Below the pieces are notes generated by a model. It saw nothing but the letters and a program-made list of their open reading frames with translations. It made no database searches and was not told the DNA's origin. From a virus (taxonomy: Duplodnaviria > Heunggongvirae > Uroviricota > Caudoviricetes), in the IMG/VR virus record IMGVR_UViG_3300032074_000001: 64,000 nt of DNA, one strand, 5' to 3'. The position numbers and the translations under genes are program-made. Numbering within the stretch: the first letter of the stretch is position 1; every line of letters begins with the position of its first letter. Shown in pieces: positions 1 through 64,000 of the stretch.

Positions 1-294
1 GGTTACTGCGACGTACTGCTTGGCAGGGTCGATCCTCCTGTCGAGTCTCCTTACTTGTCTCTCGCTGAGATCGCTACGGCGTACTACGCACGAGCTTGCG
101 AGATCGACATGCTCATCCACGAGCAGGAGCGGAAGGGAGTCGTCATCCGAGGTCATGCTCTTTACCGGGTACGGACCGGAGCCCTTCGATCCTTCATTGA
201 GATGAGCAAGAAGATGAGCGACCTGGGGTCCCGCCGCTTGACCCAGGAACAGTTGCTCTTCGACCAGCGGCGAGACGCAGGAGAGCCCTACTGA
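1..294 (+). CDS. Hypothetical protein, probably 5'-partial (frame open to window start)
   Basis: ORF 20/55..294 has no in-frame stop back to nt 1; high GC3; stop TGA 292-294. Confidence 0.45.
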   Translation, partial: GYCDVLLGRVDPPVESPYLSLAEIATAYYARACEIDMLIHEQERKGVVIRGHALYRVRTGALRSFIEMSKKMSDLGSRRLTQEQLLFDQRRDAGEPY

Positions 295-296
295 TG

Positions 297-428
297 ATGG
301 GTGAGCAAGAGATGAGGGTTGCGGCCCTGAACGCTGCGGTGAGGGCAAGCGGCGACCACGCCAACGCCTGGCAGATCCTCACGCTGGCCAAGCAGTTCTA
401 TGACTACATCAAGGACGGGCGCGGATGA
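297..428 (+). CDS. Small hypothetical protein (43 aa)
   Basis: ATG 297 to TGA 426-428, overlaps next start (ATGA); high GC3; below track cutoff. Confidence 0.3.
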   Translation: MGEQEMRVAALNAAVRASGDHANAWQILTLAKQFYDYIKDGRG

Positions 429-700
429 AGCCCCCGGCAGATGGCCACCGTGATGGTGAGACCTACAACGCTGAGTTCGACTACGACCGGCTCAACCGCC
501 AGATGAAGCGAGTCTGGTCGGTGATGGCTGACGAGAAGTGGCACACGCTGTACGAGATCGGACGGATCACCAGCGAGCCTGAAGCCAGCATCAGTGCCCG
601 CATCCGTGATCTGCGCAAGGCCAAGTTCGGTGGTCACATCGTGGAGCGCCGGTACCTGGGTGATGGCACCTGGGAGTACCGACTGGCCGGTCGCAAGTGA
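425..700 (+). CDS. Winged-helix DNA-binding protein
   Basis: 91 aa; ...WHTLYEIGRITSEPEASISARIRDLRKAKFGG... resembles wHTH recognition helix and wing; ATGA overlap upstream. Confidence 0.6.
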   Translation: MKPPADGHRDGETYNAEFDYDRLNRQMKRVWSVMADEKWHTLYEIGRITSEPEASISARIRDLRKAKFGGHIVERRYLGDGTWEYRLAGRK

Positions 701-876
701 TCGACCCCCTCGCGGAGCTGAAGCGCATCCGCGAACAGCAGGAGAGACTGAGGAAGCAGTACGCCTACTGGCTTCACAAGGCCCACGATGAGGGCTACGC
801 CAACGTCCAGATAGCTCGACAGCTCGGGATCTCCGAGGCTGCCGTCCGCATGTACCTGAAGAGGAACCCCGAATGA
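697..876 (+). CDS. Small HTH protein (sigma70 region-4 / excisionase-like)
   Basis: GTG 697 overlapping upstream stop; ...IARQLGISEAAVRMYLKRNPE; stop TGA 874-876 overlaps next ATG. Confidence 0.5.
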   Translation: MIDPLAELKRIREQQERLRKQYAYWLHKAHDEGYANVQIARQLGISEAAVRMYLKRNPE

Positions 877-1112
877 AGCTGAGCATTGTCATCACCGACG
901 AGATCGATGAGCGTCCCGGCGACCTGTACTCCAGCAAGAAGGAGATCGTTGTCGTGGACGTGGACCACATGACCGCCACGCCCGAGATCATCGCCGCCAC
1001 CCTGCGGGGCGCTGCGGACAAGGTTCACCGGATGCCGTCCCAGATCATCTACACCAACGGCATCAACAGCAACAACATCAACACCAACACCATCTCCTCT
1101 GCGATCATCTAG
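873..1112 (+). CDS. Hypothetical protein (79 aa)
   Basis: ATG 873 in ATGA overlap; coding-like GC3. Confidence 0.5.
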   Translation: MKLSIVITDEIDERPGDLYSSKKEIVVVDVDHMTATPEIIAATLRGAADKVHRMPSQIIYTNGINSNNINTNTISSAII

Positions 1113-1120
1113 GAGTAGCC

Positions 1121-2758
1121 GTGACCGAGACACTGGTCAGCTTCAACGCCTACGGGAGTAGCAACAAGCAGGGTCCTGCTCTGGCCCGATGGCTGGACAG
1201 GATGAACGTGGACGTGGCGTTCGTCTGCGAGGCCGATGGCATCCTCGATGACCTGAAGACCGTGGGTCCCACCTACCACGGCAACGACTCGCACGGTGCT
1301 CGCGAGGTGGCCATCGTGCTGCCCAAGGGCAAGGCGGACGAGCATGACACTGTTCAGCTAACCAGGCGGGTAGTGCAGAACCCGGACAAGCCCAACCTCA
1401 CCCACGACCGCTGGTACACCCGCGTGCGCGTTCGTGACCGTGTGTACTACTCGGTCCACCAGAACGCTGCGATCCAGGACAACGACGGCACCTGGCGCGA
1501 CGTGATCGGTGCGCGGGTGACTCGTGATGACGCGATCCCCACGCTGAAGGATGCGCTGGTCGCAGACAAGAAGAAGGGCTACCGCGTTCGGGTAGCCGGG
1601 GACATGAACTGGGCGCAGACCGACAAGCGCGTGGGTGGCTCCATCCAGGCGATGTTCGATGACCTTGGCTTCAGCTATGTCACCGACAAGCTGATGTGGG
1701 TGGCCTGGGACCCGGACAAGGACTCCAAGGTCAAGAGCTGGGTGACCGATGTGGCTCCGGGAGCGGATGCCCACAAGACCGTCCACCTGACTCTGGAGCC
1801 GAAGAGCACTCCGAACACTCCGACGCCTCCTGCACCCAAGACCAAGACCTACATGGTCAGCGTGGTGACCTCCAACCTCAACGGAGTGGGCGGCACCAAG
1901 AACCAGGTGGCAGACGCCAACTGGATCGCTGCCAACATGAAGCCCGACATCTGGGGTCTGCAAGAGACCTCAGCGGTACTGGGTGATCTGCGCAAGATCG
2001 CTGGCTACGGGGTGGCGCTGCCCAAGGGACGAGCCACTGCGGTGGACCGGTCCAACCTGATCATGTTCAACGAGAGCGTGTACCGGCACCAGGGCAGCAC
2101 CATCCACAAGCTCTGGTCCCCGGAGAAGAACCTCCTGGGTCTGGAGATCACCGAGGCTCACCTTCAGCACCTGGACACCGGCGACTCCACCTACGTCTAC
2201 ACCACGCGCACCTACGCCCATGTCGAGGCGAACGGGATGCCCAGTGTGAAGACGGACCCGCACAGCGACCACAAGACGCTGGAGGCGGTGAAGAACCACC
2301 TGACCCAGATGGCCAAGCTGATCGAGGCGCGAGCCAAGGCCGGTGACCTGGTGTTCTGGACCGGTGACTTCAACATCGATGAAGACGCCGACAAGCAGCA
2401 CATGTACCCCGGCTTCAAGGCCAAGATCTTCTCCGATCACGGTCTGGTCAGCGTCTACGAGGAGCTGAAGACCCCGGCGTCCTTCGACACCCTGGACAGC
2501 CGCAAGGTGGATGCCATCGGCACCCACAAGTCGCTGAAGCGGGTCAGCGCCAAGTCGGTGATGGGACGAAGCGGGCACTCCAGCCACCGCTTCGTGGAGG
2601 CCATCTACGAGGTCAAGTCCTCGGGAGAGCCAGTCCGGGGGACAGCCACCGATCCAACCGTGGAAGCCCCCGACACCGTGCCAGCCAAGCAGACGGCGCA
2701 GAAGGACACCGGAAGCACCATCGATCACACCAACTGTTGTGGAGGCGAGTACGCATGA
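1121..2758 (+). CDS. Tandem endonuclease/exonuclease/phosphatase (EEP)-fold domain protein
   Basis: 545 aa; two repeats with EEP-like motifs (SFNAYGSS..AFVCEA..AGDMNW; VVTSNLNG..WGLQETS..TGDFNID..SDHGLV); Pro/Thr linker between halves. Confidence 0.7.
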   Translation: MTETLVSFNAYGSSNKQGPALARWLDRMNVDVAFVCEADGILDDLKTVGPTYHGNDSHGAREVAIVLPKGKADEHDTVQLTRRVVQNPDKPNLTHDRWYTRVRVRDRVYYSVHQNAAIQDNDGTWRDVIGARVTRDDAIPTLKDALVADKKKGYRVRVAGDMNWAQTDKRVGGSIQAMFDDLGFSYVTDKLMWVAWDPDKDSKVKSWVTDVAPGADAHKTVHLTLEPKSTPNTPTPPAPKTKTYMVSVVTSNLNGVGGTKNQVADANWIAANMKPDIWGLQETSAVLGDLRKIAGYGVALPKGRATAVDRSNLIMFNESVYRHQGSTIHKLWSPEKNLLGLEITEAHLQHLDTGDSTYVYTTRTYAHVEANGMPSVKTDPHSDHKTLEAVKNHLTQMAKLIEARAKAGDLVFWTGDFNIDEDADKQHMYPGFKAKIFSDHGLVSVYEELKTPASFDTLDSRKVDAIGTHKSLKRVSAKSVMGRSGHSSHRFVEAIYEVKSSGEPVRGTATDPTVEAPDTVPAKQTAQKDTGSTIDHTNCCGGEYA

Positions 2759-2976
2759 CCGCACCGACCGTAGGCCGCATCGTTCACTACAAGAGCTACG
2801 GCACCCCAGGCGGGGAGTACGAGCCCGAGTGCCGAGCCGCAGTGGTCACCGTGGCCGATGGCGAGATGCTGGGGTTGGCGGTACTCAACCCCAGCGGCAT
2901 CTTCTTCGACCAGCGCATCAAGCACGACGAGGAGCAGAGTGGTGGCAGCTGGCACTGGCCCTGCGTCCAAGGCTGA
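2755..2976 (+). CDS. Hypothetical protein (73 aa)
   Basis: ATG 2755 overlaps upstream TGA (ATGA); MTAPTVGRIVHYKSYG... Confidence 0.5.
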   Translation: MTAPTVGRIVHYKSYGTPGGEYEPECRAAVVTVADGEMLGLAVLNPSGIFFDQRIKHDEEQSGGSWHWPCVQG

Positions 2977-3094
2977 GCTGATCTGTCCCAAGTGCGGGGG
3001 ATCAGTCAGCTACGACTCCCCGTACTGGATCTGGCAGGGAAAGTTCTACTGCTCGGAACGCTGTGTGCGTCTCGCTGGTGGGATGAAGGTCTGA
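2939..3094 (+). CDS. Small zinc-ribbon protein
   Basis: GTG about 2939; CPKCGG...x17...CSERC Cys4 ribbon; start uncertain. Confidence 0.4.
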   Translation: MVAAGTGPASKAELICPKCGGSVSYDSPYWIWQGKFYCSERCVRLAGGMKV

Positions 3095-3107
3095 GATCCT
3101 TGCTGCC

Positions 3108-3257
3108 ATGAGCAGTGGTCCCCGGTACTCGGTGGTGTACGAGAAGGATGACACGACCGTGGAGGTCTTCTTCTCCACTCGTGGAGGAGCAGAGGAGTGG
3201 AAGCGGTGGCTGAACAAGTCCCAGCCTGAGCTAGACCCCCAGGTGCGGGAACGGTGA
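3108..3257 (+). CDS. Small hypothetical protein (49 aa)
   Basis: ATG 3108 to TGA 3255-57 overlapping next GTG; below track cutoff. Confidence 0.35.
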   Translation: MSSGPRYSVVYEKDDTTVEVFFSTRGGAEEWKRWLNKSQPELDPQVRER

Positions 3258-3739
3258 TCACCGCAGGGGTGGACCTCGGCGGGCGGAAGGCCGCGATCAG
3301 CATCTACCAAGACGGGGTACTGACCAACGTAGCCAGTGCGGAACTGGCCAGAAGCACCAGATCACGGGAGTTACGCACTCTCGCGGACTGGTGCTTCTGC
3401 TATCTACGGCTAGCCGACCTGGTGGTGGTCGAAGAGCCCCTGATCGGTAGAGGCACCCAAGCCTCACTCCAGGTAGCCCACACCTTCGGCGCGGTACTGG
3501 CAACTCTAGGTGATACGCACACGCATACCAGCGTATACACAGTGCCGGTCGCCACCTGGAAGAAAGAGGTGGTGGGCAAGGGCAACGCGAACAAAGAAGC
3601 GGTTCGAATGTGGTTAGAAGAGACCTACCCTGCGTACGCTGTGAAGTGTGGGGGAAACCAGGACCGGATCGATGCCGCTTGCATCGGACTCTATGGAGTA
3701 CAGCTTGGACACCGAGCGACCCAACTGGCAGAGCTTTGA
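3254..3739 (+). CDS. RuvC-like Holliday junction resolvase
   Basis: VDLGGRKAAISIY, VVVEEPLIGRGTQASLQVAHTFG, KKEVVGKGNANKEAV, NQDRIDAACIG match RuvC-fold catalytic segments. Confidence 0.8.
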   Translation: MITAGVDLGGRKAAISIYQDGVLTNVASAELARSTRSRELRTLADWCFCYLRLADLVVVEEPLIGRGTQASLQVAHTFGAVLATLGDTHTHTSVYTVPVATWKKEVVGKGNANKEAVRMWLEETYPAYAVKCGGNQDRIDAACIGLYGVQLGHRATQLAEL

Positions 3740-4214
3740 CGCCTTCCTAGAGGCCAACGACGACGAACCGCCACTGATCGACAGTGAGCGGTTCGTTGGC
3801 TATTCGCTGGAAGATCTTCGGCAGGACTGGCAGGTGGGTGCCCGTTGCCTGGGGGTCGGGAACGAAAGATTTTTCGGCAACGAGGACGAGCAGCCCACGA
3901 TGAGCATCGCCGCGATCCGGCGAGCATCGAAGCTGTGCGATGTCTGCCCGGTGTACCGAGACTGCCTACGCTGGGCGCTAGAGAACAAGGAAGAGTACGG
4001 AGTCTGGGCTGGTACCTCGGGCCGTACCCGGCGCAAGATCCAGCGGCTGCTGGAAGACGGCTCCACCACGGTGGAGGTAGTAGTGGAGGACTTCGCTCAT
4101 GGACGACGAGAGCAGTACACCGAGCGACCTGCCCGCCGAGTGGAACCAGGCGCTGGAAGGCGTAGTGGTGCAGTCGCGGGCCGAAGCCGCCTACGAACTG
4201 AAGCTGTCGGGTAG
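3692..4214 (+). CDS. whiB: WhiB-like Fe-S transcription factor (start uncertain; 3' end reads through into next gene)
   Basis: C-x..-C-x2-C-x5-C with GVWAGTSGRTRRK: ARCLGV..FFG..KLCDVCPVYRDCLRWAL..YGVWAGTS; candidate starts ATG 3692 or GTG about 3832. Confidence 0.7.
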
Positions 4215-4563
4215 CACGCTCCAGGAGATCGCAGACAAGCTTGGCTATGCGAGCCGGGACGAGGCAGCCCGTGCCATGGCCAACCTGATGCAGAGCCAAG
4301 CATCGTTCCTCACCACCGAGGAGCGCACCGCTCTGCTGCGCATGGAGAACGACAGGCTGGACCGGCTACTGAGCAAGGTCTGGCCCTCTGCCATGACTGG
4401 TGATCCGCGCAGTGTGGAGGCAGCCCTGAAGATCACCGACCGACGCATCAAGATCAACCACCTCGACGCCATCGACACCAACACCCAGCAGCACACGGTG
4501 CTGGTGATTGGCGGGGCTGAAGAAGACTACGTACGCAAGCTGAAGGAGCTGGGCGATGACTGA
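4099..4563 (+). CDS. Hypothetical HTH-containing protein (154 aa)
   Basis: High GC3 from ATG 4099; AYELKLSGSTLQEIADKLGYASRDEAARAMANL HTH-like; overlaps WhiB ORF tail by about 115 nt. Confidence 0.55.
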   Translation: MDDESSTPSDLPAEWNQALEGVVVQSRAEAAYELKLSGSTLQEIADKLGYASRDEAARAMANLMQSQASFLTTEERTALLRMENDRLDRLLSKVWPSAMTGDPRSVEAALKITDRRIKINHLDAIDTNTQQHTVLVIGGAEEDYVRKLKELGDD

Positions 4564-5407
4564 GACGTTCTATGTGCTCAACAAGAGGTACGACGCCAGC
4601 GACCCACGTCTGGGTAGGCACGTACGCCATGACTCTCGCTCGCTCCAGTACCAGGTAGAGGCTGAGCCGCTCTCCACGCTGAAGAGCGTGCGACACCTGC
4701 GCCACGTCCCCACCTTCGACCAGGGCAACCTGGGTAGCTGCACCGGCAACGCTTCGGTGGGCTGCGTGGCCACTGGGCTGTTCTGGCCCACCGTCTTACC
4801 GTTCAACCTGACCCTGGATGAGCCCTACGCAGTGGGTGTGTACGGAGACGCCACTGCCCTCGACTCCTTCAAGGGCACCTACCCGCCCGATGACACTGGC
4901 TCCGATGGCCTGAGCGTGGCCAAGGTGCTCCAGAAGCGTGGCCTGATCTCGGGCTACCAGCACGCCACCTCACTGGAGGCTGTGCTCACCGCGCTGAGCA
5001 AGTCACCGGTGATCGTGGGCACCGAGTGGCACGGGGACATGTTCAACCCCGTGGATGGCCGTCTGAAGATCACTGGTGAGGTGCAGGGAGGCCACGAGTA
5101 CGTCCTCGATGAGCTGGATGTGGAGAACAAGCTGATCTGGATGCAGAACAGCTGGAGCGACTCCTGGGGTCGCAGAGGCCGTGCCTACTTCAGCTGGGAT
5201 GACTTCGGCACCCTGCTGGACGCTGATGGCGACTGCACGGTGTTCACCCCGCTCACCCAGCCTGCTCCCACTCCTGCGCCAGTGCCGGTGGCTGACCCCA
5301 AGGCTGACTTCCTGCGGGCTGCTCAGACCTGGAACGAGAAGCGGCGCAAGGGCGAGAACAGGCACTTCCAGCACGCACTGGACACGTTCCTGTCCTGGTA
5401 CGCCTAG
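4556..5407 (+). CDS. Papain-like (C1 family) cysteine peptidase
   Basis: DQGNLGSCTGNA (Gln oxyanion + catalytic Cys), GGHEYVLD (His), NSWSDSWG (Asn-Ser-Trp); Pro-rich C-terminal tail. Confidence 0.65.
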   Translation: MTETFYVLNKRYDASDPRLGRHVRHDSRSLQYQVEAEPLSTLKSVRHLRHVPTFDQGNLGSCTGNASVGCVATGLFWPTVLPFNLTLDEPYAVGVYGDATALDSFKGTYPPDDTGSDGLSVAKVLQKRGLISGYQHATSLEAVLTALSKSPVIVGTEWHGDMFNPVDGRLKITGEVQGGHEYVLDELDVENKLIWMQNSWSDSWGRRGRAYFSWDDFGTLLDADGDCTVFTPLTQPAPTPAPVPVADPKADFLRAAQTWNEKRRKGENRHFQHALDTFLSWYA

Positions 5408-5443
5408 ACCGTCCAGAGAAGATCTAGGTAGAGGAGGCGCGAC

Positions 5444-5827
5444 ATGCCAGCAGCACCGATCACTCTGGTCATCGACCAAGGTGAGGACTTCACCGCCCAG
5501 ATTGTCTGGACTGACGACTACGGCTCCGCGCAGAACGTCATCCCGCCGATGCGGATGGACATCGTGGCGGGCACACAGATCCAGCTGACCCTCACTACTC
5601 CCGAGACCACGCCGCCAGACGGTACGATCCCAGAGATCTCCTACTCCTCTGAGATCGGCATGATCCAACTGCACATCCCAAGTTCCCAGACTGCCGCCCT
5701 TCTGCCTGGGGTCTACCAATACGACCTGTTCGTGACCGTGGACGATGGTGACGCCTACGCAGGGAACCAGACCCAGCGTCTGATTGCCGGTCAGGTCGTC
5801 ATCAACAAGCGAATCACCCAGATGTGA
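5444..5827 (+). CDS. Hypothetical protein (127 aa)
   Basis: ATG 5444 with AGGAGG upstream; beta-rich composition. Confidence 0.5.
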   Translation: MPAAPITLVIDQGEDFTAQIVWTDDYGSAQNVIPPMRMDIVAGTQIQLTLTTPETTPPDGTIPEISYSSEIGMIQLHIPSSQTAALLPGVYQYDLFVTVDDGDAYAGNQTQRLIAGQVVINKRITQM

Positions 5828-5834
5828 GGCAGGC

Positions 5835-6530
5835 ATGGCGAACGTAGTCAGGCTCAACAATGGCGGTGTCATCCAGGTCCGCACTGGGGTGCTGCAAGGT
5901 ATCGGTCCGGTTGGCCCTCGCGGTCTCACTGGACCTGAGGGACCTCCTGGTCCCGAGGGGGTTCAGGGTGATACCGGCCCGATGGGCGCGATCACTCAGT
6001 ACCTCTCTACCGCCTCAGTTAGCGCAACAGTTGCGGTGGGACCTGACACCGACACCCTCGTCGCGTTCGGATCGGTCCGCTACGACGATCTCTCGGCCTT
6101 CCAGTCCTCGACCCTGATCGCTCCCCAGAGCACGGGCGACTATGTGGTGAGCGCATGGGCGCGCTTCGACAAGCCCACCAACACTGGTGACAGCCGACGC
6201 AGCCTGTGGCTTCAGTCCAACCTGAACAGCACGCTGATCCGGGTTCAGGAGCTGGCGGTTGCCGATGACGCGACGTATGTGAACTTCACTTGGCCGGTCC
6301 GCCTGGACTCGGGGGAGACGCTTCAGGTCTACGCCTCGCACTCCGATGACCTGAGCGTTGGCATCAGCGCTGGAGCGGTTTCCCTCGTTCGTGTAGGCGC
6401 TGGTCCTCAGGGGGCACCTGGTCCTCAGGGGCCGAAGGGCGATGTCGGTCCGGCTGGTCCTCAGGGTCCGCAGGGACCTGCTGGTTCTGCTGGTGGCACC
6501 TACGCGACGTACGGCAACCTGCACGCATAA
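5835..6530 (+). CDS. Collagen-like triple-helix repeat tail fibre protein
   Basis: GxY runs GPVGPRGLTGPEGPPGPEGVQGDTGPMG and GAGPQGAPGPQGPKGDVGPAGPQGPQGPAGSAG flanking a globular domain; ATG 5835. Confidence 0.7.
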   Translation: MANVVRLNNGGVIQVRTGVLQGIGPVGPRGLTGPEGPPGPEGVQGDTGPMGAITQYLSTASVSATVAVGPDTDTLVAFGSVRYDDLSAFQSSTLIAPQSTGDYVVSAWARFDKPTNTGDSRRSLWLQSNLNSTLIRVQELAVADDATYVNFTWPVRLDSGETLQVYASHSDDLSVGISAGAVSLVRVGAGPQGAPGPQGPKGDVGPAGPQGPQGPAGSAGGTYATYGNLHA

Positions 6531-6539
6531 CAAGGGAGC

Positions 6540-7442
6540 GTGATGTACGACCACGCTCAGTCCCCTCGCCTTGGACAGCGGACCGCTGTCGAGAACCCTG
6601 GCGTACTGCTCACCACGACGCTGCTGCTCCCCGAGGTTGCCTATCGGGGACAGCTCGTCTACCTGCTCGACACCCACCGCCTGGAGGTGTTCGACGGGAC
6701 GGCGTGGCAGCCCGCTGGGGGCGGGGAGACAACCAACCAGACGTTCGTAGGTCCCGACGAGCCCGCTGCTGACCGCGAGGGTGACTTCTGGGTCAACACC
6801 AGCGACTACCAGCTCTATGTGTGGACCAACGGTCACTGGACGCCTACCAGTGCGCCAGAGGACGCTCGCTGGCAGCGCACCAGCATCGCGTTGGTGCAGG
6901 CACTCATGGGTTACCGCGACATCATCCTGGCTCACCAGGTGCTCTGGTACGACACCTCAGCGCCGATTGCTCCGATGGCCCGCGACATCTGGGTGAACGT
7001 GACCAGCAACAGGGTCTACGACTACATCGACCAGGCATGGACGGAGATCACCGATCCGTTACTGACTACTCCGCTTTTGGCCGCAGGAGTGAGCCGTTCC
7101 ATCCTGGACGGGATCATCGAGGTCTACACAGACTCAGTGGAGCCGCTGGGGCTGGGACCGGCTGACATGGGAGACCTGTGGCGCGACCTCTCGCGCCATG
7201 GCCTGATTCTGGGCTGGAACGGTGTTCAATGGGTCGAGCTGCAAGTGACTGGCGATCAGATCCAAGATGGAGCTGTGGACACTCAGCACATCGCAGACGA
7301 AGCTGTCGATGGTGCATACCAGATCATCAAGGGTTCCATCGTTCGGGATGCACTAGCCGATAGAGTCATTGACGGAAGCAAGGTTGCGGACTTGTCGCTC
7401 GCGGTCAACAAGTTCGTCAGTCTCGACCACCACATCTACTGA
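6540..7442 (+). CDS. Tail fibre protein, paralog 1 (C-terminus ...LDHHIY)
   Basis: Shares N-terminal W-rich module (GDFWVNTSDYQLYVWTNGHW) and C-terminal DHxIY with the next gene. Confidence 0.6.
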   Translation: MMYDHAQSPRLGQRTAVENPGVLLTTTLLLPEVAYRGQLVYLLDTHRLEVFDGTAWQPAGGGETTNQTFVGPDEPAADREGDFWVNTSDYQLYVWTNGHWTPTSAPEDARWQRTSIALVQALMGYRDIILAHQVLWYDTSAPIAPMARDIWVNVTSNRVYDYIDQAWTEITDPLLTTPLLAAGVSRSILDGIIEVYTDSVEPLGLGPADMGDLWRDLSRHGLILGWNGVQWVELQVTGDQIQDGAVDTQHIADEAVDGAYQIIKGSIVRDALADRVIDGSKVADLSLAVNKFVSLDHHIY

Positions 7443-7451
7443 GGAGAAACA

Positions 7452-8324
7452 ATGGGCAAGAGGCATGGCAAGAAGCTGCCTCAGGTCGTGCGGACTGACC
7501 AGGACATCCGCAACCTGATGCACGACGAGTTCAACCACTTCCTGACGGACATCGAGTACCGCCTGAAGCAGACCTACGAGGTTGAGCGTCGGGTGATCAA
7601 CGCAGCTGAGCACGGCCTCTCGGACAGCTCCATCGAGCGACTCTCCAACGCTCGCGTGCCTGTGATGGCGGGCGGTTCGGTCTACGCCGAAGACCTGTCC
7701 CTGAACACCCACATGATCACCGGTTACACGGTGACCGCGAACACGCCTGCGGCTGGCCAGATCGCCTGGACCAACCTGCACATCGTCTTCGGTGGTGTGG
7801 ACTACACCGTTGCTGACGGCAACGCGGCAACCACGGACTACTACCTGTGGTTCCAGCTCTCCACGGCCACGACCACTGGTGCGACTGGTACTGCCACGCT
7901 CCAGAAGAACATCGTCACCAACAAGCCCACGCTGACCAACGGTGACGCCATCGTGTTCCTGAACAACGCCGGTACGCCGGTCAAGGTCATGGAGATGAAC
8001 ATCCCGCCCGTGGTGGCGAACAACGCTGTGGACGCTGGCGCGATCCAGTCCCTGGCGATCACCGCTGGCAAGATCGCCAACAACACGATCACCGCGACTC
8101 AGATCTCCAACACCGCGAACATCACCGGCACGCAGCTGTCTTCCACCGCTGGCCTGGTGGGCGGTCAGCTCGCCAGCAACGCCAACATCGCGGGTACGCA
8201 GATCTCCCCGACTGCCAACCTGGTGGGCTCTCAGCTCACCGCTGGCACTATCGGCAACAACCAGCTCGGCGTGTCCGCTGTGCAGGCCAAGAACCTGTCC
8301 GTCTTCGACCACCAGATCTACTGA
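7452..8324 (+). CDS. Tail fibre protein, paralog 2 (C-terminus ...FDHQIY)
   Basis: IAWTNLHIVFGG..DYYLWFQ module; tandem repeats ITAGKIANNTITATQISNTANITGTQLSSTAGLVGGQL...; ends SVFDHQIY. Confidence 0.6.
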   Translation: MGKRHGKKLPQVVRTDQDIRNLMHDEFNHFLTDIEYRLKQTYEVERRVINAAEHGLSDSSIERLSNARVPVMAGGSVYAEDLSLNTHMITGYTVTANTPAAGQIAWTNLHIVFGGVDYTVADGNAATTDYYLWFQLSTATTTGATGTATLQKNIVTNKPTLTNGDAIVFLNNAGTPVKVMEMNIPPVVANNAVDAGAIQSLAITAGKIANNTITATQISNTANITGTQLSSTAGLVGGQLASNANIAGTQISPTANLVGSQLTAGTIGNNQLGVSAVQAKNLSVFDHQIY

Positions 8325-8332
8325 GGAGCGTC

Positions 8333-8674
8333 ATGTCTGTGCAGCCCACCGAGGTCAGTAACGACCCGTACGACGACCCGAGCTACTTCGGACCGTCCCT
8401 GGAGCAGATCGAGGCTGATGGCGAGGACCCGGTTCCGCTGCCCGATGACATCGAGCGTGCGCTGAACGGAGAGCAGGTCGAGTTCCCCAGCGACAACCTC
8501 TACGTGTTCCAGGGTGGCACGCCTGAGCAGCCCAGCTGCTACGAGGACGTGAACCATGAAGTGCTTGCTGCGCGGGCTTCCGACCAGCAGGATGAGGAAG
8601 ACGCTCCGGAGCCTTCCGCCCCTCGCTTCACCGAGGAGACCGCCGAGGAGAACGACTTCCGGGACGAGGAGTAA
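8333..8674 (+). CDS. Acidic hypothetical protein
   Basis: 113 aa, very Asp/Glu-rich; ATG 8333. Confidence 0.5.
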   Translation: MSVQPTEVSNDPYDDPSYFGPSLEQIEADGEDPVPLPDDIERALNGEQVEFPSDNLYVFQGGTPEQPSCYEDVNHEVLAARASDQQDEEDAPEPSAPRFTEETAEENDFRDEE

Positions 8675-8678
8675 GTAA

Positions 8679-11600
8679 GTGGCGCTGCCGAACGTCAGCT
8701 CTAATACCCCCAGCACGGGGTTCATCTCTTGGACGGCAGCGTCACTCACCTACGCGGGGAAGGGCTACCCGCTTCAAGCGGGTAGCACCAACAAGCGTTT
8801 CGTCTACTGGGACGGCTCTGCGTCTGTCCCAGGCGTGATCAACGAGGACGGCACCATCACCGGTGGCTCCTCGGCTCTGGTGTACGTCGATGTGCTGCCT
8901 GGTCAAGTGCCCGGTGATGGCACAGCCTGGGCCAAGGAAGACGCCCTGCTATTCCTCAACAAGAGTGGAATCGGCGTCTACGCGCCCAGCACCTCGGTGG
9001 TCGATGGCTCACTGTTGGTCTCAGGCTCGGTCCTGGCCGATGCCATCGGTGCCAACCAGATCACCGCAGGCAAGATCGACGCCAATGCGATCACCACCCG
9101 AGAGATCATGTCGGGCACCATCCAGGGCGACGACATCAAGGCCAACACGATCACTGGTGGCAACATCGTGGCGGGCTCGATCAGCACCAACGCGCTGAGT
9201 GTCGGCAGCTTCGGCGGCAACATGCTGCCGAACCCGTTCTTCGAAGACTGGTACCAGAACGCTGACGGCTCCTGGCCTGCGATGCCCGAGGGCTGGACGC
9301 TCTCCACTGGTACAGGCTTCACGGGTGCGACTGCCACTCGCGAGACTGCCGCCACCATCACTGGCGCTGTTTCCTTGGGCATCACGCCCGCTGCGGGCAA
9401 CTCAGCGGCCTTCTACACCACCGCGATGATTCCAGCCCGTCCAGGCGAAGCCATCGCGTTCCAGGCGTACTACGCAGGCACCGGTACGCAGTCGGTGACT
9501 AACGGTGTCTCCCTGGGCGTGTACTACTTCGACTCCGCTGGGTCGTTGATCACCACGCAGAGCACCAACGGCAACATCACGTCGAACAACAGCATCGACT
9601 ACGTGAGCCACATCGCCACGGCTCCGTCCAACGCGAAGTACCTGAGCCCGGTGGCCTTCGTCAACGCTGGTGTCACCCAGAAGGTGCTCTGGGACGAGCT
9701 GTTCCTCCAGCAGCGTGTGACCACGGCGCAGATCTCTGACGGCGCGATCACCATCGACAAAGTGGACACCAAGTCGCTGAGCGCACTGGTGGTCAAGGCT
9801 GACCAGCTTGCACCCAACAGCACCCTGAGCAGCACCATCAACCTGACTGGCTCTCTAGTGGCTACGGGGGCCAACGGCGCTACCGTCTCCTTCGGCGGTG
9901 ACGGCTTTGAGGTGCTGGGGCCGAAGGACGGTGGCGGCAACCAGCCGATCTACGTGCAGTTCCCGGTGGATGGTCGCCCCAACATCATCGGCGGCACGAT
10001 GAACGCCACCACGCTGGTGGTGGAAGGTGATCCCACCACGGGCTCAGCGGCAACGCTGCGCAAGACCTCGCAGCTGGACCCTGACGCGATGCTCCAGTTG
10101 ACCGACCAGATGCGGCCTCCTGCGGCTGGGCCTTCAACATCTTCCGGGTCCGACACCACCAACCTCTCGGCTGGCGTGGTCGGCAAGATCACTGGTGCGA
10201 CGTACAACCCCACGGGGACCATCGCCTACTTCACCACTGTGGAGACGACGGCCTCTGCCTACGTGACGCGCCTGTACAGCGTCACCTTCACCGCTGGTCG
10301 GGCTACTGCTGCGGCTCTGGTGGGCACGGTGCCGCAGCCCAGCAACGATGGCAAGTGGTACTGCCGGGGCATCACGCTGGTCGGTGGCAACTACTTCTAC
10401 ATCTGGGCCTACATCAACCCGTACGTGGCCTCTGACGCGGTGGTGACAGGAGCCGGGACCAACTCCCAGCAGATCACCGTCCACACCACGACTACTGGGG
10501 CATCGACGGCCTCCTACGTGTTCCCAGCCAACCTGGGCACCAGCGACCTCACGATTGGCAACGACGGCACCGACCTGTGGGTGGGCTTCTCCAAGGTCAC
10601 CAGCGGTACGAGCTTCAACGTCGAGCTGCGTCGATACACCTACACGACTGCCACCAAGGCGTTCGCGCTCGCGCAGACGCTCACCCCGTCTGTGACCTAC
10701 AACGGCGGGACGGGCGCTGTAGGCATGGGGCTGAGCAGCCTGGATGTCGGCAACTTCGACCTGGGCTCGCGACGCCACGTCATCGGCTGGATGCGATCTG
10801 GCTCTCAGGCGGGCTTGGCCGAGATCATGACCGACACCACCGCCAACGCCTCCGAGCAGTTCGGTCTCTACGACCGCTCGGGCGAGAACGCGGTGATGTG
10901 GAAGGGCACCTCTCACAGCGACGCGACTGGTCAGTTCATCTCCATCTCGCGGGACGCCTACCAGCCAGGCAACATCTACGTCAGCTACTACCCGTCCGGC
11001 ACCAAGGGGACCTGGTACGCCTACGCGACCTACTACCAGAACGCTGGCGGTGGGGTAGCAGCCGGTGAGACTACGGTGTCGCCGGTCTCTACGGTGGTGC
11101 TCCAGAACCGCTGGCCGATGACGGTGGCTACGGGCAACCCACCTGCCAACCAGGGCGTCAAGGTCTACATCAGCCAGACGAACAGCTCCACGGCTGCCAA
11201 GCTGCACGTCACCTCGGCCATCAACTCTCCTGCACTGGCCACGATCACCAGCTTCAACTCCGCTGGTGCTGCGCCGCCTGCTGCCTCCACGATGCCTGCG
11301 GTGACGCCTGCGCTCATCTCGTCCTCTCGGACCACTACACGCACGGCCACGTTCCAGACCATCACCGCAGGCTCCGCGACTGCGACCCTGGTCGCTGGAC
11401 AGTCGGGCACCTGGCTTGTGGGCAAGACCTGGCCTGCCAGCGGTTACGTGCCTACGGGCACGAAGATCCTGTCCGTCAGCGGGACCACGGTCACCTTCTC
11501 GGCTGCGGCTACTACCTCGGTCACTGGACCGGTGGGCTTCACCTTCACTGTGCCGCAGCTGGAGGTGCGAGGCGATGGCTTCGCTCGCATCTCCGAGATG

Positions 11601-12764
11601 GACACCCTGCTGATCACCAGCAACACGGACGCGAGCACTGCTTCGGGTAACGCCCCAGCACTGCGAGTCGGTGTGCCTACCGGTGCTCACCTGCGCGTCG
11701 ATGGTGACGAGATCGTTGCCATGCAGAGCGACACCGCACAGGGCACGTTGACCATCAACCCTGGTGGCAGCACCACGCTGACCCACATCAATGGCACCGA
11801 CATGACGCTCTCGGCTGGCGCGTCGATCAACGGCGGTGTCACCGCTGGTGCTTCCAACTTCACCAGCACACTGACCGTCACAAGCGCCACCACGATTAAC
11901 GGGATGCTCTACGCCAACGGTGGCGCGACCGTTGGTGCCAACGGACTGACCTCCACTGGCGCGATCTCCATGAACGGCGGCTTCAACGCCGCCAGTGGCA
12001 CGGTCACCAACGCCTTGTCCGCTGGCAGCTTCACGTCCAACTCCAGCATCTGGTGCAACACCCTGACCGTTCAGAACGCCAGCACGTTCGCCGGGGCCAC
12101 GTTCACGTCGTTGACGATGAACGGCACGGTCACGATGAACGGCAACCACATCGACATGAACAACGGCTACATCGGTAGCTGTTCTGAGGTGTCCAACGGT
12201 CCCGGCGTGGTGAAGTGCAACGTCGCCAATGGTGGCGGCAAGTTCTCCAGTGCTCCCAACATCACCTTCCGTGTTGGTACGGACCCGGCCACGGTGGGCA
12301 CAGGAACTTCGGTCGCCTTCCAGCCCAACCGTGTTGCCATCGGCATCGACAACTACAACGTCTCAGGTGTGCCGACCTCCAACGCCTCGCTCGTCCCGCT
12401 CTGGGCCTCCACGATCAACGCCTTCGCGGCCTACAACAACGCCTCGGACGCACGGCTGAAGGACAACATCGAGGACGTGGACGAAGAGTTCGCCGCCTCC
12501 GTGGTGAGCAGAATCCGAGTCCGCTCCTTCACCATGGACGAGGGACACGACCCTGACCTGGAGGTTCCCGATGAGCGCACCCAGTACGGTGTGATCGCTC
12601 AGGAGACGCTGGACGTTCTCCCCAGCGCCATCCTTGGTAGCGAGGAGAGGATCTACACGGCCTCCTACCAGGACATCTGGGCTCTGGGGCTAAGGACCAC
12701 CCAGCACTTGCTGAAGCGAGTCGCTGAGCTGGAAAGCAAGATCGAGCAGTTAACCGCCCACTGA
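8679..12764 (+). CDS. Tail fibre/tailspike protein with C-terminal intramolecular chaperone (peptidase S74) domain
   Basis: 1361 aa; N-terminus related to fibre paralogs (ISWTAAS..FVYWDGS; ITAGKIDANAITTREI repeats); C-terminus SDARLKDNIEDV...ETLDVLPSAI...LESKIEQL typical of S74 auto-chaperone. Confidence 0.8.
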   Translation: MALPNVSSNTPSTGFISWTAASLTYAGKGYPLQAGSTNKRFVYWDGSASVPGVINEDGTITGGSSALVYVDVLPGQVPGDGTAWAKEDALLFLNKSGIGVYAPSTSVVDGSLLVSGSVLADAIGANQITAGKIDANAITTREIMSGTIQGDDIKANTITGGNIVAGSISTNALSVGSFGGNMLPNPFFEDWYQNADGSWPAMPEGWTLSTGTGFTGATATRETAATITGAVSLGITPAAGNSAAFYTTAMIPARPGEAIAFQAYYAGTGTQSVTNGVSLGVYYFDSAGSLITTQSTNGNITSNNSIDYVSHIATAPSNAKYLSPVAFVNAGVTQKVLWDELFLQQRVTTAQISDGAITIDKVDTKSLSALVVKADQLAPNSTLSSTINLTGSLVATGANGATVSFGGDGFEVLGPKDGGGNQPIYVQFPVDGRPNIIGGTMNATTLVVEGDPTTGSAATLRKTSQLDPDAMLQLTDQMRPPAAGPSTSSGSDTTNLSAGVVGKITGATYNPTGTIAYFTTVETTASAYVTRLYSVTFTAGRATAAALVGTVPQPSNDGKWYCRGITLVGGNYFYIWAYINPYVASDAVVTGAGTNSQQITVHTTTTGASTASYVFPANLGTSDLTIGNDGTDLWVGFSKVTSGTSFNVELRRYTYTTATKAFALAQTLTPSVTYNGGTGAVGMGLSSLDVGNFDLGSRRHVIGWMRSGSQAGLAEIMTDTTANASEQFGLYDRSGENAVMWKGTSHSDATGQFISISRDAYQPGNIYVSYYPSGTKGTWYAYATYYQNAGGGVAAGETTVSPVSTVVLQNRWPMTVATGNPPANQGVKVYISQTNSSTAAKLHVTSAINSPALATITSFNSAGAAPPAASTMPAVTPALISSSRTTTRTATFQTITAGSATATLVAGQSGTWLVGKTWPASGYVPTGTKILSVSGTTVTFSAAATTSVTGPVGFTFTVPQLEVRGDGFARISEMDTLLITSNTDASTASGNAPALRVGVPTGAHLRVDGDEIVAMQSDTAQGTLTINPGGSTTLTHINGTDMTLSAGASINGGVTAGASNFTSTLTVTSATTINGMLYANGGATVGANGLTSTGAISMNGGFNAASGTVTNALSAGSFTSNSSIWCNTLTVQNASTFAGATFTSLTMNGTVTMNGNHIDMNNGYIGSCSEVSNGPGVVKCNVANGGGKFSSAPNITFRVGTDPATVGTGTSVAFQPNRVAIGIDNYNVSGVPTSNASLVPLWASTINAFAAYNNASDARLKDNIEDVDEEFAASVVSRIRVRSFTMDEGHDPDLEVPDERTQYGVIAQETLDVLPSAILGSEERIYTASYQDIWALGLRTTQHLLKRVAELESKIEQLTAH

Positions 12765-12773
12765 GGAGAAGCC

Positions 12774-12959
12774 ATGGACATCAACGAGCTGAAGGTTCAG
12801 CACTACCGCGAGCGCGTCACCGACTACGAGGACCAGATCGCCACGCTGCGTGCCCAGCTCACCCTGGTCACCCAGGAGCGGGACCAGCTGGCTGCTGCCC
12901 AGGAGTCCGAGCCCGAGCCTGAGCCCGCTCCGCAGACTCCGCGTCGTCCTCGCGGCTAG
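12774..12959 (+). CDS. Small coiled-coil protein
   Basis: 61 aa, heptad-like, Pro/Glu tail. Confidence 0.45.
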   Translation: MDINELKVQHYRERVTDYEDQIATLRAQLTLVTQERDQLAAAQESEPEPEPAPQTPRRPRG

Positions 12960-12993
12960 TACGCAATGAGACGATGAACTTGAAGGAGGCGAC

Positions 12994-13320
12994 ATGGCTA
13001 CCACCACCGCATTGCAGGCTCTCCCCGTCCCGGAGGAGACCGACAAGCCCGACCCGCCCGCAGACTTCCTGAAGCTGGCGAACGCCGTTGAGAAGCGCCT
13101 GGCTGCTGTCTACGCCTCGGCTGCTGATCGAGACGCCAAGGTCACTGCGCCTGCGGAGGGTCAGGTCGCGATCCTGAAGGACGTGAACCGGATCTACTGC
13201 TACTTCGACACGGCCTGGACGCAGATCTACCCGCCCACGGGTCTGCCCACCATCACGTCGGGGACCACGGCTCCGAACAACGCCACCGGTGCCAACGGTG
13301 ATGTCTACCTCCAGGTCTGA
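12994..13320 (+). CDS. Hypothetical protein (108 aa)
   Basis: AAGGAGG RBS before ATG 12994. Confidence 0.55.
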   Translation: MATTTALQALPVPEETDKPDPPADFLKLANAVEKRLAAVYASAADRDAKVTAPAEGQVAILKDVNRIYCYFDTAWTQIYPPTGLPTITSGTTAPNNATGANGDVYLQV

Positions 13321-13322
13321 CC

Positions 13323-14396
13323 ATGACTGCCTACATCAAGGCCAACGACAGTTGGGTGGCGGCGAAGCGTCCCTACGTCAAGCGGTCTAACGTCTGGACG
13401 CCCGCTGAGAGCATGTGGGTGAAGCGAAGCGGCGTCTGGACGATGGCGTACGAGTACGACGTGACGCCTTCCTCGCCACCCGAGCTGTCCTTGCAGATCA
13501 TCGACAACCGCTACATCAAGGTCGGTGCGCGGTTGCCAGGCACTCTGGTTGATCCTGACCTGGCCATGATCCGGGTGCTGGCCTCGCGTACGGCGATGCC
13601 CACTACGCAGTTCGGGTCTGGCTACATCTACGACGCCACGAATGGCTACCCAGACGAAGCTTGGTCGGACTGGTACTACAACGGGAGCAACCCGAAGGCC
13701 AAGGCAGCCGATCACGGGGACAACACCGACGAGTTCGACTACAAGTTCTACCCGGTGAACCCGACTGACTCGACCAACCTCCCTGGTGGTCAGTGGTACT
13801 ACTTCGCTGCCTGGTCCCTGGACATGAACGGCAACTGGTCGGTGGGCACCTTCAGCCGGATCTGGATGCCCAAGAACGGCACTCCTGCGGACAAGATCAT
13901 CGTCAAGGAGGGCAACTTCCAGGCCAACGACGCTGGCTCCATCGGCGTCAACGGCGGTGGTTACGCGCCTGGCGACATGGTGATGCGAGACAGCCCCCGA
14001 TCCAACGGCATCTGGATACACGGACCCAAGATCACCGACGCGGTGGGTGAACAGGGACCGCCCACGATCCGCAGCGCCAAGATCAGGGTCACGCGGGGTA
14101 ACGACACGGGCCAGCCCACGGCTAACGTGAGGCTGTTCTGGCACGTCTACGGCAGTGCGGACAAGCTCCCGCTGCCGGACTCTGCGATGAACGACATCAC
14201 CAATCTGGGCACCATCAACAAGGGTGAGACCAAGTGGTTCGACATCCCGGCTTCGTACTACCCGCACTTCAACACCGAGATCAAGGGCTTCGGCCTCGTC
14301 TACGGCATCCAGGCAAGTGACTACCTGGTCGTCTCTGGGCTGGGTACCGATCTGCGCTGTGGTGAGGTGAATGTCGTGTGGGAGGAAGCACTGTAG
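13323..14396 (+). CDS. Hypothetical structural (fibre-associated) protein
   Basis: 357 aa, W/Y/G/N-rich beta-type composition; ATG 13323 adjacent to upstream stop. Confidence 0.55.
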   Translation: MTAYIKANDSWVAAKRPYVKRSNVWTPAESMWVKRSGVWTMAYEYDVTPSSPPELSLQIIDNRYIKVGARLPGTLVDPDLAMIRVLASRTAMPTTQFGSGYIYDATNGYPDEAWSDWYYNGSNPKAKAADHGDNTDEFDYKFYPVNPTDSTNLPGGQWYYFAAWSLDMNGNWSVGTFSRIWMPKNGTPADKIIVKEGNFQANDAGSIGVNGGGYAPGDMVMRDSPRSNGIWIHGPKITDAVGEQGPPTIRSAKIRVTRGNDTGQPTANVRLFWHVYGSADKLPLPDSAMNDITNLGTINKGETKWFDIPASYYPHFNTEIKGFGLVYGIQASDYLVVSGLGTDLRCGEVNVVWEEAL

Positions 14397-14406
14397 AGGG
14401 GGAAAG

Positions 14407-14607
14407 ATGATCAGCGACCGTACCCGCACGGTGATCATTGGCGTTGTCACCACTGTGTGGGCGATCAACTTCCTCGCTGGTCTGGTGGTTCACGGCTACC
14501 ACCCCTCCGAGTCGATCAACGGAATCTTCATGGCCATCGTCGGTGGTCTGTTCGCGCTGGGCGCTAGGTCGGGCGACAAGAAAGACCCGCCGTCTGGGGG
14601 TCAATGA
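14407..14607 (+). CDS. Holin-like small membrane protein (2 TM)
   Basis: MISDRTRTVIIGVVTTVWAINFLAGLVV...IFMAIVGGLFALGA two hydrophobic helices; ATG 14407. Confidence 0.5.
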   Translation: MISDRTRTVIIGVVTTVWAINFLAGLVVHGYHPSESINGIFMAIVGGLFALGARSGDKKDPPSGGQ

Positions 14608-14735
14608 TGTGGCAGTACCTGTTCGAAAGCTGGGTGTGGTCGATAGGCGGTCTAGTAGTGGGCTACTTCCTCGGGCGTACCGAGCGCGAGGTCCGAGAGA
14701 TCAAAGAGAAGGTGGTTGAGGATGACGACTCCTGA
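14604..14735 (+). CDS. Small single-TM protein (43 aa)
   Basis: ATG 14604 overlapping upstream stop; WSIGGLVVGYFLG TM then charged tail. Confidence 0.35.
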   Translation: MMWQYLFESWVWSIGGLVVGYFLGRTEREVREIKEKVVEDDDS

Positions 14736-15141
14736 GCGGCTGAAGCGCCGACAGATCTTCATCGAGATCCTGGTCGGCACGTTCGCCCTGGTTCTCGGGG
14801 TGCTCACCGTCTTCCAGGGCATCCACTTCCAGCATGTCGAGGCAGCCCAGCGTGCCTGCATCGCGGACAACTTCCAGAAGCTCTCCAAGGCGGTCGGCAT
14901 CCGGGCCAAGCTCTCTGAGAAGGAGACCAAGGCTGAGCGTGCGATCTGGGTGGTCTACGGGAAGGCGGCGGGTGCGATCAAGGACCCGAGGCACCCACAC
15001 ATCGATCCCAAGACTCAGGCGCAGCTCAACGTTCAACTCGTCCACGCCTTGCTCAACTACACCAAGGTGAGTTCCAGCATCCAACAGGACCGCAGGGATC
15101 ATCCCGTTCCTCCCTACCCCGTGGGCTCATGCGAGGACTGA
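14722..15141 (+). CDS. N-terminally anchored membrane protein
   Basis: ATG 14722; IFIEILVGTFALVLGVLTVF TM followed by soluble domain. Confidence 0.5.
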   Translation: MTTPERLKRRQIFIEILVGTFALVLGVLTVFQGIHFQHVEAAQRACIADNFQKLSKAVGIRAKLSEKETKAERAIWVVYGKAAGAIKDPRHPHIDPKTQAQLNVQLVHALLNYTKVSSSIQQDRRDHPVPPYPVGSCED

Positions 15142-15494
15142 TCCAGATGTACGCCTTCCTTGTCATCTTCGGGACCGTGCCTTGGTTCCCCCAGGACCAA
15201 GCCAGCACCTTCTTCATCGCCAAGGGCGTGCTGGCTCTGATCTCCACGCTCCTGCTGCTCTTCCACATGAGCATGTCCTGGAGCCGGATAGTGGCTGAGG
15301 GGACGCTCGGACAGCGGATGCGGTACTACACGCTGCTGGCCTTCTCGATCCTGATCACTGGCTCATCCGCTGAGCAGTACCAGGAGGGCGAGCTGGTGAG
15401 CTATCGACACCTGGGCGCGATGGTCGTCACCGTGCTGCTGATCTACTCCATGGTGATCTCGATCCGGGAAGAGCAACGGCGTTACCCGCATTGA
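15129..15494 (+). CDS. Integral membrane protein (about 4 TM)
   Basis: 121 aa with four hydrophobic segments. Confidence 0.55.
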   Translation: MRGLIQMYAFLVIFGTVPWFPQDQASTFFIAKGVLALISTLLLLFHMSMSWSRIVAEGTLGQRMRYYTLLAFSILITGSSAEQYQEGELVSYRHLGAMVVTVLLIYSMVISIREEQRRYPH

Positions 15495-15538
15495 GTGGCT
15501 TCGGGGGTGACACTGGAGGTGGACCCCAAGGAGGATTC

Positions 15539-16105
15539 ATGACCGTCAAGCCGCCCAACCCGCCCTACGTCGGCCCGCCTGCTCACACCACGCAGGGGTC
15601 GAACAAGCCGATCCATCGGATCGTCATCCACTCCACCGTCTCCCCGTGTGTGCCTGGTGGTGCTCGCGCTACCGCCAACTACTTCAAGTCCAAGTCGGCT
15701 GGTGGCTCCGCGCACTACGTGGTGGACCCCAAGGAGACCGTGCAAGTCGCCTACGACTCGGTGATCTGCTGGCACGCTCCCCCGAACGAGAACAGCCTCG
15801 GCATCGAGATGTGCGACATCCCCAGTGAGACCTCTGGTCTGCGCTGGGCCAAGCCGAACCAGCTCCGGATGCTGCATCGGACCGCTCGGCTCACTGCTCG
15901 CCTGTGCGCCGCCTACAACGTGCCGGTTCGGTTCCTGACGGTGAGCGATCTGCTGCACCAGCGGCACGGGATCACCACCCACAACAACGTCTCGCACGCC
16001 TTCCACCAGAGCACCCACTGGGACCCCGGCAAGTGGCCGCAGCGGGCGTTCATGGCCATGGTGCGTACTGAGTACAAGAAGCTCACGAAGGGAGCCAAGC
16101 GATGA
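15539..16105 (+). CDS. N-acetylmuramoyl-L-alanine amidase (amidase_2/PGRP fold) endolysin
   Basis: AAGGAGG 7 nt before ATG 15539; HRIVIHSTVSP...AHYVVDP...ENSLGIEMC...HNNVSHAF..THWDPG zinc-amidase motifs. Confidence 0.8.
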   Translation: MTVKPPNPPYVGPPAHTTQGSNKPIHRIVIHSTVSPCVPGGARATANYFKSKSAGGSAHYVVDPKETVQVAYDSVICWHAPPNENSLGIEMCDIPSETSGLRWAKPNQLRMLHRTARLTARLCAAYNVPVRFLTVSDLLHQRHGITTHNNVSHAFHQSTHWDPGKWPQRAFMAMVRTEYKKLTKGAKR

Positions 16106-16338
16106 TCAAGAGCATCGAGCCGTACTGGAAGGCCGTCGTCGCCTTCATCGCCCCTGGCCTGGTGGTGATCGGCTCTGCCATCACTGCGGGCAGCGATGGG
16201 GGTACAAGGATCACGACGACGGAGTTCGTCTCGGCGCTGATCGCGATGTTCGTGACCAGCGGTGTCGTCTACGCAACACCGAACAAGGACAAGCGGGGCA
16301 GGCACCAGACCGAGAGCGTGCAGCCTCCGACCCTCTGA
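16102..16338 (+). CDS. Holin (2 TM)
   Basis: ATGA overlap with amidase; AVVAFIAPGLVVIGSAI and FVSALIAMFVTSGVVY helices, charged C-terminus. Confidence 0.6.
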   Translation: MIKSIEPYWKAVVAFIAPGLVVIGSAITAGSDGGTRITTTEFVSALIAMFVTSGVVYATPNKDKRGRHQTESVQPPTL

Positions 16339-16351
16339 GGGGAGGTAAGTG

Positions 16352-16456
16352 ATGCGGAACACCAACGAGCGCGGCTACACGACCATGGCGACTGTCCTGG
16401 TCGTCGTCCTGCTGCTTCTGATTCTGCTCGCCGTTCTCGGCGTGCTCGGTCGGTAA
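16352..16456 (+). CDS. Small single-TM protein (34 aa)
   Basis: GGAGG then ATG 16352; MATVLVVVLLLLILLAVLGVLGR; TAA 16454-56. Confidence 0.35.
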   Translation: MRNTNERGYTTMATVLVVVLLLLILLAVLGVLGR

Positions 16457-16459
16457 TCT

Positions 16460-16489
16460 GAGAGGGAGGGTCACTCGGCCCTCCCTCTC
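16460..16489 (+). terminator. Hairpin terminator after lysis cassette
   Basis: GAGAGGGAGGG-tcactcg-CCCTCCCTCTC, perfect 11-bp stem immediately 3' of the last lysis gene. Confidence 0.55.
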
Positions 16490-16511
16490 ACCGCCCCAAG
16501 AGGAGACACAA

Positions 16512-16790
16512 GTGGACACACAGGTACTTGTCGGACGCATCCTGCACGACGATGACACGCCCTACGAGGGCAAGATCATGTTCGTCCCCCGAGACCTGTG
16601 GGTGATGGAGCACGGTATCTGCGTAGCCCGCTTGGCTCCGGTCATCGAGCTAGACGAGGGTCGGTTCGTAGCTGAACTCAGCCTCGGCAAGTACACCGTC
16701 CACACTCCTATCGGCAGCTGGAAGATCCGCGTGCGCAAGTGCGCCACCGTGGACTTCCTCTCCAATCACCTGCCGAGTAGGTACAAGTGA
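16512..16790 (+). CDS. Hypothetical protein upstream of terminase (possible small-terminase position)
   Basis: GTG 16512; 92 aa; GTGA overlap into terminase large subunit. Confidence 0.45.
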   Translation: MDTQVLVGRILHDDDTPYEGKIMFVPRDLWVMEHGICVARLAPVIELDEGRFVAELSLGKYTVHTPIGSWKIRVRKCATVDFLSNHLPSRYK

Positions 16791-18289
16791 CCGTCGCACT
16801 TGCGCGTGGCCCGAAGACCGAGGACGAGCTGTACCACTTGGTACGTGCCCTCTGGGGTCACACTGTGCCTCGGAACAAGGTATGTCCAGATCACGACGCG
16901 CCCTTCGACGCCTTCGCCACTGCCTACTTCTCGCGAGAGCCGCAGATCCTTATCCATGGTTCGCGTGGACTCGCAGGCAAGTCTCGTACGCTCTCTTTGC
17001 TCGGCCTGACCATGGCGACCGTGCTCGGCGGCGACGTGAACATCGTCGGCGGATCACTGAACCAGTCGAACAACATCCACGAGACGATGCGTGACGCCTG
17101 GGAGTCCAAGCACGCGCCCAAGTACATGCTGAAGGACTCCAGCCAGACCATCGTCCGGCTCACCAACGGCGCTGCCATCCGACCGCTGACCGCCTCCCAG
17201 AAGACCGTGCGTGGTCCTCACCCGCCGTTCCTGCTGCTGGACGAGATCGATGAGATGGATCAGGCCATCCTCGACGCGGCCAAGGGCCAGCCGATGCCCC
17301 AGAAGAACTGGAAGGGCGAGATCCTCAACGCCCAGACCGCGATGAGTTCGACCTGGCAGTACCCGGACAAGACCTTCGCATCTGAGTACCAGCGGTTCAA
17401 GGACGAGAACCTGCCGATCTTCACCTGGTGCTACAAGGACACCGCCAACCCCATCGACGGATGGCTGTCCTCGGAGTTCATCGCGCAGAAGAAGCGTGAG
17501 ATCCCGCGTGAGATGTGGCGAGTCGAGTACGACCTTGGTGAGCCCTCCATCGGCAACCGAGCCTTCGACTCCGACAAGGTGGAGGAGACCTTCTCGCTGC
17601 CTGCGCCCACCGAGGAGCAGACCATCAAGGTGGCGCGGGACTTTGAGCAGTACGAGTTCGCTCCCTACCGCGAGGACAAGGAGTACGTGATCGCGGCGGA
17701 CTGGGCCAAGGAGCAGGACTTCACGGTGATCACCGTCTGGGACTGCACCCACCTGCCGATGACCCTGGTCTACTACATGCGGCTGCGGCGGATGCCCTAC
17801 CCGGTGATGATCGGATACTTCAACCGACTGCTCGGCAAGTACAACGCCGAGGCCATCCACGACTCCACCGGTCTGGGCAATGTGGTTCAGGACTACCTGG
17901 ACATCCGGGCGCGGGGCTTCCTGATGACCGGCGTGAAGCGCGACAACATGCTCAGCGAGTACGTGAACGCCGTGGAGTCGGACAAGGTGCGCGCTCCTCG
18001 GATCGAAAGCATGTACAAGGCTCACCTGTACGCCTCGGTGGACGACCTCTACTCTCGTGCCAAGGAGTTCCACCTGCCAGATGAAGTCTGTTCGGCTGCG
18101 CTGGCCTGGCACCTGGTGAACAAGAGGGCGGTTGCTGCGGAGCCGCTGGTGATTGCCAACTCCGATGACCCGAACTGGATGGCTCGGGAGATGGAGACCA
18201 ACCGCAACAACAACCGCAAGAGCCAGTGGGTCATCGGTCAGGTCCAGAAGAAAGAGGACGAGTACGACGAGTTCTCACTCATGGTCTGA
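16787..18289 (+). CDS. Terminase large subunit
   Basis: 500 aa; ATPase Walker B FLLLDEIDEMD, P-loop region GSRGLAGKSRT; nuclease C-terminal half; position before portal. Confidence 0.85.
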   Translation: MTVALARGPKTEDELYHLVRALWGHTVPRNKVCPDHDAPFDAFATAYFSREPQILIHGSRGLAGKSRTLSLLGLTMATVLGGDVNIVGGSLNQSNNIHETMRDAWESKHAPKYMLKDSSQTIVRLTNGAAIRPLTASQKTVRGPHPPFLLLDEIDEMDQAILDAAKGQPMPQKNWKGEILNAQTAMSSTWQYPDKTFASEYQRFKDENLPIFTWCYKDTANPIDGWLSSEFIAQKKREIPREMWRVEYDLGEPSIGNRAFDSDKVEETFSLPAPTEEQTIKVARDFEQYEFAPYREDKEYVIAADWAKEQDFTVITVWDCTHLPMTLVYYMRLRRMPYPVMIGYFNRLLGKYNAEAIHDSTGLGNVVQDYLDIRARGFLMTGVKRDNMLSEYVNAVESDKVRAPRIESMYKAHLYASVDDLYSRAKEFHLPDEVCSAALAWHLVNKRAVAAEPLVIANSDDPNWMAREMETNRNNNRKSQWVIGQVQKKEDEYDEFSLMV

Positions 18290-18321
18290 CGGCGGCTGGC
18301 TAGGAACGGGAGACTATAAGC

Positions 18322-20157
18322 ATGACGGTGCAGCGGCGCGACGAGCAGGACATCTCCTTCATTGATGATGTCCCCGAGTCTGGACAGGTCACCCGATTCA
18401 GCCCCATTGAGGAGCTGGGCGTCACCGGCATCAAGCGAGCCGGTGGCTACGTCGATGAGGAGTTCCTGCCTGCCCTGCGTGGTCGCAAGGCCATCCAGGT
18501 CTTCAAGGAGATGTCGCAGAACGACTCCATCGTGGGTGCTCTGCTGTTCGCCATCGACAAGCTGGTCCGAGAGGTGGAGTGGAAGGTCGTCCCGGCTGAG
18601 CAGACCGACGAGGGTCAGCAGGCTGCTGACTTCCTGGAGTCCTGCAAGGACGACATGTCCCACTCCTGGGACGACTTCATCGGTGAGGTGCTCTCCATGC
18701 TCACCTACGGGTGGAGCTGGCACGAGATCGTCTACAAGAAGCGCGTCGGACCCTGGGAGACGGACGGGGCCAAGAAGTCCAAGTACGACGACGGGAAGAT
18801 CGGCTGGCGCAAGATGCCGATCCGTTCCCAGGAGACCATGCTGCGCTGGGTCTTCGATGAGAACGGCGGGATCAAGGCGCTAGTCCAGCTGGCACCCCCG
18901 CACTACAAGACCGCAGTGATCCCCATCGAGAAGTCGCTGCTGTTCCGGACCAACTTGAACAAGGGCAACCCGGAGGGCTACAGCCTGCTCCGCAACGCCT
19001 ACCGCTCCTGGTACTTCAAGAAGCGCCTGGAAGAGTTCGAAGCCATCGGTGTGGAGCGCGACCTGGCCGGTATGCCGGTGGCTCGGGTGCCTGCGGACTA
19101 CCTGAACGCGCCCAAGGGCTCCAAGCAGGCCAAGACCGTCGAGGCGTTCCGCAGGATGGTCCGTGGCGTACGGCGGGATGAGAACGAGGGCCTGGTTCTC
19201 CCGACCCAGTACGACGCCGAGACCAAGCAGCCGCTCTTCGACTTTGAGCTGATGAGCAGCGGTGGCAGCCGTCAGTTCGACACCACCGGGATCATCCAGC
19301 GTTACGAGCAGCGCATCTTGATGAGCGTCCTCGCGGACTTCATCCTGGTCGGTCACGAGGGCGTGGGGTCCTACTCCATGCACACCGACAAGACCGGCAT
19401 CTTCCGCGCTGCCCTCAACGCGATCACCAAGGCCATCGCGGACACCCTGAACCGGCACGCGGTGCCCCGTCTGTTCGCGGTGAACGGCTGGAAGCTCAAC
19501 GAGCTGCCCAAGTTCGAACCCACCAACATCGACCCGCCCGACCTCCAGCAGCTCGCTGCCTTCATCACCTCCACGGCTGGTGCCGGTATGCAGTGGTTCC
19601 CGGACCCGGACCTGGAGAAGTTCCTGCGCGACATCGCTCGGCTCCCGGAGATGACCGACGAGGCGGTGGACTACAAGCGCGAGATGCTGATGCAGCAGCA
19701 GAACATGGAGTTCGCCCAGGGTCAGATGGAGATGCTCGGACTGCGGCAGAAGGCTCAGCTCACTGCCCAGGGCTACTCGCCCGAGCAGGCGCAGATGGCC
19801 TCGGAGCAGCCCACGGCGGACATGCAGGTCCAGCAGGCCACTGGTGAGCAGGATGCTGAGCTGGCTCGGCGCAAGCACCCGGTGGGTCAGCAGGACATGG
19901 CCATGCAAGAGCAGCAGATGCAGATGCAGAACCAGCCGCCTCCCGAGGACCCGAACGAGGGTCCGCGCCACGAGCGCGAGAAGGAGAAGCTGGCTCTCCA
20001 GGACAAGACCGAGGAGAATCGCTTCAAGCGTGACAAGGAGAAGATGACTCTCCAGGAGCGACTCGCAGACCAGCAGCACAAGCGCCAGTTGGAGCAGTTG
20101 AAGCAGCGGGGCAAGGATTCCAACCGGAAGCCCCCGCAGAGAAGGGGTCGGTCATGA
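18322..20157 (+). CDS. Portal protein
   Basis: 611 aa directly after terminase; Gln/Glu/Lys-rich C-terminal tail typical of portals. Confidence 0.75.
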   Translation: MTVQRRDEQDISFIDDVPESGQVTRFSPIEELGVTGIKRAGGYVDEEFLPALRGRKAIQVFKEMSQNDSIVGALLFAIDKLVREVEWKVVPAEQTDEGQQAADFLESCKDDMSHSWDDFIGEVLSMLTYGWSWHEIVYKKRVGPWETDGAKKSKYDDGKIGWRKMPIRSQETMLRWVFDENGGIKALVQLAPPHYKTAVIPIEKSLLFRTNLNKGNPEGYSLLRNAYRSWYFKKRLEEFEAIGVERDLAGMPVARVPADYLNAPKGSKQAKTVEAFRRMVRGVRRDENEGLVLPTQYDAETKQPLFDFELMSSGGSRQFDTTGIIQRYEQRILMSVLADFILVGHEGVGSYSMHTDKTGIFRAALNAITKAIADTLNRHAVPRLFAVNGWKLNELPKFEPTNIDPPDLQQLAAFITSTAGAGMQWFPDPDLEKFLRDIARLPEMTDEAVDYKREMLMQQQNMEFAQGQMEMLGLRQKAQLTAQGYSPEQAQMASEQPTADMQVQQATGEQDAELARRKHPVGQQDMAMQEQQMQMQNQPPPEDPNEGPRHEREKEKLALQDKTEENRFKRDKEKMTLQERLADQQHKRQLEQLKQRGKDSNRKPPQRRGRS

Positions 20158-20567
20158 TCAGTGCCTTCGGGGTGGACCACGACGGCGTGGTCAGCAAGCG
20201 GCAGCGCGACCCTGACCGCGAGAACAAGGCGTTCGGTAGCGCTGGGAAGACCGCCGTGGTGGTCGGTGGCACTGCGGCTGCGGTGATGGGTCGTCGGCGT
20301 GCCAACGCGGTTGGCTTCAGCGTGGGTGAGCGCATGGCCAACCGGGCTCGGTGGTCTGCTGATCGTGCCCAGACCATGCCTGGTGCTCTGCGCAGGGGTC
20401 GCCTGAAGTACGCAGGCAAGCTGGATGCTGCCGCCAAGAAGGGTCCGCTGAAGAACCAGGACGTGCGAGAGTGGACGGGCCGCACGGTGGTGGGCGGTAC
20501 CGCTGGCACCGTTGCCGGTAGTGCGGTCTACGGACGCAAGAAGCTGACCCCCAAGGAGAACCGCTGA
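20154..20567 (+). CDS. SAFGV-motif basic protein (family member 1)
   Basis: ATGA overlap with portal stop; MISAFGVDHDGVVSK...; Gly/Ala/Arg/Lys-rich, low-complexity. Confidence 0.6.
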   Translation: MISAFGVDHDGVVSKRQRDPDRENKAFGSAGKTAVVVGGTAAAVMGRRRANAVGFSVGERMANRARWSADRAQTMPGALRRGRLKYAGKLDAAAKKGPLKNQDVREWTGRTVVGGTAGTVAGSAVYGRKKLTPKENR

Positions 20568-23500
20568 TGACCAAGCGCATGGTCCGGCTGGCTGAGAAGA
20601 CGGTAGCGCCGGTCGTGACCGGTGCCGCTGGTGCGGTGATCGCCAACCAGTTCCCGCAGTCCAAGGGCACCCTGAAGCCGGTCCACATCCCGGAGAAGAA
20701 TGTCGGGACCAAGAAGAAGGGCAACCGGCATCAGAAGCGCAACCGGGGCAAGTTCGCCTCGGTGGTGAAGTCTGCCGACCCGCTGTTCAACCACGAGGCT
20801 GCCCAGCAGGTCTACGACCTGGTGATGAAGTGCGACACCAACGAAGAGGCGGCGATGTTCGCCTACTTCACCATGGCCGAGATCCTGGAGAACGACATCG
20901 AGGCCAACCAGCGCACGCTCCAGCGGCACCTGAACGACGTGGTTCACAAGCGCATCGAGATGGTCAAGAAGGCTCTGGTCACCTCGGTGGCCAAGACCGA
21001 TGACGCCGAGGCGGTGGAGTTCGCCCGTGCGGTGGTCGAGATCGAGAAGGCTTGGAAGAACCCGTACGACACTGGTGCGTACCACTTCGAAGAGCAGGAC
21101 TTCCGACGCGACCCCTCCACTGGTCGGTTCCAGATCAAGATCGCGGCTACCGAGAACAAGAAGCCGCTGAACGACAAGCAGGCCACGAACCTCGGGATCG
21201 ATGTCGGTAGCAAGCGCTACACGAACCTGTCCCCGGCTGAGCAGGCTCAGTACCAGCACGAGTACATGCAGGTCGCCAACTTCCTCAACGTGGTCTCGCA
21301 GTCTGGCAACCTCGGTGACCACGACGTGATCCTCCAGGTGAAGAACAAGGCCAACGGTCAGCAGCACTGGAAGCCGGTGGTCGGCAAGCCGAAGCCCGAC
21401 AAGGACTGGGACCCGAAGACCGAGCGCATCGTTGGTGCGGTGGCTCGACCCACCGGGCTCACCCTGGCCGGTGCTTCCTACGGTCTGGTCGGTGGTCTCT
21501 CTGGTCAGACCATGGGCACCATCAACCGAACCGATAAGAACTTCGGCTCGTTCTCCGAAGGCTGGGCTGACGCCAATGGTGACGCCTACAACCCGAACCA
21601 GCGTCTCTACAACCGGGTCAAGACCGGTGCCGACTTCGTGTCCACGGTGGCTCCCGACAACGCCTACAAGGTGCAGGTCGCTGCTCGCCTTGCCTCTGCG
21701 GTGGGTGAGCACGGTCCGCAGGCCGAGAAGGTGTTCGGTCCCGCTGCTCGCAAGACGGCGTACCGATACCGGGGTGTGGAGAAGAAGCCCGACGCTCAGG
21801 TGCTCCGGGACTACCAGATCACCCTGGGGCGTGCTCAGCAGCCCGCCATCCCGGAGGCTGACCGCAAGGCGCTGAACACCCGGATGAAGCGCGCCGAGAC
21901 CGCTGCGCGCAACAAGAAGGCCAGCGACACCAAGACTCCGGTGGAGGCTGTCCGACTCACGGCTGACGAGATCAACGCTGCTCGCAGGCCGATCCTGGAC
22001 AAGTTCCGTCGTGACCACCCGGCCACTCCGGACCCGGAGGCTCGCCAGGCTGCCATCAGCGTGCTGCGCGATCACCTGGTGGACCAGGAGCGTGCTCCCA
22101 GCCGGGACCGCTACAAGCTCCAGCTGGAGTCCGGTGGCACTCCTCCGTCCGAGGGCTTCCTGCTCGACAAGGAAGGCAACATCGTCACCCAGGCAGTGGG
22201 CTACGGCGATGACCACTACCTGCCGTTCAACCTGCGGCACCTGGCCAAGCTTCGGGGTGGCGAGTACATCCGGTCCCGCTCGGTGGGTGGTCCGACCAGC
22301 GAGGACATCTACACCGGTCTGATGGCCGGGGCCAAGCGCGTCACGGTGGTCTCCCGGTCTGGCACGTTCACCGTGGACTTCAAGGACGACTTCACTGGCA
22401 AGCGTCGGTACAACGACAAGGCCAAGCGGATGGTGGGCCGCTACGAGAAGCTGCTCGACACCGTGCAGTCCGAGACGCTGGAGCGCCCGGTCAAGCTGAG
22501 CCAGGACATCCGCTCTCGCTTCGCACGCGAGGTTGCGGAGGAGTACCCTGGCCTGTCCCTGCGGGACCGTCGCACCATGCTGAAGCAGCGCGAGGAGGAG
22601 TACCGAGGCAACCTCAGTGGTGAGCGCGAGGACTTCCAGCTGTACGCAGCCGAGCGTGCCGACTCACTGACCGACGAGCGCGAGAAGCGTGCGTTCATGG
22701 GTCAGATGATGAACGACTGGGACGCGCACAACGAGTACCTGTACCGGCTCAACGGTCAGGGCTACGCGGACGCGCTGAAGGCTCTCCAGGAGCAGTTCCC
22801 GTACTACATCCAGTCCGAGTGGCACGCGACTCGGGAGTTGGAGCGCAAGGCTGAGCCCGAGATCGACCGGGGCTACGTGGAGCCCGGTCGGAACCGGCCC
22901 ACGGCTGCCAACGCTGGCTGGCACGGTACGTCGGTCAACCGGGGCACCGGGTTCATCTCGGCCTCGCAGACCAACTACCAGCGCGGCAAGTACGGGGCTG
23001 CGTCCGACAGGCCGATCAGTCAGCGGGCTGAGGCTGCTCCGCGTCCTGCCGAGCCGACCTCGGAGGCGCGTGCCACCGAGAAGGGCAAGCTCACTCCGGT
23101 GGAGGAGCCCAAGGTCTCGGAGGAGAAGGTCCAGGAGATCGAGAGCAAGGCCCAGGACACCTTTGCGAACGCCGCCACTGGGCTGGTCAAGGCTCTCCAG
23201 GAGCACGTCAACATCCCGCCCGAGGTGATCCGTACCTCCGATGGCAGGCCGGGTACCTTCCCGATCCTGGGGGAGACCGACGAGACCAAGATCCGGGAGT
23301 TCTTCAAGGACAAGTCCAACGTCCGGCGTGCCGATGAGGTCTTCGCCAACATGCAGATGACCGGGGCGGACACGCCCAAGGCGGTCCTGGATGCGCAGGA
23401 GGCGTACAAGCGGGCCGCTGGTCAGTTGGGCCGGGTGAGCTACGACCCAAAACTCGCGTTCACCAGGAAGGGAGCCCCCTTCCTGTTCCCGCAAGCGCCC

Positions 23501-24262
23501 TACCTTCCCGGAGCAGATCCAACTCTGGCTGAGGCTGAGGCGCAGCGGATCGCTGGACGAACCTTCCCGGTGAGCGCATCTGGCACGTCCCTGGCCGACA
23601 TGACCGACGAAGACCTCAACACTGAGATCGACGTGCTGATGCGGGTCAAGGATGGGCTGGACCGCATCCGAGACATCAAGGACCCCGCCGAGAAGCTGAA
23701 GGCTCTGCGTGAGTTGGGCGTGGACACCGACATCAAGGGTGTCACCCAGATCGTGGAGGGTGAGCGGATCGGCGGGCACGCCAAGGATGTGCAGCGGATG
23801 CGTGCGCTGAACCTCAACCGAGGCACTCGCTCGGCTGGCGCGCTCACCATGCCTGCGCATGTCCAGCGCCTTCCTGCCCGTACCGAGCAGGAGACGCTCA
23901 CCATCAAGCAGCAGGCGGCTCGGCACGTCCAGAACTTGGAGGAGGCTGCGGCACGTCTGGAGGAGTCTGCTGACCCGCAGCGTCAGCGTGCCGGTGGTGC
24001 TCTGCGTCTGGCGGCTTCACAGTGGAAGAAGAAGTCCCAGCAGGCCGAGATCGACCGGGGTGACTTCGACTCGCTCTACGACTCCCACCGACCCCAGCAC
24101 GACCTGGCGGTCAAGATCCTGATGAACCGGGCCGAGGAGAGCGACATCGAGGACTTCCTGCGGGAGTATGACGCAGACGCCTACAACCCGCAGTCCAGCA
24201 TCCACGGGCACGATGACGACGACTACGGTCCGCCTCTCCGTCAGGAGCGCCCTAAGCGATGA
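20567..24262 (+). CDS. Large head-associated (internal/ejection?) protein, 1231 aa
   Basis: ATGA overlaps with flanking genes; between portal and MuF-like gene; charged, helix-rich. Confidence 0.65.
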   Translation: MTKRMVRLAEKTVAPVVTGAAGAVIANQFPQSKGTLKPVHIPEKNVGTKKKGNRHQKRNRGKFASVVKSADPLFNHEAAQQVYDLVMKCDTNEEAAMFAYFTMAEILENDIEANQRTLQRHLNDVVHKRIEMVKKALVTSVAKTDDAEAVEFARAVVEIEKAWKNPYDTGAYHFEEQDFRRDPSTGRFQIKIAATENKKPLNDKQATNLGIDVGSKRYTNLSPAEQAQYQHEYMQVANFLNVVSQSGNLGDHDVILQVKNKANGQQHWKPVVGKPKPDKDWDPKTERIVGAVARPTGLTLAGASYGLVGGLSGQTMGTINRTDKNFGSFSEGWADANGDAYNPNQRLYNRVKTGADFVSTVAPDNAYKVQVAARLASAVGEHGPQAEKVFGPAARKTAYRYRGVEKKPDAQVLRDYQITLGRAQQPAIPEADRKALNTRMKRAETAARNKKASDTKTPVEAVRLTADEINAARRPILDKFRRDHPATPDPEARQAAISVLRDHLVDQERAPSRDRYKLQLESGGTPPSEGFLLDKEGNIVTQAVGYGDDHYLPFNLRHLAKLRGGEYIRSRSVGGPTSEDIYTGLMAGAKRVTVVSRSGTFTVDFKDDFTGKRRYNDKAKRMVGRYEKLLDTVQSETLERPVKLSQDIRSRFAREVAEEYPGLSLRDRRTMLKQREEEYRGNLSGEREDFQLYAAERADSLTDEREKRAFMGQMMNDWDAHNEYLYRLNGQGYADALKALQEQFPYYIQSEWHATRELERKAEPEIDRGYVEPGRNRPTAANAGWHGTSVNRGTGFISASQTNYQRGKYGAASDRPISQRAEAAPRPAEPTSEARATEKGKLTPVEEPKVSEEKVQEIESKAQDTFANAATGLVKALQEHVNIPPEVIRTSDGRPGTFPILGETDETKIREFFKDKSNVRRADEVFANMQMTGADTPKAVLDAQEAYKRAAGQLGRVSYDPKLAFTRKGAPFLFPQAPYLPGADPTLAEAEAQRIAGRTFPVSASGTSLADMTDEDLNTEIDVLMRVKDGLDRIRDIKDPAEKLKALRELGVDTDIKGVTQIVEGERIGGHAKDVQRMRALNLNRGTRSAGALTMPAHVQRLPARTEQETLTIKQQAARHVQNLEEAAARLEESADPQRQRAGGALRLAASQWKKKSQQAEIDRGDFDSLYDSHRPQHDLAVKILMNRAEESDIEDFLREYDADAYNPQSSIHGHDDDDYGPPLRQERPKR

Positions 24263-26454
24263 CCCAGCTTCAGAACGAGGCCAGCCCGCAGATCGCGCTG
24301 TTCCACGGTCTGCAACTAGCCCCTGTTGAAGTAGCTGCGCTCACTGCCGCCAACGCCTCCGCTGATCCAGAGGAGTCCTGGCGGGAGGCGCTGCTTGCCT
24401 TCCGGGTGTTCACCATCCGGCGAGCGCGGGAGGAACTGCTCAACCAGACGTTGGTCAACGACACCATCATCCGGCGCACCCTGGATGCCATCTGGACGCA
24501 GTTCTCTCCCGCGTTCCGCAAGGCCACCGGGCCGATGATCGCGGAGGCGTACCTGCGTGCCTTCCGGGCGGTGGAGGAGGGCAACGTCCCGGTGCAGCTG
24601 ATCTACTCCCTGGCCGACGAGCACGCTGATCGGGTCGGGAAGTACTTCAACGAGACCTCCACCGATGCGCTGATCCAGGGCTTCAACACCTACGTGAACC
24701 GCCAGGTGCCGCAGCGGGTTGCCATCGAGCGGGTGATCGACGCCTACGGGCTCACTCCTCGGCAGATGTCGGGCTTCACCTCGGCTGCTGCGTTGAGTCC
24801 GATGAAGATGGAGACGGCTGCCCCGCAGACCCTGAAGGCCAAGGTCAAGCAGTACATCGCCAAGTCCATCGCGGATCGACTCGGTGTCTTCAAGCGCCAG
24901 GAGGCACACAACCTCGACCAGCAGGCCCAGCAGGTTGCCTGGCTGTGGCTGGTGCAGAACCACCGACTGCCCGAGACTGCGCAGAAGATGTGGCTCACCG
25001 CGAACGACGAGAAGGTCTGCAAGCAGTGCGGGCCGATGCACCGCAAGAAGATCGCGGTCACCGACAAGTTCCGGCTGCCCAACGGCAACGAGCTGTTCAC
25101 TCCCGGTGCTCACGTCAACTGCCGCTGTGAGGTCCGGCTCCAGGTCAACCCCTTCCAGGTGGTCCAGAAGGACGCCCTGTCTGGTCATGACCTGCTCGAC
25201 TTCAACCGCGAGCACCCGCGTGGCAACGGTGGCCGGTTCGCACCCAAGCGTCAGGGTGAGCACCCGCAGCGTCCGGAGGTCCGGGAGGCTGTCGCTCCCA
25301 GTCCTGCGATGGAGGAGATGCTCCGCGATGTCCAGCGTCTCCGTGAGGAGCGTCTGGCCGAGCCGGTGATCGAGGAGGCTCCTGCCAAGCCCACGTTGCA
25401 GCTCGGCGCTGCCAAGCCGCAGTTGAACATCGGGGCAGCCAAGCCCAGTCTTCGGGTGCCCGAGCCGACTCCGGAGCCGGTGGTTGCGGAGCCGGTGACC
25501 AAGCCGAGCCTGTCCATCACCCCGCCTGCTCCCGCACCGGAGCCCGCCAAGCCCAGCCTGGTGATCGGTACGCCCAAGCCCTCCCTGGAGCTGCACAAGC
25601 CGACCCTGGAGATCGACTACGCGGGTCTGGTCAGCGACCAGGCTGAGCGTCAGTCCGCGCAGCAGGTCCATGATCTGGAGGAGGTCATCTACCGACCCAC
25701 TCGCCGGATCACCGACCGCTACGGCAACGCGGCCACTGGCTACTTCGTCGCGGATGCCGGTCACTTGAACGCCCACAACGACACGGCGTTCTTGTCCGAC
25801 AACGACCGCATCGAACTGCACTCTCAGTCCCGACTGACTCAGGTGGTCGCTCGGGAGCTGGCTCACGAGTTGGACGAGTCGATGATCGACGCTCGTGACT
25901 CCATCGTCTCGGACTACGCCACCTCGTACGACCCGAACTCTGACGAGGTGGTGGTGCAGCTCAACGATCAGTTCATGGTGGGTGAAGACGACGAAGATCA
26001 GCTTGATGTCTACGCCGAGATCTCCATCTCCGATGTAGACGGACTGATGGAGGAGGCGCTGTGGAACAAGTCCGAGTACGGCACTCGCGCCCAGGTCGCT
26101 GAGGCTGGGGGCTACCGACTGAGCTGGTACGACGAAGACGGTGTTCTGGTCCGCGAGGACGATGTGTCCCCGGTCGAGGTGATGCAGTACCTCGGCCTGG
26201 ACCCGGATGCGTACCGACCGGTGGTCTACAAGATCGAGGAAGGCTACGACAGCGCCTACCTGGAAGACTCCGAGATGCACATCTGGAAGGCACCGGGTAC
26301 CTACACGGCAGTGAACCACCAGTACCGGATCGCGCATGTGGAGGACCGGGACATCCCGTATCTGGAGGTCACCCTGCGGCCTCAGGTCAGTGACCAGACC
26401 GTGCTCCAGCCCACCACTTACCTGACCCGGCGCGAAGACTTCCCGCCCGCCTGA
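24259..26454 (+). CDS. MuF-like (SPP1 gp7 family) minor head protein with long C-terminal extension
   Basis: ...KFRLPNGNELFTPGAHVNCRCEVRLQVNP matches the Phage_Mu_F H-x-NCRC signature; Pro-rich repeats then about 300-aa C-terminal domain. Confidence 0.7.
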   Translation: MTQLQNEASPQIALFHGLQLAPVEVAALTAANASADPEESWREALLAFRVFTIRRAREELLNQTLVNDTIIRRTLDAIWTQFSPAFRKATGPMIAEAYLRAFRAVEEGNVPVQLIYSLADEHADRVGKYFNETSTDALIQGFNTYVNRQVPQRVAIERVIDAYGLTPRQMSGFTSAAALSPMKMETAAPQTLKAKVKQYIAKSIADRLGVFKRQEAHNLDQQAQQVAWLWLVQNHRLPETAQKMWLTANDEKVCKQCGPMHRKKIAVTDKFRLPNGNELFTPGAHVNCRCEVRLQVNPFQVVQKDALSGHDLLDFNREHPRGNGGRFAPKRQGEHPQRPEVREAVAPSPAMEEMLRDVQRLREERLAEPVIEEAPAKPTLQLGAAKPQLNIGAAKPSLRVPEPTPEPVVAEPVTKPSLSITPPAPAPEPAKPSLVIGTPKPSLELHKPTLEIDYAGLVSDQAERQSAQQVHDLEEVIYRPTRRITDRYGNAATGYFVADAGHLNAHNDTAFLSDNDRIELHSQSRLTQVVARELAHELDESMIDARDSIVSDYATSYDPNSDEVVVQLNDQFMVGEDDEDQLDVYAEISISDVDGLMEEALWNKSEYGTRAQVAEAGGYRLSWYDEDGVLVREDDVSPVEVMQYLGLDPDAYRPVVYKIEEGYDSAYLEDSEMHIWKAPGTYTAVNHQYRIAHVEDRDIPYLEVTLRPQVSDQTVLQPTTYLTRREDFPPA

Positions 26455-26480
26455 CAAGACACAGTGAGGACCATAGAGAC

Positions 26481-27455
26481 ATGAGCGATGAGATCCTGAG
26501 GGAAGTGGCCTCCCTGCTCTTTGGCGACGGGTCGGACGAGATCGTCTCCAAGCTCGCTCCCACCGCCGAGCAGAAGGACCGCCGCAAGCGTGCCCTCACC
26601 GCTGGGCTCAGTGGCGTCGGTGCTACTGCTGGCGCTGCCGGTCTGGGTCTGGCTGGCTCCGAGCTGTACCACGGGCGCAAGGCTGCCATCGCTGCTGGTG
26701 CTGCCAAGCCGCTTCGGACTGCGGTGAAGAGCAAGAAGTTCGCCACCGCTCTGGTTCCCCTGGAGGTGGCTGGGCTCGGTGGTGAGCTGATGGCGACCAA
26801 GATCCTGCACGGGGACACCAAGAAGAAGGTCGTCCGGTTCGACCGGGACGTGAGCAAGTCCGAGCCTGGCTCCAGTGATCTGCACATCCCGACCACCGGC
26901 AAGCTGAAGCGCATGGCTGCGGACAAGGCCATCAGGGAGGGTCGCAAGCGAGCGCCCACCCTGAAGCGCGGTGCGCTGAAGGTGCTCAACCAGACCCCGA
27001 AGCTGGACGCCAAGGTCGAGCAGCACGGCAAGAAGGTCTCCAAGTCGATCACCTGGGAGGGCGAGATCTCCAAGGTGAACGCCGACAAGCGCCAGGTCTT
27101 CGGCTGGGCCTCCATCGTGGAGATGGACGGTGAGCCGGTGGTGGACCTCCAGGGTGACTACATCGACATCGATGAGATCGAGAAGTCGGCGTACGACTAC
27201 GTGGTCAAGTCCCGCAAGGGTGGCGAGATGCACCGTCGCAACGGCGATGCACCGGTCCATGTCTCGGACATGATCGAGTCCCTGGTGGTCACTCCGGAGA
27301 AGAAGGCAGCCCTGGGTCTTCCCGAGGACACACCCACTGGTTGGTGGGTGGGCTACCAGATCAACGATGATGAAGCCTGGAACCTGGTGAAGAGCGGCAA
27401 GCGCACCGGGTTCAGCATCCATGGCCGAGGCCAGCGCACCCAGACGGAGATCTGA
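26481..27455 (+). CDS. Prohead (capsid maturation) protease, XkdF-like
   Basis: C-terminal RQVFGWASIVEMDGEPVVD...TGFSIHGRGQ resembles XkdF/S78-type phage proteases; N-terminus LLFGDGSDEIVSK is a degenerate SAFGV motif. Confidence 0.6.
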   Translation: MSDEILREVASLLFGDGSDEIVSKLAPTAEQKDRRKRALTAGLSGVGATAGAAGLGLAGSELYHGRKAAIAAGAAKPLRTAVKSKKFATALVPLEVAGLGGELMATKILHGDTKKKVVRFDRDVSKSEPGSSDLHIPTTGKLKRMAADKAIREGRKRAPTLKRGALKVLNQTPKLDAKVEQHGKKVSKSITWEGEISKVNADKRQVFGWASIVEMDGEPVVDLQGDYIDIDEIEKSAYDYVVKSRKGGEMHRRNGDAPVHVSDMIESLVVTPEKKAALGLPEDTPTGWWVGYQINDDEAWNLVKSGKRTGFSIHGRGQRTQTEI

Positions 27456-28189
27456 TGAGTACTTCTGCTTTCGGCGTTGACCACGGAGACGAGTTCTCCA
27501 AGGCTGAGGAAGACCACCGTCGTCGGAACACGGCCATCGGTGCGGGGGCTGGCGCTGGTGGTGCGGCCCTGGTGGCGACCCAGACGCACATGCCTGAGCA
27601 CTCCCACTACTCGCGGAGCACTCGCAAGTACATCAACTCGCTGCCCGCTGGTGTCCACGAGGTAGACACCAAGATGCTGGCCAAGCGTCCGCGCAAGCTG
27701 GGTGCCCGCAAGCAGCAGGCTCCCTACGTGGCTGCGATGGCGCAGGAGCGTCCGACTCCGTACTCCCCGGTGCCGATCACTCGGTACAAGGACGGAGTGA
27801 TCCAGCGGGACAACGCGCACTCGGTGATGGCGAACGCGATGAAGGGCCGCAAGACCCTGATCCACGTCGAGGACGCCGAGGGCTACCGGCCCTCTCGTCG
27901 TACCGGTGAAGAGCTGGGTCGCCGCGCTCAGATGCGGTACCAGCAGCACCGACTGAAGCAGCACATGAACCTGTCCGACAAGCAGATCGACTCGATCAAG
28001 GCCAAGTACAAGACCGCCTCGCGAGCCGCCAACACCGCCAAGCGTCCACACGGCGTGGTGGAGGAGGGCTTCAAGGTGGCCCAGCATCCATTCGGCGTGA
28101 AGCGAGCACTCGGCTTCGTCAAGAAGGACGGACACGATGCCGACCCTTTTGGGCTGAGGTCGGGAAAGCCGACCGCGACCACGACGTAG
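27455..28189 (+). CDS. SAFGV-motif basic protein (family member 2)
   Basis: MSTSAFGVDHGDEFSK...; 244 aa Arg/Lys/Ala/Gly-rich. Confidence 0.6.
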   Translation: MSTSAFGVDHGDEFSKAEEDHRRRNTAIGAGAGAGGAALVATQTHMPEHSHYSRSTRKYINSLPAGVHEVDTKMLAKRPRKLGARKQQAPYVAAMAQERPTPYSPVPITRYKDGVIQRDNAHSVMANAMKGRKTLIHVEDAEGYRPSRRTGEELGRRAQMRYQQHRLKQHMNLSDKQIDSIKAKYKTASRAANTAKRPHGVVEEGFKVAQHPFGVKRALGFVKKDGHDADPFGLRSGKPTATTT

Positions 28190-28260
28190 CAGCCGGTGCC
28201 ACTGGCGCTGCTGGCGTTGGCGTCCTGGCCTCCACTCCGGTTCGGCGCTCCTCGGCCAAG

Positions 28261-29262
28261 GTGAAGATCCACAACGGTCAGATGAGTGCTGGTGACGCCA
28301 AGAAGATCGTGAGTCCTGGATACCGTCCGGGGAACACCCGATCCATCAAGGTGATGGCTCGCAACCTTGGCCACATGGAGTCCAGCCCCACCTCGGTGAT
28401 CCGGTACAAGGACGGACGAGCCATCCCGTTCGATGGCAACCACCGCGCTACCGCCCGCATCGTTCGCGGGGACAAGAACATCCCGGTCAAGGTGATCGAG
28501 GGTGGGGAGCGTCCGGCTGTCAGCGTGGCTCGCAATGCCTTCCACGTCGGCCAGCAGCGGGTTCACCGTGCCCGGATGGAGCGCGGTGACTTCACTCCGC
28601 AGGCGAACGCGAAGAAGACCGCCTACACCGGCAAGCACGCTGGCGAGGGCAAGGTCTACTCCTCCATCGCCAACGGCTCTCCCGCTCGCTCTGGTCGCAG
28701 GGTTGCACTGGAGTCCACTAGGTTTGCGGCAGGCCCAGGCAAGGTGGCGCTGCACACCAAGCAGGCTGCGACTGTCGGTGCCGGTCTGGCTCTACTTGGC
28801 GGTGCTCACCACCTCAGTCAGAATCGCAAGGTGGAGAAGCGCGACCGCAACCTGTCCCAGACTCAGATCGACCGGAAGAAGAAGGCCGGTGCCAATCTGA
28901 CCCGGACCACTTCCGCTCTGGGTCTCGGCTCGGTGGCGGCGTTGGGTGTGGCCAGTGCTGCACCCAAGCTGGCGCGGTCGGGCAAGCTGGCTCGGGTCAT
29001 TCCCAAGGCCACCGAGGCGAACGCCAATCTGATCCGTCAGCGGACCAAGAGCCACCTGATCACTGTGGGTGTGGTCAGCTCTGGAATCGGTGGCTACAAC
29101 GGGTTCAACAACGCTTCTTGGCAGAGTGCCGAGGCTAGGCAGCGCAAGATCAAGAGTCAGGTAGCCAAGAGCGCTTCAGGCTCTGTTGGGGAGGGCTTCT
29201 ACGGAGAGTCCTTCGACAGAACTGAAGTGAACGTGACTGACTTGCACTCACCTACAGACTAA
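28261..29262 (+). CDS. Basic protein with ParB-like nuclease N-domain motif (start uncertain)
   Basis: SVIRYKDGRAIPFDGNHRATARIV resembles ParB/Srx DGxHR motif; rest Ala/Gly/Lys/Arg-rich low complexity. Confidence 0.5.
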   Translation: MKIHNGQMSAGDAKKIVSPGYRPGNTRSIKVMARNLGHMESSPTSVIRYKDGRAIPFDGNHRATARIVRGDKNIPVKVIEGGERPAVSVARNAFHVGQQRVHRARMERGDFTPQANAKKTAYTGKHAGEGKVYSSIANGSPARSGRRVALESTRFAAGPGKVALHTKQAATVGAGLALLGGAHHLSQNRKVEKRDRNLSQTQIDRKKKAGANLTRTTSALGLGSVAALGVASAAPKLARSGKLARVIPKATEANANLIRQRTKSHLITVGVVSSGIGGYNGFNNASWQSAEARQRKIKSQVAKSASGSVGEGFYGESFDRTEVNVTDLHSPTD

Positions 29263-29273
29263 GAGTGAGGTTG

Positions 29274-30083
29274 ATGGACATGCCAAGACCGGTACGCAAG
29301 CTTTCCAACATGGAGATCGATGAGATCTCCCTGGTGGACAAGGGTGCAAACCAGCACGCAATGATCACCATCGCAAAGAGGGCTCCCGAGGAGGACCAGA
29401 TGCCCGAGCTTTACAACGAGGATGGCGAACTCCTCGATGAGAACGCCCTGACGAACGGCCAGATCGTCTTTGACGACAGTGGCAACGCCTACCAGTTCAC
29501 CCTGGACGACCAGGCCGAGGAGGTCGAGGAGGAGGAGCGCGAGCCGGTTGCCGTTGGCAAGTCGGCGTTCTTCACCCAGCAGACCGTCTCCAAGTCCGGC
29601 AAGTCGTTCTCCGAGCAGGTCATGGAGGAGCTGTCGAAGGCTTACTCCGACTCTGACCGGGACGCGGTGATCGCGAAGGCCCTGGGCCGGGTCGAGGAGC
29701 TGGAGCGTGGCTACACGGAGGCTGCGGAGATCGCGAAGTCGGAGCGCGACCTGCGCCTGACCCGTGAGTACATCTCCAAGGCTGCCGACTACAACGTCCC
29801 GGTGGACCCGACCGAGCTTGGTCCGGTTCTCTACCGGATGGCCGAGTCGATGAGCTACGAGGACTGCTCGGTGATCGCCAAGTGCCTGGAGGCTTCCGGC
29901 GCTGCGCTGTTCAACGAGGTCGGCTACATCGGTGGCGGCGACAACGACGACATCATGTCGCGGGTCGAGGCCCAGGCCGTGGAGATCGGCAAGTCCGCTT
30001 CGCCCGAGAACGTGGTCACCGTGTTCGACCAGAGCCCGGATGCATACAACGAGTACCTCGCGTCACAGCGGGGACGGTACTGA
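29274..30083 (+). CDS. Scaffolding protein
   Basis: Acidic, helical, immediately upstream of decoration-like and capsid genes; contains KSAFFTQQTVSKSGKSF. Confidence 0.6.
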   Translation: MDMPRPVRKLSNMEIDEISLVDKGANQHAMITIAKRAPEEDQMPELYNEDGELLDENALTNGQIVFDDSGNAYQFTLDDQAEEVEEEEREPVAVGKSAFFTQQTVSKSGKSFSEQVMEELSKAYSDSDRDAVIAKALGRVEELERGYTEAAEIAKSERDLRLTREYISKAADYNVPVDPTELGPVLYRMAESMSYEDCSVIAKCLEASGAALFNEVGYIGGGDNDDIMSRVEAQAVEIGKSASPENVVTVFDQSPDAYNEYLASQRGRY

Positions 30084-30103
30084 GAGAAAGGTAGGGAACT
30101 GCT

Positions 30104-30514
30104 GTGGCGTACGAAGAGTCTCTTCGGTCTATCACGCTCACGTCGGACGCAACTCTTGCGGTCCGCACGGGCGTGAGCAACGCTCCGGGCTCCCCCGTAG
30201 ACAACGCGGGTAACCAGTACCGCTTCGTCACGGTCAAGGGGGAGCACCTCGCAGGACGCGCTGACGACAACGATGTTGTCGTGGGTGTGCTCCAGAACAA
30301 GCCCCAGGTGCCCAACGAGGCCGCGACTGTGGGCATCCGTGGCGTCAGCAAGGTCCGGGTCTCCGGTGCCGTTGCTGCTGGCACTGGCGTTGTCAGCGGC
30401 GCTGACGGTCGAGGAGCTGCCGCTGGTGCGGGCAACGCTGGCCTCGGCATCGCGCTCACGTCTGCTACGGAGGCCGATGAACTCATCAGCGTCCTCCTTC
30501 GGCTCGGGTCTTGA
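30104..30514 (+). CDS. Small head protein (decoration/cement-like)
   Basis: 136 aa Gly/Ala/Val-rich between scaffold and major capsid. Confidence 0.5.
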   Translation: MAYEESLRSITLTSDATLAVRTGVSNAPGSPVDNAGNQYRFVTVKGEHLAGRADDNDVVVGVLQNKPQVPNEAATVGIRGVSKVRVSGAVAAGTGVVSGADGRGAAAGAGNAGLGIALTSATEADELISVLLRLGS

Positions 30515-30528
30515 TAGGAGGATGACCG

Positions 30529-31518
30529 ATGCCTAACCCCACTCAGTCCGATCTCCACATCAACGTCCCGCTGACGAATGTGTCGATTGGCTACATGATC
30601 GACCGCCGCGACTTCATCGCGGACAAGGTGTTCCCGCGTGTGCCGGTGAACAAGCAGTCCGACCTGTACTGGAAGTACCGCAAGTCGGATTGGCGGCGTA
30701 CCGACGCTCAGCGTCGTGCGCCCGGTACCGAGACGGTCGGCTCCGGTTGGAAGACCGACACCGGGCAGTACTACGCCCACGTCTACGGTGTTCACAAGGA
30801 CATCGATGACCAGGTGCGGGCCAACGCGGACTCCTTCTGGAGTCTCGACAAGGACGCGACGCTGTTCGTGACCAACCAGCTTCTGCTGCGTCGGGACCTG
30901 GACTGGAACAACGCCTACTTCCGTCCGGGCGTCTGGGGCACCGACCTCGCTGGTGGAGCTGACTTCACCCCGTGGTCGGACGCTGCTTCGGACCCCATCG
31001 TGCAGTTCGCGAACCTCCAGACCGAGTTCATCAAGCAGTCGGGTCGCAAGGCCAACACGCTGGTGCTCGGCGCGGACACCATCACCCAGCTGAAGAACCA
31101 CCCGGACATCATCGACCGGATCAAGTACACCCAGCGTGGCGTGGTGACCACCGACCTGCTCGCGAGCCTCTTCGACGTGGACAAGATCCTGGTGAGCTAC
31201 GCGACCCAGGAGACCACCGGCCAGGAGTTCGCGGACGGTCAGACCCAGGACGACAACGCCGAGTACGACTTCATGTCGAACTCGCGTGGTGCTCTGCTCT
31301 GCTACACCCCGAGCGCCCCGTCCCTGATGACCCCGGCTGCGGGCTACATCTTCACCTGGAACGGCTACCTGGCTGGCAACCAGTACGGCATCCGGATGAA
31401 GAACTTCCGCATGGAGCACATCGCTTCTGACCGGATCGAGGGCGAGATGACCTACGACATGAAGGTCATCGCCCCCGAGATGGGTGTCTACCTGGCCGAC
31501 GCTGTGGCTGCTGTCTGA
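30529..31518 (+). CDS. Major capsid protein
   Basis: AGGAGGATGACCG-ATG strong RBS; 329 aa; followed by hairpin terminator. Confidence 0.8.
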   Translation: MPNPTQSDLHINVPLTNVSIGYMIDRRDFIADKVFPRVPVNKQSDLYWKYRKSDWRRTDAQRRAPGTETVGSGWKTDTGQYYAHVYGVHKDIDDQVRANADSFWSLDKDATLFVTNQLLLRRDLDWNNAYFRPGVWGTDLAGGADFTPWSDAASDPIVQFANLQTEFIKQSGRKANTLVLGADTITQLKNHPDIIDRIKYTQRGVVTTDLLASLFDVDKILVSYATQETTGQEFADGQTQDDNAEYDFMSNSRGALLCYTPSAPSLMTPAAGYIFTWNGYLAGNQYGIRMKNFRMEHIASDRIEGEMTYDMKVIAPEMGVYLADAVAAV

Positions 31519-31531
31519 GCCTGATCAACCT

Positions 31532-31565
31532 GAGAGGGGCTGGGGTGTTAGCCCTGGCCCCTCTC
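31532..31565 (+). terminator. Hairpin terminator after major capsid gene
   Basis: GAGAGGGGC-loop-GCCCCTCTC then TTCATCT. Confidence 0.55.
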
Positions 31566-31583
31566 TTCATCTGAGGAGATGAC

Positions 31584-31841
31584 ATGGAGTCGGCGTTCGG
31601 TGTTGAGCATGGCGAGATCAGCAAGGGCCTGTTTGGCTCCGGTGAGAACGTCGGACGGCATGTTGCCGGTGCTCGCAAGCTGGGGTTCTCGCTGAAGAGC
31701 GTGAGCCTGAAGAGCACTGGTGGGGCACGCAAGGGCGGTGCTCACCGTGCTGGTACTCGTGCGGCTGGCCGTACCTCGTTCAGCCCATTCCAGACTGGTG
31801 GCGTTCGTGCCTACCAGGGTCGTCACTTGGCGGGGAGCTGA
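31584..31841 (+). CDS. SAFGV-motif basic protein (family member 3)
   Basis: GAGGAG RBS, MESAFGVEHGEISKGLFGSG...; Gly/Arg/Ala-rich. Confidence 0.6.
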   Translation: MESAFGVEHGEISKGLFGSGENVGRHVAGARKLGFSLKSVSLKSTGGARKGGAHRAGTRAAGRTSFSPFQTGGVRAYQGRHLAGS

Positions 31842-31842
31842 C

Positions 31843-32034
31843 ATGGAGTCCGCGTTCGGTGTTGACCACGGCGAGGTCAGCAAGCGCATCCTGGCTGGCT
31901 TCAAGATGGGCGAGAAGGCTGGCTTTGTTGGACGCAAGGCTTCGAAGCTCACTGGCAAGCTGCGTGAGAGCAAGGCAAATGCCGCACAGACCAACTTCAA
32001 TCGGGCTGCACGGCGAAACACTGTAGGCCGATGA
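31843..32034 (+). CDS. SAFGV-motif basic protein (family member 4)
   Basis: GGGGAG RBS, MESAFGVDHGEVSKRILAGFKMGEKAGF... Confidence 0.6.
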   Translation: MESAFGVDHGEVSKRILAGFKMGEKAGFVGRKASKLTGKLRESKANAAQTNFNRAARRNTVGR

Positions 32035-32043
32035 GGAGTGAAC

Positions 32044-32553
32044 ATGCCTAGCGCACTGATCAAGAACGACAACGTGAGCTTCATCTGTGCCCGGAACTTC
32101 ACCTGGAACGGGCAGGACTACAAGATGGGCGACGACTTCAACCAGGACGTTGCTCTGGGTCGGATCGAGCTGCTCGTTCGTACCCGGCGAGTGATCCCGG
32201 TCGTGGACTCCACCGACGTGAAGCCGCGCCTCTTCCACCGCGAGGTCCGTCTTCGCGAGCATGTGGAGCAGAAGCTGGGTGTTCCCCGCAGCATCCGCAC
32301 TCCGCTGGACCAGACCGAGGCGGACAACGAGACCTCTGAGGTCGAGGACACCCCAGGCTCCGAGGAGCTTGGCTTCGACCCGGCAAAGCACAGCACTGAA
32401 GAGGTGCTGGCGTTCGTGGAGGAGAACCCCGACGAGGTGCTCTCCGTCTACGAGCTGGAGGAGCAGGGGAAGAATCGCAAGGGGCTGAAGTCCAAGCTGG
32501 ACGACATCCTCAACAAGCAGACCGAGACTGAAGAGGAGCACGACAATGACTGA
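32044..32553 (+). CDS. Hypothetical protein with acidic C-terminus
   Basis: GAGGAG RBS then ATG 32044 (MPSALIKNDNVSF...). Confidence 0.5.
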   Translation: MPSALIKNDNVSFICARNFTWNGQDYKMGDDFNQDVALGRIELLVRTRRVIPVVDSTDVKPRLFHREVRLREHVEQKLGVPRSIRTPLDQTEADNETSEVEDTPGSEELGFDPAKHSTEEVLAFVEENPDEVLSVYELEEQGKNRKGLKSKLDDILNKQTETEEEHDND

Positions 32554-32860
32554 GCACCAGCACGACGAGCACACCATCGCTCTGGAGTCCGAGGCCGAGC
32601 GCGAGAACACCGGCACCGACCGGGAGCTTCGTGACGAGAACACCGCCACCGACCCGTTGGAGGGCAACCAGCTGGCCGACGAGGACCAGGTGTTCGTGGA
32701 CGGCCCCAGCAAGCTCGCTCACGAGGACACGGTTCCGGAGACGGTCCGTCAGTCCGAGGAGAACGAGACCCGCGACGGCTCCGACATCGAGGGCGGCAAG
32801 ACCGCTCGCGAGCTGCACGACGAGCGCGTGGACGAGGCCAAGAAGGCGAACGAGGGCTGA
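32546..32860 (+). CDS. Acidic hypothetical protein
   Basis: 104 aa Glu/Asp-rich. Confidence 0.5.
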   Translation: MTEHQHDEHTIALESEAERENTGTDRELRDENTATDPLEGNQLADEDQVFVDGPSKLAHEDTVPETVRQSEENETRDGSDIEGGKTARELHDERVDEAKKANEG

Positions 32861-32861
32861 C

Positions 32862-33233
32862 ATGCCCAGTGCGTTCGGAGTCGAGCATGGAGACGAGTTC
32901 TCCAAGTTCGCTATGCCCAAGATCGGTGGTGGCACCTTCAAGCCAGTCACCGGCCTGGGGGCCAAGATGGGCTCCGGGGCCTCTTCGCTCGGACGCAAGG
33001 CTTCGGCCTCTGGCGCTCAGCGGATGAAGGGTGTCGCCGGGGCCGGGTCGCATCGCGCTGCCGGTGGGTTCAGTGCTGGTCTGGGTCGGACCCAGGTCGG
33101 CGCTGGCAGTGGTCTCCGACGCGCTGGCGCTGCGATGTCTGCTCACCCTGGCGCTACGGGTGGTGCCGTCCTTGGCGCTGGTGCCGTTGGTGGCACCAGC
33201 TTCATGGCCGGTCGCAACAACCGTCGCTACTGA
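32862..33233 (+). CDS. SAFGV-motif basic protein (family member 5)
   Basis: MPSAFGVEHGDEFSKFAMPKIGGGTF...; Gly/Ala-rich. Confidence 0.6.
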   Translation: MPSAFGVEHGDEFSKFAMPKIGGGTFKPVTGLGAKMGSGASSLGRKASASGAQRMKGVAGAGSHRAAGGFSAGLGRTQVGAGSGLRRAGAAMSAHPGATGGAVLGAGAVGGTSFMAGRNNRRY

Positions 33234-33246
33234 GACAGGAGGAACC

Positions 33247-33720
33247 GTGACCGCGACCTACGTTGACCCATCCGAGTCCGACAAGGATGCGGTGCGGTTC
33301 CTCCTGGGCGACACCAACCCTGATCGTGCGCTGGTCTCCGATGGCGAGATCGAGTTCATGCTCACCAGATGGATGCCCGTCTACAACACCATCGAGGGTG
33401 TGGCCTCCACCGTGGCTGACACCATCGCCGCTCGGTTCGCCCGTGAGGCGAACTTCTCCGCTGACGGGGTGTCGGTCGGTCTGGCCAGCCTCGCCCAGCA
33501 GTTCCGGGATCTTGCTGCGAACCTGCGAACGCAGCACAAGAACCTGCTCGTCGGGGGACTTCCTGATGTGGGCGGCATCACCCCCGGCGAGCAGACTTCC
33601 CCTGACATCGCACCCTTCGACTTCGGCACCGGGATGCACGACAACCTGGAGGCGGGTCGCCAGGAGTACGGCAACCGTCCCTACCCGGAGTACATCGCTG
33701 AGTACCAGCCGGGAGCGTAG
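33247..33720 (+). CDS. Head-tail connector/adaptor-like protein
   Basis: GGAGGA RBS then GTG 33247; position after capsid module. Confidence 0.5.
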   Translation: MTATYVDPSESDKDAVRFLLGDTNPDRALVSDGEIEFMLTRWMPVYNTIEGVASTVADTIAARFAREANFSADGVSVGLASLAQQFRDLAANLRTQHKNLLVGGLPDVGGITPGEQTSPDIAPFDFGTGMHDNLEAGRQEYGNRPYPEYIAEYQPGA

Positions 33721-33722
33721 TC

Positions 33723-34145
33723 ATGGCCTATGACGCCCTGGGGATCTCCCAGAACGCTCTGAACTACGTCCGGGATCGCGCTGAGTCGATCATGGGCTAC
33801 ACCTGCCGCATCGAGCGGGTGACCAAGCCTGGCTTCGACAACACCACTCACCAGGTGATCCCCGGCAAGCGCACCGCGCTGTACGAGGGCAAGTGCCGGG
33901 TCTGGGAGATCAGCTCCGGTGCTCCCATCATGGTGGCCGAGGATCAGGTCACCATGCAGACCACTCAGATCTCGTTGCCCTGGGACATCTCTCCGGTACC
34001 CGAGCGCGATGACGAGGTGGTGATCATCGGCGCTGATGACGATGACTACATGATCGGGAAGCGGTTCGTCATCGACTCATCAGCCAAGGCTGGCGAGATG
34101 CGAGCCACCCGCAGGTTCCAAGTGAGGGGATACCAGAAGCCATGA
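33723..34145 (+). CDS. Head-tail joining (head closure-like) protein
   Basis: 140 aa; neck-module position. Confidence 0.5.
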   Translation: MAYDALGISQNALNYVRDRAESIMGYTCRIERVTKPGFDNTTHQVIPGKRTALYEGKCRVWEISSGAPIMVAEDQVTMQTTQISLPWDISPVPERDDEVVIIGADDDDYMIGKRFVIDSSAKAGEMRATRRFQVRGYQKP

Positions 34146-34378
34146 GCATGTCTGCGTTCGGTGTGGACCACGGTGAGATCAGCAAGGGCGTGACCCGCCA
34201 GATGTTCTCGGGCAACAACCTGGCCAACAAGGGCACCCTTATCAAGTTGAAGAACGGTGGCCCCTGGGCGACCAAGAAGGGCACCAAGGTCCCCGACTAC
34301 CAGGCTCGACGGGGTGTGCCGACCCAGGGCTACGTGAAGCACATCCTCGACAACCACAAGGCGTCCACGGTCCTATGA
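34142..34378 (+). CDS. SAFGV-motif basic protein (family member 6)
   Basis: ATGA overlap; MSMSAFGVDHGEISKGVTRQMF... Confidence 0.6.
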   Translation: MSMSAFGVDHGEISKGVTRQMFSGNNLANKGTLIKLKNGGPWATKKGTKVPDYQARRGVPTQGYVKHILDNHKASTVL

Positions 34379-34821
34379 CCTCGGTAGCCAGCGCTGACAT
34401 CTCTAGGCTCGCGGAAGCTCTCCGCGAGTCTGGTCGTGATGCCGACGCGACTACCCAGTCCGTACTGGTCACCTCGGCCAACTACCTGAAGGCCGAGATG
34501 GAGGCGCGGGTCCCGGTACGCACCGGACGGCTGCGCCAGTCCATCCAGGTGCGGTTGTCTGGCCAGGAGATCACCGTTGGTCCGGATACGCCGTACGCCG
34601 GGTACGTGGAGTTCGGGACCAAGCCGCACGTCATCGAGGCCAAGAACGGCAAGTCCTTGGCGTTCACCATGGGCGGGCGCACGGTACTGGTGAAGAAGGT
34701 CAACCACCCTGGTACTCGTGCTCAGCCCTACGTGCGTCCGGCCTTTGAGGCGTGGGTGGACACGCTTGGTGGACTGGTAGCAGAGGCACACATCCAACGA
34801 CTCTCACAGGCGGCGTCATGA
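34375..34821 (+). CDS. HK97 gp10-like neck/tail-completion protein
   Basis: PYAGYVEFGTKPHVIEAKNGKSLAF matches the gp10-family YxxYVEFGT signature. Confidence 0.65.
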   Translation: MTSVASADISRLAEALRESGRDADATTQSVLVTSANYLKAEMEARVPVRTGRLRQSIQVRLSGQEITVGPDTPYAGYVEFGTKPHVIEAKNGKSLAFTMGGRTVLVKKVNHPGTRAQPYVRPAFEAWVDTLGGLVAEAHIQRLSQAAS

Positions 34822-35288
34822 GGACAGTAGCGACGATCAGCAGGGGTCCGGTCACGGACCGTCTGCTTGTCGAGCTGCGCGAACTCGGTCTGCCGGTGGG
34901 CGACAACAGCACCCCTGACGACCCCTACGGTTGGCAGGGCGAGCCGGACAACGAGATGAGCAACTTCATCCCGTGGCTCACCCTCTCGGCCAGCACAGCC
35001 CAGCCTGGCACTGGTCCGGTCGGCATGAGCAGCGCCGACTGGCGGATGCCGTACACAGTCCAGTTCGCTGCCATCAACCGCAACCAGCTGGACTGGATGG
35101 CGGACACCACACGCAGCAAGCTGGCCAACCTAGAACGTGAGTCGGTGGCCACCGACTCAGGCAACTGGAAGTTTCAGCAAGTGCGCTGTACTTCAGTTGG
35201 CGGCAGTAACCGGATCGCTTCGACGTTCCCGGATTACTTCACCCAAGCAGATCTGTTTGAGGTCTGGTTAACGAAGGAGAGGTCATGA
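34818..35288 (+). CDS. Neck/tail terminator-like structural protein
   Basis: ATG 34818 overlapping upstream stop; position between gp10-like and major tail genes. Confidence 0.5.
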   Translation: MRTVATISRGPVTDRLLVELRELGLPVGDNSTPDDPYGWQGEPDNEMSNFIPWLTLSASTAQPGTGPVGMSSADWRMPYTVQFAAINRNQLDWMADTTRSKLANLERESVATDSGNWKFQQVRCTSVGGSNRIASTFPDYFTQADLFEVWLTKERS

Positions 35289-35500
35289 CCAACAGCAAGA
35301 AGAAGACTGTCGTCATCGAGAAGGACGGCGTGCAGGCCGAGGCCACCCAGGAGAGCTTCAAGGGCCTGGTCAAGCGCGGCTGGACTGTCGTAGATGATGG
35401 AGACAAGGACGCCCAGAAGGCTGCCGAGGCTGAGGCCAAGGAAGTCGAGAAGCTGACCGCGCAGGAGCAGAAGCTCTTCGCCGCTGACACCGAGGAGTAA
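35285..35500 (+). CDS. Small charged protein (71 aa)
   Basis: ATGA overlap; Lys/Glu-rich. Confidence 0.45.
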   Translation: MTNSKKKTVVIEKDGVQAEATQESFKGLVKRGWTVVDDGDKDAQKAAEAEAKEVEKLTAQEQKLFAADTEE

Positions 35501-35505
35501 TCACC

Positions 35506-35988
35506 ATGGCACGGCTCATCCCCAACGAGAACACTTGGGTCGGCTTCGCCCCTGCGGCGTCGATCACCAACGTCAACTCTCCTACCGCTGCGCAGGTTGC
35601 TGCGGCCACGGACCTCACTGGCTGGCTGATCTCGCTGAACGCCTCCAGCCGTGGCAACACGGTGCCGACCCCCAGCTTCGACACGCTTTTCGAGACCAGC
35701 ACCGCTGGCACCTCGGCGGCGACGTTCGACGCTGACTTCTACCGTGACGACGACGACGACGCTGCCTGGGAGCTGCTCCCGCGTGGTACTCGTGGCTACT
35801 TCCTCATCAGCCGCTTCGGTGGTTCGGGAGCCAACAACCTCCCGATCTCTGCCGATGAACTTGAGGTCTGGCCGGTCATGGTCACCTCGCGCTCGATGGC
35901 GAACATGAGCAACAACACGGTGCTCACCTTCACCGCGTCCTGCGCCGTCACCGAGGAGCCGAACGAGCAGGCTGTCGTCGCAGCGTGA
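35506..35988 (+). CDS. Major tail protein (putative)
   Basis: 160 aa immediately upstream of chaperone pair and tape measure. Confidence 0.5.
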   Translation: MARLIPNENTWVGFAPAASITNVNSPTAAQVAAATDLTGWLISLNASSRGNTVPTPSFDTLFETSTAGTSAATFDADFYRDDDDDAAWELLPRGTRGYFLISRFGGSGANNLPISADELEVWPVMVTSRSMANMSNNTVLTFTASCAVTEEPNEQAVVAA

Positions 35989-36044
35989 TCCTGTAGTACA
36001 ACTGAACAGAAGCCACTTTCCTACCGCCCAAGGAAGGCACATCA

Positions 36045-36455
36045 ATGACGACCGCTCCGAAGAAGTCCACCGGCAGGCCCAAGGCCACGCTGGATCACCT
36101 GAAGAAGAAGCAGCGCGCTCGGGAGACCTTCTCGATCTTCCTGGCCGATGACTCTGGTGAGTCCACCGAGCTGGAACTGACCTACCAGGCCATCGGTGCT
36201 CAGGAGTACGACAAGCTCGTCTCCAAGCACCCACCGACCTCCGACCAGCGTGTGGAGGGCGCGTCCTTCAACATCGACACCTTCGGTCCCGCACTGATCG
36301 CGAAGAGCTGTGTGGAGCCCGAGATGTCCGAGGAGGACGCGAAGGAGATCTGGACTTCTCCGGAGTGGTCGCGTGGTGACCTGATGGTTCTGTTCCGTAA
36401 GGCTGTGGAGCTGAACAACCGGGGTGTTGACATCCCTTTCAGCGTCAGCGGCTAA
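36045..36455 (+). CDS. Tail assembly chaperone (G-like)
   Basis: 136 aa acidic protein before tape measure; slippery heptamer near 3' end. Confidence 0.65.
   Translation: MTTAPKKSTGRPKATLDHLKKKQRARETFSIFLADDSGESTELELTYQAIGAQEYDKLVSKHPPTSDQRVEGASFNIDTFGPALIAKSCVEPEMSEEDAKEIWTSPEWSRGDLMVLFRKAVELNNRGVDIPFSVSG
36434..36440 (+). other. Putative -1 programmed ribosomal frameshift site (CCCTTTC)
   Basis: X XXY YYZ heptamer in G frame; -1 frame stays open into 36476..36811. Confidence 0.5.
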
Positions 36456-36475
36456 GGAACGATCCCAACTTCTAC

Positions 36476-36811
36476 ATGGAGATGGCCTTCTGCAACGAGA
36501 AGGGCATCCCGCACAGCGTGTACCTGGAGTGGGCTCCAGAGGACCGGGCCAAGGCAATGGCCTTCCAGATGGAGTCCGCTCTCAGGTGCTCAATGTGTGG
36601 CACTGCTCCGTGGGAGTGGGAGGACAACAGGTTCGCTTACGCCGCTGTCGAAGAGTTCTGCCAGGGTTGCTACCAGAAGTCAGTGTTCGGTGACACTGAG
36701 TCCAACAAGTCCCTGCCCGGTACGAACGTCAAACTGGTGCCTACCACGCCTATGATGAAGGCAAAGATGCAGGTCCAGGCGAAGAAGCGAGCCCGCCTCC
36801 GAACGGAGTAA
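36476..36811 (+). CDS. Tail assembly chaperone T-extension (expressed as G-T fusion by -1 frameshift)
   Basis: ORF in -1 frame relative to G, open from the slippery site, ends 3 nt before tape measure start. Confidence 0.5.
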   Translation: MEMAFCNEKGIPHSVYLEWAPEDRAKAMAFQMESALRCSMCGTAPWEWEDNRFAYAAVEEFCQGCYQKSVFGDTESNKSLPGTNVKLVPTTPMMKAKMQVQAKKRARLRTE

Positions 36812-36813
36812 CC

Positions 36814-39800
36814 GTGACCCAGATGCCGGTCGAGGCACAAGTTGTCCTCACTGCGGACAACTCGCAGTACGACCAGTCAATGCAGGCGTCTGCCGCGCAG
36901 ACCAGCAGCCTGGCTCACTCCGTTGACAGCCTCACCGACAAGCTGAACAACCTGGCCAAGTCCGCTGGCCGCAAGATGCTGGGCATCACTGCTGCGGACA
37001 CTGCGGTGATCGTGGGCGCTACCGCTGCCTACGCTGCCTACGAGCGGCAGATGACCAGCCTCAACGTGCAGGCTGCGGTGCTCACTCGCAACACCCAGAT
37101 GCAGCAGCAGTTGTTCAACTCCTACGCCACCCAGGTCGCCTCGGTGCGCAGCGAGTTCGCGATGACCACTGGTGCTGCGGCTCAGCTGGTCCAGACCATC
37201 AACACCCTGTCTGACGCCACCGCTCCCGCAGACAAGCTGGCCAGCTCCTTCGCCAAGTTGGGCAACGCCACTGGTGAGTCCGCGACTCAGCTGGGTCAGT
37301 CCATGCTCCAGCTTCAGCGGACCATGGGTGTGCCGCAGCGCGACACCGACCGACTCAACAACCAACTCCTGGTGCTGAGCCAGCGTTCTGGTGCCAGCGC
37401 GTCCTCCATCCTGGACTTCGCCCAGAACATCGCTCCGGTCGGTCGTCTGGTGAACATGACCCAGACCGACATCATGGGCTTCTCCAACGCCTTCATCCGG
37501 GCAGGGCAGGACGGCTACCGAGCCTCCAACGTCTTCAACCGGATGGTCTCCGACATCGCCTACGCCACCCAGACCGGCTCCCCTGAACTGGCCAAGTACG
37601 CCAACCTGGTCGGGATGACCACCGAGCAGTTCAAGAACCTCGGTGGCACCAGTCAGATCCTCAACGTCTTCGACGCCATCAACCGGCAGGGTCCGCAGGC
37701 GATCACCACCCTGAACCGGATGGGCTACGACGGTATGCAGACCGTCCGTACCGTCACCGCGATGGCTCAGCAGGGCGGGATGGCCAGCGAGATCGCCGCC
37801 GCTCGTAACGCTGACCCCAACTCCCTGAACCGGGGCAACGCGGCTGCCCTGGACACCCTGGCCCACAAGCTGGCCGAGATCCGCACGCAGCTCCAGATGA
37901 CAGCGGAAGCCTTCGGGTCCACCTTCGCTCGACCGGCTGCGGTCTTCTTGGACACTATCGAGAAGATGGCCCAAGTGGTCAGGTCCGTAGTGGACGGACC
38001 CCTGGGCAAGATGGCGGCGGTGGTCGCAGGCATCGCTGCGCCGTTCCTGGCGGTAGGTGGAGCCATCATGATGGCCTCCCGTGCGCTGTCTGCGTTCGCG
38101 GCTGCCTCGCTGCTGATCCGGTCCGCTCCGATGCGTGGCTTCATGGAGACCCGCGCTCTGAACGCCGGGATGACTGACGCTGGTCGCGCCACCCTGGCTG
38201 CTCAGGGTCTGCGGGTCGGTGGTGTGGGTCCTGGTCGGTTCGCCACTGGTGCCGAGGCTGCTCGCATCGCTGGCCCGAACGGCTCCTGGTCCAACCGGAT
38301 GTTCTACAACACTGGGTCCGACCTGGCTCGGTGGTCTCGCGCCGGTCTGGTCACCGGCACCACTCCGGGCGTGATGGGCCGGATGGCTGGCTGGGGCATG
38401 ACCGGTGCCGGGGCGAGTGCCCGGTTCATCGGCAACATGGCCTACTCCGCTGGCTCCACCCGCATCCCTGGGGTGACTGGCACTGGTGGCTTCGACTCCA
38501 CCACGCGACGCTGGCGGATGTTCAACGCAGGCACCATGGGTGAGTCCATCCGAGGCACCGCAGCAAGCGGCTGGGCCATGCTTCCGGCCAGCTACCGGCA
38601 GGGTGTCGCGGAGAGCGCACTGGTCCGCTCTGGTGAGGGCTTCCGGACCCTCTCTGGTCGGGCGATGACCTACGACGACGCTGCCCGGATGAACCAGCGC
38701 TTCGATCAGATCACCCAGCGCCAGGCTGGCTCCGGTGCGGTGGGCTCCTCGGCATCGCGGATCTCGCAGGCTGAGCGCGATGTCACGGCGTCCTCGCGTA
38801 CTGCGGCTGCGCTGAACAACCTGGAGCGTTCGACCATGACCGCTGGTCGTGGCTTCGTGAACTTCGGTCGAGGTATGGGCAACCTGACCACGATGATGGC
38901 CTCCACGGCTCTCAGCATCGGTCGAGTCGGTGGCGGGATCGCTCGCAACGCCTACTCCATGATCGGCGGCAACCCGCTGATGCTGGCGGGCATCGGGGCC
39001 TATGTCGGCTGGCAGGGCCTGAAGAACATGAGCGCCGACGTGGGGTACCAGTACCAGGACCGCTCTGGCTTCAACAACCCGTACTTCACCGCTGGTGGAG
39101 TCGCCGCACCCACCCCGCTGCCCCAGCAGCAGCAGCAGACCTCGCACCGGCTGTCCTTGCAGCAGGCGTACAACATCTCCCCGACTGACATCGCGGCGGC
39201 TCAGTCCAGCGACTACAAGCTCCAGAACAGCGCCCTGAAGGACGTTGACGACCCGAAGACCGCGCAGGCGAAGCTGTCGGCCACCTGGGGTGCGATGTCG
39301 TCCAACCCCGTCGCGGTCAACGCTGCGGTGATGGACCTGGTGAACAAGTTCGGCGCTGGCCAGGCGGGCGACATCGTGTCCAGTCTGAACTCGGGGCAGA
39401 GCAACCCCTTCTTCCTGGCTAGCTCCGCTGCACACCCGGACAGCCGAGGCTTCTGGGACTCGGTGACCCGGACTCGCTCTGGCTCGGTGACCACGGATCG
39501 ACTCAACGACCTGTTCGGGATCGTGGACGACCGAGCCGCGTACCTCAACTCCACTGCGGGTGATCAGACAGCGCGCACCTACAAGGGTGACGCGATGGAC
39601 AAGACCATCCAGGCGTTCACCGGCCAGGCGGACTACAACTCCTCTGGCGAGCCGGGGATCAACTTCAAGCAGGCGATGTACAAGCGCCTGTTCGGCGTGG
39701 ACATCACCGACTCCGACGCGATGATCCAGTACCTGGACCCGAACTCGGACCTCCGGGGCTTCCTGCGTTCCTCGATCACCGACTACGGCGGTGCTGCCAA

Positions 39801-42800
39801 CCCGCGTACCGATACTGGCGCGGACAACCTGAAGCGGATGCTTCAGCAGTACAACCTGAACTCTGACCTCACCGGGGACGCGGCGATCAACGCGCTGAAC
39901 AACGCGATCCTGCACCCCAAGGCCACCACTGCTGCGCAGGGTGCGGGGATGGACACCCGCTCGATGCTTGCTCGGCGTACGAGTGGGCTGTTCGGGTCCG
40001 GTGGCGTGCTGGCCAGCCAGCCGGTGGACTACGCGCTGAACCAGGGCGCTGAGGACCCCAACGCGCTGTACCAGGCGGTCAACAGCACGCTGAGTGTGCT
40101 GCGGGATCGGTACGGCAACAACTGGGGCAAGATCCTCGGTCGCACCCAGAACCTCTCCGCGCTGGCAGGTACCGACACCTCGATGGGTGCCGATGTCTTC
40201 TCCGGTGTCGCGCAGATGGCCCAGCAGGCGATGGCCTACCGGGCTCCGTTCCAGGACCGGACCACCAACTTCACGCAGCAGACTGGTGTCTACCAGGGCT
40301 TGATGAACGCGGACATGGGTCCGGGTACCGAGCAGGTCCGTCAGCAGGCTGCGGCTACCTACCAGCAGCAGGTGATGGAGCAGTACAACTACTTCAAGCA
40401 GCAGTTGTACCAGCAGCGCGAGTACGACATCTCTCGGCAGCGTGGCGAGGACGACTACAACCTCCAGCGCACCTACGCCCAGAACGACTACGACCTCCAG
40501 CGCACCCGTGCCGAGGCTGACTACCAGCGGATGCGTGGTCGTGGTGTCGCTGAGTTCCACCGCCAGGAGGAGCGGGCTTCCTACGACTTCCACCTGTCTC
40601 GGAGTCGGCAGGAGGAGGACTTCCAGCACCAGGTGCGGCTGATGACCGAGCAGACCGCTCGGCAGGCGCTGAACATCTACCAGCGCACTCCGGTCCAGCA
40701 GACCTCCTCGGCGGGCTGGCTGCTCAACAACGCCCAGGACCAGCTCCAGGCGATGCGTGGCCAGGAGCGGGACCTGAACCGGCTGCGCTCGCTGGGGATG
40801 AACAACAACACCATCCAGCAGCTCGGGCTCACCGACCCGGCCAACGCCCAGCAGTTGGCCCGGATGGTCTCGGACGTGGCGCAGAACCCGCGTCTGATCC
40901 AGCAGTTCAACGACGAGGTGTCCAAGCGACTGAAGGCGGCTCGGTCTCTGGTGACCGACCAGTCTTCCACCGACTGGCAGGAGATGACTCGGAGCTACCG
41001 GCTCCAGCGTCGGCGTGCCCAGGAGGACTTCCAGACCCAGATGGCTCGCAGCCGCGAGGACTTCCACCGGTCTCTGGACCAGCAGGACAACGACTTCAAC
41101 CGCTCGATGGATCGTCAGGCGACCGACTTCGGTACCTCGATGGACCGCATGGAGACCTCCTTCAACACCTCCATGGACCGAGCGGCTGCGGACCTGGCTC
41201 GGTCTGCGAAGACCATCGACGGCAACTTCGAAGACATCCTCACCAAGTCGGTGGACGGACTCTCGGGGCACGCCCAGCGGCAGGCTCGTGCGGTGCTCGC
41301 GGAGTTCCGCAACCTGAAGCAGTCCACCGACCCGGCTGCCCGCGACATCATGCAGTCGCTCGCGGACATCTTCGGAGTGGACTACAAGGCACCGCACGCA
41401 GTCGCGCACGGTGGGTCTACCTCCAACCCCGGCTTTCCCGGCATAGCTGGCTCCGGTCAGGGTCAGGCCAACGCGGTGATGCCCGGTGGCGCTGCTGCCG
41501 GTGGTGTGCTGAACGCGCCGCGCTCGGTGGGCAGCGACAACATGCACTTCTACTCTCCCCAGCACGGTGATCTGCACCTGGCTGGTGGCGAGGCCATCAT
41601 GGTCCCGGAGTGGGTGGATGCGGTTGGTGGTCCCGCTGCGGTCCAGCAGATGAACCGCAGGGCTCGCTCCCGGCAGTTCTGGATGGGCGGCGTGATGCCG
41701 CTGCCGGGTGCCAGCTCCATCAAGCAGCACGACACTGGCTACTCATCCGACATCTGGGCCGGTGACCTCAACTGGCCGGGGCGTGCCGACTACGGCAAGC
41801 CCATCGTGGCCTACAAGTCCGGTGTGGCGCACCCGTTCGACTACGGGAGCGACACCTCCTACGGGCGCGGCGTGATGGTCTCCCAGGGCAACGGCCAGAA
41901 CACCCTGTACGCGCACATGTCCGCCATCGTGCAGGGCATCGCGGGTCAGCTGGTCCGAGCCGGTCAGACCATTGGCTACGTCGGTGACTACGGCAACACT
42001 GGCTCGCCGCCGACCTCGCACCTGCACTTTGAGCTGAAGAACGGGTCCTGGAACCTGCCCTTCGTCGGCAACAAGGGGCTCACTGGTGCTCCCGGCAGTG
42101 GGTCTGGTGGCTCCTTCCAGGACTTGGTGCGCAAGCGGTACCCGCACGCGGAGCAGGCTGCGGCCTCGATGGCTGCACTGCACCCGCTGGCTGGCGGGGA
42201 CATCTCCGGAATCATCAACCGGTTCGCACACCAGCGGTACCGGCAGCTGGTCCACGCCCTGGGTCGTCCCAACAGCGGGAACGCGCTGGCGATGGCTCTC
42301 GGCCCGACTCCGGACGAGCCCGGTGGCAACCTGGACAACCAGGGCCTGGTGCGACGTGCGATGACTCAGGCTGGCTGGGCTAACCAGTGGCCCTCGCTGT
42401 ACCAGTTGGTCAGCCACGAGTCTGGGTTCCGCAACACCGCTCAGAACCCCGACTCCACTGCCTACGGCATGTTCCAGTTCCTGAACAGCACCTGGGGCAA
42501 CTACGGCGGGAAGAAGACCTCCGACCCGTGGCTCCAGTCGGTCTACGGGATGCGGTACATCCGCGACCGCTACCACGACCCGAACGGGGCCTGGGCTACC
42601 TGGCAGCGTCAGGGCTGGTACGGGGACGGGTCCATCTTCACCGGGCCGCAGACCATCGGCGTGGGTGAGCGTGGCCCGGAGGCGGTGATCCCGCTGAACG
42701 ACCGAGGCGCTGACTTCATCGCCAGCATCATCTCCAAGTCCTCGGCTGGCAACGAGGCCAAGCAGGGTCTGGTGGCTGGATCGACCCCGATGATGTCGGG

Positions 42801-42954
42801 GCACACCTACTACAACTACCAGATCGACCGATCCACCACCTTCACCGGAGCGATCACTGTGCAGGCCAACGACCCCAACGCTTTCGTCAACTCGATGCGG
42901 CAGCGGCAGCGGACTGCGGCGCTCACTCAGCCGGTGCTGGCGGGAAGGAACTGA
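36814..42954 (+). CDS. Tape measure protein with M23 peptidase and lytic transglycosylase domains
   Basis: 2046 aa; Gln-rich coiled-coil repeats; M23 (GYSSDIWAG..HLHFE) and SLT (VSHESGFRN..YGMFQF) near C-terminus. Confidence 0.85.
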   Translation: MTQMPVEAQVVLTADNSQYDQSMQASAAQTSSLAHSVDSLTDKLNNLAKSAGRKMLGITAADTAVIVGATAAYAAYERQMTSLNVQAAVLTRNTQMQQQLFNSYATQVASVRSEFAMTTGAAAQLVQTINTLSDATAPADKLASSFAKLGNATGESATQLGQSMLQLQRTMGVPQRDTDRLNNQLLVLSQRSGASASSILDFAQNIAPVGRLVNMTQTDIMGFSNAFIRAGQDGYRASNVFNRMVSDIAYATQTGSPELAKYANLVGMTTEQFKNLGGTSQILNVFDAINRQGPQAITTLNRMGYDGMQTVRTVTAMAQQGGMASEIAAARNADPNSLNRGNAAALDTLAHKLAEIRTQLQMTAEAFGSTFARPAAVFLDTIEKMAQVVRSVVDGPLGKMAAVVAGIAAPFLAVGGAIMMASRALSAFAAASLLIRSAPMRGFMETRALNAGMTDAGRATLAAQGLRVGGVGPGRFATGAEAARIAGPNGSWSNRMFYNTGSDLARWSRAGLVTGTTPGVMGRMAGWGMTGAGASARFIGNMAYSAGSTRIPGVTGTGGFDSTTRRWRMFNAGTMGESIRGTAASGWAMLPASYRQGVAESALVRSGEGFRTLSGRAMTYDDAARMNQRFDQITQRQAGSGAVGSSASRISQAERDVTASSRTAAALNNLERSTMTAGRGFVNFGRGMGNLTTMMASTALSIGRVGGGIARNAYSMIGGNPLMLAGIGAYVGWQGLKNMSADVGYQYQDRSGFNNPYFTAGGVAAPTPLPQQQQQTSHRLSLQQAYNISPTDIAAAQSSDYKLQNSALKDVDDPKTAQAKLSATWGAMSSNPVAVNAAVMDLVNKFGAGQAGDIVSSLNSGQSNPFFLASSAAHPDSRGFWDSVTRTRSGSVTTDRLNDLFGIVDDRAAYLNSTAGDQTARTYKGDAMDKTIQAFTGQADYNSSGEPGINFKQAMYKRLFGVDITDSDAMIQYLDPNSDLRGFLRSSITDYGGAANPRTDTGADNLKRMLQQYNLNSDLTGDAAINALNNAILHPKATTAAQGAGMDTRSMLARRTSGLFGSGGVLASQPVDYALNQGAEDPNALYQAVNSTLSVLRDRYGNNWGKILGRTQNLSALAGTDTSMGADVFSGVAQMAQQAMAYRAPFQDRTTNFTQQTGVYQGLMNADMGPGTEQVRQQAAATYQQQVMEQYNYFKQQLYQQREYDISRQRGEDDYNLQRTYAQNDYDLQRTRAEADYQRMRGRGVAEFHRQEERASYDFHLSRSRQEEDFQHQVRLMTEQTARQALNIYQRTPVQQTSSAGWLLNNAQDQLQAMRGQERDLNRLRSLGMNNNTIQQLGLTDPANAQQLARMVSDVAQNPRLIQQFNDEVSKRLKAARSLVTDQSSTDWQEMTRSYRLQRRRAQEDFQTQMARSREDFHRSLDQQDNDFNRSMDRQATDFGTSMDRMETSFNTSMDRAAADLARSAKTIDGNFEDILTKSVDGLSGHAQRQARAVLAEFRNLKQSTDPAARDIMQSLADIFGVDYKAPHAVAHGGSTSNPGFPGIAGSGQGQANAVMPGGAAAGGVLNAPRSVGSDNMHFYSPQHGDLHLAGGEAIMVPEWVDAVGGPAAVQQMNRRARSRQFWMGGVMPLPGASSIKQHDTGYSSDIWAGDLNWPGRADYGKPIVAYKSGVAHPFDYGSDTSYGRGVMVSQGNGQNTLYAHMSAIVQGIAGQLVRAGQTIGYVGDYGNTGSPPTSHLHFELKNGSWNLPFVGNKGLTGAPGSGSGGSFQDLVRKRYPHAEQAAASMAALHPLAGGDISGIINRFAHQRYRQLVHALGRPNSGNALAMALGPTPDEPGGNLDNQGLVRRAMTQAGWANQWPSLYQLVSHESGFRNTAQNPDSTAYGMFQFLNSTWGNYGGKKTSDPWLQSVYGMRYIRDRYHDPNGAWATWQRQGWYGDGSIFTGPQTIGVGERGPEAVIPLNDRGADFIASIISKSSAGNEAKQGLVAGSTPMMSGHTYYNYQIDRSTTFTGAITVQANDPNAFVNSMRQRQRTAALTQPVLAGRN

Positions 42955-42955
42955 G

Positions 42956-43444
42956 ATGCAGCTGCGCCACGTTCCCTTCGCCGTCAACGACCCGGATCAG
43001 GAGGGTCTGGACTACCTCGCCGTGGAGATCAGCTACGGCGGGGAGTGGGTCAACCTCAACGACACCGAGCGGTTCCGGATCAACGCCCAGAACACCCGCG
43101 ACAGCACCACCAAGACCTGGCGCAAGGTCACCGCGACCTCACCGGTCCTGGGCGGCAACTACCTGGTCCACGCGGTCCCGGACATGGTGAACGAGACCAT
43201 CAGTGTGTGGGTCTACGGCAACACCCAGACCGATCTGAACGACAACTTCTTCTTCCTGGAGGAGCTGTTCGAACAGCCCGACTACCGGATTCGCTGGACC
43301 CAGAACGAGTACCGTGAGTACTGGCGTTGTCAGTTGGCTGAGGCTGCCTCTTCGCGAGGACAGGTCTGGACGCACAGCCAGATGGCACTGAGCACCTTCA
43401 CCGTGCCGCGCTATCCGGAGATCACCAGGGAGAGGATCGGCTGA
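42956..43444 (+). CDS. Minor tail protein (distal tail-like)
   Basis: First gene after tape measure; 162 aa. Confidence 0.55.
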   Translation: MQLRHVPFAVNDPDQEGLDYLAVEISYGGEWVNLNDTERFRINAQNTRDSTTKTWRKVTATSPVLGGNYLVHAVPDMVNETISVWVYGNTQTDLNDNFFFLEELFEQPDYRIRWTQNEYREYWRCQLAEAASSRGQVWTHSQMALSTFTVPRYPEITRERIG

Positions 43445-43890
43445 TGGCAGGACGGCTCACGCTGTGGGGTGCGGGGCAGCTCTTGCGGTCCTTCTTCGGT
43501 CGTACAGCGGAGCCGCCGCAGACCTTCTACCTGGCGCTCATCAAGGACATCGCGCCCACGCCGTACGTCTCGGGTGCGGAGCTGGATGAGCCGGACGTGG
43601 AGACCGGGTACCAGCGGGTAGCCATCCCCAACGACGCGGCGTCCTGGACCGCCTCGGAGGGGTTCCTGCACATCACCTCCAACGCCATCGACCTGCCCTT
43701 CATCACCGCGATCACCGACTGGGGCAGCATCAACTACTGGGCGGTGTGCAACGCCGAGGTGGACGGCTACGTCTACTTCGTCGGCTCCGTGGAGCAGGCT
43801 GACTACGTGGCGGCAGGAGACCAGGTGGTGATGGGCACCGACGAGCTGGTCATCGAGCTGGGTCCCTTCTACACCGACGAGGACTTCTGA
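43444..43890 (+). CDS. Minor tail protein
   Basis: ATGA overlap chain. Confidence 0.55.
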   Translation: MAGRLTLWGAGQLLRSFFGRTAEPPQTFYLALIKDIAPTPYVSGAELDEPDVETGYQRVAIPNDAASWTASEGFLHITSNAIDLPFITAITDWGSINYWAVCNAEVDGYVYFVGSVEQADYVAAGDQVVMGTDELVIELGPFYTDEDF

Positions 43891-44903
43891 TGGCGGTCAA
43901 GTCCTTCTCTGCGGGGAAGGTGGACATTCTGACCCAGGCTCGGGTCAACGGTCGCTACATCCCCAAGCAGATCTCGGAACTGCCCGGTGGGCTCTACCCG
44001 ATGCGGATGGCGTACTGGGAGACCGACCCGTACCGGATCGCCAACGGCTGGCCTACCGCCGAGCCTGCCTACGACATCCACGCGAGCACCAAGATCGTGG
44101 CCACCGGTGAGGTACTGGCCTACCGCGAACAGGCGCGTGGTGTCGAGACCGGAGCACCAGTGCGCTGGATCGCGGATGACGACCTCTACGACACCACCGT
44201 GCTGCGCTGGGGTCCGTACCAGAGCGAGATGGCCATCAACTGGATCACCTCACCGGAGTACGCACCTACCTACATCGATGACTACGAGTACGTGGTCAAC
44301 GAGGAGTCCTTCACCGCTGCGGCGCTGAACTTCGACGCGGACTCCTTCGAACACATGTGGGCCGACCTGGGACCGATGCTGGCTGGAGCTTCTGGCTACT
44401 CGGTGGTGATGTGCCTGAGCCTGAACTCGGTCTACGGCAACAACCTCGCGGTGCCCTACTCCGGTCTGTGGTGTCCTGGAACGCCTACTCCCGCTCCAGG
44501 ACAGGCGATGGTGGAGAAGCCGAATGGGGGCTGGATCTCACTGACTCTCCAGGGGACATCGCTGTACCTGGAGACCGACCAGTCGAAGCGGACCAACGTG
44601 CTGTCCGTCTCCGACCTGCTGTCCTCCACCGCGCCGATCATGATCGGCATGACAGTCGGTCGTCCCTACACCACGATCTACGCGGGTCGTGGTCCCTCCA
44701 ACATCCGCCGAGCCAGCGTGAACATCGGTGATCAAGTCGTGCCCCTGGACAGCCGGGTGGTGCTGGGCCGGACCAACGGGAACATCCTGCACACTGCGGA
44801 CATGGCGATGCTGGACCTGGGTATCTACCCGGACCGACTCAGCGCCCAGGAGATGAAGTCCGAGTTCGCCACGCTGTCGAGCGTCTACGGGAGTGACAAG
44901 TGA
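43890..44903 (+). CDS. Minor tail protein
   Basis: 337 aa; ATGA overlap chain. Confidence 0.55.
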   Translation: MAVKSFSAGKVDILTQARVNGRYIPKQISELPGGLYPMRMAYWETDPYRIANGWPTAEPAYDIHASTKIVATGEVLAYREQARGVETGAPVRWIADDDLYDTTVLRWGPYQSEMAINWITSPEYAPTYIDDYEYVVNEESFTAAALNFDADSFEHMWADLGPMLAGASGYSVVMCLSLNSVYGNNLAVPYSGLWCPGTPTPAPGQAMVEKPNGGWISLTLQGTSLYLETDQSKRTNVLSVSDLLSSTAPIMIGMTVGRPYTTIYAGRGPSNIRRASVNIGDQVVPLDSRVVLGRTNGNILHTADMAMLDLGIYPDRLSAQEMKSEFATLSSVYGSDK

Positions 44904-47104
44904 AGGCGCTGAGTGCTCAGGCGGTAGACACCAACTCGATTGGCTACTTCCGCATCTTCGCCAAGCCGCCCGGTGGTCTACGTCGGGAGATCACCATCTT
45001 CCGTGGCGCACCCATCGTGATCGGAGAGGCCAACACTGCCGACCCGTTCACCGACACCACCGCGTCCCTGTCCTGCTCGCAGATCACTATCTTCGACACT
45101 CCCGGCTTCGGTGATCTGGACTGGCTGGTCCCGGACTGCGACATCGACATCGTGTGGCAGAACACCGGTCCCTACGACTACGAGTGGAGCTGGGAGGGGT
45201 TCATCACCTCCTACGACTTCGCCTTCTCCGGGACCGACTCTGGCTTCACCATCGACCTGAAGGGGGCGTTGTTCGCCCTGGACAACTTCATGGCCAAGCC
45301 GTCCTTCCCGCGTCGTCCGATCCCCTACGAGATCCTGATCAAGCGCGTCTTCGACCAGACCATCCACCCGAGTCGGCTTGGCGAACTGAAGGTGACCTTC
45401 CCGGCGAACTGGGCCACCAAGGTCCCCGAGTTCGATGAGCCGAACTACCTCTCGATGCTGAAGCCCGCTGGAGTCACCACCGGGCAGAAGTGGACCGGAC
45501 TGACCTCGCGATCCACCGGGTCCTGGGAGCCGGTGCTCTCTGGCTTCGTGCAGTCGTTGCTGACCACGATGTTCGATGAGGGCTCCTCGCAGTGGAGCGT
45601 CCGCAACAACGGCAACCGCAAGCCCGAGCTGTACCTGCGTCGGCCACCAGCAGACGACTCCGACAGCATCCTGGAGGTCACCCTGGGCGCTCCTGGCGTG
45701 AGCTTCCAGGGGTCCAAGGACTTCTCCCAGCGGGCCAACACCATCTACGGCCAGGGCAAGGACGAGTCGGGGATCACCTACTCCGGGATGGTGGTCTCCC
45801 CGAACGGCCAGAACACCGACTTCAAGCCCTACGCCTGGTCCCCGCAGGTCTACCCTCGCCAGGCCAACCCGGTGTTCAACCGCAACATCCAGCCGCACGA
45901 GACCATGATCCGGTTCAGCGACGGTCTCGATGAGGTCGCCGCACAGCGGGTGGCGCAGGCTCAGCTCCAACGGTTCGCGGACCCTGGAGTCACCGGCACC
46001 CTGACCTTGCAGACCGACCCGCGACTGGCCTCCGGACAGCCGTTCCCTCGGATGCTGATCAAGGCCGGGGTGACGCTGCGACTGTTCGGCTTCTTCGGGA
46101 TCAAGGAGGGGCTGCTGGTCCACGTCACCCAGGCCAGCACCAACTTCAACGACCTGACCGTCACCCTCACCGTGGACTCCAAGTACCGCGACGTGCTCAC
46201 CGTGGAGGAGGTGCGTGCCCGCACACGGGACGCTCTGAGCCCTCTGCGGGCCTTGCAGACCGGGAAGTACTCCAACACCATCCAAGACCTGTTGTACCCC
46301 TGGAGCTACCGCGAGGGCTCGGGAATGATCCCCTCTGGCGGTGGTCTGTCGGCCAAGGACTTCTTCCTCCAGAAGCTGCCGACCACGGCGACGTTCCCCT
46401 ACGAGGACTGGACGCGGAAGTACCCGCCGAGCAAGTACCCGAATTACTACATCAAGATCGGGCCGACCGACCCCGCCAACTCCACCAACAACTGGGCCGG
46501 GGCTCCTCGCAACGGCAACAAGCGGCTGGCGATCCCGATCCGGATGGGACAGCAGGGCTCGATCCGACTCACCCAGATCGCGGCGTACGACAAGAACGGC
46601 AATGTGATGCCGGTGCGGTTCCACGTCTCGCTGTACCAGACCAACGGAGTGGGTCCGGATGCGATGCCGGTCTTCCCGGTGAACCCGGATCAGATCAACT
46701 GGCTGAAGCCGCGAGGCACCTCGGTGACCTACGCGCAGGGGCAGTCCAACCCGTTCATCGAGAACGCCTGGGAGCAGGTGGACCAGAACGGGGTGGTGAA
46801 CGAGTACGTCCAGCAGCTGACTCCTCGGGGCAACTCCAGCATCGTGGTGGGCTGGGGCAACTACTACGAGCCCGCTGGCTTCTCCCCTGGCCGGTTCTCT
46901 CGCGGCGCACAGCGCACCGGACTGCTCCAGGATGAGACGGTCTGGCAGTGGAACAACTCCCAGCTGTTCGACCCGCAGAAGGCCAACACTGCGAACTTCG
47001 AAGAGGCTGGCAGTCTGTTCCTGGAGATATTCTGTGACGAACAGGGAGACGAGCCGGTCTACTTCATGGGCCGGATGTACCGAGTAGAACCAGGAACCCA
47101 GTAA
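44900..47104 (+). CDS. Large minor tail protein (tip/baseplate-like)
   Basis: 734 aa, overlapping neighbours. Confidence 0.6.
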   Translation: MKALSAQAVDTNSIGYFRIFAKPPGGLRREITIFRGAPIVIGEANTADPFTDTTASLSCSQITIFDTPGFGDLDWLVPDCDIDIVWQNTGPYDYEWSWEGFITSYDFAFSGTDSGFTIDLKGALFALDNFMAKPSFPRRPIPYEILIKRVFDQTIHPSRLGELKVTFPANWATKVPEFDEPNYLSMLKPAGVTTGQKWTGLTSRSTGSWEPVLSGFVQSLLTTMFDEGSSQWSVRNNGNRKPELYLRRPPADDSDSILEVTLGAPGVSFQGSKDFSQRANTIYGQGKDESGITYSGMVVSPNGQNTDFKPYAWSPQVYPRQANPVFNRNIQPHETMIRFSDGLDEVAAQRVAQAQLQRFADPGVTGTLTLQTDPRLASGQPFPRMLIKAGVTLRLFGFFGIKEGLLVHVTQASTNFNDLTVTLTVDSKYRDVLTVEEVRARTRDALSPLRALQTGKYSNTIQDLLYPWSYREGSGMIPSGGGLSAKDFFLQKLPTTATFPYEDWTRKYPPSKYPNYYIKIGPTDPANSTNNWAGAPRNGNKRLAIPIRMGQQGSIRLTQIAAYDKNGNVMPVRFHVSLYQTNGVGPDAMPVFPVNPDQINWLKPRGTSVTYAQGQSNPFIENAWEQVDQNGVVNEYVQQLTPRGNSSIVVGWGNYYEPAGFSPGRFSRGAQRTGLLQDETVWQWNNSQLFDPQKANTANFEEAGSLFLEIFCDEQGDEPVYFMGRMYRVEPGTQ

Positions 47105-47475
47105 TGGCTGACGGTGCTTTCGATGACGACCTCGTACATGCGTGGCTGGCCTGCGTGGCTGACAACGCCTGGATCTCCCTGCACTACGAGTCCCCGTCCC
47201 TGAACGGACTAGGCCGTGGTGAGATCGACGGTGGTGGCTACCTGCGTCGCCAGGCGGTGTTCTCAGACCCGTCCTCTCGCGCCATCTGGACCCTGGAGGA
47301 CGTGAAGTTCGTCGGTCTACCCGAGAACCGACTCACCCACTTCGGCATCTGGAACCACAAGGTGGGCGGCAAGCTCCGAGCCTGGGGCCGACTTCCCGAT
47401 CCCAACGGGGTGATCGTGGTGAACGGCGGTGGCTACGTGCTGCACGCGGGAGATCTGGCCCTGTCCATCGAGTGA
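47104..47475 (+). CDS. Minor tail protein
   Basis: 123 aa; last gene of + strand block. Confidence 0.5.
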   Translation: MADGAFDDDLVHAWLACVADNAWISLHYESPSLNGLGRGEIDGGGYLRRQAVFSDPSSRAIWTLEDVKFVGLPENRLTHFGIWNHKVGGKLRAWGRLPDPNGVIVVNGGGYVLHAGDLALSIE

Positions 47476-47683
47476 CGCATGGGGCTGGTGTGACCTGTTT
47501 TTGGGCACAAAAAAAAGCCCATTGGGGCCAGCCACTCCGAAGAGTGGCTGGCCCCTCAGGGTCAGTCCAGGTGCTCGTGTTCTCCGACCTTGTGACCTCC
47601 AGTCGGTAGAGGTACTCCTCACGGATCTTGCAGATCAGGTAGCCGCAGGCCAGCCCGATGATGAAGATCAAGATGTACATCAT
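47333..47683 (-). CDS. Putative small membrane protein (3' end undefined; ORF runs through terminator)
   Basis: ATG 47683 in ATGA overlap; MMYILIFIIGLACGYLICKI TM with high GC3 for about 45 codons, then GC3 collapses through the hairpin. Confidence 0.25.
   Translation of the reverse strand: MMYILIFIIGLACGYLICKIREEYLYRLEVTRSENTSTWTDPEGPATLRSGWPQWAFFCAQKQVTPAPCVTRWTGPDLPRAARSHRRSPRSPRWDREVGPRLGACRPPCGSRCRSG
47502..47555. terminator. Bidirectional terminator at strand switch
   Basis: GGGGCCAGCCACTC-cgaa-GAGTGGCTGGCCCC (14-bp stem) plus A8/T8 run; TTTTT on + side, T8 on - side. Confidence 0.6.
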
Positions 47684-47970
47684 GTGCAGCACTCCATCGC
47701 TTGCTGGACGCTGGCGTGGAGGCTCTCGCACTCCCCGCACTCCCAGACCTCGGAGATGAAGGTGATGTCGTCCTCGGTCAGCTCACACGCACCACGCGGG
47801 TCCTTGCAGTAGTAGTACGTGTAGGTGGACAAGTCCTCCAAGGGCGTGCCCTCGGGGTAGTCGTCCGCCAGCTTCTCTACGGTCTTCAAGTCTCCGGGAC
47901 CACCGAGGTAGATCTTGTCGCAGGAGTGACAGACGTGGCCCTCTTCACCTTCCAGGAGTGCCGCCCTCAT
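47680..47970 (-). CDS. Cys-rich zinc-binding small protein
   Basis: GGAGG RBS then ATG 47970; HVCHSCD...YYYCKDPRGACE...WECGECES. Confidence 0.5.
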   Translation of the reverse strand: MRAALLEGEEGHVCHSCDKIYLGGPGDLKTVEKLADDYPEGTPLEDLSTYTYYYCKDPRGACELTEDDITFISEVWECGECESLHASVQQAMECCT

Positions 47971-48476
47971 GCGACCTCCATGGCCTTCTTGAAGGCTTCC
48001 ACTGCCTCCCCCCAGGACAGCCCGTTGTCCTGCTTGTGCTGGAGTTGTTGCAGTGCCGTCATCATCGGCCAGAACTGGGAGTCTTCCTTCCACTCCTCGG
48101 GGAAGTGACGGGCGTGGCCGATTCCCCAGCCCGAGTAGTTTTCGCCGCCGACCGCGAACTCAGTGATCGGTGTGCCCAGCCGGACACACAGATGCCCGAG
48201 GATGCAGCTGGGGGCCAGCTCATCCTCGGGCGCGGGAACGGGGCGGGGCAGGCTGTACATGGAGTCATCCAGGTCAGCCATGTCGTACACCTCGTCGGGG
48301 TTGCGTCCGGGAGTGATCCTCTCCACGTAGATGCAGTTCTCGCTGTCGGAGTAGGGGTACACGTAGTCGGGACCCTTCTCGTGAACCAACTGGTCCAGGA
48401 TTCGGATCACAGTCTGCGCTGGGCGCTCGACTACCACTGGCGGCAGAGCCGCCAGTGTCCCGATCTCATCAATCAT
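47967..48476 (-). CDS. Hypothetical protein (170 aa)
   Basis: ATG (MIDEIG...) after upstream TGA. Confidence 0.5.
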   Translation of the reverse strand: MIDEIGTLAALPPVVVERPAQTVIRILDQLVHEKGPDYVYPYSDSENCIYVERITPGRNPDEVYDMADLDDSMYSLPRPVPAPEDELAPSCILGHLCVRLGTPITEFAVGGENYSGWGIGHARHFPEEWKEDSQFWPMMTALQQLQHKQDNGLSWGEAVEAFKKAMEVA

Positions 48477-48481
48477 CTTCG

Positions 48482-49396
48482 TCACTGCGTCTCTCCTTGG
48501 GTAGAAGATTGCGGCGTTCCGCCGTACAGGAACTGGTCCCGGAACGGATTGCCGCAGGTGGGGGTGGTGATGCACTGATACCGCAGGTAGTTGTCGATGC
48601 CTCCGAACCCACGGATCTCAGCTTCCTTGGTCCGCGCCTGGGCGCGGGCCAGCCTCTCCTGTGCCTTGGCGGTAGCCTCGTCAGCCTTGGCCTTCGCTGT
48701 CTGCGCGTTGGCCTGCGCGATGTTCGCCTGTTCATCGGCAATCGACTGCTTCAGGCCGGGGTCCACCGGGTCTGGCTTCATGATCAAGACGTTGAAGTTC
48801 TCAAAGAACTCGCCACCAGCCTGGCGGGCCACCAGGTCATCGATGTTGGCGTTGACTTCCTTCTCCAGCGCTGCCTTGACCTGGGGGTCGTTCCAGACCT
48901 GCCGCCATGTGTAGTTCTGCGCCACCCGGTCCAGGGTGGTGTCCAGCGGCTTGCCGATCACGTAGTTGAGCAGGTTCCGCCAGCCATCAGGAGCGTCAGC
49001 CGACGTACCACTGGGGTCGAAGCCAGCCGCGAAGCGGGCTCCCAGCGTCTCGTGGAACTTGCGCAGGGTGTCGCAAGTCGTGATCAGGTTGAAGGTCACC
49101 GTCACCGGCACCCTCAGTTCCGCGTTGTCCTTGCTCACCACGGTGAACGCAGCGGACTCTGCTCCGCTGCCACCAGTGGCGTCGTACGAGACCTGGCGAG
49201 TCGGGTAGCCGATGTACTTGTCGCCAGGGTCGAAGCCCGAACGGCTGCTGGGGTCGAGGCAGCCCTGGAACTTCTTGGCCGAGCCAATACCGCCCGAGTA
49301 GTGCAGGGCGATCAGGTCGGGGGGAGTGCTAGCTGTTGCGCAACCCGTCAGCGTCACTCCCAAGAGGATCGCCAAGGCGATCATGGTTCTCTTCAC
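48482..49396 (-). CDS. SPFH (band-7/prohibitin-like) domain lipoprotein
   Basis: AGGAGAG RBS then GTG; signal peptide + lipobox MKRTMIALAILLGVTLTGC; SPFH-like core then Ala/Gln/Lys coiled-coil tail. Confidence 0.65.
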   Translation of the reverse strand: MKRTMIALAILLGVTLTGCATASTPPDLIALHYSGGIGSAKKFQGCLDPSSRSGFDPGDKYIGYPTRQVSYDATGGSGAESAAFTVVSKDNAELRVPVTVTFNLITTCDTLRKFHETLGARFAAGFDPSGTSADAPDGWRNLLNYVIGKPLDTTLDRVAQNYTWRQVWNDPQVKAALEKEVNANIDDLVARQAGGEFFENFNVLIMKPDPVDPGLKQSIADEQANIAQANAQTAKAKADEATAKAQERLARAQARTKEAEIRGFGGIDNYLRYQCITTPTCGNPFRDQFLYGGTPQSSTQGETQ

Positions 49397-49592
49397 TTGT
49401 TGTCTCTCCTACTTTCTTCCTCTTCTTGTCGAACCGACCTTCCGCAGCGAGGATCGCCATGTTCCAGACGCCTCGCTTGGGGGTCCATTCACTTGCGTCG
49501 GTTAGTTCGTCTCTTAGCTCGCGGAGCAGGCTTACGATCTCCGCTCGCTGCTTGTCCCTGGCCTTCTGGAGCTGGTCCTTGGTGACAGGCAC
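49329..49592 (-). CDS. Hypothetical small protein (3' overlap with lipoprotein start)
   Basis: RBS AGAGGAAG + GTG about 49592; coding GC3 to about 49410, low-GC3 tail overlapping next gene. Confidence 0.35.
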   Translation of the reverse strand: MPVTKDQLQKARDKQRAEIVSLLRELRDELTDASEWTPKRGVWNMAILAAEGRFDKKRKKVGETTSEENHDRLGDPLGSDADGLRNS

Positions 49593-49616
49593 ACTGACAC
49601 TTCCTCTCGCCAATCA

Positions 49617-49659
49617 CACGAGGGCAGGGCTTTGACCATTGCAAAACCCTGCCCTCGTG
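49617..49659 (-). promoter_or_regulatory. Intergenic 13-bp-stem hairpin (attenuator/processing site?)
   Basis: CACGAGGGCAGGG-17 nt loop-CCCTGCCCTCGTG between two - strand genes; no U-tract. Confidence 0.4.
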
Positions 49660-49692
49660 GTGGCCGGTACTGCACCAGCCAGTGATGTACAC

Positions 49693-49944
49693 CTACTCCT
49701 CGACCTCCACGGTCACTCGGAGCTTCTTGCCGCTGAACAGGGTGACGGTGAAGCGGTTGAGGTAGTCACCCTCGTTCGTCTGGTCGTGCGTGATGTCCTG
49801 GATCTTCAGTGGGAAGTCCGGGCGCATCGTGCAGCCCTTCAGAGCCCCGGTCATGAACGCCTGCTCGGGAGTGAGCACACGTCGCATCTCCTGACTGGTC
49901 TCCGCGAGGTTCTGCTGCGGGTGCTGCTCCCAGCGTTCGGGCAT
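49693..49944 (-). CDS. Hypothetical protein (83 aa)
   Basis: ATG in TGATG overlap with ParB-like gene stop. Confidence 0.5.
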   Translation of the reverse strand: MPERWEQHPQQNLAETSQEMRRVLTPEQAFMTGALKGCTMRPDFPLKIQDITHDQTNEGDYLNRFTVTLFSGKKLRVTVEVEE

Positions 49945-50756
49945 CAGATCTTCACCCTCTCCGTAGCGGAGAACCGCATGACGGTCAGCGGCCTCCCCTT
50001 GTTGAGCGCCTTCGCGGCCTTGATGCACACCACGGCAGCGGTTGAGGACTGCATCCTCTTGACTCCTCCTCGGAACTTCAGGAGAGCCAGACGGGGATCA
50101 CCGGTCTCCAGCCCCGACATGGTGCGGATGCCCTCCAGGAACTCCCTGGCGGTATCCGGGTAGACCAGTCCGGCGACCAGCAGTGAAGAACCACCACAGG
50201 TAGCCACGTTGCGTGCCGCTTCCACCGCGATGGAGGCCAGCTCTTCGATACCGTCGAAGTCGTCCCAGGCTTCCTGGATCGCGGCAGCGGTGATCTGCTG
50301 GATTGCGAACGACAGCTGGGAGCCGGTGAACTCCCCGTTGCAGTAATCGATCGCCAGGTAGGCCCGGATCGCCGCAGAGCGGACGGTCTTGAACTTTCCC
50401 GGCATCATGTCGTGCGCCGCTCGCTTGGCCCCGCCGTCGATCACTCGCTGGGACTGGGGAGGCAGTCCAGTAGTGACCAGGAGCCACTGGCCTTTGCCCG
50501 ACGCGATGATCGCCTGACAGCGGTGCTGACCGTCGATCATCTTGCCGTCCTCATCGAAGGCGATGCCCTGGTGAGTGGTGAAGAACCGCTCGTTGTTCAT
50601 GTCGTCAACGATCCGGTCCAGGTGCTTGGCTCGCATGGTGCGGTTGTCCACGTTGGCCACCATGTAGAGCTTGGCCAGATCCGGGGTCACCAGGGTCCAG
50701 CGCGACTGGATCTTGGAGCCCGGAATCCCGGTGGGAGTGCCCTCGGAGATCCTCAC
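49944..50756 (-). CDS. ParB-like nuclease domain protein
   Basis: FTTHQGIAFDEDGKMIDGQHRCQAII matches the ParB N-domain DGQHR motif. Confidence 0.65.
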   Translation of the reverse strand: MRISEGTPTGIPGSKIQSRWTLVTPDLAKLYMVANVDNRTMRAKHLDRIVDDMNNERFFTTHQGIAFDEDGKMIDGQHRCQAIIASGKGQWLLVTTGLPPQSQRVIDGGAKRAAHDMMPGKFKTVRSAAIRAYLAIDYCNGEFTGSQLSFAIQQITAAAIQEAWDDFDGIEELASIAVEAARNVATCGGSSLLVAGLVYPDTAREFLEGIRTMSGLETGDPRLALLKFRGGVKRMQSSTAAVVCIKAAKALNKGRPLTVMRFSATERVKI

Positions 50757-51145
50757 TTGAGGCTCACCACCTTGATGCTCGGCATGTAACCCTGCTTCTC
50801 CACATCTTGGAAGTCGGAGTCCAGCTGGAGATCGAAGTCGGAGTTCATCGTCGAGGTGTTGATGAACTCAGCGGCGTCCTCCGGGTTGTCGAACACCCTG
50901 CGGGACTTGGCCGTGTAGGCGAAGGTCACTTCGAACTCGATCTCGGTCCTGGGAATCGGCACCTTCGCCTCCTCCAGTGCCTCCTCGACCGTCTCGCACC
51001 AGTCGTGGTCGGTGGCGTAGCGCATGGCCACCGCACCGATCTCCTTCAGGTGCTTGTCGTACCTGGTCTTCAGTGCTTCGTGCTCGGTCCGCAAGACCTT
51101 CAGCTCGGCCTCGACATCTGCCTTGGTTGGTACTCGGCGCGGCAT
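50753..51145 (-). CDS. Hypothetical protein (130 aa)
   Basis: ATGA overlap with ParB-like gene. Confidence 0.5.
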   Translation of the reverse strand: MPRRVPTKADVEAELKVLRTEHEALKTRYDKHLKEIGAVAMRYATDHDWCETVEEALEEAKVPIPRTEIEFEVTFAYTAKSRRVFDNPEDAAEFINTSTMNSDFDLQLDSDFQDVEKQGYMPSIKVVSLK

Positions 51146-51146
51146 G

Positions 51147-51950
51147 TCAGCACCCCTCCGCGTTCGGAACCACTGCGAGGGAGCCGTACGCGCCGTCCTC
51201 GTGGAACAGCGTGTAGACCCGGTTGCCGTGGTCGCACTTGGAGGCGAAGTTGGAGAAGCCGTCCGGCATGGTGCCGGTGTCGGCGGGCGAGGAGTTGGTG
51301 GCTCCTCGCTGCGCGTCCTTGTACTTCTCGGTGTACTTGCCTGCCCCGCAGCCGGACAGGAGCATCAGCGCGATGAAGACGGCCAGGGTGATCACCACAG
51401 CCATCTCAGCCTTGTGCCTCAGCTCCCACCTCAGGATGGGGGTGGGGGAGTCCTGCAACTCCATGTCTCTCCTTCTGTTGTCCTGGTCTCTTCTGACCAG
51501 GAAGTCGATGTACTGGTTGTACGCATCAACTTGCTCTCTACGGAGACTGGATTCGGCCTCGTAGAGCTTCCACCTGGCGCGACGCTCTGCCACCTCATCT
51601 GCGGTGTAGATGGTGCAGTGGTGCCAGCAGCAGTCGCAGTCGTGCTCATCTTCGTGATACCGGACCTCTTCTTCGGCGTCCTCTTCGGTGAAGCACTCGA
51701 TCTCCAGGTCACAGGAGTCGCACTCCACTTGGAAGAAGGACCCCTCGGTGTCGGGGTCTGGCGCTTCCTCGGAGTGAGCGGGGCAGTAGACCCGCTCCTC
51801 GTAGCCGCCCTCACTCAGACAGACCAGCCAGCCAGCCTCACGCATGTCCCAGTAGGTCTGGTTGAGGCTGTCGCTGGACGTGTAGCGCCGGTTGCACCGG
51901 GCATGGCAGCGGAAGTCCCACACCATGCCCGGTGCCACCAGGGTGTTCAC
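51147..51950 (-). CDS. Cys-rich N-domain protein with internal lipoprotein-like segment
   Basis: CHARCNRRY..CPAHSEE..ECDSCDLEIEC..HDCDCCWHHC; in-frame MAVVITLAVFIALMLLSGC lipobox segment; CGGAGATGTCTCCG palindrome before start. Confidence 0.45.
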   Translation of the reverse strand: MNTLVAPGMVWDFRCHARCNRRYTSSDSLNQTYWDMREAGWLVCLSEGGYEERVYCPAHSEEAPDPDTEGSFFQVECDSCDLEIECFTEEDAEEEVRYHEDEHDCDCCWHHCTIYTADEVAERRARWKLYEAESSLRREQVDAYNQYIDFLVRRDQDNRRRDMELQDSPTPILRWELRHKAEMAVVITLAVFIALMLLSGCGAGKYTEKYKDAQRGATNSSPADTGTMPDGFSNFASKCDHGNRVYTLFHEDGAYGSLAVVPNAEGC

Positions 51951-52183
51951 CGGAGATGTCTCCGGGTCTTGTTCATCTCATCGATGATCTGGACCGACAG
52001 CGCCGAGTCCAGATCCCGATGGGTGTAGGCCAGCTGATCGATCCGAGCCATCAGAGTCCGGAGCGCACGCAACTCATTGCGCTCAGCCCTGTCCAAGCGA
52101 CTGGTCCGACTGGCGTAGGCCGAACCCGCAATCGCGAGGAAGCCCAGCGCGATGATGGAGACGGCGAAGATCATCAGGATCAT
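51947..52183 (-). CDS. Small membrane protein (78 aa)
   Basis: MILMIFAVSIIALGFLAIAGSAYA TM; GTGA overlap downstream. Confidence 0.5.
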   Translation of the reverse strand: MILMIFAVSIIALGFLAIAGSAYASRTSRLDRAERNELRALRTLMARIDQLAYTHRDLDSALSVQIIDEMNKTRRHLR

Positions 52184-52431
52184 CGCTTCTCCCTCCCGTA
52201 CTGCAACCCGAGGATGAAGGCGTCCATGTAGATGGACATGTTCGCCGCCTCCTTGCCCAGCGACAGCACCGCGAACGCGGTGCGGTTCTTGGCGATGTAG
52301 ATCAGTGCGTTCAGCTCGTCTTCGGTGAGGAAGTCACCGGGTCCGAGCCCGTCCTGGTGGATCGCCAGCTCCGAGAGCTTGTCGAACTCCGGAGTCTGGG
52401 GCCGGTCGGGGAACCGAGGGTCGTAGGCCAT
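52180..52431 (-). CDS. Hypothetical protein (83 aa)
   Basis: ATGA overlap chain. Confidence 0.5.
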   Translation of the reverse strand: MAYDPRFPDRPQTPEFDKLSELAIHQDGLGPGDFLTEDELNALIYIAKNRTAFAVLSLGKEAANMSIYMDAFILGLQYGREKR

Positions 52432-52988
52432 CAGAACCCCTCCGAGATGATCTCGACGGCAGGAGCATCCCCGGTCAGGTACGACCAGGAGTACTCATGG
52501 CCGCAGCCCTTGCACACCCATTCCACGTCTGACTCGTTGAACTGCAAACGAGCGAAGAGCTGAGTAGACAGACAACCTTCGTGGCAGTCGGTCTTGATCA
52601 CTGCGCACCAACCCTGCGGCTCGGGCAGGTCTGGCTCCTTGGGCTGGGGACGGATCACCCGGTAGCACACGATGTCGTTCCAGCGCACCACGTCGTTGCA
52701 CTGTCTGCCCCGGTAGTCCACGTACTCCACGGCCCAGCGACTAGGGCCGATCTTGGTGAAGACCGACTGCCGAGAGATGCTGCGAGTGACACCCTCGACC
52801 TGAGACCCGATGTCATCGGGCTCCGTGTCGATCAGCTTGGAAGGAACGGGAAAGCGACTGACCATGTGACCGTCCACGTAGATCTGGATGTCGGATCCCA
52901 GGGCCTTCTCATTGGCGCTGTTGTACTCCGGGAAGACCCCGCCACCGATCTGGCGGTCACCGGAGGTGATCAGGACTTGCCTGCTCAC
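52431..52988 (-). CDS. Hypothetical protein with C-terminal zinc ribbon
   Basis: 185 aa; C-x5-C-x3-C...C-x2-C-x2-C (CAVIKTDCHEGC...CKGCGHEY). Confidence 0.5.
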   Translation of the reverse strand: MSRQVLITSGDRQIGGGVFPEYNSANEKALGSDIQIYVDGHMVSRFPVPSKLIDTEPDDIGSQVEGVTRSISRQSVFTKIGPSRWAVEYVDYRGRQCNDVVRWNDIVCYRVIRPQPKEPDLPEPQGWCAVIKTDCHEGCLSTQLFARLQFNESDVEWVCKGCGHEYSWSYLTGDAPAVEIISEGF

Positions 52989-53245
52989 TTCTTGCTCCTC
53001 TCCAGTCGGGAGCCGACGACGGTGGCCACCGTGACCAGGTAGCCGAGGTCGTCCATGTCGATCTGTCCCTGCGTGTGCTTGATGAGATCGAGCACCGTGG
53101 TTCGCACGTACTCGATGAACACCTCATCGGGCAGGCCCAGCTCAGTCTCGGGGCTGAAGGGCGCATCACCGAGCGCCTCCATGTCCTTGTCCATCTGGAT
53201 CAGGACGGCGATGAGCGGGTTAGACTCGTTCTGTTCTTCGGGCAT
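52985..53245 (-). CDS. Acidic hypothetical protein (86 aa)
   Basis: AGGAGA RBS before ATG 53245. Confidence 0.55.
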   Translation of the reverse strand: MPEEQNESNPLIAVLIQMDKDMEALGDAPFSPETELGLPDEVFIEYVRTTVLDLIKHTQGQIDMDDLGYLVTVATVVGSRLERSKK

Positions 53246-53258
53246 GTCTCTCCTACTA

Positions 53259-53305
53259 GATCCGAAAACGAAAGAAGGGCCGCAGGATCACTCCTGCGGC
53301 CCTTC
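53259..53305 (-). terminator. Intrinsic terminator (- strand)
   Basis: GAAGGGCCGCAGG-atcact-CCTGCGGCCCTTC (13-bp stem) then TTTCGTTTTCGG on - strand. Confidence 0.65.
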
Positions 53306-53507
53306 TCTGTCGTCACGAGGGGGCTGTGGCTATCGCACTACCCTTGGGGGGCGGCTGTGCGCCACGGCTTCTGGGAAGCCCTCAACGGCTCTCGGTACTT
53401 CAGTTTCCCGAGCTGTGTTGCACCAACTGCACCAACCCCAAACACTCCGTGGTTACCACACCACTACCTGTTTGCTGTTGACGAAGGTAACTCTAGGTCA
53501 AGCGCGG

Positions 53508-53885
53508 TCACTGGTCAAGAGTGACCGGCTCCTTCGATGAGGTCGGCTCCTCGGGGAGACGACCGAACTCACCGTCCCGGTAGAACGAGGTGGTGAACTC
53601 GTACTCCGCAGCCACCTTCGAGATGTAGCCGTCGAACCGGGACGAGGCAAGGCGATCCGCCTCCTCCTGGTCCTTCATCCCCACCAGGACCACGTAGCCG
53701 TCCCGAGACGAGACGCCCAGCTCGGGGGCCGCCTTGGTGAAGGTCACGTAGTAGTAGAACTCACCACGAAACAGCCGGGTGATGTCCTTCGCGGCGACGT
53801 TCCCCGTCTCCGCGAGGTTGATCAGTGCGGAGCGGACGTTGGTGTAGAACTGGTCCAACTCCGCGTGGGTCATGCGCTTCTTCAT
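53508..53885 (-). CDS. Hypothetical protein (125 aa)
   Basis: ATGA overlap upstream. Confidence 0.5.
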   Translation of the reverse strand: MKKRMTHAELDQFYTNVRSALINLAETGNVAAKDITRLFRGEFYYYVTFTKAAPELGVSSRDGYVVLVGMKDQEEADRLASSRFDGYISKVAAEYEFTTSFYRDGEFGRLPEEPTSSKEPVTLDQ

Positions 53886-54493
53886 TCAGATACCTCACTT
53901 TGCGTTGCCCGGACAATGCCTTCCAGGACTTCCTGCTCGCGCCACTTCTGGGCGAGAGTGATCCCGGTCTGGTACATCTGCATCGCGCACGATCCGAGGA
54001 CGCCGTACCAGACATCCCAGACGTGCTTGGTCTCCTTGCCTTCGGCCTGACGGAAGCCAGTCATGTGTGCGAAGGCAATGGTGGTCTGCGCGAGGAAGTC
54101 CCGCACCACTCGCATGGAGTCGTAGTCCGTGGCGATCCTGATGGCTTCCAACCCCGAACGGATGGTCACATCCATGTCATCGAAGATCCCGTCGTAGTCC
54201 GTGTGCTCGGACTTGATGACGGTGATCCCGCTGGCCAGCGCCTTCACGGCGTAGGTCAGCAGGTCAGCCTCCAGGTACTCAGCGGTGGTCTCCACCGCGT
54301 CCTGACCGGTAGCCCACTCGGCAGCACCAGCGAAGTGGTACCGAGCCGACCTGATCAGGGTCTTCGCCAAGTCATGCGACACCCGGCTGTACTCCTCCTG
54401 GGCGGGGAGTTCTTCCCTGTGCTTCCGGATCACGTCCTCGACGGACTTCTCACCGGTCAGTGCTTCTTGCAACTGCTCAGACAGATCACTCAT
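53882..54493 (-). CDS. Hypothetical protein (203 aa)
   Basis: Acidic N-terminus, helical. Confidence 0.5.
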   Translation of the reverse strand: MSDLSEQLQEALTGEKSVEDVIRKHREELPAQEEYSRVSHDLAKTLIRSARYHFAGAAEWATGQDAVETTAEYLEADLLTYAVKALASGITVIKSEHTDYDGIFDDMDVTIRSGLEAIRIATDYDSMRVVRDFLAQTTIAFAHMTGFRQAEGKETKHVWDVWYGVLGSCAMQMYQTGITLAQKWREQEVLEGIVRATQSEVSE

Positions 54494-54651
54494 CCTGCTA
54501 GTCCCCTGCGTAGTTGAGATCCGAGTGAGTACGCAGCGTCGAAGAGGACCCGCTCGTACTCGTTACGTGGTGCGTTCACGAACATCCGCTTGAAGAACGC
54601 GACGATCTTCCGCGCCCTCTTCCGCGCTGCCCTTACCATCGCCGCGAACAT
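54490..54651 (-). CDS. Small highly basic protein (53 aa)
   Basis: ATG 54651 to TGA in ATGA overlap; MFAAMVRAARKRARKIVAFFKRMF...; below track cutoff. Confidence 0.35.
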   Translation of the reverse strand: MFAAMVRAARKRARKIVAFFKRMFVNAPRNEYERVLFDAAYSLGSQLRRGLAG

Positions 54652-54653
54652 GG

Positions 54654-55000
54654 TCAGCCCTCGCCCAAGAGGAACTCAATCAGTCGCGAAGCGGTGTCAG
54701 GCGACACCCGCAGGGTGATCTTCCCGTCGTCCTCGTTGGCAGCGTCTACCGCAACGCTGCTGTCGGGGTGCTCCGAGAGCTGGTAGGACATCCCGGCGAT
54801 GAACGCCAGACCAGCCAGCTCCAGGGCCATTTCAGCGGTGTAGGGGAAGAACTGCTTGCCTGGGTCTTCTTCTTCGGCGCTCTTCTGCTGAAGGTCGATC
54901 AGGTCCCGAAGAACGCTGATGAGTTCTTGCTCTTCGGTTTGGTCCAACTCGACGCCACTTGCTTCGATCTGGTTGTTCTCAAAGTGCTCTCTCAGGTTCA
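54654..55000 (-). CDS. Hypothetical protein (115 aa)
   Basis: AGGAGAGG RBS then ATG 55000 (MNLREHFENNQIEASG...); longer track ORF would read through terminator. Confidence 0.5.
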
Positions 55001-55034
55001 TGCCTCTCCTATGGTGAAACGACGAAACGGAACA

Positions 55035-55068
55035 CGGGTGGGGCCTCTTAAGAGGCCCCACCCGTGGT
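55035..55068. terminator. Bidirectional hairpin terminator
   Basis: Perfect 34-nt palindrome CACGGGTGGGGCCTCTTAAGAGGCCCCACCCGTG; - strand tail TTCCGTTTCGTCGTTTCACC, + strand tail GTTTTCCCTTCC. Confidence 0.65.
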
Positions 55069-55238
55069 TTTCCCTTCCTAGCCGGGTTCAGAGGCGGGGA
55101 CCAGCCGTCTCTGCTCCCTCCCTGGCCCATCTTCGCCAGGGGCAGGAACCCTAGCTAGATGAGCCGGACCGAGTGAACTCCGTCCGAACTTGACACTGTT
55201 CCTCCCTGCCGAGACCGACGTAGGAGAGACAAGCAGCG

Positions 55239-56873
55239 TCAGCCCACAGCAACAATGTCGCCGTTCTCGCGGAAGTCCACCCGGTGGTCCTGGAGGGCCG
55301 TGGCTGCGGCCTCCTCCATGACCGTCGTGAGCACCTGACCCAGAACGTCCACCGCAGGTCGGTCGGATGCGTTCTTGTGGGTCTCGTGCTGGTTCCTGAG
55401 GGTGTTCGCGGCGAGCACGAAGTCCTCCGTCGTGAGCTTGAAGTTCAACGACTCCGTGCGAACGATGCCGTTCGACTTGGCGAGGTTGAACGTGCCCATG
55501 ATGAAGGCGGGCTCGTAGCCCTCCATCGCCGCCTGCACCCGGTCGAAGTCCACGTCGCTGGAGAGCATGTTCTCCGGGAGGTACAGATCCTCCCGAGTGA
55601 TCTCCTTGCTCATGGACTCGTAGACGCCTCGGTCATCGTCCACCGAGTCGTACGGCGTCTGGTTCTCGAAAGCGTTGCGCAGCAGACGCGAGATGGCCTC
55701 GGCGTCGAGGTCGCCAACCTCGACAATCGCGTCCGTACGACCCGAACGGGTCATGCCCTTGGACATGGACTCCTTGAAGTTGGAGGTCATGAGAACCATG
55801 ACCTCCTTGTTCTTGGAGGACACCCCGTCGAACTGCTCCAGCAGCTCGGCCATCTTCTTGGGGTCGGCCTGCATCATGATGTCGATGTCCTCGATGAACA
55901 CGACGGTGGGGGCCAGCATCTCGGCGGTGCGCAGGACCATCGACAGATCCTCGTCGCCGGTCTTCGCCTGGATGAACGTCCAGCCGTTGTTCACTGCTGT
56001 CCGGGCAGTCAGGCCACCGGCGAGAGACTTTCCGGTGCCGTAGGTTCCGGCCAGCAGCGTCTTGCGGTTGAGCGAGAGGCCCGCCGCACGCTGAAGGAGC
56101 GCGGTGCGGATCGGACCCCAGACGGAGGCGCGAAGCGCGTCGAAGACATCCTGGCTGTACGCCACCTTGTTGGGGTCGATGGCGTACGGGTCGATGAACT
56201 TCGGGTGCTCGTAGGAACCGTCGCGGTTGGTCTTGCCCACCCCGACGATTGCCTTGCCCTTGTAGATCGAGTGGTTCTTGATCTGGTCTTCCAGGAGCTT
56301 CCAGAAGCCCTCGATCTGCGCCTCGTACTTCTTGGGGCACTTGACGTAGGCGTGGAAGAGGAGCCCGTACACGGGGTCCGTCTTCTCGCCCAGGTACAGC
56401 TCACCTTCGAAGTCCGGGAAGTCGATCAGACCCCACGGAACCGAAGCGTGCTGGCCGAGACCCGTCTCCACGGTCAGGGTCATCGGCGGGGTGGTGCCGA
56501 ACATGGAACGCTGCTCCTTGCCCACGGAACCCATTCCGTAGATCCGGCGAAGCAGAGCGTCGAGGTTCACCGCGCCGTCCATCGGGCGGCAGCGGATCTC
56601 CGGGGGCAGTTCGAAGACCGCCTCCTTGGCCTGCGAGACCACGTAGTCGTTGAGGAAGACGGCGGCACGAGCCGGTGCCGTCCCCTGACGGATCGAGATC
56701 AGCGGCGCTTCGGAGTCAGCGACGTGGAACGCGATCCCGGTCTCGTTGGTGGTCAGCTTTCCCGAGGCAGCGGAGAGCAGGTCCATGATCTGCTCGCGCT
56801 GCTTCTGCTCGTCCGTCTTGGAGGTGTCCACTCGGAGCGTACGAGCCTTTTCAACCTGCTGGTCAACAGTCAT
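55239..56873 (-). CDS. AAA+ ATPase (classic AAA with SRH) with about 270-aa N-terminal domain of unknown function
   Basis: Walker A LLAGTYGTGKSLAGG, Walker B VVFIEDIDIMM, SRH/Arg-finger MTSNFKESMSKGMTRSGRTDAIVE; GAAGGA RBS. Confidence 0.75.
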   Translation of the reverse strand: MTVDQQVEKARTLRVDTSKTDEQKQREQIMDLLSAASGKLTTNETGIAFHVADSEAPLISIRQGTAPARAAVFLNDYVVSQAKEAVFELPPEIRCRPMDGAVNLDALLRRIYGMGSVGKEQRSMFGTTPPMTLTVETGLGQHASVPWGLIDFPDFEGELYLGEKTDPVYGLLFHAYVKCPKKYEAQIEGFWKLLEDQIKNHSIYKGKAIVGVGKTNRDGSYEHPKFIDPYAIDPNKVAYSQDVFDALRASVWGPIRTALLQRAAGLSLNRKTLLAGTYGTGKSLAGGLTARTAVNNGWTFIQAKTGDEDLSMVLRTAEMLAPTVVFIEDIDIMMQADPKKMAELLEQFDGVSSKNKEVMVLMTSNFKESMSKGMTRSGRTDAIVEVGDLDAEAISRLLRNAFENQTPYDSVDDDRGVYESMSKEITREDLYLPENMLSSDVDFDRVQAAMEGYEPAFIMGTFNLAKSNGIVRTESLNFKLTTEDFVLAANTLRNQHETHKNASDRPAVDVLGQVLTTVMEEAAATALQDHRVDFRENGDIVAVG

Positions 56874-56920
56874 TGCTGTGTTGAGTCCTTCTGTTGGAGG
56901 GTGTGTGCTGGAAGGGAAGT

Positions 56921-57148
56921 TCAGTTTCTGCCGTCGCGGGAGAGTGCGCGGCAGGTGTGGCAGGCGGATTCGTCGGTGCTGACGTGAAGGTGACCGTGGT
57001 GGAAGGTCACTTGCACGTCCTTCTCGGTGATCTCATCGGTGGCGACGGCCTTCACGAAGTCGTCGGCCTGCTTCGAAATCTGCATGAGCTGCCGGTCGGT
57101 GAGCGGCTCCTTGGTTTGCAGATCCATCACGAAGCGGTGTCTTGGCAT
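56921..57148 (-). CDS. His/Cys-rich small protein (75 aa)
   Basis: AGGAGAGA RBS then ATG; ...TFHHGHLHVSTDESACHTCRALS. Confidence 0.45.
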   Translation of the reverse strand: MPRHRFVMDLQTKEPLTDRQLMQISKQADDFVKAVATDEITEKDVQVTFHHGHLHVSTDESACHTCRALSRDGRN

Positions 57149-57235
57149 ATGGGTCTCTCCTGTTCTGGGTGGTTGGCGGTGTGACTCACCGTCGTGGTGG
57201 TGCGCGTGGCATTGGTCCTTCCGAGATGCAGACAT

Positions 57236-57271
57236 GGGAAGAGGGGCCACACCAGATGGTGTGGCCCCTCT
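57236..57271 (-). terminator. Hairpin (16-bp stem) between - strand genes
   Basis: GAAGAGGGGCCACACC-agat-GGTGTGGCCCCTCTTC; no clear U-tract. Confidence 0.5.
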
Positions 57272-57282
57272 TCAGACGCCGG

Positions 57283-58613
57283 TCAGACTCCGACCGGGGT
57301 CTTCAGGTTCTCGTGCGCTCGCATCCACTTGGGGTAGAAGCGCTTCAGTTCGAACTCCGTCTGGTGTTCGAAGCCTTGCTTCAGGCTCGACCGGTGGTAG
57401 CGACGAGCCTGGTACTCGGGCTGGACATGACGGTCCAGCAGCGCCCAAGCGGCCTTGGAGGCTTCGCGGAGCGACCGCTTGACCTCATCCCAGCCCTGGG
57501 TGCAGTCCGCCTGGAGCATCGGAATCCTCAGTGATCCCCTGGCCTCCTGGCGACCCTTCCAGTAGGACTTGCCCTGGAAGAGTTCGTTGTCCTTCAGGTC
57601 CTGCCTGGCCTCGACCAGAGGCATGTGAACCGGGTCCATCATCGAGAGGATGTCGGACGGCTGGTCCATGTTGTAGAGGTAGTCGAGCAGCGTCCCGAGC
57701 GTCGAGTCGCTGGCGTCGTCGGGAACACCCATCAGGTCAGGTGTCCGAGAGAACCACAGGTTCTCCCGCGCCTCCCAGGGCAGTGAAGTGTAGGTCCACT
57801 GCTCGGTGGGCTCCTCCTGCTCCTCAGCCATGGCGTGGATGGACTCGTCGTCGCTCGCCACGATGTCACCCGGCTCGACCTCGGTCGTGCGGGTCACCTT
57901 CGCGGTCTCGACGGCGTGAGCGGCAGCGTGCTTGCCGTGCGGCTGCTCCCACTCGCCCATCCGGTTCGCCATGTCGTTGGCGATCCACCCAGCCTGAGTG
58001 CGGGTGGTCGTCTTCTCCTTCTTCGGCACGGAGTGACCGCGAGATGCAGCCACCGCGTGACGGTGGACCTTCTCCTCGTACTTGTCGTGGGAGAAGGCCA
58101 GGAACATCATCACTACCGCCGAGACGACGAAGGCAGCGAACGAGATCTGGAACAGAGAGTCCAGAACGGTACGGAACATCCAGCTAATCGACCGGAGCGT
58201 CCACCCGGTCGTGCGTGCGAGGAACCTCCCGGTACCCCGAGCCGAGGTCCGAGCGGAACGTCCTAAAAAACGGGCCATCCTGCCCAGCCCACGTCCAACG
58301 GTGGCTCCACTCCAGTAGAGCCTGCGGCCAACGGCCTTGGCTCCGCGTCCAGCGGCGGATGCGCCTCGACGCATCCAGGTGACCGCAGTCGAACCTGCGG
58401 TCTTGACGGTCTCGACCGTCTTGCTAGCGCCCTTGCGGATCGCAGCAGCGGCACGCTTGGCCAACCTCTTGGCCTTGCTCCACTGCTTGCGCCACCAGGC
58501 AGCCCAGCGGGCACGCCGCTTGGGCTTCTTCACCTTCACCTTGGCAGCAGGTTCGACCGTGACCTCGTAGGTCTCGGTGACCCTGGCCGTCTCTGCGGGT
58601 GCAGTAGACATGG
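57283..58613 (-). CDS. Membrane protein with basic N-terminal region (443 aa)
   Basis: ATG (MSTAPAETARVTE...); Arg/Lys/Ala-rich segment, TM ISFAAFVVSAVVMMFLAF, soluble C-domain. Confidence 0.55.
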
Positions 58614-58684
58614 GTCCGTACCTTTCTGTTGGTTGCGTGTGCGGGTTCCAACCGATCCACCGGGTGGCTTGGGTCGGAAACGAC

Positions 58685-58726
58685 GAAAGCCCCTGCGGAC
58701 CACCTCGGTGATCTACAGGGGCTTTC
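58685..58726 (-). terminator. Intrinsic terminator (- strand)
   Basis: GAAAGCCCCTG-20 nt-CAGGGGCTTTC then TTTCGTCGTTTCC on - strand (same tail motif as the 55.0 kb terminator). Confidence 0.55.
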
Positions 58727-58731
58727 TCGTC

Positions 58732-58792
58732 TTGACGGGGGCACACTTCTCCCGTCAACTGAGATCAGTGTATCACAAACACTGTATACACC
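58732..58792 (-). repeat. Conserved intergenic element copy A (hairpin TTGACGGG..CCCGTCAA + TATCACAAAC box)
   Basis: Near-identical to 62703..62790: CTCCCGTCAACT-N8-GTgTATCACAAAC. Confidence 0.55.
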
Positions 58793-58800
58793 ACAAGACC

Positions 58801-59565
58801 TCAGCCAAACATCTCGATCTCGTCAGGCAGACGAGCCTCGTAGCCGCACGCCTTGCACTCGATGTCGGCGTGTACGGCGTAGTCCTTGGTGTAGGGCACC
58901 ATGACGTGGAACGGGGTCTCTTCGCCCCACTCCTTGCCCTGGCCCTCCTTCTTGATCCCCATCGTGTACTTCTCGTCCATCGACTTGTGGATGGTCACGA
59001 TCACTGCCGGGGACTCACACTCCGGACAGCGGATGGGGTTGGGCAGCTGGTGATTGGCCTCCGCGTGACCCACCATCGCCTCTGCGTAGCGGATCACCAG
59101 CCAAGTGGGCGGCACTCCGGTGATGTCGTGGCCATCGGTGAGCCACTGGTACATCTCATCGAAGTGATCTCGATCCACCAGGATCAGTCGCGCACGGGGA
59201 ATCCAGCCCACCTTCCCGTGCAGGTTGTGTCCGGTGTACCAGCGGGTGAGCACGAAGCTCTTCAGCAGCCGGTCTTCCCAGTCGGGGTACGTCTCAGCGT
59301 GTTGCTCGGGGTACAGCACCTCCGCGATGCAGAACTCCTCGTCCACGCCGTGGTCCATGTGCATCACAGCCACGCAGTCACCGGGAGCGATGTTCAGCTG
59401 CTCCTTGGACGGCATGATCTTGTCTTCGGTCGGGTCGTGCGCCAGACCGGTGTCCATCGCTTTGCGGGCCAGACCTCGGAGGAGGGCCTCCAACCCGTCA
59501 GGCATGTCGTCGCCACCGAAGGCGAAGCTGAAGATGCCGTCTTCTTCTGCCAATGTCTCTCCTAG
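58801..59565 (-). CDS. Hypothetical protein with C-terminal zinc ribbon (start uncertain)
   Basis: CPECESP...CKACGYE; possible TTG start after AGGAGAGA RBS. Confidence 0.45.
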   Translation of the reverse strand, partial: LGETLAEEDGIFSFAFGGDDMPDGLEALLRGLARKAMDTGLAHDPTEDKIMPSKEQLNIAPGDCVAVMHMDHGVDEEFCIAEVLYPEQHAETYPDWEDRLLKSFVLTRWYTGHNLHGKVGWIPRARLILVDRDHFDEMYQWLTDGHDITGVPPTWLVIRYAEAMVGHAEANHQLPNPIRCPECESPAVIVTIHKSMDEKYTMGIKKEGQGKEWGEETPFHVMVPYTKDYAVHADIECKACGYEARLPDEIEMFG

Positions 59566-59627
59566 TAAGGGGAGGAGGGCCAGGTAAGCGGGGGTGCCTA
59601 TGACCCTGACCCTCCTCCGTCTGGTGG

Positions 59628-60263
59628 TTATGCAGCGACCGGGAAGTTGCTCCGGTTGCGTGGTGCTGGCCGACGCCAGTGGACGTTGGCCGTGGCGAGG
59701 AAGTGCTCCTCGTCGGTCTTGATCGCCAGGATCTGACCCACCCACATGTCACCGTGAGGCAGTTCCTGGCCGTAGTTCTGACGAGGATGAGCGCAGAGGC
59801 GCATGACCTCTTCGTTCATCTCGTCCAGCTGCGAGACGTTGCCCTCGTAGCCGCGCTGTCGGATCTCGTAGCGACCACCAGCAGAGCCGGTGATCCGGAT
59901 GAACCCGTCTCCCTCGGAGTACTCGGCGTACTCCTCGGCGGTGAGCACCAGCTTCAGCAGCTCCAGGGAGCGAGCATGTGCTTCCTCTTCCCTGGCAGCC
60001 CTCTCACGGATGCGCTGGCGGTGTTCCTCGTCCAGACGCCGGTACTCCTGGCGTCGAGCCTCCAGCTCCTCTTCGGTTGGCCGAGGAGCGGGGGTAGGAG
60101 CGTAGGTGCTCGTGGTTGAGTTCCACCACGAGTTCCAGGTGTTGTCCACCCACTGACTGGAGTAGCTGCCAGTGATCGTGGTGGACGTGGTGGTCATGTA
60201 CCACTGCTGCCACTGGGTGTTCTGAACCGGGATGTAGTGCCCAGTGGAGTAGCTCGGTGGCAT
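59628..60263 (-). CDS. Hypothetical protein, S/T/W-rich N-terminus + coiled coil
   Basis: ATG in TGATG overlap (MPPSYSTGHYIPVQ...). Confidence 0.5.
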   Translation of the reverse strand: MPPSYSTGHYIPVQNTQWQQWYMTTTSTTITGSYSSQWVDNTWNSWWNSTTSTYAPTPAPRPTEEELEARRQEYRRLDEEHRQRIRERAAREEEAHARSLELLKLVLTAEEYAEYSEGDGFIRITGSAGGRYEIRQRGYEGNVSQLDEMNEEVMRLCAHPRQNYGQELPHGDMWVGQILAIKTDEEHFLATANVHWRRPAPRNRSNFPVAA

Positions 60264-60520
60264 CAGCCGCCGACGAGCTGGGGCACCATGATGATGGCCC
60301 CAGCCTCCGGGTCGAACTCCGAGATGACCTCGCCCTTCGCGCCGTCCTCGTCCACGGTGTAGGCGAGGTAGCCCTTCTTCTTCAGCGCGTCGAACTGAGC
60401 CCTGGCCCCCGCGATCTCGTCCGCGTTGCCGGGGGTCCACATGAACCGCGAGTCACCGGTCGAGTCCATGACGTGGAGAGTGCTCTGGTTCGTGTCCTGC
60501 TGGTCCTGCATGATGGTCAT
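60263..60520 (-). CDS. Hypothetical protein (85 aa)
   Basis: GAAAGGG RBS then ATG. Confidence 0.5.
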   Translation of the reverse strand: MTIMQDQQDTNQSTLHVMDSTGDSRFMWTPGNADEIAGARAQFDALKKKGYLAYTVDEDGAKGEVISEFDPEAGAIIMVPQLVGG

Positions 60521-60556
60521 AGCGACCCTTTCGGTTGGTGGTTGGTGTTGCTGGAC

Positions 60557-60620
60557 GGGCGGGCTTCGATGTGTCCCCCACTTCTCGGTCCCCCTCTGTA
60601 CCGAGATACGAAGCCCGCCC
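60557..60620 (-). promoter_or_regulatory. Nested stem-loop in 5' leader
   Basis: Outer GGGCGGGCTTCG/CGAAGCCCGCCC (12 bp) enclosing TCTCGGT/ACCGAGA (7 bp), just upstream of RBS of gene 60263..60520. Confidence 0.4.
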
Positions 60621-60632
60621 TGCTTCTGGTAG

Positions 60633-61117
60633 TTACCGAGAAGCCAGGGGGCCGAAGGTCCGACTGGTCGGCTTCGACTCAGGGAGGTAGTCGAACGCCT
60701 CAGTCCGAACCTCCAGGTACGTGCCGTAGTCGAAGAGCATCTCGGCTACGGCCTGGGAGTTGTGCTCCTTGGCGAGCACCTTGGTCTTGTACCGGATGGA
60801 GTTGTCCATGCCGGTGTAGAAGGTCTTCTTGGCATCTTCCGCGATCTTCGCGGAGGCTTCCGGGTGCTCGGACGACACGGCGAAGATCACCCCGCTGCCT
60901 TCAGCTCGTGGGTGAACTGAGCCTTGGCGCTGGTGAGGATCTCGATGGCCTGGGTGAAGCCCATCTCGATCCCCGTGTTGATGCCGTTGAAGGTGTGCAT
61001 CCGAGCCTGGTGCGTGTAGCCCCCGGCGTAGTAGCCGCTGTTGCTCTTGCACGACTCGGTGGGAAGTGCATGACACTCCGGGCACGGTGCTGCGAAAACG
61101 CTGTCGAGCTTGTCCAT
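60633..61117 (-). pseudogene. Frameshifted gene (two overlapping ORFs joined at a C4/G4 run): zinc-ribbon N-terminus + C-terminal domain
   Basis: ORF 60887..61117 (MDKLDSVFAAPCPECH...) and ORF 60633..61085 overlap; single-nt shift at CACCCC (about 60890) joins ...ELKAAG to VIFAVSSEHPE... Confidence 0.4.
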
Positions 61118-61136
61118 GTCTCCTCCTCAGAAGACG

Positions 61137-61248
61137 CAGAGGCCCCGTACCTCACAAACTCGGCTAGACGCTGGAGACAGCCGTCGAGCGGCGATCTACT
61201 CAGCGACCGGTTTACGTCTAGCCGAGCGTGAGAGGCACGGGGCCTCTG
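61137..61248 (-). promoter_or_regulatory. Large imperfect inverted repeat (two 12-bp helices, about 47-nt loop) between genes
   Basis: CAGAGGCCCCGT...CTCGGCTAGACG / CGTCTAGCCGAG...ACGGGGCCTCTG; contains CCTCACAAAC (partial copy of TATCACAAAC box); followed on - strand by GAGGAGGAGAC RBS + ATG. Confidence 0.45.
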
Positions 61249-61261
61249 TTCAGCTAGTGGA

Positions 61262-61786
61262 TCAGGAGACGAGCGCGGCCACGTTGTCCTTGTGGGCCTT
61301 GGACTGCTTGTGTCCGTTCAGACCCGAGGCGTTGTCGAAGATGCGGTCGCACGCCTCGCAGTGGTAGCCGTCCGCGTTCTCCTGGGCGGTGCCGTAGGTG
61401 AGACCCTCGCCCACCAGGTCACCGGGCTCGGTGCCTCGCTCCTGGGCCTCCAGCGCCGCCAGCTCCTCGGGGTGAGACCGGCGCTCGTGCATCTTGCGAC
61501 CCTGCGACTTGAAGTCGTTGCGGGAGCAGAACCTGCACTGGCTGCGCAGGTGCTCCGGGATCGCGCCCGCGCTGGCCTTGGAGGTGCGGGTCTCGACCTC
61601 ACGACCGAACTCGGTGGCCAGGTCGATGACCAGTGCGTACGGTGCCGTCTTCTGGCAGTCGTTGCACAGGTCGATGACCCTCATGCCGTGGATGGTCATC
61701 AGCGGGGGCAGGGTGTAGCCCTCGACCTCCTCCTGGGGGTCGAGTTGCAGGTGCCCGTCGCAGACCAGCTTCTGAATGATCGCCAT
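61262..61786 (-). CDS. C2H2-type zinc finger protein
   Basis: Two C-x2-C-x12-H-x4/5-H units: CRFCSRNDFKSQGRKMHERRSH and YHCEACDRIFDNASGLNGHKQSKAH; plus LCNDCQ. Confidence 0.6.
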   Translation of the reverse strand: MAIIQKLVCDGHLQLDPQEEVEGYTLPPLMTIHGMRVIDLCNDCQKTAPYALVIDLATEFGREVETRTSKASAGAIPEHLRSQCRFCSRNDFKSQGRKMHERRSHPEELAALEAQERGTEPGDLVGEGLTYGTAQENADGYHCEACDRIFDNASGLNGHKQSKAHKDNVAALVS

Positions 61787-61789
61787 GTG

Positions 61790-62159
61790 TTACTCAGTCT
61801 CCTCTGTGAAGTTGCGAGCGATGGCCTCCAGCCGAATCGCTCCCTTACCGTCCGCGTCGATGCGGCCGATGCCTTTTGCCAAGTAGCCCTTGGCTCCGGA
61901 GTAGTCAGCCTTTCGGTACAGCTGCACTCCGGTGGTCATGTCGATGAGCAGACGCCAGATCACGCCGCAGCGGTTGCGGCAGGTCAGGGTCTGCTCGTAG
62001 TACTTCTTGGTGCTCCCCTCCAACATCACGATGGAGACGTGGGAGGGCTTCGGTGCGTGCCCGTAGGTGCGACACGTCAGGTGAGCAGCCTTCAGGGTGG
62101 TCGCGAACTCTTCCGCGTCGTGCCGAGAGGCCGTCGTGTAGTTGTTCACTTCAGCATCC
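61790..62159 (-). CDS. Hypothetical protein (about 123 aa)
   Basis: GGAGGG RBS then GTG about 62159. Confidence 0.45.
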
Positions 62160-62363
62160 CTCCAGCTCGTACTGCGACTCGGTGATCCGGCCACTGATGA
62201 ACGGAGCGTCGTTCTTGATGCACGGCTCCGCGTTCTTCTTGTCCTGGTGCTGCATCACCATCAGCGCCAACACCATCGCCAGGCAGAAGCCCATCAGGAT
62301 GGGGATGGTGACCAGGACGACGAAGGTGCTCTTGGGAAGCACCTTGTACTCGGTCTCGTTCAT
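62151..62363 (-). CDS. Small membrane protein (70 aa)
   Basis: ATG in TGATG overlap; FVVLVTIPILMGFCLAMVLALMVM TM. Confidence 0.5.
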   Translation of the reverse strand: MNETEYKVLPKSTFVVLVTIPILMGFCLAMVLALMVMQHQDKKNAEPCIKNDAPFISGRITESQYELEGC

Positions 62364-62596
62364 GCGGTCTCGCCGCCCGTCACGGTGCTCCAGAGCCTCT
62401 GGTCCGCGTAGCGCTTGGCGCTGGCGTTGAGCCGCTCGGTCATCACCTCGTCGGGCACGGTGTTGTCCACGACATCGATCTCCCACAGCTCTTCGGGCAG
62501 CATCGCGTGCGCCAGCAGCGACAGTGCGTTTCCGAAGTCAGCGAACTGATCAGCAGTCAGGTCGTTGTCGGGGATGGTGATCGTGATTGTCTTCAC
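62360..62596 (-). CDS. Hypothetical protein (about 78 aa)
   Basis: AAGGAGAG RBS then GTG about 62596 (VKTITITIPDND...); longer track ORF would include the terminator hairpin. Confidence 0.5.
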   Translation of the reverse strand: MKTITITIPDNDLTADQFADFGNALSLLAHAMLPEELWEIDVVDNTVPDEVMTERLNASAKRYADQRLWSTVTGGETA

Positions 62597-62651
62597 TGTT
62601 CTCTCCTTGATCGCCTGGATAGTGCGTGCCGATCTCCCTCGGCGCGTCCCC

Positions 62652-62700
62652 CGGACATGCAAAAGGCCCCAAGTGTCGGGGGACAACACTTGGGGCCATG
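62652..62700 (-). terminator. Intrinsic terminator (- strand)
   Basis: GGCCCCAAGTGT-tgtcccccg-ACACTTGGGGCC then TTTTGCATG on - strand. Confidence 0.55.
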
Positions 62701-62702
62701 CG

Positions 62703-62790
62703 TTGACGGGAGAGGCGCTCTCGACAGACCTCTCCCGTCAACTAGGTTGAGTCTATCACAAACTACGCTCTACATGCAATACACGTAGGT
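62703..62790 (-). repeat. Conserved intergenic element copy B
   Basis: TTGACGGGAGAGG-13 nt-CCTCTCCCGTCAA then CTAGGTTGAGTCTATCACAAAC; overlaps stop of gene 62756..63064. Confidence 0.55.
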
Positions 62791-63064
62791 CTTCTTCGTA
62801 GTTCGCGATTCGGCGCTTGGCATTGCGGTCCATTGATTCGATCCACGCCACCAGGCCAGCGTGCAGCAGCGCGATGAGCAGGCTGTAGGTGTGTCGCCAC
62901 TCCCAGAACAGCCAGAGTTGGCCGAAGAACCAGATCGTTCCCCAGACGATGGTGGCTCGTCCCGCCCACTTGGCCAGATTGAGGGTCTTGATCCGATCTC
63001 GGATCTCCTCCTCAGTCACCGGGCTCACCGGGTGGAGTGCTGCGTCGGCCCGACTTCCATGCAT
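62756..63064 (-). CDS. Membrane protein (2 TM, 102 aa)
   Basis: ATIVWGTIWFFGQLWLFWEW and LLIALLHAGLVAWI helices. Confidence 0.55.
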   Translation of the reverse strand: MHGSRADAALHPVSPVTEEEIRDRIKTLNLAKWAGRATIVWGTIWFFGQLWLFWEWRHTYSLLIALLHAGLVAWIESMDRNAKRRIANYEEDLRVLHVERSL

Positions 63065-63293
63065 GCCCGAGCGCGAGCGTCAGGGGGCACTCGGGGTTCC
63101 CGCACCAACAGACGTAGCAGTAGGCGTCCGCATCGTCCTCCGGCCCCTGTCCGCGCTCGTTCACGCCCATCGGCAGGTGGGCGGGCATCATGCCGTCGTC
63201 GTAACCGAGCCTGTCCCAGAATCCCGGCTCGCCACCTGACGCCGCACCGAGCGGACGCCCACTGTGCGCTGACTCGTTCTTTTGCTCACTCAT
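63012..63293 (-). CDS. Hypothetical protein with CxxCxC..C motif (overlaps next gene start)
   Basis: ATG (MSEQKNES...); CYVCWCGNPEC. Confidence 0.35.
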   Translation of the reverse strand: MSEQKNESAHSGRPLGAASGGEPGFWDRLGYDDGMMPAHLPMGVNERGQGPEDDADAYCYVCWCGNPECPLTLALGHAWKSGRRSTPPGEPGD

Positions 63294-63630
63294 TGGCCTC
63301 AGCCTCACGCTTGCGCCTACGAGCCAGCGACTCCGAATCACGCTTGCGCTTGCACAACAGGCAGTAGCGCCAGGGCTTGCCCTCCTTGATCGGCCTGCCC
63401 CACTCCTCCATGTCGTGATCGCGCTGGCACTTCTCCTTCAGTCCCTTGGGAGTGGACTTGGGCGTGTACACCCCGGCCTTGGTGAGCCGGTCGTACACGG
63501 TCTGCCGACCCAGCCCGGTGGTCTCCACCAGCTCGGTGATGGTCACCTCGCCGGTCTTCCACCGCTCCACCATCGTCTCCCGCGCCTGCTGCATCGCGGC
63601 TTGGATGATCTGTTCCAAGCTGAGGCTCAC
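63286..63630 (-). CDS. HTH DNA-binding protein with C-terminal zinc ribbon/basic tail
   Basis: ITELVETTGLGRQTVYDRLTKAGV HTH; ...CQRDH..YCLLCKRKR. Confidence 0.55.
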   Translation of the reverse strand: MSLSLEQIIQAAMQQARETMVERWKTGEVTITELVETTGLGRQTVYDRLTKAGVYTPKSTPKGLKEKCQRDHDMEEWGRPIKEGKPWRYCLLCKRKRDSESLARRRKREAEANE

Positions 63631-63983
63631 TGGGTCCTCCTGATCTCTCCGCTCTCAAAGGCGGTGGCGATGGTGCGCAACATGGTGGCGAAGTTTCCAC
63701 CGCTCATGCCGTCCTTCAGGTTCACCGCGACCTTGCCCTCTTCGGACACGTCGATGCGAGCAGCGACATCCTCGGGCAGATCCAGGTACTTCGCCACCGC
63801 CTCGTAGACCTCCACCGCAACGTGACGGCGGTGGATCTGCGGGTTCTGGATGAACTGGTCCTTGTGGGTCCAGCCGCAGAGGCAGTGAATGTCCAGAGAC
63901 ACACCCATGGTGCGCACGTCCCTGACCTTGCGGGTGTGCGTGTCCAGAGTGGTGAGGATGACCTCCAACAGATCGTCTTCCAT
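63627..63983 (-). CDS. Hypothetical protein (118 aa)
   Basis: ATGA overlap; last - strand gene before window end. Confidence 0.5.
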   Translation of the reverse strand: MEDDLLEVILTTLDTHTRKVRDVRTMGVSLDIHCLCGWTHKDQFIQNPQIHRRHVAVEVYEAVAKYLDLPEDVAARIDVSEEGKVAVNLKDGMSGGNFATMLRTIATAFESGEIRRTQ

Positions 63984-64000
63984 CGGCGTCCTCCTCAGCC

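Follow-up and report, generated by a model that had tools for sequence, protein, structure and literature searches.

The DNA analysed here, referred to below as the window, is a single stretch of 64,000 nucleotides from an uncultured, soil-type phage. It encodes a complete tailed phage, with a terminase, a portal, a tape measure protein, a tail fibre and an endolysin. Interspersed among the genes of its head module lie six small genes whose products all open with nearly the same peptide of about 14 residues, here called the tag (Table 1). In distant cultured relatives, the gene ahead of the capsid gene bears the annotation "head fiber", and the lysis genes are located elsewhere in the window, away from the tagged genes. 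The rest of the window holds no host clues, and no tRNAs were found in it.

Table 1. Tagged genes and neighbouring head genes of the window
Feature	Position	Strand	Remarks
Portal, Mu-like, with long Gln/Glu/Lys-rich C-terminal extension	18322..20157	+	Site of fusion to an M1-type tag and tail in relative L066
M1, tagged basic protein, 137 aa, pI 11.4	20154..20567	+	Tag MISAFGVDHDGVVSK, nt 20154-20198; start overlaps portal stop (ATGA)
Prohead protease, XkdF / Peptidase_S78_2, 324 aa	26481..27455	+	Domain aa 195-320; 190-aa N-terminal extension
M2, tagged basic protein, 244 aa	27455..28189	+	Tag MSTSAFGVDHGDEFSK, nt 27455-27502
g333, untagged basic Gly/Ala-rich protein, 333 aa	28261..29262	+	M2 paralog; domain shared with M2
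Scaffold protein	29265..30083	+	PHROG matches to protease-scaffold families and conserved position
Major capsid protein	30529..31518	+	Untagged; no delta domain; candidate receptor
M3, tagged basic protein, 85 aa	31584..31841	+	Tag MESAFGVEHGEISK, nt 31584-31625; first slot after capsid gene
M4, tagged basic protein, 63 aa	31843..32034	+	Tag MESAFGVDHGEVSK, nt 31843-31884; start 1 nt past M3 stop
M5, tagged basic protein, 123 aa, 42% Gly+Ala	32862..33233	+	Tag MPSAFGVEHGDEFSK, nt 32862-32906; start 1 nt past stop of acidic 104-aa protein
M6, tagged basic protein, 78 aa	34142..34378	+	Tag MSMSAFGVDHGEISK, nt 34142-34186; start overlaps stop of DUF6093 connector-type gene

Six carriers of a common opening peptide

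When all six reading frames of the window are scanned for the pattern SAFG[VIL][DE]H, exactly six matches are found, all on the plus strand, all one to three residues past an ATG, and all (6/6) at the start of an open reading frame. The six starts and N-termini of the original prediction are confirmed. In the case of M4, the mechanical open reading frame reaches upstream to 31720, but the ATG at 31843 is favoured as the start by its Shine-Dalgarno sequence and by the M-x-S register. When a generic detector of shared termini is used to rank the terminal 5-mers of the window, SAFGV comes first, with six open reading frames, and the 5-mer in second place is only this DNA read on the opposite strand.

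The carriers are, as had been described, small, basic and Gly/Ala-rich (pI 10.2-11.9; Gly+Ala 19-42%), and their tags differ by synonymous codons: Ser is encoded by TCN as well as by AGT, and any two of the tags agree at 19-32 of the 36 nt of the core. As a statement of homology, the term "paralogous family" is not supported, since the tails, once stripped of the tag, display no significant similarity except for the domain that M2 shares with g333. Behind the tag, M2 has first a Gly/Ala segment, then a central alpha/beta domain that is paralogous to g333, and last a basic tail; its tag region is disordered in the predicted model, which says nothing about binding. A ParB/sulfiredoxin-like identity of the M2/g333 domain was considered: the sequence gives it no support, and a low-confidence model supports it weakly.

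From upstream stop to start, the distances for M1 to M6 are -4, -1, +65, +1, +1 and -4 nt, and every start has a Shine-Dalgarno-like sequence. That each carrier directly follows a virion gene holds for the context of the Mu-like portal, a MuF-like protein, the XkdF protease and the capsid, but not for M4, which follows M3, or for M5, which follows an acidic protein of no known type.

The peptide in related viruses

Among related viral contigs the tag, written in full as M-x-S-A-F-G-[VI]-[DE]-H-G-x-Phi-[SA]-K, stands at the N-terminus of 132 distinct proteins. Ser at position -1 is found in 132/132 of these and Met at position -3 in 116/132, although neither residue was part of the search pattern. 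The codon entropy within the tag is 1.7-2.0 bits at third positions versus 0 at first and second positions, and Ser is drawn from AGY codons in 80 cases and from TCN codons in 55. From the freedom of the third positions, together with the use of both Ser codon families, it follows that selection acts on the peptide, and it does so throughout the clade.

A further sample is blind to the tag, with loci chosen by similarity of the major capsid protein (MCP), which also defines the clade. In this sample, 34 of the 35 loci with an MCP at least 74% identical have the tag, at about 3.8 copies per locus, while a sister clade has Trp variants of it; the number of copies reaches seven in related loci. 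All carriers have a pI above 9.7, and their tails consist to 50% of Gly, Ala, Lys and Arg. They occupy recurrent, hypervariable slots, flanked by conserved head genes that diverge more slowly: identities to the closest relatives are 44-78% for carriers versus 57-92% for their neighbours. An M1 homolog at 62% identity follows the portal in relative L031.

The original prediction saw the peptide as an N-terminal propeptide; the tag is indeed N-terminal in all six carriers of the window, but this position is too narrow a description for the relatives. There, the tag is also found at the C-terminus of basic proteins of 175-600 residues and at both ends of one 827-residue fusion protein. Relatives have M2 joined to g333 homologs, in proteins of 452 and 827 residues, and the g333 homologs are tagged either at the N-terminus, through this fusion, or at the C-terminus. 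In L066, finally, the M1 equivalent is fused to the C-terminus of the portal, so that the tag is internal, between portal domain and basic tail; apart from this fusion, no tag is found at the termini of portal, 1231-aa or MuF proteins. The tag is modular in that it occurs at N-termini, at C-termini and at internal junctions.

The proposal that the motif belongs to no described family stands. Neither the tagged proteins nor their larger tagged relatives match Pfam, PHROG, NCBIfam or PADLOC families, and the peptide strings have no match in the literature. A tblastn search with the consensus against 50,697 phage records gives no tag in cultured phages but only chance matches, in Xanthomonas tape-measure genes, and a 42-column profile returns only 22 small metagenomic hypothetical proteins. 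With megablast, cultured relatives of the head module are reduced to a 104-bp capsid match, and the generic detector finds no shared terminal peptide in ValentiniPuff, Kovu, Ottawa and Laroye. By these searches, no member of the clade is found among cultured phages. As a negative control, the same DNA pattern was sought in 596 Gb of bacterial genomes: among the matches listed, at least 120, all are single and out of frame, and Ser(-1) is present in 3 of the 120 listed. A prophage, a host or a mimicked host protein was rejected, since the bacterial-genome matches listed are of this chance kind only.

Protease, scaffold and a candidate cut site

In 124 of the 132 N-terminal carriers the tag is followed by Phi-[SA]-K. 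Of 27 cases in which the tag is C-terminal or internal, 17 have Phi-[SAGE]-K between cargo and tag, at a distance of no more than 10 residues, versus a background of 5.5%. Phi-[SA]-K accounts for 12 of the 70 Lys residues of protease, scaffold and g333 taken together, versus 15/341 in the background (p=5e-4), and no such enrichment is seen in capsid, tail, portal and MuF proteins. Phi-[SA]-K is a candidate cut site, at which the tag may be separated from the cargo. The counts behind the enrichment are small, however, and instead of a cut site Phi-S-K could mark a preference for helix or strand, or form the second of the two strands in a beta-hairpin.

The protease itself is assigned by Pfam PF14550 over residues 195-320 (66.8 bits versus a cutoff of 24), and this family is present on 120/120 of those listed among its 509 homologs. 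Its N-terminal extension holds a conserved peptide similar to the tag, EVASLLFGDGSDEIVSK (aa 8-24, nt 26502-26552), of the form F-G...E-Phi-S-K, and further Phi-S-K sites are found at residues 124-126, 186-188 and 196-198, with GE[IF][SA]K just before the catalytic domain. In an alignment of 108 sequences, K24 is conserved in 104, K126 in 93 and K198 in all 108. The AF2 model predicts a helical N-terminal extension with two linkers of pLDDT<50, each containing one V-S-K, and a catalytic domain that starts at I-S-K198; a Foldseek comparison of the model with the PDB gives no significant match. The extension peptide had been taken for a degenerate copy of the tag, but as a claim of homology this is not supported; the peptide is conserved separately and is present even in relatives that have no tag. 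Homology between the extension and the tagged carriers was likewise set aside as unproven (BLASTP E=6.4; no significant HMM match).

For the scaffold, in which a tag-like sequence had been noted, GK-SAF[FG] is indeed conserved but TVSK is not. Within the protein, VGK-SAFF (aa 97-103, nt 29553-29573) is conserved and EELSKA (aa 121-126) is invariant; Phi-[SA]-K occurs seven times in total. The SAF element is clade-restricted and dispensable: there are tag-positive sister genomes without GK-SAF, and because of these it is rejected as an essential partner of the tag.

Cleavage after Lys has a precedent in HK97, whose prohead protease gp4 (Peptidase S78) makes its cut at K103/S104, where the substrate is unstructured (PMC10275583). 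The protease here is of the same broad family, and the Lys-Ser cut resembles what is proposed for the disordered linkers, a cut at Phi-[SA]-K with a small residue after it. There are also differences, in that XkdF belongs to a distinct Pfam family, Peptidase_S78_2, and in that the HK97 substrate is the delta domain of the capsid protein, which is missing here, the putative substrates being cargo, scaffold and the protease itself.

What the peptide may do

With moderate confidence, we take S-A-[F/W]-G-[V/I]-[D/E]-H-(G)-x(0-6)-Phi-[S/A]-K to be a position-independent peptide for loading into the procapsid, joined to a site for the maturation protease. The original idea of a capsid-targeting or protease-recognition signal is, in this form, the best fit to the clade-wide conservation of the peptide, the hypervariable cargo in fixed slots, the portal fusion and the enrichment of Phi-[SA]-K; its restriction to N-termini, the paralogy and the copy in the protease are the details to be revised. 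In such a scheme, SAFGV[DE]H would dock its carrier on a conserved component of the procapsid interior, with scaffold, inner face of the capsid, portal and protease as candidates, and the docked carrier would become enclosed in the capsid. The XkdF-type protease would then cut the adjacent Phi-[S/A]-K, as gp4 does at its Lys-Ser site, and release a polycationic, largely disordered cargo, which might remain with the DNA and perhaps be ejected together with it.

A tag of this kind would work like the capsid-targeting sequences (CTS) of T4 and P1, to neither of which it is homologous. As in the T4 proteins IPI, IPII, IPIII and Alt, a short terminal peptide is the sole feature common to diverse, fast-evolving small proteins; both phages encode a scaffold or core as well as a prohead protease, and the T4 cargo is partly basic and DNA-associated. 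The two systems have no sequence relationship, as is also seen from the lack of PHROG, Pfam or NCBIfam matches to the six proteins, and they differ in that the T4 CTS is N-terminal only, while the tag is C-terminal and internal as well. The present phage is, furthermore, no T4-like myovirus but of siphovirus type, its portal being Mu-like and its protease of the XkdF family, and all of its cargo is basic. The T4 protease cuts after Glu, while the candidate site here is after Lys. Apart from the conserved CTS, the T4 internal proteins are diverse (PMC3012670). In P1, the N-terminal 30 residues of DarB suffice to direct the protein to the capsid, and the host receives the packaged cargo (PMC9024508). 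This signal is described for one protein rather than as a shared motif, its incorporation is stepwise and Dar-dependent, and it has no sequence similarity to the tag.

For an encapsulin the targeting peptide can be at either terminus, which matches the position independence of the tag. In encapsulins, a short terminal peptide on otherwise unrelated proteins docks inside a shell of HK97 fold (PMC10960027). The encapsulin is, however, a cellular nanocompartment that lacks portal, DNA, protease and scaffold and takes up enzymes by way of other motifs, in contrast to the complete tailed phage of the window.

The strongest competitor, although we judge it unlikely, is that the peptide is a recognition propeptide for the protease and nothing else, an exosite or cleavage signal by which polycationic proteins are activated, detoxified or degraded, any incorporation into the capsid being due to charge or DNA binding. 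It draws support from the enrichment of Phi-[SA]-K in protease and scaffold, the expected substrates, from the similar conserved peptide of the protease and the GE[IF][SA]K ahead of its catalytic domain, and from the portal fusion, which retains the tag where targeting would be redundant. Seven invariant residues, SAFGV[DE]H, nevertheless exceed what a cleavage site usually needs, and many C-terminal copies stop 0-3 residues past the His without a downstream Phi-S-K, so that a cut there would remove almost nothing. The protease, moreover, works in the interior of the procapsid, and from this follows that its substrates must still be recruited to that place. The cleavage consensus of phiKZ and SPN3US is located after Glu. 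In these phages the prohead protease recognises one short consensus in many head-internal or ejection proteins and processes them there (PMC10052503, PMC5694885). That consensus stands in long, non-conserved propeptides rather than in an invariant tag of seven residues, and both protease family and virion architecture are different.

It is considerably less probable that the peptide is there to be recognised by a host factor such as a chaperone, a host protease or a pathway for secretion or membrane insertion, with the Gly/Ala-rich basic proteins acting at the membrane. The precedent is the staphylococcal phage 80alpha, where capsid and scaffold, though not homologous, share an N-terminal motif that mimics the ribosomal protein L27 and is cut by the host enzyme Prp (PMC5744158). 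There, the motif is carried by capsid and scaffold themselves and cut at F|A, whereas in the present phage both of these have untagged N-termini and the bacterial-genome matches listed contain no host protein with such an N-terminus that could have been mimicked. A moderately hydrophobic Gly/Ala 17-mer is found in 51 of the 132 carriers, but hydropathy of transmembrane grade in only 8 of them; the hints of a glycine zipper or OsmB stay below cutoff both for M2 (21.4 versus 98 bits, OsmB) and for M1 (8.5 versus 24.2 bits, Rick_17kDa_Anti). The remote position of the lysis genes also speaks against a membrane fate, with which the portal fusion fits poorly.

Very improbable, too, is an anchor that attaches accessory proteins by strand addition to the capsid exterior or the head-tail junction, with the basic tails presented to anionic cell surfaces. 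Decoration binding can be mediated by short terminal peptides, and the interleaving of carriers with capsid and connector genes, as well as the "head fiber" annotation in distant relatives, would agree with such a role. Portal C-termini, however, generally point into the capsid, and it is to the C-terminal extension of the portal that the tag is fused in L066. The related motifs of protease and scaffold belong to interior components, at least six different proteins would have to compete for a single outside site, and disordered tails of the present composition are atypical of decoration proteins.

That the shared start is a translational coupling or initiation signal, with peptide conservation as a by-product, has almost no probability left: starts that overlap or abut an upstream stop (except for the 65-nt gap of M3) and carry Shine-Dalgarno sequences would suit it, but a DNA repeat or regulatory element is effectively refuted by the nearly random third codon positions, with Ser from AGY as well as TCN, and by copies at C-termini and internal sites, where no initiation occurs.

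The reading as a loading tag can be taken further, to a picture that we put forward only tentatively and consider rather doubtful as a whole. In this plug-and-play system, a docking peptide of seven residues at either terminus, with a Lys-specific protease site before or after it, would allow the slots of the head module to accept any gene and have its product loaded. The packaged proteins would be rapidly diversifying polycationic effectors, partly membrane-active or DNA-binding, ejected with the genome, and the origin of the tag would lie in mimicry of the peptide by which the protease itself is recruited to the procapsid. On this picture, no such system would have been known before from a siphovirus with an HK97/Mu-type head, nor any phage capsid tag shown to be independent of position.

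Capsid-targeting signals have been shown experimentally in few phages, T4 and P1 among them, and they are the basis of technologies for protein packaging and delivery. If the tag loads proteins as suggested, from either terminus and in a head of HK97 type, the principle would be extended to a very different and environmentally widespread lineage (509 protease homologs; contigs clustering at about 75-83 kb). The question would then be why a genome of this clade has four to eight different polycationic proteins. The tag would also provide a sequence rule by which "dark" open reading frames in the head modules of metagenomes could be annotated as packaged proteins, and a small, simple handle with which phage capsids or capsid-like particles could be loaded with foreign proteins.

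The tag and its carriers

A six-frame scan of the window for SAFG[VIL][DE]H, the core of the tag, gives exactly six matches, all on the + strand and one to three residues past an ATG, and thereby recovers exactly the six ORFs of the original prediction (M1 to M6; see the table). In a generic search for 5-mers common to the ORF termini of the window, SAFGV ranks first. The runner-up, STPNA, is rejected as a second motif, being an antisense reading of tag DNA: '...SPxSTPNA[DL]...' recurs in four spurious - strand ORFs (about 31540-31620, 31800-31900, 32820-32930 and 34100-34200) that translate its reverse complement and might be mistaken for carriers of another shared motif. A Shine-Dalgarno-like sequence precedes each of the six starts; those of M1, M2, M4, M5 and M6 lie at -4, -1, +1, +1 and -4 nt from the upstream stop, and M3 starts 65 nt past the capsid gene.

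M1 to M6 are 63 to 244 aa long, with pI 10.2-11.9 and 19-42% Gly plus Ala. Since they lack significant mutual similarity when the tag is stripped, the earlier term 'paralogous family' is too strong; judged by their sequences, they appear to be different proteins with one tag in common. M2 and g333, an untagged 333-aa basic protein, have the only common domain outside the tag (E = 0.003), and for this domain a low-confidence model weakly suggests a ParB/sulfiredoxin-like fold.

A degenerate DNA pattern for AFGV[DE]HG[DE] matches 90 IMG/VR viral contig stretches, many of them two or three times, and a relaxed protein scan over these loci gives 218 matches, up to seven per locus. The consensus of 132 distinct N-terminal carriers, i.e., tagged proteins, is M-x-S-A-F-G-[V118/I14]-[D78/E53]-H-G(113)-[E/D]-[I/V]-S-K-[A/G]; Ser(-1) is present in all 132 and Met(-3) in 116, and the search imposed neither. 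When the same pattern is applied as a negative control to 596 Gb of bacterial and archaeal genomes, only single matches occur among those listed, Ser precedes the motif in 3 of the 120 listed, and all inspected ones lie deep within out-of-frame, Arg/Gly/Pro-rich open frames.

The tag is position-independent: it occurs at the N-terminus, at the C-terminus, internally and at both ends of one protein. The class at ORF C-termini has 28 matches, about 20 of which have the full SAFG core and lie on large basic Gly/Ala/Lys-rich proteins, as in ...SWQPYAKRDxxSAFG[VI]DH(x0-12)*. The tag stands at both termini of an 827-aa protein in which homologs of M2, g333 and a long basic protein are fused. In the related locus L066, portal and M1, which are separate genes in the window, form one ORF, with an internal tag between portal domain and basic tail (...KKVKKSDTT-SAFGVDHGDISK-G...).

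Each of the 132 carriers is basic (pI > 9.7), 50% of their tail residues are Gly/Ala/Lys/Arg, the net charge of the tails is +0.11 per residue, and domain libraries recognise none of the carriers. They occupy recurrent slots between conserved genes, i.e., after portal, in the protease-scaffold gap, after capsid, after the 171-aa protein and on both sides of DUF6093, and in these slots they vary freely in number, length and sequence. Identity to the closest relatives (capsid 90-92% identical) is 44-78% for carriers versus 57-92% for core genes, and M4 and M6 have a full-length counterpart in none of the related loci compared.

The head module and its relatives

The window is a tailed-phage genome fragment with a GC content of 62-65%, and its structural module occupies 16.8-43 kb.

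Tagged proteins and neighbouring features of the window
Feature	Position	Strand	Remark
Endonuclease/exonuclease/phosphatase-family protein, small membrane proteins, Amidase_2 endolysin; 1361-aa tail fibre	1121-2758, 8679-16338	+	5' of terminase; fibre with C-terminal S74 chaperone domain
Large terminase	16787-18289	+	
Mu-like portal	18322-20157	+	PF06074, 1.2e-35
M1	start 20154	+	tagged
1231-aa unknown protein		+	structural module, after portal/M1
MuF-domain protein	24259-26454	+	
XkdF/Peptidase_S78_2 protease	26481-27455	+	
M2	start 27455	+	tagged
g333	28261-29262	+	between protease and scaffold genes
Scaffold	29265-30083	+	
Major capsid protein	30529-31518	+	
M3	start 31584	+	tagged
M4	start 31843	+	tagged
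171-aa and 104-aa acidic proteins	32038-32860	+	amid basic carriers
M5	start 32862	+	tagged
DUF6093 connector-type protein		+	structural module
M6	start 34142	+	tagged
HK97-gp10-like protein		+	structural module
Major tail protein, chaperones		+	
Tape measure protein, 2046 aa	36814-42954	+	
SPFH/Band-7 protein	48482-49396	-	

The portal has a Gln/Glu/Lys-rich C-terminal extension of about 190 residues, with the P23-45 portal barrel family as a sub-hit, and its last residues form a conserved proline-lysine tail (window, KPPQRRGRS; relatives, KKPPPKKGK); in the window and in the homologs compared (L007, L024, L043, L063, L072, L077) an M1-type tagged gene lies directly downstream. Two very large proteins are encoded within 20567-26454 (+), between portal/M1 and protease. 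The 1231-aa one is without family match and has a basic, Gly/Ala-rich N-terminal segment, and the sole recognisable part of the other, of 731 aa, is its MuF domain (aa 200-292). Several homologs in relatives have an additional N-terminal 'MPYKSDAQRRFMHARHPEIA...KKKKVSK' extension, and both proteins are likely to be additional head-internal proteins. Of the two acidic proteins, the 171-aa one, conserved in about 37 related loci, is acidic in its C-terminal half; the sister-clade equivalents have pI 4.2-5.3, and the two may act as counter-ions or as chaperones of the polycations. For the connector-type gene (33031-33720, +), the mechanical ORF from 33031 gives a 200-nt overlap with M5, and its true start is likely the GTG at 33247, with a GGAGGA Shine-Dalgarno, just past the M5 stop. 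By eye, the tape measure C-terminus has putative M23-type peptidase (…GNTGSPPTSHLHFE…) and lytic transglycosylase (…AYGMFQFL…) motifs, as do many phages of Gram-positive or actinobacterial hosts. Neither the bacterial and archaeal genome scan, among the matches listed, nor the rest of the window gives a clue to the host. There are no tRNAs in the window, and the gene order suggests a permuted complete or near-complete genome. The window proteins are found identical on a 77,180-bp metagenomic contig, and the protease has 509 homologs, whose long contigs cluster at about 75-83 kb.

Because the first set of loci had been ascertained through the tag itself, relatives were re-sampled via the capsid protein. 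The strict tag is then found in 34 of 35 loci with at least 74% capsid identity and 3.5 kb or more of sequence downstream, with about 3.8 copies per locus, and in 2 of 20 loci of the sister group (61-67%). A broadened pattern finds Trp variants in the sister group (MISYWGIDHGDEISK, MQSVWGVDHGPDEVAK, SPWGVDHG..., SAWGVEHG...) and C-terminal S[AP]FG[VI]DHG[YHW]* copies, and gives no tag in the most divergent capsid-sampled loci. A megablast search of cultured phages with the head module returns a 104-bp capsid match only, and tblastn of the consensus tag against 50,697 records chance matches only. No common terminal peptide occurs in Microbacterium phage ValentiniPuff or in Arthrobacter phages, the best cultured relatives by capsid (about 40-44% identity).

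Candidate cleavage sites in carriers, protease and scaffold

Past the His of the tag, at a variable distance of 0-7 residues, comes a second sub-motif, Phi-[S/E/A]-K; it is present in 124 of the 132 N-terminal carriers, and the next residue is usually Ala or Gly. Where the tag is C-terminal or internal, 17 of 27 carriers have Phi-[SAGE]-K in the 10 residues before the core, versus a background of 5.5% per 10-residue window, and the remainder have VRK, VKK or LTK instead. From this follows that Phi-x-K, on the cargo side of the core in both arrangements, separates cargo from core in either direction.

In the window proteome, 12 of the 70 Lys in protease, scaffold and g333 belong to Phi-[SA]-K, versus 15 of 341 in 36 background genes (p = 5e-4); capsid, connector and tail proteins show no such excess, nor do the portal, 1231-aa and MuF proteins. 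An alignment of 108 proteases has three conserved sites: the N-terminal peptide E-V-A-x-L-L-[FY]-G-x-G-x-[DE]-E-L-[IV]-[SA]-K (K24 in 104), [VI]-x-K126 (in 93), and E-G-E-[IF]-[SA]-K198, where the catalytic domain begins (in all 108). An AF2 model of the protease (mean pLDDT 73.7) has a helical N-extension (pLDDT 72-86), with the N-terminal peptide as a helix-turn-helix, and each linker with pLDDT < 50 (118-137 and 158-190) contains V-S-K; Foldseek of the model finds nothing. In the scaffold, EELSKA is invariant, and VGK-SAF[FG] occurs in the clade with at least 74% capsid identity. The HK97 prohead protease cuts at K103/S104 within an unstructured segment (PMC10275583), a precedent for Lys-specific cleavage in flexible linkers. 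Sequence, model and analogy are thus, as indirect evidence, consistent with Phi-[SA]-K as a maturation cleavage site; alternatively, it and SAFGV could form a small hairpin in which it is the second strand.

The cargo tag and the protease peptide have F-G...[DE]...E-Phi-S-K in common. This resemblance, noted originally as a 'degenerate copy', stands, and a homology is not supported: BLASTP of the protease N-extension against its look-alike carrier gives E = 6.4, and an HMM built from over 100 N-extensions has no significant match among the 132 carriers. The protease peptide is kept even in tag-free relatives and is therefore the older element. Trp-variant tags, S[VYPA]WG[VI][DE]HG, occur in the sister clade (L266, L267, L270, L272, L276, L278) only with protease LLYGDGAWE...[SA]K, and Phe tags pair with LLFG[GD]G..E, L258 being the exception. 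This possible co-variation hints at a shared receptor and is phylogenetically confounded, in that a single evolutionary event could account for it. Tag-positive sister genomes lack the scaffold SAF element, which can therefore not be essential.

Proposed procapsid loading and its alternatives

On balance, sequence and analogy make it probable that the tag acts as a module for procapsid loading and is joined to a maturation-protease site. The SAFGV[DE]H core would dock onto a conserved interior procapsid component, and the maturation protease would cut at Phi-[SA]-K, so that polycationic cargo is freed within the head. This reading is favoured because the tag is the sole common feature of a hypervariable set within the head module, because either terminus serves, as it would for a short docking peptide, because one natural fusion joins tag to portal C-terminal extension, and because the linked Phi-x-K is enriched in the two proteins that a maturation protease must destroy. 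The targeting or protease-recognition propeptide first proposed is thus retained as the best explanation, and its strictly N-terminal character is given up in view of the C-terminal and internal copies.

That the tag serves protease recognition only is unlikely. A handle for a host factor or membrane is very unlikely. A moderately hydrophobic Gly/Ala-rich 17-mer is present in 51 of the 132 carriers, and only 8 reach transmembrane-grade hydropathy. An exterior anchor is also very unlikely. A translational element can practically be dismissed: over 135 distinct DNA copies of the core, codon positions 1 and 2 are invariant, position 3 has an entropy of 1.7-2.0 bits, and the tag Ser is encoded by AGY in 80 and TCN in 55, so that free third positions and both Ser codon families exclude a DNA or RNA element and bear out the proposed conservation at the protein level.

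The logic of a single shared feature is that described for the T4 internal proteins (PMC3012670), and capsid targeting by such a signal has been shown experimentally for P1 DarB (PMC9024508). The likeness to the T4 and P1 targeting sequences is functional, and encapsulin targeting peptides share the position independence; by sequence the tag belongs to none of these families, and what sets it apart is the type of protease and of virion, the predicted cut specificity and its bidirectionality. As had been suspected, no family matches the motif and no literature matches its peptide strings; as far as such searches reach, the tag, which has no cultured representative, is undescribed.

Among larger tagged relatives, HExxH occurs as HEAQH, HELAH and HEHQH in L024, L047 and L037 (259, 254 and 264 aa), which have no Pfam match; these sequences suggest metallopeptidase-like cargo. 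The 254-aa carrier has a second, internal tag-like copy, KSAFGVLHK. As to its role in the phage, the cargo may serve DNA charge neutralisation, act as co-ejected effectors or have membrane activity.

Follow-up and report, generated by a model that had tools for sequence, protein, structure and literature searches.

Copies A (58732-58796) and B (62702-62779) of a conserved cassette of ~150 nt lie between or at the ends of - strand genes in the 64,000-nucleotide stretch of phage DNA analysed here (the window), at the positions where a sequence-only reading had placed them. The box TATCACAAAC has two exact matches in the 64 kb (58771-58780 and 62754-62763), a count that is not significant by itself, at least two matches also arising in 22 of 100 shuffles; the composite motif TTGACGGG-N(6-30)-CCCGTCAA likewise has two matches (58732-58758 and 62703-62741), with 0.00 expected from shuffles. 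The full 77-kb genome holds exactly three copies, the third of which, copy C, lies 2.2 kb past the end of the window and heads the same - strand gene block. This early block spans ~19 kb, with one cassette at its head and two more 3.6 and 7.6 kb further in, and every copy is oriented with the genes, on the - strand in this genome. Copy C sits in a divergent region directly before the first gene, with no upstream gene on its strand. Copy B overlaps the stop codon of gene 62756..63064, as had been noticed, the TGA at 62758..62756 serving as the TGn of an extended -10 element.

When the - strand is read, the TATCACAAAC box gives this extended -10 element, TGnTAnACT (reverse complement GTTTGTGATAcACT), with TTGnnn 17-18 nt upstream; the box and hairpin had originally been interpreted on the wrong strand, and the hairpin therefore lies downstream of the promoter, at the 5' end of the transcript. 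A sigma-70/SigA-type extended -10 pattern (TTGnnn, 17-18 nt, TGn, TAnnnT) fits all canonical copies. In copy A the -35-like hexamer TTGTGG (58791..58796, - strand), a pattern match whose TTG is aligned in 10 copies, stands 18 nt upstream of the -10 hexamer; the extended -10 TGATACACT occupies 58767..58775, the reverse complement of part of the box at 58771-58780, and an invariant AG at 58759..58760, 7 nt after the -10, is the transcription start predicted from the alignment. The corresponding elements of copy B, also on the - strand, are TTGCAT (62774..62779), inside the 3' end of gene 62756..63064, the extended -10 TGATAGACT (62750..62758), which contains that gene's stop codon, and the AG at 62742..62743, again a start predicted by alignment. 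The promoters thus read TTGTGG-18-TGATACACT in A, TTGCAT-18-TGATAGACT in B and TTGTGT-17-TGGTACACT in C. The TG, TA and ACT columns and the AG (A48, G49) are invariant in the 10-copy alignment, the TTG aligns 17-18 nt upstream, and the -35/-10 spacer is unusually conserved (ATAGAG), in phages whose flanking proteins are just 30-40% identical. A generic pattern, TTGnnn-N14/15-TGnTAnnnT, has four matches in the 77-kb genome, all on the - strand at intergenic or gene-end sites of the block and three of them cassettes; simulations gave a mean of 0.64, with at least four in 3 of 300. In ~80 kb of the relatives' loci the same pattern finds cassettes only (7 of 7). The invariant AG is the likely transcript start; promoter activity and start site are predictions, and sigma specificity and terminator efficiency can be no more than guessed.

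At the predicted start opens the TTGACGGG...CCCGTCAA hairpin, here termed P1. In copy A it takes the form UUGACGGG-AGAAGUGUGCC-CCCGUCAA (58732..58758, - strand), on the evidence of covariation across copies, and in copy B GUUGACGGGAGAGG-loop-CCUCUCCCGUCAAC (62702..62742, - strand), a 14-bp stem indicated by the fold and the composite-motif match. In the folds of all 17 leaders from this and related genomes, 0-4 nt lie between the predicted +1 and the first base of P1, and the leader RNAs are far more stable than shuffles (z = -7.5 for A and -8.7 for B). Nearly the entire leader RNA is double-stranded, with 1-5 nt between its two hairpins in A and B. In its smallest form P1 has a 7-bp stem and a 9-nt loop, in its largest it is a multi-branch domain of ~80 nt, and its arms lie 11 nt apart in A, 13 nt in B, where they are longer, and ~80 nt in C. 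Only the lower stem is common to the copies, and this is the part that covaries: with the arms registered by hand, which biases the counts in favour of structure, 82.7% of cells are paired and five pairs carry double changes, the covariation score is reached by 0 of 500 shuffles, and shifting the 3' partners by 1-3 columns lowers pairing to 17-48%. In the related genome L003, the orthologue of copy B (L3-B) has five consecutive pairs swapped by double compensatory changes (GUGAGUAGG/CCUACUCAC), another copy in that genome keeps UUGACGGG, and each version has its matching partner arm. Wobbles are G.U on the gene strand in five cells and on the opposite strand in one. The sequence of the 5' arm is strongly conserved across phages, and all 13 canonical copies carry the same purine-rich 5'/apical motif, GGAGARG(U); the Shine-Dalgarno (SD)-like motif is wholly base-paired in B-type copies.

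The terminator-like hairpin reported beside each copy on the - strand is present; its order relative to the promoter is the reverse of that first proposed, the terminator coming after the promoter. In copy A, a GC-rich hairpin GAAAGCCCCUG...CAGGGGCUUUC with the U-rich tail CGUCGUUUCC (58676..58730, - strand) is a predicted promoter-proximal intrinsic terminator, ahead of a gene that starts at 58611. It failed a strict scan because the tail CUUUCGUCGUUUCC that follows its hairpin at 58730..58680 is weak; in the whole block that scan called only the terminator of copy B (62661..62697, - strand), a 14-bp stem (62697..62665) followed by UUUU, with 14 pairs, 9 of them GC, and the tail TTTTGCATGT. 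Beyond it (62593..62660, - strand) come the motif GCAUGUCC, which recurs after most cassette terminators, and a 21-codon ORF whose AUG lies at 62658..62656 and whose UGA stop shares nucleotides with the GUG (62596) at which the following gene starts; in copy C, ~30 nt separate the terminator from the start codon. All 17 leaders show, downstream of the promoter, a GC-rich hairpin with a U-rich tail after it; the tail has 4-7 U in 8 nt as measured for the first 11 (the other six were read from folds) and is weak in copy A and in L4-A. The terminator stem ends at +62 to +115 in the first 11 copies, with no ORF between promoter and terminator. By eye, each of the six predicted promoters of the block is followed, ahead of any ORF, by a hairpin whose tail is U- or T-rich. 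Also by eye, a hairpin with a T-rich tail, not called by the strict scan, lies just before the -35 of copy C, and a divergent-region promoter at 66667 seems to drive a non-coding RNA of ~290 nt with a hairpin/T-rich end.

A supposed partial third copy inside the inverted repeat at 61137-61248 is not confirmed: CCTCACAAAC there lacks TGnTAnnnT, an AG start and P1, and belongs, as the 3' arm, to a distinct long hairpin that is conserved in its own right, with 32 pairs, 10 of them showing compensatory changes, across four phages.

Thirteen canonical copies occur in eight related uncultivated phage genomes, and two more distant relatives (L032 and L034) have the same architecture with entirely different stem sequences, for a total of 17 cassettes in 10 genomes. 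The A-type cassette always lies upstream of a homologue of a 442-aa protein (six genomes). Most contigs of this uncultivated clade measure ~50-82 kb, and its closest cultured relatives by DnaE are actinophages; no cassette copy was found in cultured phages or bacterial genomes. Rfam gave no match at gathering score in the window, and searches around the copies at E<=5 or E<=1 brought up no relevant family; of the 20 neighbouring gene products, Pfam and PHROGs recognised none as antiterminator-like, NusG-like or RNA-binding. The hairpin, the adjacent terminator-like hairpin and the recurrence in relatives bear out the earlier view of a conserved intergenic regulatory cassette, and among the roles then listed, that of a promoter cassette restarting transcription of successive - strand gene sets fits.

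From the anatomy, copy number, conservation, covariation and strand observed in the sequence, we propose, with modest confidence, that every copy works on the - strand as an early-promoter/leader/attenuator cassette, with downstream genes expressed by read-through and P1 acting as a cis RNA. A host primary-sigma-type promoter (TTGnnn-N17/18-TGnTAnACT) would fire at the invariant AG, and the first 30-80 nt of the transcript would fold into the 5'-terminal P1. Polymerase would then meet the GC-rich hairpin and U tract 62-115 nt from the start, ahead of any ORF, so that the default product would be a leader RNA of ~70-120 nt and downstream genes would be expressed only through read-through of the promoter-proximal terminator. 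The site of copy C and its ~30-nt gap between terminator and start codon count in favour of a need for read-through, as do the hairpins seen by eye after all six predicted promoters of the block. One cassette would open the early block and the two further ones would re-boost transcription inside it. P1 may license read-through in a nut- or put-like manner, alone or with a factor, may protect the mRNA 5' end, or may do both; termination and all of these P1 functions we infer from sequence. No ORF separates promoter from terminator; an antiterminator encoded by the phage would need to be supplied by leaky read-through or by another source. The entirely different stems of L032 and L034 make it unlikely that one conserved host partner recognises the hairpin as a whole. 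The recurrence in relatives suggests that early genes are under regulated read-through. A doubtful possibility is that P1, at the 5' end of a short nascent RNA, makes only polymerases from the adjacent promoter terminator-resistant while those arriving from upstream stop. If so, the cassette would insulate and restart transcription units while keeping its own output, by an antitermination logic that is protein-independent or host-factor-dependent and that, to our knowledge, has not been described for actinobacterial phages.

A plainer account, to which we give perhaps a quarter of our belief, is punctuation: the terminator would end and 3'-protect the upstream mRNA, the promoter would restart transcription, and P1, with its SD-like motif, would be a generic 5' stem-loop shielding the RNA from 5'-end-dependent RNases, the promoter-first order being incidental and the terminator leaky. 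Known stabilisers of this kind are the 5' hairpin of ompA (Emory, Bouvet and Belasco 1992) and the STAB-SD of cryIIIA (Agaisse and Lereclus 1996), both listed in the review PMC3997798. The cassette shares with them a hairpin placed only a few nt from the 5' end, as well as an SD-like motif not used for initiation: if the predicted +1 is taken as the 5' end, P1 lies within ~4 nt of it in 17 of 17 leaders, as such stabilisers require, GGAGAGG/GAGGUG is similar to the phage's own ribosome-binding sites (AAGGAGA), and stem sequences are free to vary between clades. However, those elements have no coupled terminator, and punctuation leaves unexplained why the terminator is always downstream of the promoter (17 of 17), and why copy C has its own although no gene lies upstream on its strand and a separate hairpin with a T-rich tail (by eye) already precedes its -35. 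Nor does it sit well with the full pairing of the SD-like motif in B-type copies, or with a 5' arm conserved across phages beyond the need of a generic hairpin.

It is improbable that the copies encode a trio of paralogous small RNAs, ~70-120 nt long and built from a 5' hairpin followed by a terminator hairpin, that act in trans as decoys or regulators, with downstream expression a leaky by-product. Each does have its own predicted promoter and terminator and lacks an ORF between the two, the 5' sequence is conserved, a trait shared with many sRNAs, and the 66667 promoter also seems to drive a non-coding RNA; yet RNAs almost wholly double-stranded, with linkers of 1-5 nt in A and B, do not present an evident seed, the rest of the genome yielded no complementary target when up to two mismatches were allowed, and synteny before particular genes is strict, as with the A type and the 442-aa homologue. 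Least credible is a DNA-level element: the operator already suggested, bound by a dimeric repressor or by a roadblock protein, or else an initiation signal of cruciform or single-strand type. In its favour stand a perfect inverted repeat immediately past the start, the site at which roadblock repressors act, nearby genes for HTH-like proteins (63286..63630 has a weak HTH_7 match) and a conserved ATAGAG spacer that could be a separate protein site. Against it, the distance between the arms varies from 11 to ~80 nt while that to the promoter +1 is fixed, G.U wobbles are tolerated on one strand only, and L003 carries both the UUGACGGG and GUGAGUAGG versions with compensatory changes in matching arms.

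The favoured read-through cassette can be compared with several known systems. In phage HK022, putL and putR are cis-acting structured RNAs just downstream of early promoters, with copies that share sequence and with terminators ahead of the early genes (PMC9378689). Like put, the cassette occurs in several similar copies, each with a hairpin starting at +1 after a predicted early promoter. The put RNA, ~70 nt long, has a defined two-stem structure and docks on the zinc-binding domain of beta', whereas the cassettes share the single stem P1, with inserts from a 7-nt loop to an 80-nt domain, their second hairpin is a terminator, and there is no sequence or Rfam similarity; put-like activity is putative, and the size variation of P1 is awkward for an RNA that must dock on polymerase in a defined shape. 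As in lambda N/nut, a small hairpin with a conserved apical motif lies in an early leader upstream of terminators, in several copies per genome. In lambda, however, the N gene lies between promoter and terminator, whereas the cassette terminator follows 5-50 nt on with no gene between; a non-rigorous look identified no boxA beside the hairpin with its fixed purine motif, and Pfam and PHROGs recognised no N-like arginine-rich protein among the 20 neighbours, N-like proteins being small and poorly modelled. The arrangement also recalls lambda PR'-qut-tR' (6S RNA), in which a constitutive promoter and a close intrinsic terminator yield a default short RNA and a read-through-dependent long operon, and the conserved promoter spacer could, like qut, be a DNA site. 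Unlike lambda Q/qut, no canonical copy has a TAnnnT pause element in +1 to +25 (these first 25 nt are without any TA), no Q-like protein was found, and three copies stand in the early block rather than one before the late genes.

The early promoters of T4 and A1-A3 of T7 are near-identical strong host-sigma promoters conserved beyond the hexamers. The cassettes likewise provide several predicted promoters serving an early block, but those families are not known to carry a conserved transcribed hairpin and terminator immediately downstream. Mycobacteriophage genomes carry dozens (~20-30) of stoperators, short asymmetric repressor sites of 13-14 bp, and start-associated sequences lie directly before start codons. 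The likeness to these, proposed earlier, is that of short conserved repeats found between genes, aligned with the direction of transcription, in a genome that is actinophage-like; it ends at three copies instead of dozens, each with a promoter and 120-150 nt from a start codon. Promoter-coupled terminators, which precede the following start site by ~10 bp (Fletcher et al., bioRxiv 10.64898/2026.08.19.745784), similarly combine terminator and promoter in one short intergenic region between tandem genes; the cassette has the reverse order, promoter first and terminator 60-115 nt downstream. By eye, the hairpin before the copy C -35 (CUGGGGG-UUGUUGUGUG) resembles that promoter-coupled arrangement.

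Compact, and provided with natural covariation and variants, the cassette suits disrupt-and-restore experiments, and it supplies ready annotation marks (promoter, start site and terminator) where almost all early proteins lack known function. Should the terminators be merely leaky punctuation, it would represent an ordinary but well-defined family of early promoters. We know of no report that phages of this lineage control their early genes by antitermination or attenuation; if the read-through reading is true, a broad clade of uncultivated phages would gate its early genes by promoter-proximal terminators and a conserved leader hairpin.

Two copies of the element had been claimed from the sequence alone, and both are present in the window: the composite TTGACGGG-N-CCCGTCAA occurs only at 58732–58758 and 62703–62741 and was absent from 100 shuffles, while the box TATCACAAAC has two matches, at 58771–58780 and 62754–62763, and none elsewhere in the window. 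Every gene from ~47.3 kb to the end of the window lies on the - strand, so the element must be read on that strand, on which the box is the reverse complement of GTTTGTGATA and adjoining bases. Copies A (58732–58796) and B (62702–62779) then share one order of parts: the end of the upstream gene, TTGnnn, 17–18 nt, an extended -10 (TGnTAnACT), 6 nt, and an invariant AG, followed by the P1 hairpin at the predicted transcript start (UUGACGGGAGARG...CCCGUCAA), a GC-rich hairpin with a U tract, 30–70 nt of A/C-rich sequence, and finally the next gene with its ribosome-binding site. In copy B, the TGA within TGATAGACT serves as the stop codon of gene 62756..63064. The regulatory role proposed in the sequence-only reading holds insofar as a promoter cassette and a terminator are present; its strand, its order of parts, and its analogy to stoperators do not.

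The promoter reading is supported independently of the hairpin. The generic pattern TTGnnn-N14/15-TGnTAnnnT leaves P1 out and matches at four places in the 77-kb genome, all on the - strand: the three cassettes (A, B, and a further copy, C) and one additional promoter 300 nt upstream of copy C; the simulated expectation has a mean of 0.64, with four matches reached in 3 of 300 simulations. Across ~80 kb of relatives' loci, all seven matches were cassettes, and a promoter weight matrix applied to the rebuilt genome returned exactly three sites—copies A, B, and C. In an alignment of 10 copies the TG, TA, ACT, and AG columns are invariant and TTG is aligned; the promoter spacer is unusually conserved (ATAGAG) and could be a protein site. 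Two other promoter assignments were rejected: a plus-strand promoter, TTGACG-N17-TCAACT, has a spacing of 17 nt in copy A versus 29 nt in copy B, and TTGACG as the -35 of a second - strand promoter is followed by no conserved -10.

The window is a circular permutation of an ENA metagenome contig (ERZ27247513 k141_2907800; 77,167 bp), the ends of which join at ~30480 of the window (30480/30481). The two sequences differ by at least one base, near window 63971, and the window probably comes from an assembly near-identical to the ENA contig. Copy C (L001:2244–2400) lies in the 13 kb beyond the window, within a 1-kb divergent non-coding region and directly before the first gene of the - strand block. 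Its arms, AGUUGACGGG and CCCAUCAACU, enclose an ~80-nt domain with two inner hairpins; the terminator (GAAGCCCCAGAGG...CCUCUGGGGCUUUUUG) follows the P1 domain, with the start codon ~30 nt beyond. The divergent region (L001:1410–2428; ~66184–67200 in window numbering) separates the early block from the DnaB-primase-DnaE genes and carries three tandem same-strand promoters (TTGACA-16-TACGGT, TTGTGG-17-TGTTATAGT, and cassette C), each followed, by reading of the sequence, by a hairpin with a U-/T-rich tract; the region may serve in control or as an origin.

Relatives were traced through homologues of the 442-aa protein encoded downstream of copy A, through DNA-pattern searches of metagenome and IMG/VR collections, and through AAA-ATPase homologues, which numbered 120. 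Canonical cassettes number 13 copies in eight phage genomes, and two more distant relatives contribute four further cassettes (three in L034, one in L032) with the same architecture and different P1 stems. All 17 leaders fold alike: a 5'-terminal hairpin begins 0–4 nt from the predicted +1, an additional hairpin follows in some, and the last element is in every case a GC-rich hairpin with a U-rich tail. Searches of 50,697 cultured-phage records (Megablast and blastn with 5.5–7 kb around the copies and with a 66-nt consensus) gave no true match; judged by DnaE, Gordonia phages (36% identity) come closest among cultured phages. IMG/VR returned no matches to the motif spacing originally described, true copies in only two viral contigs with relaxed patterns, and no relatives in a single-protein search with the AAA ATPase. 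Further relaxed-pattern matches (L021–L026) proved to be unrelated promoter-RBS sequences, and nine matches in a genome collection were attributed to chance, as these lack TGn and a terminator, leave the hairpin unclosed, and fall in unrelated bacterial taxa. Rfam gave no relevant match around the copies, a tRNA/tmRNA search found none, and the cassette is not known to resemble CRISPR repeats.

P1 is conserved as a structure, most likely in RNA of the gene strand. Pairs were counted on hand-registered arms, since MAFFT misregistered the 3' arms in an attempted covariance model, and the counts are biased towards the structure to that extent; across 11 copies, 82.7% of cells pair, five of ten pairs have changed on both sides, and the covariation score was reached by none of 500 shuffles. 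Sliding the partners by 1–3 columns reduces pairing to 17–48%. In the relative L003, the copy before the B-type gene (GUGAGUAGGAGAGG/CCUCUCCUACUCAC) differs from window copy B by five consecutive double changes while a second copy retains UUGACGGG, and the coexistence of two stem versions in one phage argues against a single sequence-specific DNA-binding protein. A-U to G-C changes occur in L027 and L028, and wobble cells favor the gene strand (five G.U versus one on the opposite strand). The motif GGAGARG(U) is unchanged in all 13 canonical copies, whether in the stem (B types) or the loop (A types), which indicates a sequence constraint additional to structure; similar apical motifs occur in the distant relatives (GAGAGCUAUGCC in L032, GUAGGUGUGCCC in L034). 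Candidate partners are a protein, the polymerase, and the 30S subunit, the last because the motif is Shine–Dalgarno-like.

Turning to the terminator, it lies downstream of the promoter and before any ORF in 17 of 17 cassettes. That of copy B passes a strict scan (14 pairs; tail TTTTGCATGT) and is the only one called in this region; the tail of copy A is weaker. Copy C has no same-strand gene upstream and, as we read the sequence, a distinct hairpin with a T-rich tail directly before its -35, so that its terminator would act only on polymerases that started at one of the divergent region's tandem promoters, mostly its own. Behind this terminator, with no space for another promoter, sits the block's first gene, and the other predicted block promoters (66991, 66667, and 53518) each lead into a non-coding stretch ending, again by reading, in a hairpin with a U-/T-rich tract. 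The early genes would thus sit behind promoter-proximal terminators, with polymerase read-through as the point of the cassette.

Beyond the terminator U tract there is usually a (G/U)CAUG(U/C)C motif (window 62653–62660 and most relatives' cassettes). In copy C, L010, L005, and L027, its AUG shares the reading frame of the annotated start and no stop codon separates the two; in copy B it begins an ORF of 21 codons, the UGA of which overlaps the next gene's GUG start (62596). Such AUGs may be genuine start codons, belong to upstream ORFs, or have arisen by chance. The apex of the copy B terminator, GUCCCCCGAC, is a near-exact reverse complement of GUCCGGGGGAC just past the terminator (62675–62684 and 62646–62656, - strand), a complementarity kept in the orthologous L003 copy (near 1300–1350) that could form a pseudoknot or alternative pairing in read-through RNA.

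In lambdoid early and late control, genes lie behind terminators to which the polymerase has to become resistant, and the cassette layout follows the same logic. In HK022, two similar RNAs just after the early promoters make the polymerase terminator-resistant (PMC9378689); in the cassette, by comparison, P1 is not constant in size and the terminator itself forms the second hairpin. Unlike the lambda N/Q systems, the cassettes lack a -10-like pause signal within the first 25 nt, and protein-family searches of 20 neighboring genes gave essentially no matches and no recognizable antitermination factor. A classical antiterminator was rejected, as P1 and the terminator do not overlap and offer only ~5-bp alternative pairings. 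Regulated or licensed read-through involving P1 is a substantial possibility, if somewhat short of an even chance, while the broader description, with P1 as a read-through signal, a 5'-end stabilizer, or both, is slightly favored; the two roles are not mutually exclusive. A generic stabilizer combined with leaky punctuation, akin to known 5'-terminal mRNA stabilizers (Emory et al. 1992; STAB-SD, Agaisse and Lereclus 1996, as cited in PMC3997798), would match the position of P1 and its SD-like motif but leaves the terminator unexplained, and we consider it rather doubtful. Three paralogous trans-acting small RNAs are improbable, as the RNAs are almost wholly double-stranded and the P1 arms have no target in the genome at ≤2 mismatches. 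A DNA operator is very improbable given the variable arm spacing and the compensatory variants inside one genome.

Other structured features accompany the block. The stretch at 61137–61248, taken in the sequence-only reading for a partial third copy, is a different element: it has no promoter, AG start, or P1, and what resembles CUCACAAAC is simply its own 3' arm. This long - strand hairpin (arms of ~34 bp) recurs at L003:2990–3100, L004:430–570, and L027:1–110, with compensatory changes in 10 of 32 predicted pairs among the four phages. It lies directly downstream of gene 61262..61786, the product of which matches the dsRNA-binding zinc-finger family zf-C2H2_jaz (E 1e-5), and may serve as a processing site of the RNase III type or as a target of that protein. 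At ~53245–53518 (- strand; L003:11005–11262, L004:8148–8405), a promoter-like TTGACC-17-TAGAGT precedes a ~230-nt non-coding leader, conserved in three phages, with a terminator-like hairpin at its end just before the next gene; this candidate structured leader or ncRNA had no Rfam match. Within the early block, the AAA ATPase gene is followed by a perfect GC-rich palindromic hairpin of 15 bp (55033–55066). T-rich tails on both strands give it the look of a bidirectional terminator, and no promoter is predicted directly behind it. Genes 59628..60263 and 58801..59553 are separated by an intergenic GC-rich hairpin that lacks a U tract (59564–59626), and L003, L004, and L027 have similar hairpins in the corresponding position; the weak Rfam match of the window hairpin to mir-1249 was dismissed as chance. 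In the structural region, six + strand genes starting near 20154, 27455, 31584, 31843, 32862, and 34142, detected by a repeat finder as families D5 and D12, share an N-terminal peptide, M(x)SAFGV(D/E)HG(E/D)..SK, which may be a targeting or processing signal for virion proteins.

Together, these comparisons define, at the level of sequence, a new and well-delimited family of predicted promoter-leader-terminator cassettes in an uncultivated phage clade. By its layout the family belongs to a known kind of phage early-transcription control, the mechanism of which is here a prediction.
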